From positions 62,001 to 126,000 of the forward strand of contig NW_026854510.1 of NCBI RefSeq assembly GCF_026571515.1: 64,000 bases of DNA. Reading direction: 5' to 3'. Positions 1-64,000 of the stretch are shown here, one piece after another (position 1 is the first letter of the stretch; the number at the start of each line of letters is the position of its first letter). Under the pieces are notes generated by a model that was not told the DNA's origin, did not search any database, and saw nothing but the letters and a program-made list of their open reading frames with translations. The DNA is from Ruditapes philippinarum. Taxonomy: Eukaryota. The translations under genes and the position numbers were made by a program.

Positions 1-13566: not shown

Positions 13567-14456
13567 ATTTGAGGCCTTCAAACTGTATGTGCAATCTTTG
13601 TAGAGGATGTTATAGTACCTGTGTATGATAGTTTATTAAGCGAACTGAACTATATTATACCCCCAGTAGATTAGTCACTTCAATAACCAGATTAACAGCA
13701 CGTGAAGAATTGTCACGTAAGTTAAATAGTCTGACCACAAAAATGAAAATGAATGATTAAGTATACAATACTTGTATAAAATGCTGCGTTTTAAAGGTAT
13801 ACACCTAGTATTCTTCCGACTTAAAATTCACGTGATGCGTAATAAACTACTTCAAAACCGAAGAATATTTTAAAACGAGGCAATAGTAACCGTTGTAATC
13901 ACAGACGTATGAATAATGAAATAATTCAGAATCAACAGTACCTTTAGTCCATTTAATGTGAATGTGATTTTTGTACGTAAATGTTGCTGTAAATAATATA
14001 ACATACCGTATTATATTACAGATTTGAAGAATATATGGCCTTTAAACATGAATGTTTCATAACATGATAGTACTTGCTTCGTTCATTAAAAAAAACATGT
14101 TAAAATTACATCAAAGTTAAAAAGGAAACGAACGGGCTACTTTTAAGCACTGGATTTGCATATTTCAAAATAAGAGAAATGTCGGAAATATGCGTGTTAT
14201 GCAATATCTTTAGCTTTTCTCAAAAAAAAAAATAAATTAATTCATGGCATATTTATGAATCATTTTGTTTTGTTCTGTTTTGATTCATTACATTGTTTTT
14301 GCATTATCATCGTAGTTATTATTTATTATCATTATAATTATCATTATAAGCATGCTTTATAAAGATTTTATGCAAACGTCCATGCAATCATTTTAGCATT
14401 TCGAAAAACTATGTTGGATCTGGACTTAAAATGACGTCGTAAGCCCATGGTTGGAT

Positions 14457-14869
14457 TTATACATGAGCCGCGTCACGACAAAACCAACATAGCGCGTTTG
14501 CGACCAGCAAGGATCCAGACCAGTCTGCGCATCCGCGCAGACTGATCAGGATCCATGCTGTTCGCTTCCCAACTCTATAACAAGTAGAGAAACTGATAGC
14601 GAACAGCATGGATCCTGATCAGACTGCGCGGATGCGCAGGCTGGTCTGGATCAACGCTGGTCGCAAACGCAGTACGCTGGTTTTGTCATGGCGCGGCTCA
14701 TATTTATTTAAGCTCGATTGCGAAACAATTTATTGCAACTTTTATTAATCACTTTCGAGCCCGCTTCCTGGAACCAACCAGTACCAGCTGGTGTCATATG
14801 AAGAAACATGGTCGTGACCCGATTAGGGTGGAGAGGCAGACACCTTAACTACTAGGCCACCACTCCCGT
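14457..14869 (-). mobile_element. tRNA-derived SINE interrupted by a MITE A copy
   Basis: Minus-strand head GGGAGTGGTGGCCTAGTAGTTAAGG (A box). 3' region GTACTGGTTGGTTCCAGGAA...ATCGAGCTTAAATAAAT is shared with the SINE at 28999-29205. 17-bp TSD TAAGCCCA(T/C)GGTTGGAT at 14440-14456 and 14870-14886. Confidence 0.8.
14465..14699. mobile_element. MITE family A, full length (235 bp)
   Basis: ~100-bp TIRs with GAGCC...GGCTC termini; flanks ACAT/ATAT. Confidence 0.93.
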
Positions 14870-16187
14870 TAAGCCCACGGTTGGATATTTTGCCATGAAT
14901 AACTGTCGACTTCATTTCGCTGGAGTTTTCTACATCTTAAAAAGTTGTATATATGAGTTCAATCTTTTTGCAAAAAGAGGTCTAAACCTTTAAAAGAATC
15001 TGTAGAGAGAAGGAGGACATGCTAGTGTCACCTGTTGTTGACCTATCAATATTTGTTCTGGTTTCCCGTGTCTGATACCTAGTCTTTGTTTCCCGCAATC
15101 AGCTGATTTTTATCATGTTGTATTTTATGATTAAAGTGGCGATCTTAAATTTACAACAACATAAATACAATAAACATTACAAATAAACATGACCCGGTTA
15201 AATTCAAGAGGTATACGTAATATACTCAAACTTTATTACACTTTAACCATATAATAGAAAGTTTTACATCCGCCATGATTTTGTTATAAAAGTGTCATAT
15301 GACACAATTAGATACCTCTTCTTCTTATCAAATAAAAGTCATTTTAATCTCTCAAACAGACTGTGGAGAAATAAGACATGGCACGGCATGGCACAAATGT
15401 GCTCCTGCTTTAATAATAAGGAATAGTACACAGTACTGAGAGCTTCATATCGTTATAGTAACCAATCAGTTAGTTCGCAAACATGTAACGGCTGGGGTCC
15501 GTTAAATGTTTGGGGTTGACTTTGAGGTCACTATATAATGCTATGAGGTGAAGTTCTGTGTGCTATTTTTATGCAGTATTATACCGCACTTTCCTTGAAC
15601 ATAATGGTAAAAGTTGGAAATCATATTGTTCTCATCACAAAAATTCTTGTAAAACGTAGACACTTGATTAAACAAAGAAGGAACATATTCATGTAAGGTA
15701 TAATAGTCCTTATTATCGGATTGCTGAAAAATGCTTAACCGTTGAGCAGATTTTACAAAGCTCGCGTCAAACACTTTGCTGCTTGCTATTTTTTTTTTAC
15801 AAAGAGGTTGTAGATTAAGGGACTCCACAGTTTTTCTTATTTGTTTGGGTCGTCAGACCAAACAAATAATGGTAGCAAAATTTCAGACCCTGATGTTCTT
15901 ATTTGCAAATGCCGAAAGTAGTCCAAACTCCTCGAAGCGGTTACTTCCCTTCATATGTAAATTAACGCCGAAAAATTAAGGGGAGATCACTGCGAAAAGA
16001 TTGTCAAATGACAGGCGCATTAATTTTCCTAAAGAAACAATAGTTCCCGATTGGTCGAAGATTTCTAATATTGTGTTATTCTTATAGATATACATGCTTA
16101 TATTAAGCTTCATGATTATTTACTTCAGGTTTATCGTGAACAAAATATATCGAAATTAATGGTATTTTTCAGGCTGTTATCTTATAA

Positions 16188-16260
16188 ATCCCCATGGTCG
16201 AGGGGTTTACACGTTCGCTTTGGAAGCAGGAGACTTGGAGTTCAAATCCCAGTTCAGGCA
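16188..16260 (+). pseudogene. tRNA-like (Pol III box) fragment; SINE head or tRNA pseudogene
   Basis: A-box-like TGGTCGAGGGG and B-box GTTCAAATCC at tRNA spacing, but the acceptor stem does not pair. Followed by T-runs. Confidence 0.45.
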
Positions 16261-16313
16261 ATTTATGGGTTTTTTTTGTTTTTTTTTTTTCTTTTTTTTT
16301 TTAATTGTTTAAG

Positions 16314-16410
16314 AACAGAACAGAACAGAACAGAACAGAACAGAACAGAACAGATACTTTATTAAGATTTGTACATAGTACATCATCTATAATACAATAT
16401 TTTTACAAGC
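16314..16410 (-). mobile_element. 5'-truncated non-LTR retroelement 3' end with (GTTCT)n tail
   Basis: On the minus strand AATAAAGTATCT is followed by about eight GTTCT units. 10-bp TSD ATTGTTTAAG at 16304-16313 and 16411-16420. Confidence 0.65.
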
Positions 16411-18651
16411 ATTGTTTAAGCCAAATAAACATTGAATTGAATATCAGTATTTAATTAGTCTTATAGCCAATTAACTATAGTTATAACAATGGAAACAGCA
16501 TTGGTGACACTATACAAACAAATTGGTTTATAATCTCACAACCTTCACCTTTCTGACATTCTGAGACCCAGACAAATTCAGCGCCTTCTGTGCTTTGATT
16601 TGACATGTTGGGACTGGAAATAATTCCATTTAGAATAAGTTAATGTCAATGACAAAAGTGCATAATTTCATATTAAACGAAAGCTATATTAGTGATTTGA
16701 CACCACTTATATTTTAACCAGGGTTTATATGATTATGTCAGGTAACAGTTATGATACTTTGTTGCTTATCATTATTACAATTAGCACCAACAACAATAAC
16801 AACAAAATAATATATAACAATAGGAATATGTTATATAATATGTTACAATTGTAAATATAATAAGATTTAATTTTAATCTTCATGTATATACATTTATAAT
16901 TGACAGAATTTTGCTCCATACTCTTAAATACTAGGTAACATTGCGCAATTTTTCTTCAGGCTTCTTTATATGGCGATTATTTCTTAATATAGTAAATTTA
17001 AAATATACACAAACAGATCTGACATTGGAAGGTTAACAGTTTTTTAGGGATATATGAAATGCAATTTGAAGGTTAGTTTCCCTTTTTTATCTTTAAATGT
17101 TTGTGATATTATTATTGTTAATATTTGAACAGTATATATACATATAACAATGTCATGTCACTCCCATGTGCTACATGCAAATCTTATCATAACATCTCTT
17201 AAATTTTGTAAAAAAGCGTAATAAATAAAAGTAAAAAACAACGTTTTATTGTTGCATATTGGAGGCGGATAAACACTTCAAACGATTTATTACATGTGAT
17301 TAATAATAATATAACTATCAAAATAGTATTCCATTAAAGGACCAATAACTCAACGCGACACTTGAACGCATATTCTCGTAACTATCTACGTTACAAGATA
17401 TATGTATGATTTCATGATAAAAAATATCTGTTTTATTCATTTACGAAAAAAAATCTAGATTTCTTTTTAGTTGTATTTTGTATTACGTAAACTTATAAGC
17501 ACTATTTCGCGTAGGAATTCCATCACGTGATACACATTGAACTAGGCTTGAAGTGTTAAACTATATCATGACCATGATATGTACACGGGTTTCATTATTT
17601 GAATTCGTTTCTGCACATTTGGATTGCATTTGTATGAAATGTGTTCAAAATAGCAGAAATGTTATAAATGACGATAATTTGTTGTACAATACATCACTCT
17701 TAATGTTGTCTTTAATAAATATTCAATTTCTTGATTAACTAAAATATTATTTTGTGCAAAAATATAACATAGACAGGCCTCAAACGAAAAATGACCTTTG
17801 GTGAATGATAACTATTTTCAAACGATTGATAGGTCGAGTTTGTGGGTGTTACAGTTGAATTTATCAACAAAAAAGACTATTATAAAGTTTATTTTGAACT
17901 CTGACATTTTAAGTTACAGATACATCTACACATTGCGCTCAATCTTTACCTGTAGATTATTAACACATATTATGTTTGCATAAAAACTGCACGTAAAGGT
18001 GTGCACTAACGGAGAAGAAAACATGCCATTCAGGATAAAATCAAGCGGACATGCACTGTTCTCGCATGTCTTTAATATGCTTGTCTAAAATAGTTAATTG
18101 CAATGACGGTCACGGTATTTTTATCATCAAAATGCAGTTTGAAACACAAATTAGAAGTACATACGGAATATTATGTTGTAGTAGCTTTCTGAGGCTATGT
18201 ATTTTTCTACGAGCAGCGGTGGAAAATTGATATCTCGCCAGACCGAATGTAATTTCCATCATTGTTACCCGAAGGAAACGAATAATGTTTTTGAAACTTA
18301 ATGTGTTGACCTGTGATGTCTGCACAGCTTACATGTTTTGTTTGAATTAAAACAATTAGAAACAATAGTTCGAAATAATTCATGTATGAAAGAATTACAA
18401 ATGTTTGTATATTTCTTTTTGATAGAATGTACGAACTTATTGCTAAATGGTTAAAGAAAAAATGAAAGGGTTTTGAGCATTAGAATTAAAAGCATTTCTA
18501 AAGAAAGCAGTATCGATCTATTTATTTTTTGTCTACGTATACCGTTTTCATGTTTGTTAGTTCGAGTACCGAGAAACAAGATAATTATAACGTTTTGAAT
18601 TTAATAAAAATATTTCATTACATATAGCTTTTATTTTATTATATACTTTAA

Positions 18652-18665
18652 ATTGCCATGGTTAT
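18652..18665. promoter_or_regulatory. RFX X-box-like motif upstream of Tctex1-domain gene A
   Basis: ATTGCCATGGTTAT is a 12/14 match to GTTGCCATGGTTAC and lies ~110 bp before the first coding ATG of a ciliary-type gene. Confidence 0.3.
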
Positions 18666-18774
18666 TGCGACATCCACATTAGTGCTATGACTCGTATCAT
18701 TTATATTATGTGATGCTGTATAAGGTTATTTTCATGTTGTATATCTGTAATGTCTTGCAGAACTTGCCTCAACA

Positions 18775-21593
18775 ATGTCCGGTACAGTGTCGTCTGATAA
18801 ACAAGCAAAGGTAAGTGTATTTGAGCCACGTCACGACAAAACCAACATAGTGGGTTTGCGACCAGCATGGATCCAGACCAGCCTGCGCATCCGCGCAGTC
18901 TGATCCGGATTCATGTTGTTTGCTTTCAGTTTCTCTACTTGTAATAAGGTTTGTAAGCGAACAGCATGGGTCCTGATCAGACTGCGCGGATGCGCAGGCT
19001 GGTCTGAATCCATGCTGGTCGCAAACCCACTATGTTGGTTTTGTCGTGACGCGGCTCATTCGTTACATCAGTATAACTTCAAACAATATCGCTTATTGGC
19101 GTCCGCGCCGAAGCGCGGAGCCCTCATGGAATGAAATCAGATTTTGTGAAAGGGCGACAGCAACTTCTCGAGCCTTTTAGTCGGTCATAATAAAAGCCGA
19201 TCATTCCGATCGGTATGAGGGTGCTTGATTATTAATTAAGAATGAAATGTCGCGATATGTTACAATGAATAGCGAACTGGAGAATTTCGCAATGCAAACA
19301 TTTTCAAATGAAATAACCTTTTCCGTCAATAAATCGCGCTCTTCGGGGTTTTTTATTTATTATTTTGTAGTACACAGTGTGTTATCATGGTATGTTATTG
19401 TTGTACATGTCAGTTGATGACCTAAATATTCCGAAAATCTATTTTTAGATATATCTATTTATCACTCCTATCGGTAATTCCCGGTCTCTCCCGGTCTATT
19501 TTGACCACCGGCGAATAGTACCACACGTTTATTGTCCGGTCTCTCCCGGTTTTGGAGTAGATGTTTGATATCGTTACAATTAAAAAAAAAACAACAATAG
19601 CATGTTTCATTTTATCTAACAATAAATATGTACAATAATTGAGAAAAGGGTACATTTTTATGGTATGAATGTGACATTATCAGCTTTGAAATTTTTTATT
19701 TAATTTGTTATCCGTGTTTAGTAAAGATGCCGAGGAATTATTCGAAGTTACAAATTAGATTTTATGAATTATTCAATTGATTGATAATTAAAAAATGATA
19801 AAGAAAAATACAAATGTACATGTACATGGTTTAAGAATAAACAATGTTATTTATTGAAAGATAAACCATAATTTACTGACTTTTTCCAGTTAAGTTTTGA
19901 CTTATAATCGTCGGTCAATATGTCAATTGAATTCTTAAAATTTATTTTACAATTTTAATAAAAGAAGAGTAGTAACAACTCAGTATTAAAATACAAAAAA
20001 GAAAAGAAAACAATATTCATAAAATTTGTATTTTTTTTATTAAAATTAATAGATATTACAATTATTGTATAATAAACAATTATGCTCAACATTATCAACA
20101 TGGTAATATAACCAGTGTCATATTTTTACTAAGTGTGAACAGATACCTTAAGAGGGGGTCTTCGCTAATAGCGATAACATAATAAGGGACAATTACAAAG
20201 GTGTGGTACGTGTTGATCATGATCATGCGTTACACATATGGATTATAAATGATTGTATACATGTATATCCGTTGCTATAAATAACCACGATCATAAAGAA
20301 ATAACAAGTAATATTCTAATCTCTAGCATGCCAATCAAAGTTCATAATGAACAATGTCTTCCGTCCGCTCATTCATAAGTGATCTACATTTCTGGTAGTT
20401 TATAAGAATATCTTGTCATCATATGTCTACTAGTTCATCTTCACTTGCTGCATTTCTTGCTTGGACGCCCTTTGATGTTTTGCATCAATGCTTTTCTTGT
20501 ATAACCACTGGTCCATGTTGAATGCAATAAGTATACACATGTACGAATGGTTAACAGAAAATGATTCAAAGATGAAGATAGTTTAAAAAGAGCAATATCA
20601 GACAGCCATGGCTTTCCATAATCATCACTTGACTGAAATTGTTGGTTTCGTCAGTACAGTTTATACCGCGAGTTGTAAATAATAGTTATATTGTTATAAA
20701 AAAAGTGGAAAGTTAATGAGATGTTTTTATTCTAGTTAAATAGACACAGGAATTGTTGAATGTATATGTAGGTATGAGTTTATGTATGTAACGTATGCAT
20801 GTATTACACAAGAATGTTTATATTTTCGTTATAGGTTAACACGGATAAATGTCGACCAAGAACCTGTCCAGATATCAATATGTTAAAACACTACAAACAA
20901 TCTTTGTCAAGTGTGGACAATATACATGTATATGATGTATCAACCGGTTCACTAACACAGTTATCACAGTCTAACGACGTAAAGGATAATTCGAAAAATG
21001 TATGTCCTTTGGAAAACACTAACATAGAAATATCCAACACTATTGTGAAGACAGTTCCAAACATGTTGTCTGAAAACCAAGCACGTATAACATCATGTTC
21101 ATCCTATTTTGGTAGTAAAACTGCAATGGATAAGACAATCAGTATGCAGGATGATGTAACAGGAATCACTGGATTATTCAGACTCCGTGAATTATCCATG
21201 GACACCCCGGAACCGGTTAAACAACCTACAGTCAATTATGAAAACACATATAAAATTGAACCAGATTCAGGAAAACATTTTGCCATTTCTAACATTGAAC
21301 AGATTGCTTTAGACATCTTGCGGACCGAAATAGGTGATACCAAATACGATAATATACGGGCAGGACATCTAACTAGAATTGTCACAGAAAAGATCAAATA
21401 TAAAGTGAAAGAACTGAACCAGACGCGATACAGAATCGTATGTCAAGTTTTGCTTACAGAGGTGTGCGCGCAAGGACTGCAGACAGCCAGTAGGTGTCTT
21501 TGGGAACAGAGTACCGACAACTACAACACTGCAACATACCAAAACCAAACAATCAGTGCAACCGTAATGATTTTTGGAATCTATTTGGATTAG
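18775..21593 (+). CDS. TCTEX1D-like: Tctex1-domain dynein light chain (TCTEX1D/DYNLT5-type), gene A, 2 coding exons (18775-18810, 20835-21593), 264 aa
   Basis: Exon 1 MSGTVSSDKQAK|GTAAGT; acceptor TTATAG|GTT is in frame with the 20880 ORF. C-terminal Tctex-1 domain YENTYKIEP...RYRIVCQV...GLQTASRCLWEQSTDNY...IFGIYLD. Confidence 0.92.
18823..19057. mobile_element. MITE family A in intron of Tctex1 gene A
   Basis: Same TIRs as other copies; flanks ATTT/ATTC; starts 12 nt after the splice donor at 18811. Confidence 0.93.
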
Positions 21594-22269
21594 TTAAATC
21601 GTGTCTTTCATACACAGATTCATACATTCACACAGGCGCATGTAAAAGACATACATATATAACACATCGATGTTCCCCCAAGGAAATGAAATTTAGAAAT
21701 AACACGATTTACGTTGTTTACGATCACTATACGATATTGTATATACTGGCGACGGAAATGGTTACTTTGACAATAAAATTATATTACATTTTATACAATT
21801 TGTACATGTTTATAGCAATATAGAAATAAACTATCATAATACATGTATGTTTCATGTTAACGGCGGTATATTTGTTTTTATTTTATCAATCCAATTACAT
21901 CAGTGAAATATATATATTCTTAGCCATAAGTGTCGTGGTACAGAACTATTAACAGTTTGTTTTAAGTATAAGTCTCTTTAAATTCACGAAATGAAATAAA
22001 AGCACTGTTTGTATGAAAATTAATAAATACGAGTACTTACATAAAACATGAAATGGAAATACATTCTTATTTTGCTTGTCATGTAAATTTTTTATTGCAA
22101 ACTTACTCGAGATGTTTAAGCCGGATCTACCAGGTAGCTTGATTGGCCGTATTCAAATTTATCAGTGTAACTTGTATAAAGTACCTACCGCATTTTATAT
22201 AATTTAGTAAGGTATAAATTATATCATATAGTTAAATATATCCTAATATGATTATTCCTTATTTGCCTC

Positions 22270-23800
22270 TCATAGCATGTACATATACTGAAGAATTTAG
22301 TTCATGCTAGGAACATGAGGTTATGTATACTGTATAGTTTAGATTATGCTAAACATAAGGTTACAAATGTTATAGAGTTTAGTTTCACGCTAGGAATATA
22401 TGGTTACATATACTGTCAGGTTAAGTTCATGCTAGAAACATGCCGTTACATATACTACAGAATTTAGTTCATGCTTGGAACATGCAGTTATTTAAACTGT
22501 AGAGTTGAGTTCTTGCTACAGGCATGCGGTTACATATACTGCAGAGTTGAGTTCATGCTAGGAACATGCGGTTACAAATACTATAGAGTTGAGTTCTTGC
22601 TAGGGACATGCGGTTACTTAAACTGCAAGGTTGAGTTCATGCTAGGGACATGTGGTTACATATACTGCAGAGTTGAGTTCATGCTAGGGGTATGCGGTTA
22701 CATATACTGCAGAGTTGAGTTCTTGCAAAGGACATGCGGTTACATATACTGCATACTTTAGTTCATGCTAGGGACATGCGGTTACATATACTGCAGAGTT
22801 GAGTTCATGCTAGGGACATGCGGTTACATATACTGCAGAGTTGAGTTCATGCTAGGGACATGCGGTTACATATACTGCAGAGTTGAGTTCATGCTAGGGA
22901 CATGTGGTTACATATACTGCAGAGTTGAGTTCATGCTAGGGGTATGCGGTTACATACACTGCAGAGTTGAGTTCTTGCAAAGGACATGCGGTTACATATA
23001 CTGCAGACTTGAGTTCATGCTAGGGACATGCGGTTACATAAATGCAGAGTTTGAGTTCATGCTAGAGACATGCGGTTACATATACTGCAGAGTTGAGTTC
23101 ATGCTAGGGATATGCGGTTACATATACTGCAGAGTTGAGTTCATGCTAGGGACATACGGTTACATATACTGCAGAGTTGAGTTCATGCTAGGGGTATGCG
23201 GTTACATATACTGCAGAGTTGAGTTCATGCTAGGGATATGCGGTTACATATACTGCAGAGTTGAGTTCATGCTAGGGATATGCGGTTACATATACTGCAG
23301 AGTTGAGTTCATGCTAGGGACATGCGGTTACATATACTGCAGAGTTGAGTTCATGCTAGGGGTATGCGGTTACATATACTGCAGAGTTGAGTTCATGCTA
23401 GGGACATGCGGTTACATATACTGCAGAGTTGAGTTCATGCTAGGGGTATGCAGTTACATATACTACAGAGTTGAGTTCATGCTAGGAACATGCGGTTACT
23501 TAAACTGCAAGGTTGAGTTCATGCTAGGGACATGCGGTTACATATACTGCAGGGTTGAGTTCATACTAGGGGTATGCAGTTACAGATACTGCAGAGTTGA
23601 GTTCATGCTAGGGGTATGCAGTTACAGATACTGCAGAGTTGAGTTCATGCTAGGGACATACGGTTACATATACTTTAGAGATTAGTTCATGCTTGGAACA
23701 TGCGGTCCGATATACTGTAGAGTTAAGTTCATGCTAAGATTATGCTGTACCATATACTGTAAAGTTATGTTCATGCTAGGAACATGCGAATACATAAACT
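22270..23800. repeat. 42-bp minisatellite, about 36 copies
   Basis: Unit AGAGTTGAGTTCATGCTAGGGACATGCGGTTACATATACTGC; homogeneous centre, degenerate edges. Confidence 0.95.
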
Positions 23801-24659
23801 GTAATTGAAATATGCGGTGATTAATCAGAATAGTTATATACATGTACATAGTAGGATCAAATCTCCCGGTTGTATAGTCCGGCGAAAATAGGATACTGCA
23901 AGAGTTATAAAAACTAAACAAATACTAAAGTTGTTTAGAAGATCCGTGCAAATTTGCCGCTACAACAATTCAATTAAAATTAGCAAGTTATTTTATTCTT
24001 GTTACAACAAAATCAGGATTAGATTGCGATTTGCTGGTGAACTTTACACTTTTTGTTGTTACTCCATCGGTAGATAAATAAATATTTTAACTAAGAAGTA
24101 TTAAAGCAGTTTAACAATTTAATACCTTGTGTATATTCAATGGTCATCTCTTTGTCCACTAGGTAATAAATAAAAACAGGGGTCAGCTTTAAGCGTTATA
24201 TGAGAGTCTTATATATCTTAATTCATGCTTGAGTGAAAATATAGTGGTATAAAAAAACGTTTAAGATTTAAATCTTCTAATCCGAAGATTTTATGAACAA
24301 TAGCAACCTGTGTTTATATTGGAGATTATAATTTTAATAAGTAAGTAGTGTTTAAAAATCTCAGTATTTATTTAAACTTTTGATTTATTTCAATCATTCA
24401 GTTGTTTTGAGCTCATTTAATTTATTTCAACAAAGTTTTAATTATCAAAAGGAGACATCTATTTTGAATATTCATTTCTTATTAAAGGTAAGTTAAAATA
24501 TTTTTTCTCAAAATGTTACTAGGGTAAAGCTATTTTTTGTTTATACCTCCCAGAAAAAAAAGAACAATGAAGATCGTTTGAGTAATATTTATTTTCAAAG
24601 TGCTTGATGAAATATATAAAATGTATTACACAATATATACATTACATATTTGCAATGCA

Positions 24660-25082
24660 TACACATACAAAGTTCTGTTTAAGATACAAATTGGAGATAA
24701 AAAAACCACCTATACAATTAACATAAAGTTTCTGTAAAACATAAAAATAGGAGATAAGTATATCTCTCTCTCATATATTGATAGGAGGTAGGAACTCCTA
24801 TATAATATGCATACATGTAGTAAATTTCTGTATAAGAAACAAGAATAGGAGAAAAGTACAGTGTCTGTATAACATAAAATAGCCGATAAGTACACCAGTC
24901 CTATGTTGCATGTAATATTTCCGTATATACATAAAACATATAAAGTTTCTGTATAAGATTTAATATAGGGGATAAGTACACTTGTTTATATTATACATAT
25001 AAAGTATATATATAACTTATAAAGAAGATAAGTACACCTATACAATATACATATAAAGTTTCTGTATAAGATCAAATAGGCA
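24660..25082. repeat. Degenerate ~55-70-bp tandem repeat
   Basis: Recurring ATAAAGTTTCTGTATAAGA...ATAGGAGATAAGTACACC blocks. Confidence 0.6.
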
Positions 25083-25254
25083 TTAAACTTCAAAATAAGA
25101 AACTTTGTTGATAAGAAAGTTCATTATCTTGTAGAGAATAGTAACATAAAATGTAGAATAACAAACATATCAATTAATAATAAGTGATAAAATGTAGAAT
25201 AACAAACATATCAATTAATAATAAGTGAATTGTTAGTACTGAATAATAAATAAG

Positions 25255-25510
25255 TGGTTAGTAACATGTTTTTATGCTGAGTAACTTATTCGTGCTGAGT
25301 TACATATAAGTGAAGTGCTGAACATCTTATTAGTGCTGAGTAACATATTTCTAAGTAACATAATTATTGGTACTGACTTATAAGTGCTGAGTAGTTTATA
25401 AGTGCAGAGCAACATTTTAGTGCTGAGTAACATATAAGTGCTGAGCAACATATATAAGTGTTGTGAAGCATTTTAGTGATGAGCAACATATTAGTGCTGA
25501 GTAACATATA
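25255..25510. repeat. ~21-bp minisatellite
   Basis: Recurring AGTGCTGAGTAACATAT(A)A units; a two-copy ~42-bp direct duplication lies just upstream at 25146-25228. Confidence 0.75.
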
Positions 25511-26250
25511 AATAATGACTAACATAGAAGTGTGTGATTGAAAGGCAAGAATTGTGTAAAATATAAGTGACATACGAGTATATGTACTGTAAAACGTATA
25601 AGTGTTGTACATGACAAAGTAGATGTTATACGCTCTCATCTCTGGGATGAATTGTCTCCCCTAACGTTTAACGAATTAAAGTTATAGGAAAATCAGATCC
25701 TTGATACTTACGCCAGTAACACGGTGTGTTTATGTTGCTATATTTTGATCTCGACTTGATTATAATGTATAAAAATGATACAATATTCATTGATCAACAC
25801 AATTTATGATTTGACATGTTTTGCTTTATTTCGCTTTTTCAGTTCCTAGATAACTCAACATGGTATTTAAAATTCAAACACAAACATACATGTATGAATA
25901 CATTCGTGTATTAAATTATATCCAAATCAATTTCTAGTATCTTTATGGGATTGAGTAAGACGTTGACAATGTGGAATACAGATATATTTATTAACTATTG
26001 ACAATGATATAGATAGTGTCTGGACTGCCTATATAAAATACAAGGACACTTATATCATAAAATGTTTTGATATGCATGTAAGCTAATCGTACGAGGCAGT
26101 CATTACAAAATAACAATCTAGGTCACATGTTTCATTACTGTAGATATCTAGTGAACTATGAACGCGTACAAGTTGTGCACTTTTATATATATTTGTATAT
26201 AATGTAAACGTTTATATATACATTTCTTTAATTCAGATACCAGAGAAACA

Positions 26251-27660
26251 ATGACAACAGCAACAGATGCCGCCACTAAGGTAATTATCTTCTCAAAAAT
26301 AGTAATTTGTATCCTAGGTTTTAGCGAGGGTAAGGGAGCAACATTAAACGACCAAACCTTACGCCTTTTTGAGTCTCGCCCGTCCTTCCGTCTATTCATC
26401 CCACATTTAAGTTAAAAAGTATTTGAAATATGAACTTGAATTTCATAAGTAAACACAAATAAAAAGGGGAATGCAGTGCACAAGAATAACAACTACCTTT
26501 CATATTTTTGAATAATTTACCTGTGTTATTTTTCATTTTTGCTCGGAGCATAATCCAAACAGTATTTTGGATATATATTCTTTTTCTTCTTGGGCGGATA
26601 AATCTCATTCAGGAGCAGCACGATGCGAGAACGATAATTCTACATTTCAAAATGTTATTTTTCATGGCCTTCATTTTTGTCCGTAGCATCACTCCAAAAG
26701 TGTTTGAAATATCAACTTGAAACTTCATAGATCGGAAGATGTCTTTGAGAAAGGGTGCAAATGACATGACAAGATTTTTAACCCTCCACTGCATTTTTTT
26801 TTATTTTTCATTGACACTTTTTTTCAACAAATATAGCATTCATAACTTTCCAGCTCACACTTGTTTAAAAATAAAATTGCAATAAAGGTAAATCCGTAAG
26901 TTATTTCAAAATGAAAAGAATTGCAAGATAATAAACAACACGCATTATGTTTTAAGTCGAGTGATTTTTTTAAGATTATAATAATTTCTGTATTTCAGTC
27001 TACGGTCAACTGTTTTCTGATTTCAACATAATTAAGATAATGACTTTGATATTACAGTTGCCGTTAAAACCTACTCCAGAAGGGCAGAAGGACGACGTGT
27101 TCACAGAATGGAGGAGCAGGAAGGCATCGATTAATGCTTCGAGTGGTTTAAAACCGCCAGGAGATCTTTCCAGTCGACGGAAGTCAAACCTGCGTGATTT
27201 GACAAACCACTTAAAAGCTGGAGGAGCTGGGTTGAGAAGATTAACAATGTCCTTACGTGCAAAGTCAGACATTTCAGCAGATATGTTGAAGCCTGTAGTA
27301 AAGAAAGAGAACACATACAGAATGCGGCCTGACGAAGATAAAGGGTTCTCTGCTGCTAAAGTAGAAAAATGCGTGAAAGAGCTGTTTGAGGACGAATTTG
27401 AGGACGTAGTATACAGTCACGACACTTGCAGCAAACTCTCGTGCGAAATTTCAGAAAGGGTCAAAGAAAGGGTCAAAGAATTGAATTTTCCACGTTTTAA
27501 GATTGCAGTAAATGTGATGGTCGGTCAGGTAGATGATCAGGGGTTGGAGGTGGTCAGTCGTTGTGTATGGGATGATAAAATTGATAGCAGCGTGTGTGTT
27601 ACCTACAAAAACAAATCTTTATTTGTCATCGCGCTTATTTTTGGTGTATATTTTGAATAA
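26251..27660 (+). CDS. TCTEX1D-like: Tctex1-domain dynein light chain (TCTEX1D/DYNLT5-type), gene B, 2 coding exons (26251-26280, 27058-27660), 210 aa
   Basis: Exon 1 MTTATDAATK|GTAATT; acceptor ATTACAG|TTG is in frame with the 27040 ORF. Tctex-1 domain KENTYRMRP...PRFKIAVNV...GLEVVSRCVWDDKID...IFGVYFE. Confidence 0.93.
26319..26800 (-). mobile_element. Degenerate HINE-like element with ~160-bp satellite monomers in intron of Tctex1 gene B
   Basis: Reverse-complement matches to the 59.7-62 kb monomer (GTGCACAAGAATAAC, TTTGTCCGTAGCAT, ATATCAACTTGAAACTTCATAGAT) plus a CCGTC microsatellite remnant. Confidence 0.65.
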
Positions 27661-28056
27661 TGTTCACTTTTGACGTTCAATAATGTAACGTTACTCTGTT
27701 TTAATGCTGTTTCTTGTTTTCTAAGAAAAAGGAGACAAAATGCATTTCTTCATATTGTATTTATAATTGTATGATCGTTTGGAAACCTTTCTGTTTAAAA
27801 TGTTTAAGAGATAAATCGTATACATGTACATATACATGCATAGTGCGTTAACTGGAGTGCAGGTATTAGCTTTCCGCTGTCAAGAGCATGCTCGTTGAAT
27901 TGCTTTATTTTTTCTGGGCGTCATTTATTGCGACGACGGGGAAAGAAACAATAATAGAAAAGTCATATTCAGATGCTCGTTCATTGGTTTCTTTTATCTG
28001 GTGTTTCATATTGTGATGACAGGGATTTTATTTTTGTCTATGATAAAGAGAAAAAA

Positions 28057-28134
28057 CATCAAACACTCAACAATCTGATTTCTACTCGGGGGCTACGTCC
28101 CCTCGTACAAATCAGATAGCCCCGTGTTTTGATG
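28057..28134. repeat. Imperfect ~80-bp hairpin, probable transposon remnant
   Basis: CATCAAACAC...ATCTGATTT.TAC.CGGGGG-CTACG-TCCCCTCGTACAAATCAGAT...GTGTTTTGATG. Confidence 0.55.
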
Positions 28135-28668
28135 CTCTTTCTTTTACTTGTGTCGTCGGGCAAATAGATGATTTAGGTAAATGACTACACCTACAACAAT
28201 TGTTTAGTAATTATAACATATTTGAATATCTATTTTTATGAAATTACTGGCATAAACTTAAACGGTGCCTAGAAAGTTAATAGTGCTCTTTTTATGTGCT
28301 TGTTTTAAAAGTGCTGCTCAGACTAAGTGTTACATTCTTCATAACAGTCTTTTACTCCAGTTTTATATTTCTGTTTATTTTAGGTTGTTATTTGTCATGT
28401 ATTTACGCTAAGAACCATTGTTAAGAAAAGGTGTAATTATATCAAATTGCATGCATATTTCATTGAGGAAGAAATATTTTACCAAATTAATTAAATCACA
28501 ATTTAAACAACTGACGTCTTATTTATAAATAATAACAATTAATTCTCTGAGGGACATTTAGTAATTTTGTTTTACAAATCAGCTGATGGGAGTTTGGTCG
28601 AGGGCCATTTGTCCTACTATTTTCAATGCGGTACCTTATACCCCTTATTACATCTTTACATCTATCTA

Positions 28669-28889
28669 GACCGCCTCCGTGGTCGAGGGGTTAGAGTCGA
28701 TGACTTCTAATCCAGTTACCTCTCTGGCGTGGGTTCGATCCCCGGGAGATGCTTTGGTAGTTTAGCGCGGAGGAAGGTAGTCTAGTACTGGTGTAACTCT
28801 CCAGGAACGATGGTTAGGAAACTTACCCGCCTATATGACTGAAATACTGTTGGAAAAAAGCGTAAAATAAAACAAACAAACAAACAAAA
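28669..28889 (+). mobile_element. tRNA-derived SINE (family S1) with (AAAC)n tail
   Basis: A box TGGTCGAGGGG, B box GGTTCGATCCC, tail TATATGACTGAAATACTGTTGGAAAAAAGCGTAAAA(AAAC)n. TSD ACATCTATCTA at 28658-28668 and 28890-28900. Second copy at 59323-59544. Confidence 0.92.
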
Positions 28890-28998
28890 ACATCTATCTA
28901 GAAACACTCAAATACGGTTGAAACTTGAAACATCGAGGACAAAATCGGTGTCTCATTGAATATATTTCATTATCAGTATTTGAGCCGCTTGTCGGTGT

Positions 28999-29205
28999 GA
29001 CGGCGGAATGGCCGAGTGGTTAACGCGTCGGACTAGTAATCTAATGATCGCTAGCCGCATGGGTTCAGACCCCGTCAGGGGCATGTCGTTGTTTCCTTCA
29101 GCAAGAAACTTTACACTCATTGCTCAGTACTGGTTGGTTCCAGGAACGGATTCGAAAGTGTGTCTATAAGCTAATAGCTTCCTACACCATCGAACTAAAA
29201 TAAAT
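28999..29205 (+). mobile_element. tRNA-derived CORE-type SINE
   Basis: A box TGGCCGAGTGG, B-box-like GGTTCAGACCC, CORE-like GTTGTTTCCTTCAGCAAGAAACTTTAC, 3' region shared with the SINE at 14457-14869. Confidence 0.8.
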
Positions 29206-29607
29206 TCTGTACAAGGTTAGCTTTTAAAAAAGCTAGTAGCGACTCGCTTCGTAATTTCTTTCCAGGGGCGTGTTTAAATGTAAAAATGACAGTTCTGTTA
29301 GCTGAAAAGACTTCAGCGAACATCAAAATATAGTGACATATAAAGTTAAGGAAGCCAGTTCTCTCAGTCTCTCAGTTTAACAAAGAGGAATATGAGTATA
29401 TATGAATTAAGATGTAAACAGATAGAATGAAGTCCCTATGTCTACGCACATTTACTAAATGGCCTGTTGACCTTGACCAGAAAAAAAATAGATAAGTAGA
29501 ATTCATAAAAATGTCTCTTTATACGAAGTTAAGTTGTAATATGTTATTTAGTATTGGAATAAGTGACAGATACAAGTCCTGAAGTAAACACAAGTTGTCT
29601 ATCAATT

Positions 29608-30057
29608 CAGCCAGAAAAGCCGGGATCCTATTAAAAAAATAGGATCCCGGAAATTGACCAGTTCAAGAATATAGTTTTCAGAAAAGCCGGGATCATATTA
29701 AAAAATTAAGAGATCCAAGGAATTGGACAGTTCAAGAATATTGTTTTCAGAAAAGCTGGGATCGTATATAGGGATCCCGGGATTTGACAAATTCAAGAAT
29801 ATAGTCTTTGATTTTTCCAATTAATTAGGCATATAATTATAAGTATTGTGATTTTGTTAATAAATAGCTCTAAATATATCTATATCCTAAGTTAAATCAA
29901 TTTAACTTTCATTACATACAATAAAAAAACTTAACGTTTAATGGCCTTTCATTACGACAATAATCAACACAAATATCGTTTATTAGTTTTTTCCCTTATT
30001 ATCGTATACGATCCCGGATCCCGGGCGTCCCGGATCCCGGCCAGTAAATACAGGCTG
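29608..30057. mobile_element. DNA-transposon remnant with ~63-bp subterminal repeats (hAT-like end)
   Basis: Three CAGAAAAGCCGGGATC...TTCAAGAATAT units on the left; inverted GATCCCGG motifs and terminal AATACAGGCTG on the right. No TSD seen. Confidence 0.4.
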
Positions 30058-33043
30058 TGACTAAAAAAAGGATTGGAGCACCACACTAAATACCGTATTC
30101 CGGTATATACCGGACAAGGCGCTTGAATGATAAAATGCTAAAATCGTGTCTTTTTACCCAACGGAATGAACTTTGACAGGTCTAATTCATCTTTTCACAC
30201 CGAATCAAGTACGATAATCAAGGAAAAATGTAAAATTCGGCGAAAAAAACGATATTTGACTATTTTGTGATCATGATTTCTGCAAGCGTCTAGAGGTACT
30301 GCTCCAGTCCTGTATTGAGCTAAATCCGTAAATACATACACTAAATACCGGAAAGGATAAAATGACCGGAAAAAAGGAAAAAGAAAAAAATGCACAGAAC
30401 CAGATGTCGTTTATGTTAATTAAACAAACGAAAACTTACTACAGAGTAAACAGGACTGGTGAAATCGCTAAATCAAAAGTCAGTGTAAATATGATTTACT
30501 GAAAAGAATCCATGAAAACAAACATTTTAATCATCAATATATCTTTGCGCTCAAAACAATACTTGCTGCTTTTTAAAAATGGCGTGAAAATTGAAGGTTT
30601 TTTGACGCTATATAAGATCAAATTTGATTGGCTAAATAATTTTGGATCCTAGCCCTGATAGATAAATTTTGTAGAAAGCTGGAAGCTAAGCTTCGATTAA
30701 ATTTTTGGATTGATTCGGAGTTTTAGGTTGTTTCTCAGTAAAATCCTATCGTAATACCGGCTCGCCGTGGCGAGCCGGCATAAACCAGTGTGACGGTATT
30801 GTACGATATGCACTATGAAATTAGAAATATGATACGAGTTTTTTTTTTTATTTGCATAGCCTTCAATTTTTGGCTTTCATCTAATGTAATTTACTTATAC
30901 CTGTACAAGTTAACGTGCCTGTATTTGTATTGTTTTTCTCTCTTTTTTATTATTGACAGTTGTCCATGGTCAGACCAATATCTCACATTAGTTGACACCA
31001 TTCTGACATATGTCAATTAGCTGTCAATATTATTTATAATGTGCTACATGTAGAATATAGTGCTATTTTAACCATAACATCATTAAATAACGGCAATAAA
31101 ATACGCCCTTATCTGCTTCCTTACACAATGTGATAATAGATGTACGCGATTTCTATACAAGCAACCTTGTTGGTTATATGCTGTGTGAATAAAAGATTTG
31201 GAAGGCTGGCAATTTTTCTTCGCATAAATCTATTTTTTTTCAGAATTGTTTTTCCCAATAAAGTGTATTCTTTTTTCTCTTTAAAAATGTGGGCATTTTT
31301 ATAGAGCAATACTTGTTGTTGGCGAATCCGTAAATCATTAACTTACATTTGCAACAAAAAGCAAAGGAATATGATACTATATTTCAGCAAATTCATTTGA
31401 AAATACTAAAAGCTGTATATTTTGATAATGTACACATACAAGCAAGAATTTACCCACGCTTTGTGTAATATAATTTTAATTAATACTTTTACTTATGACA
31501 GATTCCTAATTTACAAAGCGAACAGAATATTTATTAACCGCCGCTCGAAACACAAAACCAAATTTCCTCCTTTTCATTACATTTGAAATATTTGCTTAAA
31601 TATTCTAATTTAAAATTATGGAGCTTCGCAGCTGCGAGTACAATTCTAAATTGCAACATATACATTTTTACATAGTGCGTCGAATACATCCTCGACAGTT
31701 CTTCGTTAAAATAAAAAAAAAAACTGTGGACCTTTCTGACTTTTGTCTTCCGACATTTCGGTGGGTTAAAATCATCTACGTTTTGCAGGGGGTAATTTCT
31801 ACTTTTTAATAAATGAGCTGTTTAAACGTTTACAAAAAACTCATTATTTTAAGCTTTATATATTTAAATTTCAGAGAAAGTAAATTATGTATAGCACAGA
31901 CAGATATTGTTCATGGCAGTAATGATGATAAAATCATTCAGGGTATGAAGAAGAAAAAATGAAAATCGTATACAAATTACACAGTTTATTTTCAAGTCAT
32001 ATTTAAAACATGTTAAATGTAGGCACTTAAATATATTTACAAATGTTATGTACATTAATGTACAATAGGGTCGTTTAACCAAGCATAGCAAGCATGCAGC
32101 AGCTAATAGAAACAAGTTATGGACATTAAATATATATATAAAACACGAAAGAAATGAACAAATTACAATACAAAATGTCATATATCTTTAAATCATAAAG
32201 TATGCTTTAGAATACATGTAATGAAAGCAAATATGTCCATTAACTTTGATAAAAAAGACTCATGCTATAACGCCTCTGAAATTGAAAGCATTGTTTTAAA
32301 AAATACAATCTAACGTTACGTTATTATGTTGTGAAGCATTGTGATAGCCAGCCCACCTTAACTTCTTTCTTTCTTAATGTGTGTATAAATGACTCCTTTA
32401 GGATATTTCCCTCAATGCTCAAGAGAAGCAAATAAATAAGGTCTGAATAACTTTGCTCTTTATATTACAATGATTGTTATATTTGGTAAAAATAGCATAT
32501 ATAATTCAATAACAAGTAAACAATTCTGCCTTTAAGATTTCATGCGACTTTCAAATTCTACTAGTTATATTTCAAGTGTCAATGATTTTGTGTTTAGGTT
32601 CACACACATAAGATATCACGGATAAGACATCCGTGTAACTATCTTTATCTCACATGAACAAAAACGACCCCCCCCCCTCGTTACTCCTAAATGTTAAAGT
32701 TATCTGGAAGATTGTAAGCTATGACTGATACGCGTTTGTCCATCTTGCAACGATAATAGATACATCATTTCTCAGTTTTCATTCATTTTCGGTAGAAATT
32801 CCAGCTTCGGTTCACACTCGTAAGTACACTTCCGTATTTCATAACCATATTATTAAAATTTCTTAAAATAAGTTATAGCTATATCTTTGTCTGAAATCAC
32901 ATCAAAAGAAGAATTCGAGTTTGTATACTACAAGAAAACCTTATGACACATCTAATGTGTAATGTTTGTATGCGACAATTTGTTGGATCAGCACTATATA
33001 AATATTTTATAACATAAACAACAAGAACAAATATGCACATCTA

Positions 33044-36000
33044 TCATAATTCAACATTGCCATTGCGAACATCTTCTGATTTGGCATCAGCACTTGAGCT
33101 GCCATTTACTTCCGGTGATCCACCGCCATTTTGTGTAACTGTGCTCCCTGGTACGTCGTTCATGGCCTCGTTATCAAATGCCTGATTCTGATGATTTGGT
33201 GCTTCAGCGTTATTTCCGCTTATGTTAACCTTTTCAGAACGCCTGAAAGAAAGTTTAATGCATTTATATAGTGTTAACGCACGTTTTTTCGTGTTATAAC
33301 GTCTGCAAAGTCCCGAGGAACGGTTGGTGCCCGAGCCCGGTAGGGCGAGGGCTTCAACAGTTCCGAGGGACTCTGCAGATTTTATTACACGACAAAAAAC
33401 GTGCGTTGACGCTATTATAGCATATTTTTAAAAAAAAATCGTGATGTATATTTAATGCAAAGCACATACATTAAATCCTTGTCCTTGGACGGTATTTATC
33501 CAATTCTACATGTTTTACGTATGCGTTTTATTTTTCCGGGGCCAACTACTTTTGAAATTCAAATGCTCAGAACCGTTCGAAAATTCGAATTTTAATTGAT
33601 TTAACAAAGCTTATCATTGGAGATTTATTAACTCAAGAATAAAAAACATTAAATTACTCTGCCCAAGATGAAACATGACCCTCAGAAATTCTTAGAATGA
33701 TTTCAGATTGACGGTAGAAAAAACATGATTTTATGCTATAATAAAAGTAATTTTATTCCAAATGTAGGATCACTGGGAAACGCCCTAAAACTAATATTAA
33801 CTTTTAAGTATGAAAACAAAAATTCATGAACATTTAAAGCTGCATACCTCCAGATGAGCCAAAATATTCCAAGAAAATTAGACATAGGCAAAATGTACTA
33901 AGATTGTAAGTAAAGTAAACAGATAAAAGATTCAAATGATAATTTATATCTTATGTGATTTTTTGCATTATTTATCACCATATTTCTACTACGTTACTTA
34001 CGCAGTAGGGGCTATTTTTGCATATTTTGACCCCTTTTTTGTAATTTACAAGGAGTATAAGTACCGATATGCAATGTGTCAATTACTTTCTTTGTTTACT
34101 TCACACTATTTTACTTTAAAATTTTCATGAACATAAGCATGAATCTGGAGGCATGCTGCTTCAAAAAAAATCTGGAAGCATATTCATACAATACATGTAT
34201 ATAAATATATATCAACAGAAAATGTATATGCTTAATCATTTAAATGAATGATGTTATTAAACATAAAAAGAATATATATGCCTCTACTGTGTAAGTTATC
34301 TAGTTATGTACTGAATATCAAGTGTTCTCCGAAATCAATTCAATAGTTAACAGGAAGTATTTCAGCGATTGACTTTAGTGCTACTAAAGATAATATTCGA
34401 TTAGAGATCGTGCAAATTGGACACTGGTACTGTAAACACGCTACCGACATATAAACTAAAATTTGCCAAGCCGCCAATAAACCATTACATACATATAAAT
34501 GACTAGACTTACCTTTTTCTTCCGTTATGACAAAATACTCCGATTACTACAGCTATTACTACGAGACCAACAATAGCACCGACAACAATTACTGAAATAT
34601 GAAAATATGCGTATTAATAGAAACCTATGTGCACATGTATTATAGTTAAACTTAGTTTTACAGCTGCACTTAGTTCTTAGATCTTTCATAAAGGATAATT
34701 TATACCTTGACAAGCACATTCTTTTACAACATTTATATTCTCTTTGTTATGACATTTCTAGTATGTCTATTCTGAATTGTAAAGGCAAGATTTAAATTCC
34801 ATTAATCAATAATTTTAGAAAGATGAATATATATCATATACAAATAACTTACTGTATGTGTCGTTATTCATATCAAACGCTGAACTTTTACTTTTTCCAG
34901 TGTCGAAAAAAACGTTCATTCCACTTTCACCAGCTTTATCAGGCATTGTTCGAGACGTATCTTCAACCAAAACTTTCCCCTCTACCATGTCCAAGTTTTT
35001 CTTTGGTGTAACTTGTTCATTATTGACTTCATTTGATGGAATCTTTGGAATAATAGGTTCAGGAATATCTTCGTTAACTGTACCACTTCTATCCTGTGTA
35101 TTAACGGCGGTCAACTTCGGAACAGAAGTTGACATATTTTCTACTGTCTTGTGTGTGGATGTACTAAATAATTCTGGAACCGATGGAGTACTTTCCTTTA
35201 TTCCAAGAATAATTTGCTTTTCGATGTCGGCTAAAACATCAGGAAGTACAGCAGTATCTGAAGATTCCGTTATGCTACCTATATTGTTAGGAATACCAGC
35301 ATGTACACTCTTAACGAATTCTCCTACAATCATATCTTCAACATTGTTTGAGGTAATATCTGTAGCTGAAGTCGTTTGTTTTTCCGTGAAACTGTCTGAT
35401 ATAGAACGTGTAGATGAAGGTTTAAGTGTTGTACGTTCGTATCTGTCAGTTTGAATATCTTCTCTAAAAGTATATGTGGTTGTTGGTATGAAAACTGTGG
35501 TTGGATTTGGCGTCTTTTGTGTTGTTGTTTTAACACTCCCTTGGATGATGTCAAAAGGCATTGCATCGGTGGAAGAAAGTACATTATGCTGATCAATGCT
35601 ATTGTCAATCATATATTCATTTACAATCCTGTCGGTACTTGTTGTTTGATCTGATAAAGCAGTCCCATGTAAATTGGACGAAGAAGATGAAATACTTGTA
35701 CTTGTTTCTTGACGTGCAACGCTTAGTAAATTAGTGTCCACAAGACCGGTAAATTTTGTATTCACATTTTCAGTAATACTGTCTGGTGTAGATTCCGTGG
35801 CGACATCTTGAATAGAGGTCTCACTTAGCCGATTAACAAATGATAACTGACTAACTTCACTGTCTATCAATATAGGAGTGTTTTCTCTTAAATTAATTTC
35901 AGATAAAGAAGTGTGTGTTGTGTCAAAGAATGATGCCTGCTCATCTGTATTGGTCAAAGTTTGTGTCATAATTTTTTTCTCTGATAAAGGTTCAACATTT

Positions 36001-39000
36001 GACAATGTTTCATTAATGTCATGGATGAATGTACCAACCCTTTCAGATTTGATAGCATCTGACATCTGTGTGTTGTCTGTAACGTTTGTTTCAAATGTAG
36101 ACTCATTTTGATGAGGAACAAAAGTAAAGTTATTAATGTCTCCTTCGCTTTGCACAGATGTTGCTCCAATTGCTGGAAACTCAAATGAATGTAAAGTTGC
36201 TGCTTCTCCAGCCAGATATTGCCCCTGGTCAATATTAGTTGATATTTGGGTCAAATTCATTTGGGGTGAATGCTCACTTTTTGATAAAATTTCATCACTG
36301 TGATGAATGAATGTCAAATTGTTAACATTTTCCATGACAACATCCGGCATTTGTGTTGGCGTGTTTTCTGTAACGTTTAATTCAGATATTGACTCGCTTA
36401 AACGATAAACCAATGTCATATTGTTAATGTCTGTTTCGTTTGTGACAGGTGTCGCTATACTTGCTGGAACATCAAATGAATAAGAAGCTGCTGTTTCCGC
36501 AGTCAAGTATTGTTCCTGCTCAATAGCATTAGATGATGTTTCAGTCAAGTTCATTTTTGGTAAATATTCATTTTTTGATAAAGTTTCATCAATGCGATGG
36601 ACAAATGTCAAATTACTGGTATCAACCTTTTCTGTGATAACATCCGGCATTTGTGTTGGTGTTATTTCTGTTACGTTTATTTCAGATACTGTCTCGCTTA
36701 AACGATGAACAAATGTCATACGGTTCATGTCGGTTTCGCTTTGAACTGTTGTCGCTAAACTTGCTGGAACATCAAAAGAATACGGTCTTGTTGTTTCATC
36801 AGCCAAATATGACCCATTTTCAATAATATTAGATGATGCTTGAGTCACGTTTATTTGTGGTAAATGTTCACTTTTATATAAGGTTTCGTCAATGTTATGG
36901 ACGAATGTTAAATTACTAGTATCAACATTTTCTGTGACAACATCTGGCATTTGTGTTGATGTGGTTCCGGTAACGTTAATTTCAGATACTGACTCGCTTA
37001 AGCGCTGAGCGATTGTCATATTGTTAACGTTTGTTTCGTTTTGCACTGGTGTCACTACATTTTCTGGAACGTCGAATGAATGAGAAATTGCTGTTTCATC
37101 AGCCAAATATTGTCCCTGTTCAACAACATTATTTGATGTTTCAGTCAAATTTATCTGTGGTAAATGTTCACTTTTTGATAAAGTTTCATCAATCCGATGA
37201 ACAAATGTCAAATTATCAGCTTTTAGCGTAACAACTTCCATCATTTGTGTCATTGTTTCCTCTGTAACGTTTATTTCAGGTACAGACCCATTCAGGCGAT
37301 GAGCGAATGCCATAGAATCAATAGCATCTTTAAGTATTGGTGCAGTTTCACTCGACGACAGACTTTCATCAGCTATTGTAGTCGCATCTGGAACAAATGT
37401 TCTTTGAGTAACACTTTCATCTTTAGTTTGATAAAGAACGTTATTTAAATTTTGTACATCTTCAATATGACTGTTTGTAAAGTTGTCAATAATTGCATCA
37501 GCAATATCTAGTATTGTGTCTGTCTTGTTGACATGATATGGGTCACTGATATTGTTTGTTATAGATAAATTACTAACATTCATTTCTCTTTTTTCTGGTG
37601 TAACTTTGTCAGAACCGTCGACAGGCAATGAAGTTTTTTCTGCAAAGGCAACTGCTTCTTGGTCAAACACCGTATCGGTTTGATTGAAATAAGACTCTGA
37701 AGTCCCATTGTTTTCATGTAATGCAGACAAATGATCTACAGTCTTATCTTGGAAAAATGTATATGCCTTGTCGAAAGAAGATCTCATAGATTCAGTTGCA
37801 TTTACTTCGTACATTGATATGTTACTTTGGTCGTGAGAAGCTTGTAAGGGAACGTTATTGTTATCAATAATTGGTATTGTTTCATTTGAAGATTCGATTA
37901 AACCAGAGTTGTGATCTGTGACAATGTCAGAACGATTTTCGACATTCTTTTCAACTGGCATTTTGTACGTAGAACTTTCAAAAGTGTTTCTCTTTTCGAA
38001 TCCAGTATTTGTGAACCTATTTTCAAATCCCGAAAAGTTACTTGCTTGAGATTCGGTGAATATATCCATTATTGATGCATCAGTGTCGTTTACTGTTGCG
38101 TTTTGACTTAATTGTTCTTTATCAATCAAATCTAGTGACCTTGGTGTTGTTCCCATGCTCAGAACTGTCAGTGGATCAGAGACGAAGTTCAGACTGCCAT
38201 TGAATGTGTCATTTAAGCTATCATTTGAGTCTTTCATGTGATTGGCTAAACTACCAACTGTTGATGATTCCATCAAGATATGGACATTTGTTTCTACATC
38301 ACTATGTAGTGTTTGGTTGTTTTGTTCATTTACCATTTCCTGTAATAATTCTTGTGAACGATTATTGACTGTTGGATCTGTCATTTCAAACTGAAATCCA
38401 GGAAGTGTTGTTGGATATAATTCATTACTCGTGACATTAACAACAGAATTACCACTGTCTTGCTTCGATTCATTTATAGTTTTATTTTCATTTTGAACTA
38501 TAAAATCACTTGACATTGGAAGCGTAGTATTTTCTGTTACATATGGAATTTTCATCGGTATATTTGCAATAATATCGATAGGTTCTGAGCTTTCCATAAT
38601 TAAACGTGCTTCGTTTGTTGTGTAAGGGGATGTACGTAATGCATTATTGGTAACTTCGGTACTGAGTAAAGTGTCATCAGTAGCATTGCTTTGAAAAGTT
38701 GATGATTCCAATGTTACAGCAAAATTGTTAGAATGATTGTCGAATTGTTGAATGTTCATGACACTATTATTAACAGCGTTTGTCTCAATAGAACTGATGC
38801 TTTTATTATTGACAAAACTGTTCAAATTAATATTTAGAATTAAAGTGTCATTTTCGTTGTGTGTTTTATAGGCATATGAACTTGTAAGATCATCAGTTGT
38901 GTTCTCTGTGCTTTGATTCGATAAGATCATCACTGGATCAAGAGCTGGAAATTTCAGTGAATAGTTGCTGTCATTAGCATCTGATGAGTTACTTGACATG

Positions 39001-42000
39001 CTGAAAATGTCAGATTCGACAGAAGCACCGGCGCCCATATTGAATGAATTTGATATGTCTACTGGCAATGTTGTCCCGGTAACATCAGATTTTAAAAATA
39101 AATCAGTGTTCGAATTTAGTGAATTGGAAATTTCATTTGAATTCACTGAATTTGAAATGGGAACTCTCGTAGTTGTTTCAGGTTTGTATGTTGTTGTACT
39201 TTCTTGAACCACCATTCTATCATTGAGAATATCTGCCTGGACTGAGCCAATATTCTGTATGGTTTTTGATAAACCGCTTCCTCCTCTGTTGAAAAGAACT
39301 GTACCAGTCAATAAAGTTGTTAAATCACCCTGAGTCTTTGTTTCAGATATATCTGATATGCTATTATCATAAAGAGAGTGTAAATTATCAACAGAATCAA
39401 TGTGTGATGTATAATTAGTATTGTTGGTACTATTGTCTGCAGAGCTTGTGAACACAATGTCTAAATCATGAGGTGTGAATGATGCATTAGAAGACAGGGA
39501 AAGGTCACCACTTGAATTGTTAACTGTGTTAATGTCGCCTGAAAATCGCATTGATAAATCTGCACCAGATACTACAGAAACTGCTTCTGATGGAACCACT
39601 TCGGCATGTGAAGCTGCGGGTATAGTTTCAGTTATCACTGATCTCACAGTTGAATCTACAGACAAAGCTCTATCTGTTGATATCGTTCCAGCTGTGGTAC
39701 TTTCATATGCAATGTCTGCTACTGTCGCATTGATAGCTGAAGCCCGTGAAGTGGCATCTGTTGATATCGCACCAGTTATTGTAACTTTTGATATTTTTTC
39801 CATTGATTTAAGGGTTGCATCAGTTATATCTATAGCTAATCCTGCTGCATTTGTAGTTATATTTTCTGATCGTATCAATGATGCAACTGTTGCTGGCATT
39901 GTTGAAATAACCTCTGCTGTTTCAGTCGTTTGTTGTGTTGTTTGTTGTGGTGTTTGATCTGTTGTTGCCGTGTTGTCCATACTCGGAGAGCTCATCTCAT
40001 TTGCTGTTGTTGAATAGTTCATAGAGACATCTGCATTTGTACTATTACTTTCAATTATTACGTCATTAATAACATTTGAGTTATCCTGAACGCTAGATGG
40101 TGTAGTTGAAGAAAATTCTTCCTCTATGTCTGCAGTGCATGACACTGTTACCGTATCATCGATTCCTGTAAAAGTAATTTGAAACGCATTTTATACCACT
40201 CTATCGTGTCAAAATATAGCAATGACACAACAATGCATGTGTACACTAGGTTATTGAATAAACAAATTAAGTCAAGCACATCTGACATGTATTGTTCAAT
40301 GGATTAACTGGTAAAACTTAGTGCTAGTGAGATGTTATCAATATTCACATCATAATGCACACTTCTCTAGAAATATTTCTTTTTTTATTTCCTTAAGTAA
40401 ATATTAAGTAAAAGACAACAATAAATGAGCCGTGTCATGACAAAACAAACATAATGGGTTTGCGACCAGCATGGATCAAGACCAGCCTGTGCATCCGCGC
40501 AGTCTGATCAGGATCCATACTGTTCCCTTCAGTTTCTCTACATGTTATAGGATTTGAAAGCGAACAGCATGGATCCTGATCAGACTGCGCGGATGCACAG
40601 GCTGGTCTGGATCCATGCTGGTCGCAAACCCATTATGTTGGTTTTGTCGTGACACAGCTCAAATATCAATACATGAATGTCATACATAGATATACCCACT
40701 CATTTATCACTGGTGTACTTTTATAATATCTTTTAGTTTATTTATTAATTTATACTTCTAGCAAATTTATCGAAACAAATGTAAATCATTTAATGATAGC
40801 TTACGTCCAGCAATTTCCAGAACGAGACAGTAGTTTTTATCGTATAAGTCTGAATACGTCTCAAACGTCGCAACACCAGCATTGTATTGTGACGTATCAA
40901 GGTAGGTTCCGGACATTAAACATTGAAACCGTATACTGTTTCCTGACGACGAGTACAGCCTAGAAAACAATGTATAAGATATATGTGTTGTACAAGATTT
41001 AAAAGTTGTTAACATAAAATTACAACCATTGATTATAGACCCATAGAGCCCTAGAAATCCTCTCTTTTTTATGCTTCTCAACAGCTTTGATTTTTGGTGC
41101 CCAAAATGTTACTCGTTGGCCAATTACCTGAGCCTGAGAGCTGTTATAGTGACGGGAGTCAAAATACATTCAGAGCCAAATACCTCGCTTTCATCAAAGC
41201 TATAACCTCCAAATTTTGTTTTGCAAGAATGCAAAAAAGTAGGAATGCAGCGGGGAAGAAAACCATTTTACACGCGGAAAACGTAAGGATTACAAATGAC
41301 TGCGCATTTCAGGACAGAACTAACTGGATAAAAGTAAAATCAATTTCTCTTTACCCTTCAACAACATCGAAAATTACGTACCTTATCGCAGAATTGCATT
41401 CTGGGTAGTTAGGAGCCACGTAGGTGACGAGTTTCATGACGCTGGAGTTTGTTCCAAATGTACACGAACAGTTACTAACAGCCGGGTCGTATGATGCGGT
41501 ATCTATAAGCACTCTTTCTCCGGAGTACGTTCCAGGTACACACATCTTAGCAACTGTAATTTAATAAAATATATTTTAACCAATCAAACTTGCATGCATT
41601 CTATTTACCAATTAAACCTACAAAAAAGTTAAGTAAAGGCATAAAATTTATGTCTCTAGTATTTGTCAATTTTGGATACAGTAGATCTTAATGGTATATA
41701 ATGAAATTATATTTAATTATGTTATATTATAACATCAAATATGTTTACAGCGTTCAATAAAGTAATGTTATACAAATTAGATTATTTCAATTAGTGGTAT
41801 GACCTGATGAATGGTGACATATAAGAAGGCGGCAAGTAAAATACCATTGACCACAACAATGTGGCAGAGGTAAGTGAAATATTTATAGCCAAAGAATGTT
41901 TGCTATGATTAATTATGATTAGTTATGATATGTTTTTATATTACATACTATAAATGATATACTTGGGTGTTTCAGTATAAGTACTAATAAGTAAATAACA

Positions 42001-45000
42001 TAATTAATGAAATGATATCATTTAATATCTCATTCTTTTCAAACACGTGTGTATCTGAGCACATTGAATCTAGTGATATTATGTCTTAAACGTTTTAACC
42101 TATGATACTGACCACCTTGTAGTACATTCCACCCTGTGTCTATAGGACACAGATTTACAGACTCATTTGATGGATGAGTGCAAAGTCAGTTACGAAACGA
42201 CGTATTTAATTTCAAAAGAAAACGGATTTATTGTTGTTTGATATACAAGATGTGTTTCTTTCACTAATATCCTTGGAGAGAGGTCAACTTTTTTATGCAT
42301 AGAGACCTCCCACCTCAAGCGTAGTCTCTCTTTCAATATCATGAAAATATGATTTAGTGTCGTGTAACACACGTGTGCACACAGTTACCAAGATTTTAAG
42401 TTAAAATTGGTGAATAAATATTGGAGTTGTGAAGCTTGCACTGGGATGACTGCTGTAAAATAATCAACCAGCTGTTGCGTTTCTTTTTTAGATACACAGT
42501 ATTAATGTATCATTTTTTATCATTAGTTTTTATATATTTTATTCTAATAAGTTTATTTATTTATTTATTTATTTATTTATTTGAGGTGAAGCAAATTGAA
42601 TCACAATCATGTATCTAGTATTCGTAAAATAGTGTAGTTTAAATGGTTTGGGAATGTTTGACGTGTGGGATCGGGAATGGGTTGTACGCTACCAATCAAC
42701 TAGCCAAACAACTGTGGGGCAAACACTTTATGTAACTTTAAAGATTTGTCAATGGTAGTTAACATCTTTATTAATACGACTGGCTATAACTGATACATGC
42801 TGCTCAAAGATTTATGGACAATTTAACTACAAATTAAAGAGTTTGGAAACTCTGTTTTATGTGCGCAAATTATTGCGCATTTTATTTTGCGAAATTCAAG
42901 TTTCGTCACCCCGATAAGTATATTCAAGTAGAAAATAAATAACACATAATAAAATAATTGACAGAGATTTGTACATAAATACTGTGACTCAAGTTAGTAT
43001 TTTAAGCTGTTGAATCATACATTACTAACAGGAATATTTCATAAGATATTAATGTCGTAGGTCAATTAAGAGTGCTTATTTATAGTTTACATACATGTGT
43101 CATTACAGACAAAAACCGTTCTTGTTTTTTCCCCTGTCTTTATGACAATGTTTCTCTTTATATTTCTCGTTGAGACTGTCAAACCCGCGTAATATATGAT
43201 TTATTGTATTATATCGCACACATTTTCTAATAACAATTTTTACTAGTTTTACAATACTTATGAATTTATGACTGTGAGGGACTTTATTGTCATGACCGCG
43301 GCGGAACTTGATTGATAACCGAGTATAAACATTGGCGATCGGTCATTTCTAGTTGACCACTGACAACACACAATACACTGGTCAGTTGTCCTTCCCGTTA
43401 TACATGTCACGACGTGACGGACACTTAATGAGATTGAATCTGTCTGTATTAACATGATTACATTGAATTATGATTAAAACCTAAGACATCTTATTTAGAA
43501 CTATTGTATAAATGTCCTAACTTCTTTCAGTCCAGATTGTCGACCCTTACACCGACTTGTGATTTATACATAAGGCACATTAATGCCTTATTAAATTATA
43601 TTATAAACTAAACGTGTGTTCTTTTGCTATTACGTATAACTTTTGTAGGGCAGAATACAAAAAATATCCATAAGAACCCGATATGAAAATTTTTAATGCC
43701 TCTTGATATACAGCACATATGTTGTCAAAGACATCCTAAGCAAATGAATTAGCTAAATGGTATCTTTGAAATTTATGACATAACTACTTGCTATGATTAT
43801 AGATTAGAAGCTACATTTGTATAGAATTCGAAAAATGACCCTACCGACGCCTGTTTAACATATTGGTTATATACATTAAAGAATATGAAATGCATATTTA
43901 CGACTGATTTTTTTTGTATTTCAAATAAATTCGGACGGTAAACCTACCTATTTTTTAATCACATGCTTAGAATTGTATCTAAAATAATCATTTTTTTTAA
44001 AAAATAACGCTGCGCCATTGATAAACGACAAAAAGTTTCTTTGACCCATACTTTTCTGTTCCATTAAAACTTGCAAATTTTTGTTTCAGTGGACCATAAT
44101 TTTCCCCCGATATAATTTTTTCTGATTTTCTGTTTGTCAATTTCTACCAATTCTAAGTTATATAAAGATAGACTGAGTAAATCTTTAATTTAACTGATGA
44201 AAATATAATTGAGCCGCGTCAGGACAAAATCAACATAGTGCGTTTGCGACCTCTATGGATCCAGACCAGCCTGCACATCCGCGCAGTCTGATTAGGATCC
44301 ATGCTGTTCGCTATCAGTTACTCTACTTGTAATAGGGTTTGTAAGCGAACAACATGGATTCTGATCAGACTGCGCGGATGTGCAGGCTGTTCTGGATCCA
44401 TGCTGGTCGCAAACGCATTGCGTTGGTTTTGTCATGACACGGCTCATATTTTTGTTGTTGTTCTATACATAACTGATAATGAAGTTTCACTTAAATCACC
44501 AATATGTTTCAAACAAGATGGTAAACATTTGTTATTTTTTGTACTTATGTTAAGAATACATGTATAATGAAGTTTAATAATATAAAGTATTAGTTGATTT
44601 TTGAAACATTGTCAGTTATACACAAAATACATTAAAATATTTATAGATTTTATCCAACTTGGTATACTGATTTTGTATTTAGAGTTTTTTCTCTTGGAGG
44701 AAATAAAGATATTATAATTATTATTATTTATTTTTGTTCAGATGACTTCTTTGATCAATACATTGACACATTCAATTAGGATTAATATGTTGCAAATTGT
44801 AAAAGAACTACAAATAATTATGATTAGAATATAATAAAACGAGACTCTATCAAAAGGAAACAATAGTATATAGCATGCTTTTAGCAAATAAAATATCATC
44901 AGTGATTTATAATATTACTTTTTTTCAACAGCTTCAAAAGCTTTGTTGTAATCATAATTTACATGTCACTGTTGCCGGTGTACGCACGAACAAACAGACT

Positions 45001-45529
45001 GATATTTGAAGCAGAACCAACCTAAAGACAAATGTATATGCATATATATTTGGAAATACATGTAATAAGAATATTAACCAACACCCAATATATGATATAT
45101 GTACACAGAAACTGTATTGTAGTTTAGTTTAATGTAGAAACAATACTTAAGTCTATATTAACGTAAACATTATTCATTATAAAAACTTCTGTAAACTTAC
45201 CATTGACGCCTTCTGGACAAGCTTGACCATGCACTATAATAGAAAAATAAAACCAATTACAGCTTTAGAACTCCTTCGTATTTTTACTCTTTATAATTTA
45301 CAATATCATTTGATATGTATTAATTAAGCATATTTTCACATTTATTGAAATATTTCTCGGATCCATACTGGCACAGAATCATTGCTACATGTTTTTATTT
45401 ATTTTTTTCTCTATTTTTTTTTATTATTATTATCATTTTTAATACTAATTCAAATAAGATGAAATAAACAATACCTTCAACAGCAGCCACTATTAAAACC
45501 AACAGAGTTAATCCGGGAAGGAAAGTCAT
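33044..45529 (-). CDS. Type I membrane mucin-like protein M1, 7 exons (45529-45475, 45233-45201, 41553-41382, 40959-40805, 40165-34853, 34591-34513, 33242-33044), ~2001 aa
   Basis: All junctions are GT-AG and phase-compatible (1,1,2,1,1,2); total 6006 nt. Signal MTFLPGLTLLVLIVAAVEVHG; 8-Cys domain; 5.3-kb S/T/N/D/E-rich stalk exon; TM IIVVGAIVGLVVIAVVIGVFC followed by GRKRR; tail ends NVEL. Exons 1-2 are the least certain part. Confidence 0.85.
33265..33420. mobile_element. ~155-bp hairpin element in last intron of M1
   Basis: ATAGTGTTAACGCACGTTTTTT...CTGCAAAGTCCC...GAGCCCGGTAGGGCGAG...GGGACTCTGCAG...AAAAAACGTGCGTTGACGCTAT. May extend to the ATGCTATAA inverted repeat near 33734-33742. Confidence 0.65.
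33838..34160. mobile_element. MITE family C, TTAA-flanked (Kolobok-like)
   Basis: TIRs AGCTGCATACCTCCAGAT / ATCTGGAGGCATGCTGCT; inverted homologue at 63612-63968. Confidence 0.78.
35990..37310 (-). repeat. Coding ~100-aa (~300-bp) tandem repeat, about 4 copies, in the M1 stalk
   Basis: Unit NLTFVHRIDETLSKSEHLPQINLTETS...GQYLADET...SFDVPA...ETDINNMTFVHRLSESVSEINVTE.TPTQMPDVVTE. Confidence 0.9.
40427..40660. mobile_element. MITE family A in M1 intron 4
   Basis: Same TIRs; AAAT TSD on both sides. Confidence 0.93.
42552..42716 (-). mobile_element. Degenerate SINE-like insertion with (AAAT)n tail
   Basis: Minus-strand A-box-like TGGCTAGTTGATTGG head and an (ATTT)n microsatellite at 42552-42582. 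Confidence 0.35.
44211..44445. mobile_element. MITE family A in M1 intron 2
   Basis: Same TIRs; flanks AATT/ATAT. Confidence 0.92.
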
Positions 45530-47297
45530 TTTTAAATCCAGAGAATATATCTGCGAAATAATGTTTCTTCACAAATCTTTTTATAAGTTCAAATATTTGA
45601 TATATAAAAGTATTGTATTAGATAAATTAAAACTTTTCACACAGGAGTGTATAGTTTACGATAGTTTCTGTAAGTTCCACATTTTAGTTTTATTGTTATT
45701 TGTTATCAATAAATTTAATTCTGATGATATTCAATTATTAACCCAACGTTCAGTCCATCGCATCTTTAGTTAGTTGTATAAAAATAATATAGTATTATGT
45801 CAGTCTATCATAGATCATTATAAAACTTCTACTTTCTTTATCAAGCGGCTCTCCCGTGGAATGATTTGTTAAAGAATGAAGATATTTTTCTGTCAAAATG
45901 TATCGACGTTACTGACATTTACGGCGTAAACGGTGTCACGTGAATTACGCGATTCTTTTCGGTAACAATCGCCAACTTAGATTCGCCGTCATGACATGAC
46001 AATCGGATGCCCTCGGCAATTGTTGCAAGTTTGACAACTAAAGCTGTCGTCTGAAAAAATGTGTTATTACATAAAACACTTATTTCGATAGATCATTAAG
46101 ACATTTAGAAAACTCATTTTCAGACCATCATGACATTTTTTGCTATATGGTCAAAATTAGTTGGTGGTCCAATATTCACACAATTGAAATATCTTATGAG
46201 CAATTGTATGTATGGCGGCTCTAAGATACTTGCCATGAAACGCTACTATACGTTATTATCATCTTCGTTTCTATGAAATATTTTTAAACAAACAAAAAGT
46301 GCATCGCGAATTTAACTTAACACCGCTCAAGCCGGTGCAAGGGGGCGTGAGGGATGATGCACATATTCCTTATCCCTCATGTACAGACTCAATCAAACCG
46401 AGTCTGCAATTCTCTTGTAATTTAGTTGTGATTAATGCTTCTGAGGGTTCTCATTGTCTCCAGATTTTCATAATTCTTTACATTTTCAACATCCTCAAAA
46501 ATCCTTTAAAGGTCTTATTCAAGTAAGATTTTTTAAAATTATTTTAAATTCATGAACCTACTAGTGTCGTTTTCCCTAAAGGAATTATTTCCCAGTAAGA
46601 TCTTGTAACCCATCTTTCTAGAGCTGGGAGTCAGACAAATTACAAGAGCAGTGCTTTCCTTAGAAAAGGTAAAATTATTGAAACTGAAAAAATTACCAGG
46701 GAAAAAAAAGATTTTAGATATACATTGCAAATTCCTCGGACATAACAAAACGGTATTTGACTGACAACACTGTCGGCACTAAAAACTGTCAAAAGTTTTT
46801 TTTTAATCTGTTTAATTAAAGAAAAATAAAAAAAAAAACTAGTACACTTTTTATCATTTATATTTATGCCTTAAATTTTGAGTAGATTAAAATACACTTT
46901 AATAATGTATAAATTTGTATTTGTAATTAAGTGTAAGAATATAATTATAAAGGTACTGTACTGTGTGTAAAACCACATGCACCAATTAAAAAGACTAAAA
47001 TGATAATTTGTGAATATTAAATTTAAAAAATTGAGTGAATCATAATTTTTTTGTGGTGATATCCTGCAATACATTTTGTAAGAATTATCATTCAGGTGCT
47101 TCACTTCGGTAAAGGATAATATAACCTTCAAAAATTAGATTTTAGAAATTATTAGTAAGATGTGCAGAATTTCTTTAAAAGGTCATTAAATGTGAGGTAA
47201 CAGGTCTGACACTCGAAGTGTTACATTATTCTAATATTTACCCACCATTTTCCGTTTTTTACTATAATTACTTGTATTTTTGCAATGTGATTAAAAT

Positions 47298-47542
47298 GAG
47301 CCGCGTCATGACAGAAACAACATACACGTAATGGGTTTGCGACCAGCATGGATCCAGACCAGCCTGCGCATCCGCGCAGTCTGATAAGGATCAGGATCCA
47401 TGCCGTTCGTTTACTACTTACTCTATTACAAGTGTAGAAACTGACAGCGAACATCATGAATCCTGATCAGACTGCGCAGGCTGGTCTGGATCCATTCTGA
47501 TGGTCGCATACTCAGTATGTTGGTTTTGTCGTGACACGGCTC
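47298..47542. mobile_element. MITE family A between M2 and M1
   Basis: Same TIRs with small indels; AAAT TSD on both sides. Confidence 0.92.
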
Positions 47543-49373
47543 AAATAATATTGTATTGTATTTTAAACTTATCTTCATACAATTAGGGTCACAATATCCT
47601 TGCATCAGTCCCCCATTAAACCTTCAATATAATGTTGTTATTGAATTCTGATAAATAACTCACTTTGTAAATCTTATATGTTTACATGAAGCGATTCTAA
47701 TGAAGAAATGAATGACGAATGAAACATTTTTGTAATAATTATCATGGTGACAAACGCACTGTTGGTAGAATATGAGTAACCGGCATGAGAGTCGCACACA
47801 TAACTTGATATATATAATACTTTTACTTATATAAAATATTGACAATAATGCCTCTAACGTGTCAGTCTAGCGCAATTAACTCCGAATATAATCATCATGT
47901 GACATCACGTCTAATACTGTCTGTCCCACATCGTAAATATCCTGTTATAATCATATATTTTACATACTATAAACAGCTAGACGCTCATTAAAAACCTAGC
48001 TAGCTACACACAGCGTCCATCGGTAATATGTTTGAGTTTCATTATAAGTCACTTTATTTTGTAGTGGACTGACGTGCAATGCAAATTTTGAGTCTTTGTC
48101 ATAAGTTATGTATTATACATTCAGGATTTTCTTTTCAAAAGATATCAATATTAGGCATAACATTTGAAGTCTCATATAAAAATATATAAGTGCTTTACGT
48201 CAGGCGAGCGTGGGAGTGACTTAAGATATTTGGATTTGACATCGATGTTAAAACAGATCGTGCACACAATTTGTTGAAAAGTTGTACACAAAGACAAAAA
48301 GAAAAATTACTTTGCTTCTTCAAGCATATATTTATAAGTATTGTTTACTTTCATAAAAGAAAAGAACAATAATACTTTTGATTAAATATTTACAGTCACA
48401 CAGTAGTTACTCAACAAACCTTCATATATCTACAGTGCCTACACTACACACGACAAAAATATTAAAGGTCGGTACTAAAAACTATAAGTGAACAGCTAAT
48501 GAAAAAATAATCGCAATATCATTCAAATTATAAATTGTTCATATATGCTGCATCCAATTATCAACATCAAATATATATTTCAATAAACTTCGCGCATGAA
48601 TTTTTCTTTTCTACATTCTATCTAAAATTACGTAACTTCATTTGCATGTCTTTCCCACTCATAATTTTTCATACCTAACATACTTTATATATAGATGTCT
48701 ATTTATCTATAAGACTTTTGAGAGATCAACATAAAAAATACAATTGCAGAAATGAACATCTAGCACTTATGTGGAGTATCTTTAGAAAAAAACATGTCAG
48801 TTCCTAGTGAATGTGGTCCTTACTTACTGACCATCGTCATATACCCACGCCGAACCATTTACATTTATTGATTACATGTTAAAATACGTGTTAATCAACC
48901 ATGGGTATCCGACCATGCTTACAAACATATTTATGTTAATAATATTAAAGCTAGATAATAAAAGTTTAGTAGAAAATTATAGCATAAGATGAAGTCGTTT
49001 TATATAATCTGGCAACCTCTAACTGGTGTCAAACAGACTGACTGGAACTATAAACTTACTGCAGTTAATTTTTTAATACAGACTGCAGAGAGCAGCTATA
49101 TCCTTGATATTCTGTTTTTCGGAGCGTCTACAAATAGATTACAAACCGTACGTAAACCACAAAAAAAAAAGAAATTAAGAAATTTAGTATACGACCCTTC
49201 TCCATTATCTTTTTTAAACATCTGACCTCCTCGTCGTCAACATACACACACACAATTATTTTAATACTTTGTACATCTGTTAGATGTTATTCTTTCAATA
49301 TTGTCAGATTCGGACCAACTATTCATTTGAAAAACTGGAACACATAGTTGCCATTGATTTTAAAAATGATTAA

Positions 49374-52300
49374 TCAAGAGTCTGGATGTACAAGAACGTC
49401 TATCATGTCATTTACCACCTCTTCCTGTCTGTCAGGCGCAGGAAAAACATCCGGTACAGGCGCTTGCTCGTTACCAGGGGATGGCTCCGGAAGTTCAGAT
49501 ACTTTTATTTCAGGAACGTCATTACTATTAAAGGTTTTATTGTCAAAGGCCATGGAATAAGTATTAGTATTCTCTGCAGTTGGAGGTTTAGTTTCCCATA
49601 AAGAAAGATCCATTTCCTCATTGTCAATATCATTTTTGTGGAAGTGATTGTTAGACGGAGATTCGCCTCCGTCTGGTGGCAGGAAGTGACGTTTTTCATT
49701 CGTCAATGGTGTAAACGGTGCTGTTCCACTCATCTCATACGAATTATTACGATTTTTACTGAAAAGTAACGTTCACAAGTATAAAAAAGTATCAAATTAT
49801 ATTCATGTACAGGTAGTTGCATTTACATATCTGATTCAACAAATGATATTAAAGTAGGCAAAGCTATTGGAACGGAAGCACTAACTAAAAGTCAAGGCCT
49901 AGGTAAATTGATCTAGAGGTACACAATCATGTCTCACACAAGTTTGAGGCTAATTGTTTTATCTACATATTGCAAAACTTGAACATTTCGTTCTCTTAAT
50001 TCTGATAACTAAATAAAACAAAATGGCTGCAATGAAACTGAAAAAATGGCGTGTATATGCATTTTATTTATTTGAATTATGTTCTTTTTTAAGAATGCGC
50101 GTATTGGCTTTAATCGGACAAGCCCAAGTAAGATCCCACTTTGCTTTTACGTATAACCATATCTGATGTTATGCATCTGTCAAACTCTATGCGGGCTACT
50201 TTGATTAAGACACCGGATGTACTAAAATGTAACACGAATATTTAAGATAAGATATCATAGGATACTTACGAACATGATAATATGATTGCAACAATCACAA
50301 TTAAGACAACACCGACACATGACCCAATCACAGCTGCATCTGAAATATTTTAATATAACGTTAAAAGGGCCCTTTTTTACACCAATTCGGAGAAAACCTC
50401 AGGAAATCGAAAAAATTGCTGGATATGATGTTTTATATAAATGAATAACTTGAAGCTTATAAGGGTTATATATCAATTTTACGATTGCATTTCGTTGACA
50501 TAAAATAAGTTAAGTTCCTTTTATAATCACATGATTTAAGAACTCAAATTGATGTATTTAAAAGGTTACAGATTGCACAGACACTTGGGGTTTGGAGCTC
50601 AAAACGCCTTTAAAATCGAAATAAAATACATATTTGTCAATCCCAGCACATGTACTGATCATATATATCAAAAAAACTTAATATAAGCCGTTTTGAAAAA
50701 AATTCATATTTCAACATCTATAATTATTATAGATGTTGAAATATGATTTTTTTTCAAAACGGCTTATATTAAGTTTTTTTTTATATATGTGATCAGTACA
50801 TGTGCTGGGATTGACAAATATGCATTTTATTTGGATTTTAAAGGCGTTTTGAGCTCCAAACCCCAAGTGTCTGTGACAGATTGCAGGATAAAAACGATAG
50901 CGTAGAGTATATACTAGCATTTTTTCCCAGCACGCTGACTATTCAAGATATAGAGGATATTACATGAGAGTAGGTTCAATACTGAATTTATTGAACAGGT
51001 TGAATAAACTTATTACATGCGTGCCTCAAGAATAGTTTTTCATTGACGTGCCTATAGTGTAACGGGTATGTGATAAAACTAAATAATCAGTACTTACATG
51101 GGAAAGTTGTTTTGGTTCCCTTTTGCTGCTTATCCCCAGTGGAATCTTCTGTCGAGCCTTGGGTTGGTTCTGTCGTGGTACCCGATGTTTCTTTCGCCGA
51201 AGTAGATGTCGTAGTTCCCGATGTTTCTTTTTCAGTTGAAGGTGTCGTAGTTTCCGATGTTTCCTTTTCAGTAGTTGATGTCGTAGTTCCGGAAGTTTCC
51301 TTTTCAGTTGTAGGTGTCGTAGTTCCCGATGTTTCTTTCTCCGTTGTAGATGTCGTAGTTCCGGATGTTTCCTTTTCAGTTGTAGGTGTCGTAGTTCCCG
51401 ATGTTTCCTTTTCAGTAGTTGATGTCGTAGTTCCCGATGTTTCCTTTTCAGTGGTAGGTGTCGTAGTTCCCGATGTTTCTTTCTCCGTTGTAGATGTCGT
51501 AGTTCCGGATGTTTCCTTTTCAGTTGTAGGTGTCGTAGTTCCCGATGATTCCTTTTCAGTAGTTGATGTCGTAGTTCCCGATGTTTCCTTTTCAGTAGTA
51601 GAGGTCGTAGTTCCGGAAGTTTCTTTTTCAGTAGTAGATGTCGTAGTTCCCGATGTTTCCTTTTCAGTGGTAGGTGTCGTAGTTCCCGATGTAACGTTTG
51701 CTGTGGAAGATGTCGTAGTTCCCGATGTTTCTTTCTCCGTTTTAGATGTCGTAGTTCTCGATGTTTCCTTTTCAGTAGTAGATGTCGTAGTTCCAGATGT
51801 TTCCTTTTCAGTTGTAGGTGTCGTAGTTCCCGATGTAACGTTTGCTGTGGAAGATGTCGTAGTTCCCGATGATTCTTTCTCCGTTGTAGATGTCGTAGTT
51901 CCGGATGTTTCCTTTTCAGTAGTAGATGCAGTAGTTCCCGATGTTTCCTTTTCAGTTGTAGGTGTCGTAGTTCCCGATGTTACGTTTACTGTGGAAGATG
52001 TCGTAGTTCCCGACGTCTCTTTCTCTGTTGAAGATGTGGTAGTTCCCGATGTTTCCTTTTCAGTTGTAGGTGTCGTAGTTCCCGATGTTTCCTTTTCAGT
52101 TGCAGGTGTCGTAGTTCCCGATGTTTCCTTCTCCGTTGTAGATGTCGTAGTTCCCGATGTTTCCTTTTCTGTAGTAGATGTCGTCATTCCCGATGTTTCC
52201 TTTCCCGTAGAAGATGTCGTAGTTCCCGATGTACTGTTTCTAGTGGTGGATGTCGTAGTTCTCGATGTTTCTTTTTCCGTAGGAGATGTCGAAGTTCCAG

Positions 52301-55300
52301 GCGTTTTCATTTCTGTAGTAGAAATCGAATTTCCCGATGTATCATTCTTTGTGGTTGATGTCGTAGTTCCCGATGCATCCTTTTCAGTAGTAGATACAGT
52401 ACTTATCGATGTTTCCTGTTCTGTGGTAGATAGCGTAGTGGTAGCCGATGTTTCCTTCTGTGTTGTTTGCTTTGTTGTGTTACCCGATGTTTCCTCGCGA
52501 GTTGTTGCCGTCGTGGTGCCCGATGTTACTTGTGTGGTAGAATCTTTTGGTGTTTGTGTATCGTTCTGCGTTGATGGCTGCGTTAAAGTTGTTTTACTTA
52601 CTTGTGTTGTGGTATCGGTGGATGAGTGTGTGCCTGTCTGAGTCGTGGTCTCGATCGTGGACTCAGTCGTCTTTGGGGTGCACAATGTTGTGTTAGCTGT
52701 CGCAATTTGTGTAGTAGATGTCGTATCTGTTGGTTTACTGGTAGTTTGTTGTTCAGTTGTTGTAGATTGTGAGGAAGATATGTTCTGTGTTGTTGCTTCT
52801 GTTTGTACTGGCAATGTTTGTGTAACTGTTTGTGTAGTTGACGGGCGAGTCGTTGTTTGCCCTGATGATTGAGTGGTTGATTGTGTTGTATGCTGAGTTG
52901 TTGTATTAGTTGATGGACCGGGGCTAGTGGTTTGTGTAGTTTTTATAGCTTCACACGATAACGTTACATTGTTTGAGTTACCTGTAACCATGAAACACAA
53001 AAAAGACATTACATGTACACATTCACGAGTGTTCATTAATTTTAGAAAAGTGCCATTAAAATAAATGTGATTTAAAAATTGTTTAATTGTTAAATTTGAA
53101 TCAAACTTATACGTGTAAACTAAATGTGAAGCATCAATAATAAATATCATTTTTCAAGACAGAAATTATATACAAATATTAATCATAATATACATGTACA
53201 TGTACATGTTTATTTTTTATTTTTTTGAGAAGGGAAACAGTCTGAGTTAGTTACAACTTAATCGTTACTCTATGTGCATATTTTTATTACGACTTTCAAT
53301 TAAATTAATCTGCAGAACATCTTGAAATGAGGTAGAGAAGAATTATTTATACTCATATATACCCGTAGGATAAATAACCCAACAGTAATCATATAAATAG
53401 CCGTTCTCTGGTGGCGTGAGGTCACGTGATAACGTAAAAACAGCTTGGTTTCCTTGAAACGTTGTACTGATATCGGAACAAGATATGTTGTTTTTTCTTC
53501 TGGTAGTATTAATGTTGATTTGTGTACCACAATCCGTCATATTCGAAGGTGTATATGCGCTAATTACTAAGCTAGAAAAGAAGACATAGTTTCATACAAT
53601 ATACTTTATTATATCTTAATTAACTAACTTTTAAGGTAAAGAAATACTATTCACTTCAATTTGAAAATAACTTTAGCTGAATCGACTTAAAAATATTGTC
53701 TTTAAGTTCTTGTTATATAAACAGAGAGATAAAAATGACATTAAATAAAAGCATGTACCTGGTGCTTTGAGAGTTGTCTTGCTCTTCTATGTATAAGGTA
53801 CACTTGCAGGAGGACGCGCCATCTGGCGGCATTGCAAAACGTGCAGACGACACATCGAGCAAAACGAAGCCTGAGCTGCTAGCGAAAGAGTTGTAACACA
53901 TCTGTGCAACTTAATAATAGAATAGAATAATGAAAAATGAATGTATTTATTTATTTATTTTTGTTTATGTGTTTTAATATCTTTAAGGGACTCCACTGAG
54001 GTTTAAAAGCCCAAAAACATAACATTTGAATTTCTTACATAAATGAGCTGGGGCACTTTAGACAGAAATATAATTATGCAAAGAAAGTTAAGAAATATAC
54101 TTTGAAATAATTAAAAATCGTGTTTATATGCTTTTCTTAGTCCGATTTGAGTGAAAAGCGTTTAAACGCTTTTCATTTTGGGTCATTTATTTACAATGCA
54201 ACTAGATATTCTGGTAAAACGGAGTGCGCGAATGATCTGAAATTTTGCACAAAGATTAGAGGTCTAAACCTACATCAAATGGTACATTTATATGGAAAAA
54301 AATTCAATCCCATCATATCAAAAAACCTCAGTGGAGTACCTTCAAACAAAACATTTAGAATGATGAACCTATGTAAGTTTTTACATGTACAAATATAATA
54401 GTGTTCTAGCACGTGCCAACAGTTTTGATATTGTTATGAAATAAGGTATAAATGTCCTAAAATAGCTAAACCAATGATTTAATTTTCAGGAGAAAGGATT
54501 ACCTTCACTAGGATTCGGTGCTCCTTGTTTACATGTTGTATTTGGTCCATTGTTCTGACATTTACATACCATACAAACTGTAATATACATGTATATAGAG
54601 AACCATTACATGGCCGAAACCGGAAGTAGTTTTTGCCATGAATAGAGCCAGACCAGTCAGTCTAACCAGGCGCTTTACTGTTTACTGACTAGCTGTAAAA
54701 TTTACATTGATATCCCTTAAGTTGATAAAAGGTAAAGAAATAGTTATTATGGCCTATTCGTTTATTAAACTTTCCCTATAAACATGAAAAGAACTTCGTC
54801 ATCAGTACAAATGTCCTCGTGCCTATGTTGGAAAAAGGCGTAAAATGAAACAAACAAACAAACAAATGTCCTCGCAAAATAAACCAATGCGAAAGCCCTT
54901 TAATAATAACATAACTGTACATAGTAAATGTAAATGCAAATTTCATAATAATTTATGAAATAATATTGTATATAATGTTTCAATATTTACTTAACAAGAA
55001 AAAATTAAGCAGGCCTGTTTTTTTTACACAATCTAAGCTGTAATCTGAAGAAGAACATAATGACTTTATTTTCTTTTCATACCATATTTCTGCTTACTCT
55101 TATGAAACGTCAATAATCGTATTGAAATTCGTAAATGAAAAAATAACTATAATTATTCGTTAAATGCACTGATGAACATGTGCTGGATAATGGAGTTTTA
55201 AACTTTCAATACATTCAAGTAGCCCTTGTTTTATGTACAGTTTGAAAATCCCAGTATACCCTTTCCACTGGTCACAATAAATGGAGCGTGATTGATTCCT

Positions 55301-56748
55301 GGGCAGAAATGTCGTCTGCTGACAATATTCTTCATTAAATATTCATTTCATTCATTTCATAATGGCCCACTAACAGGTAATTTTGTCACCAATAATTTAT
55401 TTATAGATCGCGGCTGTCAACATGTAAAATCGTCATAGTTTTCGTATATCATGATACAACGGGCATTTTTAATACGTATCATATCAAGTCTTTGTGCTTA
55501 ATTATGAATAAAATTATGATGTATTTTGCTCTAGAACATTTTATTATTTGTTTTATATGTAACTTGGACAATGTATATCTCACACTTGCAAACAACATCC
55601 GCATATAATTATTTCGTGCTTTTGTTCTTACTTATACTTAATACTATAAACGTAATTATTTATTGAATTGCATACATTCAACAAGAGACCAATTCACTTT
55701 AAAGTTCGTCTATACATGACAATAATAATGTCGCAAGTATATAACACACCGTTCGCAGAAAACAACTAAGATGATGACGGTTTAATTAACATACAAGATA
55801 AAACTGCACTTAAATTATTTCAATACTCAAATCTGGCAATTATATTACCTATTTACTTTTTTTACTCAATATTGATTTTTTTTTAGAATTTTCAACATTA
55901 GGGTTAGACTGTACATTGTTATACAGATCAATCCACGAGAAAGAACCTATTCAATTATTGATTGTGATTTTTACTACTATTAAATGAAGCCAGAGAAAAT
56001 AATAAATCACCGTTATGTTGGGAACTTGGGGAAACGTCTTTTAAAGTCATATTATGGCTCAGATATCCATATTTATTAAATTCTTTAGAAATGTTCAATA
56101 TACGTTTAATAATGTTTTGATAATGAATTTAGAGCATTTTAGATGTTGAACATCGGATCGTACAGTAATGTGTCAATAGTATTTTGACTTTCATACAAAA
56201 TACTCATTCACTAAAATTAAAAATAGCCAAGAAATCAAAAGGAGCAAAGATAATTCATGGTTATGGCAAATGAGTATTTCTTATGAAACTGTAACAAAAT
56301 ACCAAAAATATACAGTTTGAGAAATAAAAATAATAGCATGTCTGGGGCATAATGTGCCTTTAATATTGAAAAAAATCGTCGCAGTACTTAAACAATTAAA
56401 AACTAGACAGTACAAAATGAACTGTTCAATAAGCAATACAATATACCACATCCAGTGTAAACATCAATACAAATGTATATACCGAAGTTTTTCTCTCAAA
56501 CAAACCAAGCAGGACGGAAAAAAAGTTTTGTCAAATAAATACTATGACTTGTTAAGAATATGCTATTTCAAACAAATAATGAATACATGACTGTACCTAT
56601 AATTGAAATTCAAATCAATATTAGTTTTAGAAATTCCTTTATTAAAAAAGATGTTTAACTTTTACAATCTTACACATAGATTTAAAACAACAAAATGCAA
56701 ACCTTGAAATATAACTGCAAGTAAAAGAACTAACGCCATTTGCGCCAT
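49374..56748 (-). CDS. Type I membrane mucin-like protein M2, 7 exons (56748-56703, 54577-54503, 53909-53759, 53571-53363, 52981-51098, 50339-50270, 49758-49374), ~939 aa
   Basis: All junctions are GT-AG and phase-compatible (1,1,2,1,1,2); total 2820 nt. Signal MAQMALVLLLAVIFQVCMVCKC; 8-Cys domain; Thr-rich stalk; TM AAVIGSCVGVVLIVIVAIILSC; acidic Pro-rich cytoplasmic tail. Confidence 0.88.
50576..50875. mobile_element. 300-bp foldback (near-perfect palindrome) element with 8-bp TSD
   Basis: CACAGACACTTGGGG...CCCCAAGTGTCTGTG; arms ~150 bp with almost no loop (centre TATAATTATTATA). TSD ACAGATTG at 50568-50575 and 50876-50883. Confidence 0.92.
51170..52400 (-). repeat. Coding 39-bp (13-aa) mucin repeat TTEKETSGTTT(S/P), about 30 copies
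   Basis: Visible in the DNA (GTCGTAGTTCCCGATGTTTCCTTTTCAGT...) and in the 51087-53150 ORF. Confidence 0.95.
53986..54341. mobile_element. MITE family B in M2 intron 2
   Basis: TIRs AGGGACTCCACTGAGGTTT / AAACCTCAGTGGAGTACCT in a TTAA context; homologous to 9722-10013. Confidence 0.78.
54820..54861 (+). mobile_element. Extremely 5'-truncated S1-tail retroposition
   Basis: TGTTGGAAAAAGGCGTAAAATG(AAAC)n matches the S1 SINE tail; 13-bp TSD ACAAATGTCCTCG at 54807-54819 and 54862-54874. Confidence 0.8.
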
Positions 56749-58185
56749 TGCAATCCGTGTAAAAACTATTCCAGTGGTCTTTTATACAAAGCACATGTAG
56801 TGCAATATTGTAAATAATTTATTTTTCTCCTACACTTGACACAGTTTCGAAACAATCGGCCAAATGTCCTGCAAATGACCACACTACTTAAACTGTTAAT
56901 CCAAAGATTAAGGCGTGGTTTTCGAGGTATTCCGATCGCAAGTCGTTAATCCAGTAAATATCATATTATATCAGCGTTACACACGGTCCAATTCCACCGT
57001 TCCTTCGAGCAAATACCTTCCGATCAACAAGTATGATATGATAGACTTTAAAGACAATGACATTTAAAAGGAACGGTAGATCCTTGATAAAAATAGTCGA
57101 TGTTGGACTCGATATTCTGATATATGATATAGATCTATATGTATAATCGAGATTAAATAATTAATAGGTTTAAACAAAAACAACCGATATATACGAATGT
57201 TCAGCCTGGTCTTTGTGACATTCTTTTCATATCTATATATAGTAAGGCAGACGACTTAAACATGCACAGCGTTTCTTCCTGTTCTTCTTGTATGGATGAC
57301 GGACACAATTGGCCTTGCTTGTATTTAAGCGTGTTTTTACGTGCTTTTATTTATTGATAAATACAAGGTCGATTTAACCACTATGAATTACTTTGTAAAA
57401 AATATAATTACATAATAACACTAGGGAAAAACAGAAAATGCGGCAAATAGACACATGAAGGTTAAGTCGAATCATGGTGCATGCATTGAAAAAACATTTG
57501 ATTATTTTGTAATTCATATAAGGAATGTCTGTCTGACAAAATGAATAAAAGAATTTAACGTCATCGATTTATAAAATATTTCAATGGAATTATAAGGCTT
57601 GTTTAAGTAAAACCGCAATCAAAACTTGTTTTATTCACGGTACACGCGCGCGTTCATTGACCGATATATTCGGTGAAACATAATCTTGAAATCAGATATA
57701 CTTCAAAATCATGAATATATAATTTTGTTTTCAGCGATCATTTAAAGAACAAATATTTTGTATTGTTAGTAGTGTCAACTAGTTTGTATTGTTTACACTT
57801 CCAAAACATTTTAATTCCCGTTGTTGAAAATGACCATTCCTATGTTTATGCTAGGCCTTTTGTTTCAAAGTTGAATGTGCATGAGTAAGCAAGTTTTTAT
57901 GACATTCATATGCATGTATATATAAGTATGCAACATTTCGACAAATATGCATCTGACAAATCATTTTTACATTAAGACATTAGTCGACTTAACTTTAGTT
58001 GTGCATAATTTATATTTGCAAAATAAAGGTATCAAAATTTAAGCGTCATATAATTAAATAATTGAACTTGTACTGTCCTTTTTTTCAAAACACTAGGTCC
58101 CTTGCAACACTAAACACTTATTACATTTAGTTTGTAAATGTATGTATATGATGCCCGATCGATATAAGACAACATCTTGCCCCTG

Positions 58186-59017
58186 TCAAGCATTGGCCAT
58201 CAGTTTATCGTCATCAAACCTCTGTTCCCGATGATTGATCATGCTGGCCAATTCATTCGCCGCTCGATTCCTTGTGCATCTAGAAAGACGCATATCGTCC
58301 GTGAATTCCTGACCTACAGCACCAGCGTAAGAAACGAGTATCTCATTTCTATAACGCTGACCGAAACTTGGGAAACTAAGCCATTCATAAACACATGTAG
58401 GCCCGTGCGTCCATTGTAAGAGATTCCAGTCCAAACCATAAATTACCCGCTTCCCATTGGCCATGTACGACCATACAAGTCTCTATTTAAAACGTGCATA
58501 ATGTTACGTTGTCGCCAGACGCATTGCCGGCCATCATCGAAGTCCAAACATAATTTAGATTCATTAGTGAACAAATTGTGTCTAAATTGACAGAGCCTCT
58601 AATTCTGGTGATCCAATGCCGACACCAACCGGTTTACTCGATGTCTTGGCGTGGGTGGTACATGTACAGCTGGCCTTCGAACGAGCAAATTATCCTCGTG
58701 TACCCTGTGTTAATACGTTTAAACAGAAACATTCTTATGTGTCGCCCTTGCAAAATTCCTATTCAAAGTAACTGCAGAATCAAATCTTTTTTTTTGTTTC
58801 GCCGTTATCACCATTGCACGGTCGTTTCGGGCAGATTTAGCCCTCAACCGACCACTTCCGGGTCGTCTAGAAACAGCTGCGGTATCCAGGTACCTTGTCC
58901 GTTATTTAACCGCTGAATGACACTATGGCCTATGCAACTTGGCGCTGGCTTTGACAAGCAAACATCTAATCTGAGGGCTTGTGCAGTCCCATATCGAATC
59001 AAGTGCTTCTTCGGCAT
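58186..59017 (-). pseudogene. Fossil Tc1-type transposase with stops and frameshifts
   Basis: Manual translation across frames: RRPGSGRLRAKSARNDR (GRPR-like motif), RRPAVHVPPTPRHRVNRL, LFTNESKLCLDFDDGRQCVWR (first catalytic D mutated to N), FMVWTGISYNGRTGLHVF, QRYRNEIL...YAGAVGQEF. Confidence 0.88.
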
Positions 59018-59322
59018 ATTCAATGATAAATTCAATGAATTTGAAGCACACAAAACAAACATTTTTGTAAATGCTCCAGGAATATTAAGAAATAAAAATA
59101 CCCGATTTGGATATAATATTTTTAATTTCAATTCAATTTTAAAGGGTACTTTTTGCACGCGATTTCCGACATTTTCATGGTTATCAAGTCACAGTACTAA
59201 CAGAAAAAACGAAGAGGAAAGTGTAACATTTCAATCAAATTATAAATTAGTTATCAATATACCCTAAAATATATTACCAACTCTTACACATTAACGTATT
59301 GGTAAGATATACTTTTATTTGT

Positions 59323-59544
59323 TTGTTTGTGTGTTTGTTTGTTTCATTTTACGCCTTTTCCCAGCAGTATTTCAGTCATATAGGCGGGTAGTTTCCTGAA
59401 CATCGTTCCTGGAGAGTTACACCAGTACTATACTACCTTCCTCTGTACAAAACTACCAAAGCATTTCCCGAGGATCGAATCCACGCCAGAGAGGTAACTG
59501 AATTAGAAGTCATCGACTCTAACCCTTCGACCACGGAGGCGGTC
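59323..59544 (-). mobile_element. tRNA-derived SINE family S1, second copy
   Basis: Close to the reverse complement of 28669-28889; 12-bp TSD ACTTTTATTTGT at 59311-59322 and 59545-59556. Confidence 0.92.
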
Positions 59545-59688
59545 ACTTTTATTTGTAGTGATTTATATCGAGATATGTGAGCTGAATATGTTTCCGTTTC
59601 TTGTATGATATTCACTTATCATTTTACAAAACAAAACTGCACTATGGCTGCAACGCTCCGTGCTTGCATTTATATGTGGATTAATTTG

Positions 59689-62016
59689 AAACAAGAGCCA
59701 TGTTAACACGTCCACCCCGCCGAATGTGTTTGCTCATTGGAAGAATGTATATGTAGTAGAGCAGAATAATTCAATTTAAAGAGGTATTTTGGTAATGAAA
59801 ACTGATGGCTGAAGTGATTACAAATTTGAAACCTATGTGAATAATGATGGCTGAAAATAACGTAGGGCAATAACTGATAAATTATGCAGGGTAGGTTATC
59901 ATTCTTGTGTGCTGCACTCCTCCTCAATGATCGAGATCTATCCACCTATGAAGTTTCAAGATGATACCTCTAACACTTTTTAAGATAAGCTCCGGACAAA
60001 AAGTATGAAAAATAACAAAGGTCAATAACTCAAAAATTATAAAGGGAAAAGTTATCATTCTTGCGCATAGCATGCCTCTTCATTAAGATAAATTCACCTA
60101 TGAAGTTTCATGTTGACATCTCAAAGACTTTTTGAGTCATGCTCCACTAAGTTTGATAAATAAAGTATGAAAAATAACAAAGGGCAATTACTAAAAATTT
60201 AAGAGGGGTAGGGTTATCACTCTTGTGCACTGTACACCTCCTGAGTGAGATATATCCACCTATGAAGCTTCATGTTGATATCTCAAAGGCTTTTTGAGTT
60301 ATGCTATGGACAAAAATTTAGTTTGAAAAATAACAAAGGGTAATAACTGATGAATTATGCACGGTAGAGTTATCATTCTTAAGCACTGCACTCTTCCTCA
60401 ATATGATCTATCCACCCATGAAGTTTCAAGTTGATATCTCAAATAGTTTTTGAGATATACTCCGGACAAAATGTCTGACGGAAGGATGGACGAACCGGTG
60501 GACGGCCGGACAGACAGGCAGACGGACGGACGGAGAATAAGTTATATTTTGAGTTTCAAATGAATACATTATATAGTAAATACCTCTAACACTTTTTGAG
60601 ATAAGCTCCGGACAAAAAGTATGAAAAATAACAAAGGGCAATAACTCAAATATTAGAAAGAGAAGAGTTATCATTCTTGCGCATAACATTCCTCCTCAAT
60701 AAGATCTATCCACCTATGAAGTTTTATGTTGACATCTCAAAGATTTTTTAGTTATGCTTCACTTAGGTGAAAAATTAAGTATGAAAAATAACAAAGGGCA
60801 ATAACTCAAAAATTATGAAGGGTAGATTTATCAATCGCACATCTCCTGAGTGAGATCTATCCACCTATCAAGTTTCATGTTGATATCTCAAAGGCTTTTT
60901 GAGTTATTGTCTGGACAAAAATTAAGTTTGAAAAATAACAAAGGGAAATAACTGAAGAATTATGCAGGGTAGAGTTATCATTCTTGTGAACATTAACTGA
61001 AATTATAAAGGGAAGATTTATCATTCTTGTGCACTGCACACCTCCTGAGTGAGATCTATCCACCTATCAAGTTTCATGTTGATATCTCAAAGGCTTTTTG
61101 AGTTATGCTCTGGGTAAAAAATAAGTTTGAAAAATAACAAAGGGCAATAACTGAAGAATTATGCACGGTAGAGTTATCATTCTTGTGCACTGCACTCCTT
61201 CTCAATATGATCTATCTATGAAATTTCAAGTTAAGCTTCTTAGGTTATGCTCTGGACAAAAATTAAGCATGAAAAATTACAAAGGGTAATAACTGAAAAA
61301 TTATGCAGAGTAGAGTTATTATTCTTATGTGCTGCACTCCTCATCAATGAGATCATCCATCTATGAAGTTTCATACTGATATCTGAAAAGCTTTTCCAGT
61401 TATGCTCTGGATAAAAATTAAGCATATAAAGATATAATACATGTATAACAAAGGGCAATAAATGAAAAATTATGCAGTGTAGAGTTATCATTCTTATGTG
61501 CTGCATCTCTCCTTAATGATATCTATCCATCTATGGAGTTTCATGTTGATCTCTCAAAGGCTTTATGAGATATACTCCGGACAAAAAGTATGAAAAATAA
61601 CAAAGGACAATAACCTTAAATATTAGAAAGAGAAGAGTTATCACTCTTGCCCATAGCATTCCTCCTCAATAAGATCTATCCACCTATGAAGTTTCATAAT
61701 GACATCTCAAAGCTTTTTGATTTATGCTTCACTCAGGTGAAAAATTAAGTATGAAAAATAACGAAGGGCAATAACTAAAAAATTATGAAGGGTAGAGTTA
61801 TCAACACCTCCTGAGTGAGATTTATCCACTATCAAGTTTCATGTTATTATCCCAAAGGCTTTTTGAGTTATTCTCTGGACAAAAATTAAGTTTGAAAAAT
61901 AAAAAGGGCAATAACTGAAAAAGTTATGCAGGGTAGAGTTATCATTCTTGTACACTGACTGCAATCCTAAATATGATCTATCCACGGACGGACGAAGATA
62001 TTTCTAATCCCCCGCC
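59689..62016 (+). mobile_element. HINE-like element carrying an array of ~150-165-bp satellite monomers (BIV160-like)
   Basis: 5' AAACAAGAGCCATG; about 13 monomers AAAATAACAAAGGGCAATAACT...AGAGTTATCATTCTTGTGCACTGCAC...CCACCTATGAAGTTTCA...CCGGACAAA; (ACGG)n tracts at 60478-60533 and 61984-61993. The BIV160 similarity is from recall, not from an alignment. Confidence 0.85.
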
Positions 62017-62087
62017 CAATCATTTTAATTTAACAACTGACGTGTGCGTTTATATTTCTTTCCACAAACTTCATGTTATTACTCTCA

Positions 62088-63083
62088 GCCGGTGAAACGT
62101 TCAATTTTGACCCCGTTGAAAATTTCCCCATGGGTCAATTCTAAACGTTGAAAAATGACCTAGGGTCAATTCTTAACTTTGAGAAATGAACATTCCAACA
62201 ATTCAACATTAAATTTTCATCGAAAAGACGTTGAAATCTGCTCAGTCATTAAAGTTCAACGTTTGATGTCGTCGATTTGATAAAGAAACACTTGGCCTAA
62301 TCAGAAACTCTCACCACTTCTTAGAAATGACCACACAATGCCAATTCCAGATGCTCAAACTGACAACTCTTCCGAGATATATAATATCATTTTAACTAAA
62401 ATTCAATTATGAAAAGATCCACTCAAAGTCCTCTTTAGTTTCATTAATTAAAGTATATTCTCCATAGAAAAAAAACTATAATTCTTATTAGATAAAAAAA
62501 AGAAAAAAAAAGAAAAGAAATAAATTCAATGACATATGTTATCTTGTGGTCACAAACTATTTGATACATATTGACGATTGTATCGGGAGAATTCGGGGCG
62601 TGAAGTATATTAGGATTGCCGTTCATATATGCAATTATATTGAGGACCTGAACTGTGGGTTTTTACTATAACCTTGTTTCATCTATATTTACGATACAGT
62701 TTGAATTTTAAACAAACATGTTTATTTACATGGGCATTCCAAATGCCAAGAAGACACTCTTTAATTTCTATATACGGAGAATTTGCAAAAGTATGTTCAC
62801 ATTTATAAAGTTTATCATTTAAAATCTTTAAATTCTAAAAAAGACAACAGAAATATTTATGTTTCATCTGTTTGGCCATAGGCTTATTACGTTAAGTTTT
62901 CAATGTCAAAATATTGCTTGTAAATAGTTGATCAGTTTCCAAAGGGGTCGATTTTAAAGTGTGGATGGGTCATAATTTAACAGGTAGGGTTAAATTTTCA
63001 ATGCTGATAATTGATCAATGATTCATTGAAAATTGACTTGTGGGTCATTTTTCAACGGGATCAAAATCTAATGTTACACTGGC
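62088..63083. mobile_element. ~1-kb non-autonomous DNA transposon with imperfect TIRs
   Basis: Left GCCGGTGAAACGTTCAATTTTGACCCCGTTGAAAA matches the reverse complement of right TTTTCAACGGGATCAAAATCTAATGTTACACTGGC; subterminal GTTGAAAAATGACC / GGGTCA repeats. Confidence 0.72.
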
Positions 63084-63611
63084 ATTAGTGACGAATAGAG
63101 AATTTCATACATGTATAAAATAAACATGGAATTCCCACAATAGCTATAATCAATATCTTTAGTATGCTGAATGTCTTTTATCCCTTTTTTATGGATGGTG
63201 TTATTCAAACTCAACTTGTTTTCTCAACTCTATTTCGAATATCAGTTTTCATTACAGAATGATTCACAAAAAAAGATTGTTTTATGGAATGTATCCATAT
63301 ATTGATTGTTTATGTTATCTACATTACGCATCTATGGATCTCTTCAGCGCATATGGAGCTCGAATCGAATTTTGACTGCCAGTTCCTTCGTTCTGAGCCA
63401 AAAATCATTACATTTCATTAAGGGTTTACTGGATGTTAAGCATCGTTCGGTGGTAAGATTTCGAAAAAAACTTTGTATTTTGAGTTGTTAGTGGCATGTT
63501 TTAGAAACACAAAATCCTATGACGGAAAGAATATTTCGAGGAAAACTGCATAAAAATCCAAATTGTGGGTATATTTGGACATGTAAGGCTTATTTGTTAC
63601 TGTGATTTAAA

Positions 63612-63968
63612 AGCAGCATGCCTCCAGATTCATTCTAATTTTCATGATATTTTTGAAAATCTATTAAAGAGTAAAATACATGTATTATAAATGAACAAAG
63701 AAAATAGAGTCCACATTGCAAAAAGCACTTACAACCCATACAAATTATATGTACCAAAAGATATCGAAATATGCATAAACAGACCTTACTGTGTTAGTAA
63801 CGCAGTAGAAATATGGTAAAAAATATTGCAAAATCGGTCATAAATCGCACATGATATGGAAATTACTATACTTTTATCTTGAACCTTTTTACTTTTCTTT
63901 AATCTCAGTACTTTATTCTCAAGTTCGATTTTCTTGAAATATTTTTGTTCATCTGGAGGCATGCAGCT
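63612..63968. mobile_element. MITE family C, TTAA-flanked
   Basis: TIRs AGCAGCATGCCTCCAGAT / ATCTGGAGGCATGCAGCT followed by TTAA; homologous to 33838-34160 in opposite orientation. Confidence 0.8.
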
Positions 63969-64000
63969 TTAAATATGCTTGTTTCGGTATTGGTATTGAA

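What the first reader, a model, noticed from the sequence alone, without database searches (positions are those of the whole stretch)
33044..56748. Tandem pair of membrane mucin-receptors sharing an unrecognised 8-Cys N-terminal domain
Seen: M1 and M2 assemble into the same architecture (signal, Cys domain, single stalk exon, TM exon, tail exon) with identical intron phases 1,1,2,1,1,2. Their ~140-aa head domains align on 8 Cys: ACPEG/TCKQG, VAKMC/VAQMC, VLID/VLLD, NCSCTF/SCKCTL, ECNSAI/DCGTQI, FQC/ISC, NYCLVL/DYCWVI, VTVSC/VTLSC. I cannot match this spacing to EGF, SEA, VWD, CTLD, Ig or canonical CUB. Inference: a lineage-specific, beta-rich (possibly CUB-like) ligand-binding domain held above the glycocalyx, defining a poorly described cell-surface family. 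The ORF track misses it because it is split over four exons.
Basis: partly seen in the sequence, partly recalled or inferred. Interest (0 to 1): 0.8.

Follow-up and report, generated by a model that had tools for sequence, protein, structure and literature searches.

The report
Clam membrane mucins with CUB-like heads
Two neighbouring Manila clam genes encode membrane proteins that hold a small, eight-cysteine, CUB-like domain on a long sugar-coated stalk; they belong to an undescribed family found so far only in molluscs, a modest but genuine addition to known cell-surface proteins.

Summary
Both minus-strand genes assemble into complete ORFs: M1 is 2001 aa and M2 is 939 aa. Each has 7 exons, GT-AG introns and phases 1,1,2,1,1,2.

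- **M1:** letter for letter the NCBI protein 'mucin-3B-like [Ruditapes philippinarum]'.
- **M2:** junctions e1-e5 are present in spliced contigs from three independent studies.
- **Pairwise similarity:** the two heads are barely alike (BLASTP E=0.04 on one exon).
- **Family membership:** an HMM built from 11 other family members picks the M1 and M2 head exons as the four best of 1966 window fragments, with E from 1.8e-18 to 1.6e-4. The next fragment scores 0.18.
- **Relatives:** found in bivalves (Sinanodonta, Solemya) and gastropods (Haliotis, Patella, Lottia, Gigantopelta). Most have the same signal-head-stalk-TM-tail plan, and none has a Pfam family on the head.
- **No sequence link to CUB:** Pfam CUB does not hit and hhalign gives probability 0.45%.

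My reading is a divergent CUB-like binding module on a glycosylated stalk. Ligand and function are inferred, not shown.

The parts
45475..45529 (-). M1 exon 1: start codon and signal peptide (MTFLPGLTLLVLIVAAVE), ends in phase 1
   Evidence: identical to the N-terminus of P0001
45201..45233 (-). M1 exon 2: start of the head, holds Cys 1 (QACPEG)
41382..41553 (-). M1 exon 3: head, Cys 2-5 (VAKMC ... NCSCTF ... APNYPECNSAIR)
   Evidence: family HMM E=1.8e-18, HMM positions 6-64
40805..40959 (-). M1 exon 4: head, Cys 6-7 (IRFQC ... NYCLVLE)
   Evidence: family HMM E=3e-11, HMM positions 63-115
34853..40165 (-). M1 exon 5: last head strand with Cys 8 (TVTVSC), then a 1770-aa stalk (25.8% Ser+Thr, 67 NxS/T sequons)
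   Evidence: no Pfam domain
36068..37215 (-). Tandem repeat inside the M1 stalk: 300-bp unit (100 aa), 3.9 copies
34513..34591 (-). M1 exon 6: transmembrane segment (IIVVGAIVGLVVIAVVIGV) and basic stop-transfer residues
33044..33242 (-). M1 exon 7: cytoplasmic tail with the ISG and AFDNEA motifs, and the stop codon
56703..56748 (-). M2 exon 1 coding part: start codon and signal peptide (MAQMALVLLLAVIFQ). The transcript contig runs at least 170 nt further upstream as 5' UTR.
   Evidence: joint 54577>56703 in three runs and record extents
54503..54577 (-). M2 exon 2: VCMVCKC (probably the end of the signal peptide) and Cys 1 (TTCKQG)
   Evidence: joints 54577>56703 and 53909>54503
53759..53909 (-). 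M2 exon 3: head, Cys 2-4 (VAQMC ... SCKCTL)
   Evidence: family HMM E=1.6e-4, HMM positions 7-43; joints
53363..53571 (-). M2 exon 4: head, Cys 5-7 (DCGTQI ... ISC ... DYCWVI); strongly polymorphic
   Evidence: family HMM E=2.4e-5, HMM positions 45-111; 15 nt differences in the RNA contigs
51098..52981 (-). M2 exon 5: last head strand with Cys 8 (NVTLSC), then a 627-aa mucin stalk (58.2% Ser+Thr)
   Evidence: no Pfam domain
51171..52457 (-). Tandem repeat inside the M2 stalk: 36-bp unit (12 aa, TTSTTEKETSGT-like), 35.7 copies
50270..50339 (-). M2 exon 6: transmembrane segment (AAVIGSCVGVVLIVIVAIILSC)
   Evidence: splice not checked with reads
49374..49758 (-). M2 exon 7: cytoplasmic tail with the EMSG and MAFDNKT...NDVPE motifs, and the stop codon
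   Evidence: splice not checked with reads

Best explanation
M1 and M2 are tandem paralogues, same strand, 3.8 kb apart. They belong to an undescribed family of type-I membrane glycoproteins found so far only in molluscs.

Each protein has a signal peptide and an all-beta head of about 125 aa with eight conserved Cys (probably four disulfides). It then has a long, unstructured, heavily glycosylated stalk encoded by one exon, one transmembrane helix, and a short cytoplasmic tail with small conserved motifs.

The head is predicted to fold as a CUB-like jelly-roll sandwich. It has no detectable sequence similarity to CUB or to any other Pfam family.

Most likely mechanism: the stalk acts as a stiff spacer that presents the head far above the membrane and glycocalyx. 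The head binds an extracellular protein or glycan partner, as CUB domains generally do. The tail motifs connect to trafficking or signalling inside the cell.

Shown: gene structure, splicing of M2 e1-e5, family membership, the absence of known sequence families, and a confident predicted fold. Inferred: homology to CUB, disulfide pairing, ligand binding, and the stalk's role as a spacer.
For: - Gene models and phases. M1 is identical to NCBI protein P0001.
- Spliced M2 contigs from three studies with GT..AG joints exactly at the model boundaries.
- Family: a phmmer search with the M1 head against 1.84 billion representatives gave 20 hits at E<=1e-3. About 15 are credible. The named ones come from Sinanodonta, Solemya, Haliotis (3 species), Patella, Gigantopelta and Lottia. 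Most share the signal-head-Ser/Thr stalk-TM-tail layout.
- M2 membership: an HMM built without M1 or M2 ranks M1e3, M1e4, M2e4 and M2e3 as the top four of 1966 six-frame fragments. Their E-values are 1.8e-18, 3e-11, 2.4e-5 and 1.6e-4; the next is 0.18. The two M2 exons cover adjacent, collinear parts of the HMM.
- Fold: the M1 head model has pLDDT 89.8 and pTM 0.83 with 11 strands. The Haliotis member's head has pLDDT 88-94.
- The ESM Atlas feature search also leads to CUB clusters, at 0.85-0.89; this is a lead only.
- Two further paralogues on contig C4464 have LDL-receptor class A exons next to the head exon (PF00057, 32.3 bits). CUB and LDLa are a frequent combination in membrane receptors.
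- Tail motifs recur from bivalves to limpets: [ST][IL]SG after the basic stretch, and N-x-[AS]-x-[FV]-D.
Against: - Foldseek finds nothing convincing: E>=8e-4 and TM about 0.4 or lower.
- There is no sequence link to CUB. Pfam CUB does not hit any member at E<=10. hhalign of the family profile against three CUB domains from the same clam genome gives probability 0.45%.
- The family has eight Cys with a CxC pair, not the four of canonical CUB.
- The alignments behind the models are shallow (12 and 16 sequences).
- No ligand, localisation or tissue data exist.
- A raw RNA run showed no reads on the M2 exons.
- The M1 stalk is only 26% Ser+Thr, so an extended mucin-like rod is less certain for M1.
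Confidence: 0.6

Rival explanations
1. The head is a lineage-specific domain that is not homologous to CUB. It only shares the common jelly-roll arrangement, by convergence or by very remote common ancestry with many beta sandwiches. Nothing about its function can then be borrowed from CUB.
Against: CUB domains from many unrelated proteins dominate both VIA lists and cover nearly the whole domain, for example 103 of 109 spermadhesin residues. The matches start at family Cys 2. The spacing Cys2-Cys4-Cys5-Cys6 is 26/21-22/16-19 residues; the clam CUB L016 has 26/27/22. That comparison is my inference and was not tested residue by residue. Paralogues carry LDLa modules beside the head.
Confidence: 0.27
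2. M1 and M2 are ordinary barrier or lubricating membrane mucins, as the NCBI name 'mucin-3B-like' implies. The head is only a folding or capping piece or an oligomerisation piece, with no specific ligand.
For: The M2 stalk is 58% Ser+Thr with about 36 twelve-residue repeats. Each protein has a TM segment and a tail. NCBI names M1 'mucin-3B-like' and the Haliotis member 'mucin-5AC-like'.
Against: No SEA, EGF or VWD domain is found in M1 or in the M2 stalk. These names therefore rest on nothing detectable beyond a Ser/Thr-rich composition. Across bivalves and gastropods, the head and short tail motifs stay alignable while the stalks do not align. Some Haliotis members are made of 2 to 5 heads with little stalk.
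Confidence: 0.1
3. The M1 and M2 heads are unrelated, and their Cys alignment is chance among Cys-containing exons.
For: BLASTP between the head exons gives only E=0.04 for e3 and nothing for e4. Exon-level tblastn of the genome with M2e4 does not even find M1.
Against: An HMM built without either gene hits both M2 exons at E=2.4e-5 and 1.6e-4, in collinear, adjacent HMM ranges. Noise starts at 0.18. Introns 1, 2, 4, 5 and 6 are in the same places and phases. The tails share AFDN[EK]...NDVP.
Confidence: 0.03

Closest known systems
CUB domain (Pfam PF00431; spermadhesin, Kremen, C1s/MASP, neuropilin)
   Different: There is no sequence-profile similarity. The family has eight conserved Cys with a CxC pair instead of four. 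It also has an extra N-terminal Cys1-Cys2 segment before the part that aligns to CUB. Whether it has the Ca2+ site of many CUBs is unknown.
Heads on mucin stalks: fractalkine/CX3CL1 and CXCL16; CD93, thrombomodulin and endosialin (my own knowledge, not tested here)
   Same: The design principle is the same: a small disulfide-bonded binding domain at the tip of a Ser/Thr-rich glycosylated stalk, one TM helix and a short cytoplasmic tail.
   Different: The head there is a chemokine fold or a C-type lectin fold, and those proteins are from vertebrates. No sequence or fold relation to the clam head is implied.
Vertebrate membrane-tethered mucins (MUC3/12/13/17), the source of the NCBI name 'mucin-3B-like'
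   Same: A tandem-repeat Ser/Thr stalk encoded by one large exon (clear for M2), a TM segment and a cytoplasmic tail.
   Different: No SEA or EGF modules lie next to the membrane. The clam proteins have an N-terminal globular head, which those mucins lack. The M1 stalk is only 26% Ser+Thr.
CUB-LDLa membrane receptors (Neto1/2, LRP3/12, enteropeptidase/matriptase stems; my own knowledge)
   Same: The two C4464 paralogues have a CUB-like head exon followed by one or two LDLa exons, a stalk exon and a TM exon.
   Different: M1 and M2 have no LDLa. Splicing of the C4464 genes was not checked. The heads there also fail the Pfam CUB model.

Membership tests
CUB domain (PF00431) | Match to the Pfam CUB profile at or above its cut-off (21.4 bits) | tested here: not met
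   No CUB hit at E<=10 for the head exons, the M1 head or 16 family sequences. The same model finds 37 CUB exons in this genome. hhalign of the family against clam CUBs gives probability 0.45%.
CUB domain (PF00431) | Jelly-roll beta sandwich of about 10 strands with the spermadhesin topology | tested here: met
CUB domain (PF00431) | Four conserved Cys forming two disulfides (C1-C2, C3-C4) | tested here: inconclusive
   The family has eight invariant Cys. The spacing of Cys 2, 4, 5 and 6 (26/21-22/16-19) resembles the clam CUB L016 (26/27/22). No residue-level structural alignment or model coordinates were available to check equivalence or pairing.
CUB domain (PF00431) | Ca2+-binding acidic residues present in many ligand-binding CUBs | not testable with these tools
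   This needs a residue-level superposition, and the tools return aligned ranges only.
Membrane-tethered mucin (MUC3-type) | Pro/Thr/Ser tandem-repeat domain in one large exon | tested here: met
   M2 has a 36-bp unit in 35.7 copies and 58.2% Ser+Thr. M1 meets this only partly, with 25.8% Ser+Thr and a 300-bp unit in 3.9 copies.
Membrane-tethered mucin (MUC3-type) | SEA (and EGF) module next to the membrane | tested here: not met
   No SEA or EGF family in P0001 at E<=10, nor in the M2 stalk exon at E<=0.01.
ZP domain (the UniRef name of the Lottia member) | Match to the Zona pellucida profile | tested here: not met
   P0015 has no such Pfam hit at E<=0.01. No ZP or Ig-like chain appears among the top 50 structural matches.
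The new molluscan 8-Cys head family (defined here) | Match to the family HMM with Cys at the eight conserved positions, plus a stalk, TM and tail | tested here: met
   M1 exons score E=1.8e-18 and 3e-11. M2 exons score 2.4e-5 and 1.6e-4 among 1966 fragments.

The most novel reading that the evidence does not exclude
The head may be a new, mollusc-restricted domain family that is not a true CUB. If so, these stalked proteins may be polymorphic recognition receptors for microbes, gametes or self/non-self. The second half of the M2 head exists as two deeply divergent alleles: 15 of 209 nt and 9 of 69 residues differ in exon 4, while the three upstream exons are identical. That pattern would fit balancing or diversifying selection on the binding face.
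Probability: 0.18. Interest if true: 0.65.

Novelty: new variant of a known kind. Interest (0 to 1): 0.45.

Why it matters
Mollusc genomes are full of 'mucin-like' and 'uncharacterized' surface proteins that are named only from composition. This work gives one such group a definition. It has a conserved eight-Cys head with a confident CUB-like predicted fold, a fixed architecture and conserved tail motifs. Members occur from protobranch bivalves to limpets and abalone, and at least four occur in the Manila clam.

That makes the group searchable with an HMM and testable with head-Fc probes, knock-down and in situ work. It also corrects misleading names such as mucin-3B-like, mucin-5AC-like and ZP domain-containing.

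The divergent exon-4 alleles of M2 offer a concrete population-genetic question in an aquaculture species. This is not a new principle: binding heads on mucin stalks and divergent CUB-like domains are both well known.

Tried and rejected
- **Pfam** on single head exons, the M1 head, whole P0001, 10 homologues and 16 alignment members found nothing on the head. DUF7015 at E=0.08 appeared in one sequence only and I treat it as noise.
- **PDB sequence search** with the family profile gave only weak hits at the TM and tail (beta-dystroglycan, E=0.002), none to the head.
- **Exon-level tblastn** of the clam genome with M1e3, M1e4 and M2e4 found only the exons themselves. A profile was needed to find the C4464 paralogues.
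- **Word search for M2** with the first 120 residues of its stalk exon found no database protein of 345-1097 aa. M2 may be unannotated or modelled differently.
- **Word search with the Lottia head** found only itself, so the taxonomic range could not be extended.
- **Third copy rejected:** 'VTLSC' at window 1725-1739 and the fragment 1790-1969(-), E=0.18, do not read like a head.
- **Spurious phmmer hits:** five long hits with many short matched stretches (P0009, P0012, P0016, P0019, P0020). For the three scanned, Pfam found only unrelated or implausible domain sets (WD40, PPC and others). I set all five aside as spurious.
- **Literature:** two searches found nothing.
- **Motif argument dropped:** I first took APNYP in the head for the CUB 'SPNYP' motif. 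The structural matches place it in a different part of the domain.
- It held two neighbouring pieces of P0017. I stopped typing pieces and aligned whole stored proteins by id instead.
- M2 was tested exon by exon, so there is no structure model of the M2 head.
Full report
**What is there.** The window has no N. The region 33044-56748 holds two genes on the minus strand. The two large ORFs are their stalk exons: 34815-40145 and 51087-53150.

From three-frame views I set splice sites and assembled the coding sequences by coordinates. M1 has 7 exons and 2001 aa; M2 has 7 exons and 939 aa. All introns are GT-AG, and the phases are 1,1,2,1,1,2 in both. Each protein reads signal peptide, Cys-rich head spread over exons 2-5, stalk, transmembrane exon, tail exon. 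The M2 stop codon and the M1 start codon are 3.8 kb apart.

**Independent support for the models.**
- A word search with the M1 stalk exon returned one protein, P0001: 'mucin-3B-like [Ruditapes philippinarum]', 2001 aa. It is identical to my model, so the organism is the Manila clam.
- No database protein was found for M2.
- Fourteen probable RNA runs from seven studies hold 21-28% of the sampled words of the M2 gene region.
- I laid three of these runs, from three studies, on window 52650-56800. X1 and X2 each give one contig that joins 56703/54577, 54503/53909 and 53759/53571; in X4 a contig shows the first two. All skip CT..AC, which is GT..AG on the minus strand.
- Contigs in all three runs also join e4 to e5, with the last 10 nt of e4 replaced by a variant of equal length.
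- M2 e1-e5 are therefore spliced as modelled. A raw RNA run had no reads on the M2 exons.

**Are the two heads related?** Directly they are barely alike. BLASTP gives E=0.04 for e3 against e3 and nothing for e4.

I searched the M1 head, as a stretch of the stored protein P0001, with phmmer against 1.84 billion representatives. That gave 20 hits at E<=1e-3, about 15 of them credible. The named ones come from Sinanodonta woodiana, Solemya velum, Haliotis rubra, H. rufescens, H. cracherodii, Patella caerulea, Gigantopelta aegis and Lottia gigantea. All are called hypothetical, uncharacterized or mucin-like. Most have the same plan: signal, head, Ser/Thr stalk, TM and short tail. The Haliotis members with two and five tandem heads are exceptions.

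An HMM built from 11 of them, without M1 or M2, was run against all 1966 six-frame fragments of the window. The four best hits were M1e3 (1.8e-18), M1e4 (3e-11), M2e4 (2.4e-5) and M2e3 (1.6e-4). The next fragment scored 0.18. The two M2 exons fill adjacent HMM ranges, 7-43 and 45-111. The tails also share AFDN[EK]...NDVP. M1 and M2 are therefore divergent paralogues.

**Corrections to the observation.**
- Intron 3 is at HMM position about 63-66 in M1, and in exon-sized fragments of apparent M1 orthologues from unnamed sources. It is at about 44-46 in M2. It is absent in other members, where Cys 2-7 lie in one exon. Equal phases here do not mean equal positions.
- M2 has three extra Cys at the end of its signal region.
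- The M1 stalk is 25.8% Ser+Thr with 67 sequons and four 100-aa repeats. The M2 stalk is a classical mucin stretch: 58.2% Ser+Thr and about 36 repeats of 12 aa.

**What the head is.** No Pfam family hits it in any member, even at E<=10, and no PDB sequence matches it.

AlphaFold with the family alignments gives confident all-beta models. The Haliotis rubra member has pLDDT 88-94 over the head, a disordered stalk and a TM helix. The M1 head has pLDDT 89.8, pTM 0.83 and 11 strands.

At sequence level there is no link. I took three single-exon CUB domains from this same genome and compared profiles; hhalign gave probability 0.45%.

I conclude that the head has a CUB-like jelly-roll fold (likely). 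It may be a very divergent member of the CUB superfamily, but that is not shown.

**More of the family in the clam.** A profile search of the 1.4-Gb assembly found two further copies about 79 kb apart on contig C4464. On the same strand, their head exon is followed by one or two LDL-receptor class A exons (PF00057 at 32.3 bits, plus weaker copies). After these comes a Ser/Thr stalk exon that starts with the Cys 8 strand. In the first copy there is also a TM exon. Splicing there is unverified.

**How it probably works.** The head and the short tail motifs stay alignable from protobranch bivalves to limpets, while the stalks do not align. That pattern fits a surface receptor or adhesion molecule. 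A disulfide-braced binding module is held far out on a glycosylated spacer, and the tail is read inside the cell. This resembles fractalkine or CD93-type proteins in design and CUB receptors in the nature of the head. Ligand, localisation and signalling are inferences.

**A side observation.** In the RNA contigs, M2 exon 4 differs from the genome at 15 of 209 nt. Nine residues are replaced and three codons change silently. Exons 1-3 (324 nt laid) show no difference. The binding half of the head thus exists as two divergent alleles.

**Limits and rule notes.**
- My joined M2 model was not sent to any search or fold tool, so M2 was tested exon by exon and has no model.
I stopped that step and used whole stored proteins by id.

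**Verdict.** This is a real, well-supported finding: a new, apparently mollusc-restricted family with a divergent CUB-like head on a membrane stalk. It is a new variant of known kinds and of moderate interest.

Noticed in passing
window 53363-53571 (M2 exon 4): Contigs of runs X1 and X2 carry an allele with 15 nt differences in this 209-nt exon. Nine residues are replaced and three codons change silently. Run X4 shares the variant exon end and 53420 G>C; its contig covers only 53373-53441. Exons 1-3 show none. It is a possible hot spot of balanced or diversifying polymorphism in the head.
   Followed up: partly
window 41382/40959 (M1 intron 3) and 53759/53571 (M2 intron 3): Intron 3 interrupts the head about 20 codons apart in M1 and M2, both in phase 2. 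It is missing in the C4464 paralogues and in fragments P0003 and P0004. Introns 2 and 4 are at conserved positions. This suggests independent gain or sliding of intron 3.
   Followed up: partly
L012 512-4547 and L013 637-7654 (G000:C4464, about 124.5 kb and 203.7 kb): Two more family members lie in tandem. The head exon (Cys 2-7 in one exon) is followed on the same strand by LDLa-coding fragments, then a stalk exon that begins with the Cys 8 strand (..IRIQC). If all are spliced together, the LDLa modules would sit between the last two strands of the head.
   Followed up: partly
P0017 (Haliotis rufescens, 371 aa) and P0024 (H. cracherodii, 781 aa): Abalone members consist of two and five tandem heads with short linkers. 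They end in a hydrophobic C-terminus rather than a long stalk, TM and tail. This may be a secreted or lipid-anchored multi-head form.
   Followed up: no
window 53901-54456 and 56125-56263 (M2 introns 2 and 1): Read and contig depth is very high in all four runs (thousands, against 14-35 on the exons). There are many variants and opposite-strand joints (54002/54301). These look like abundant, transcribed repeats, perhaps a hairpin-forming mobile element.
   Followed up: no
window about 40440-40640, 44301-44567 and 47224-47540: Three copies of one repeat are visible as similar translations (..LIRLRGCAGWSGSMLVANPL..). The copy in M1 intron 4 reads as an inverted repeat. They probably belong to one small mobile-element (MITE-like) family.
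   Followed up: no
window 6399-6989 (+), 20880-21593 (+), 27040-27660 (+): Neighbouring ORFs are a bHLH domain ORF (PF00010, 60.9 bits) and two Tctex-1 family ORFs (84.6 and 99.6 bits). A 306-aa ORF at 22765-23685 is just a translated tandem repeat.
   Followed up: partly
P0015 (Lottia gigantea): UniRef calls this family member 'ZP domain-containing protein'. No Zona pellucida match was found by Pfam, and no ZP-like structural match appeared, so the name looks wrong.
   Followed up: partly
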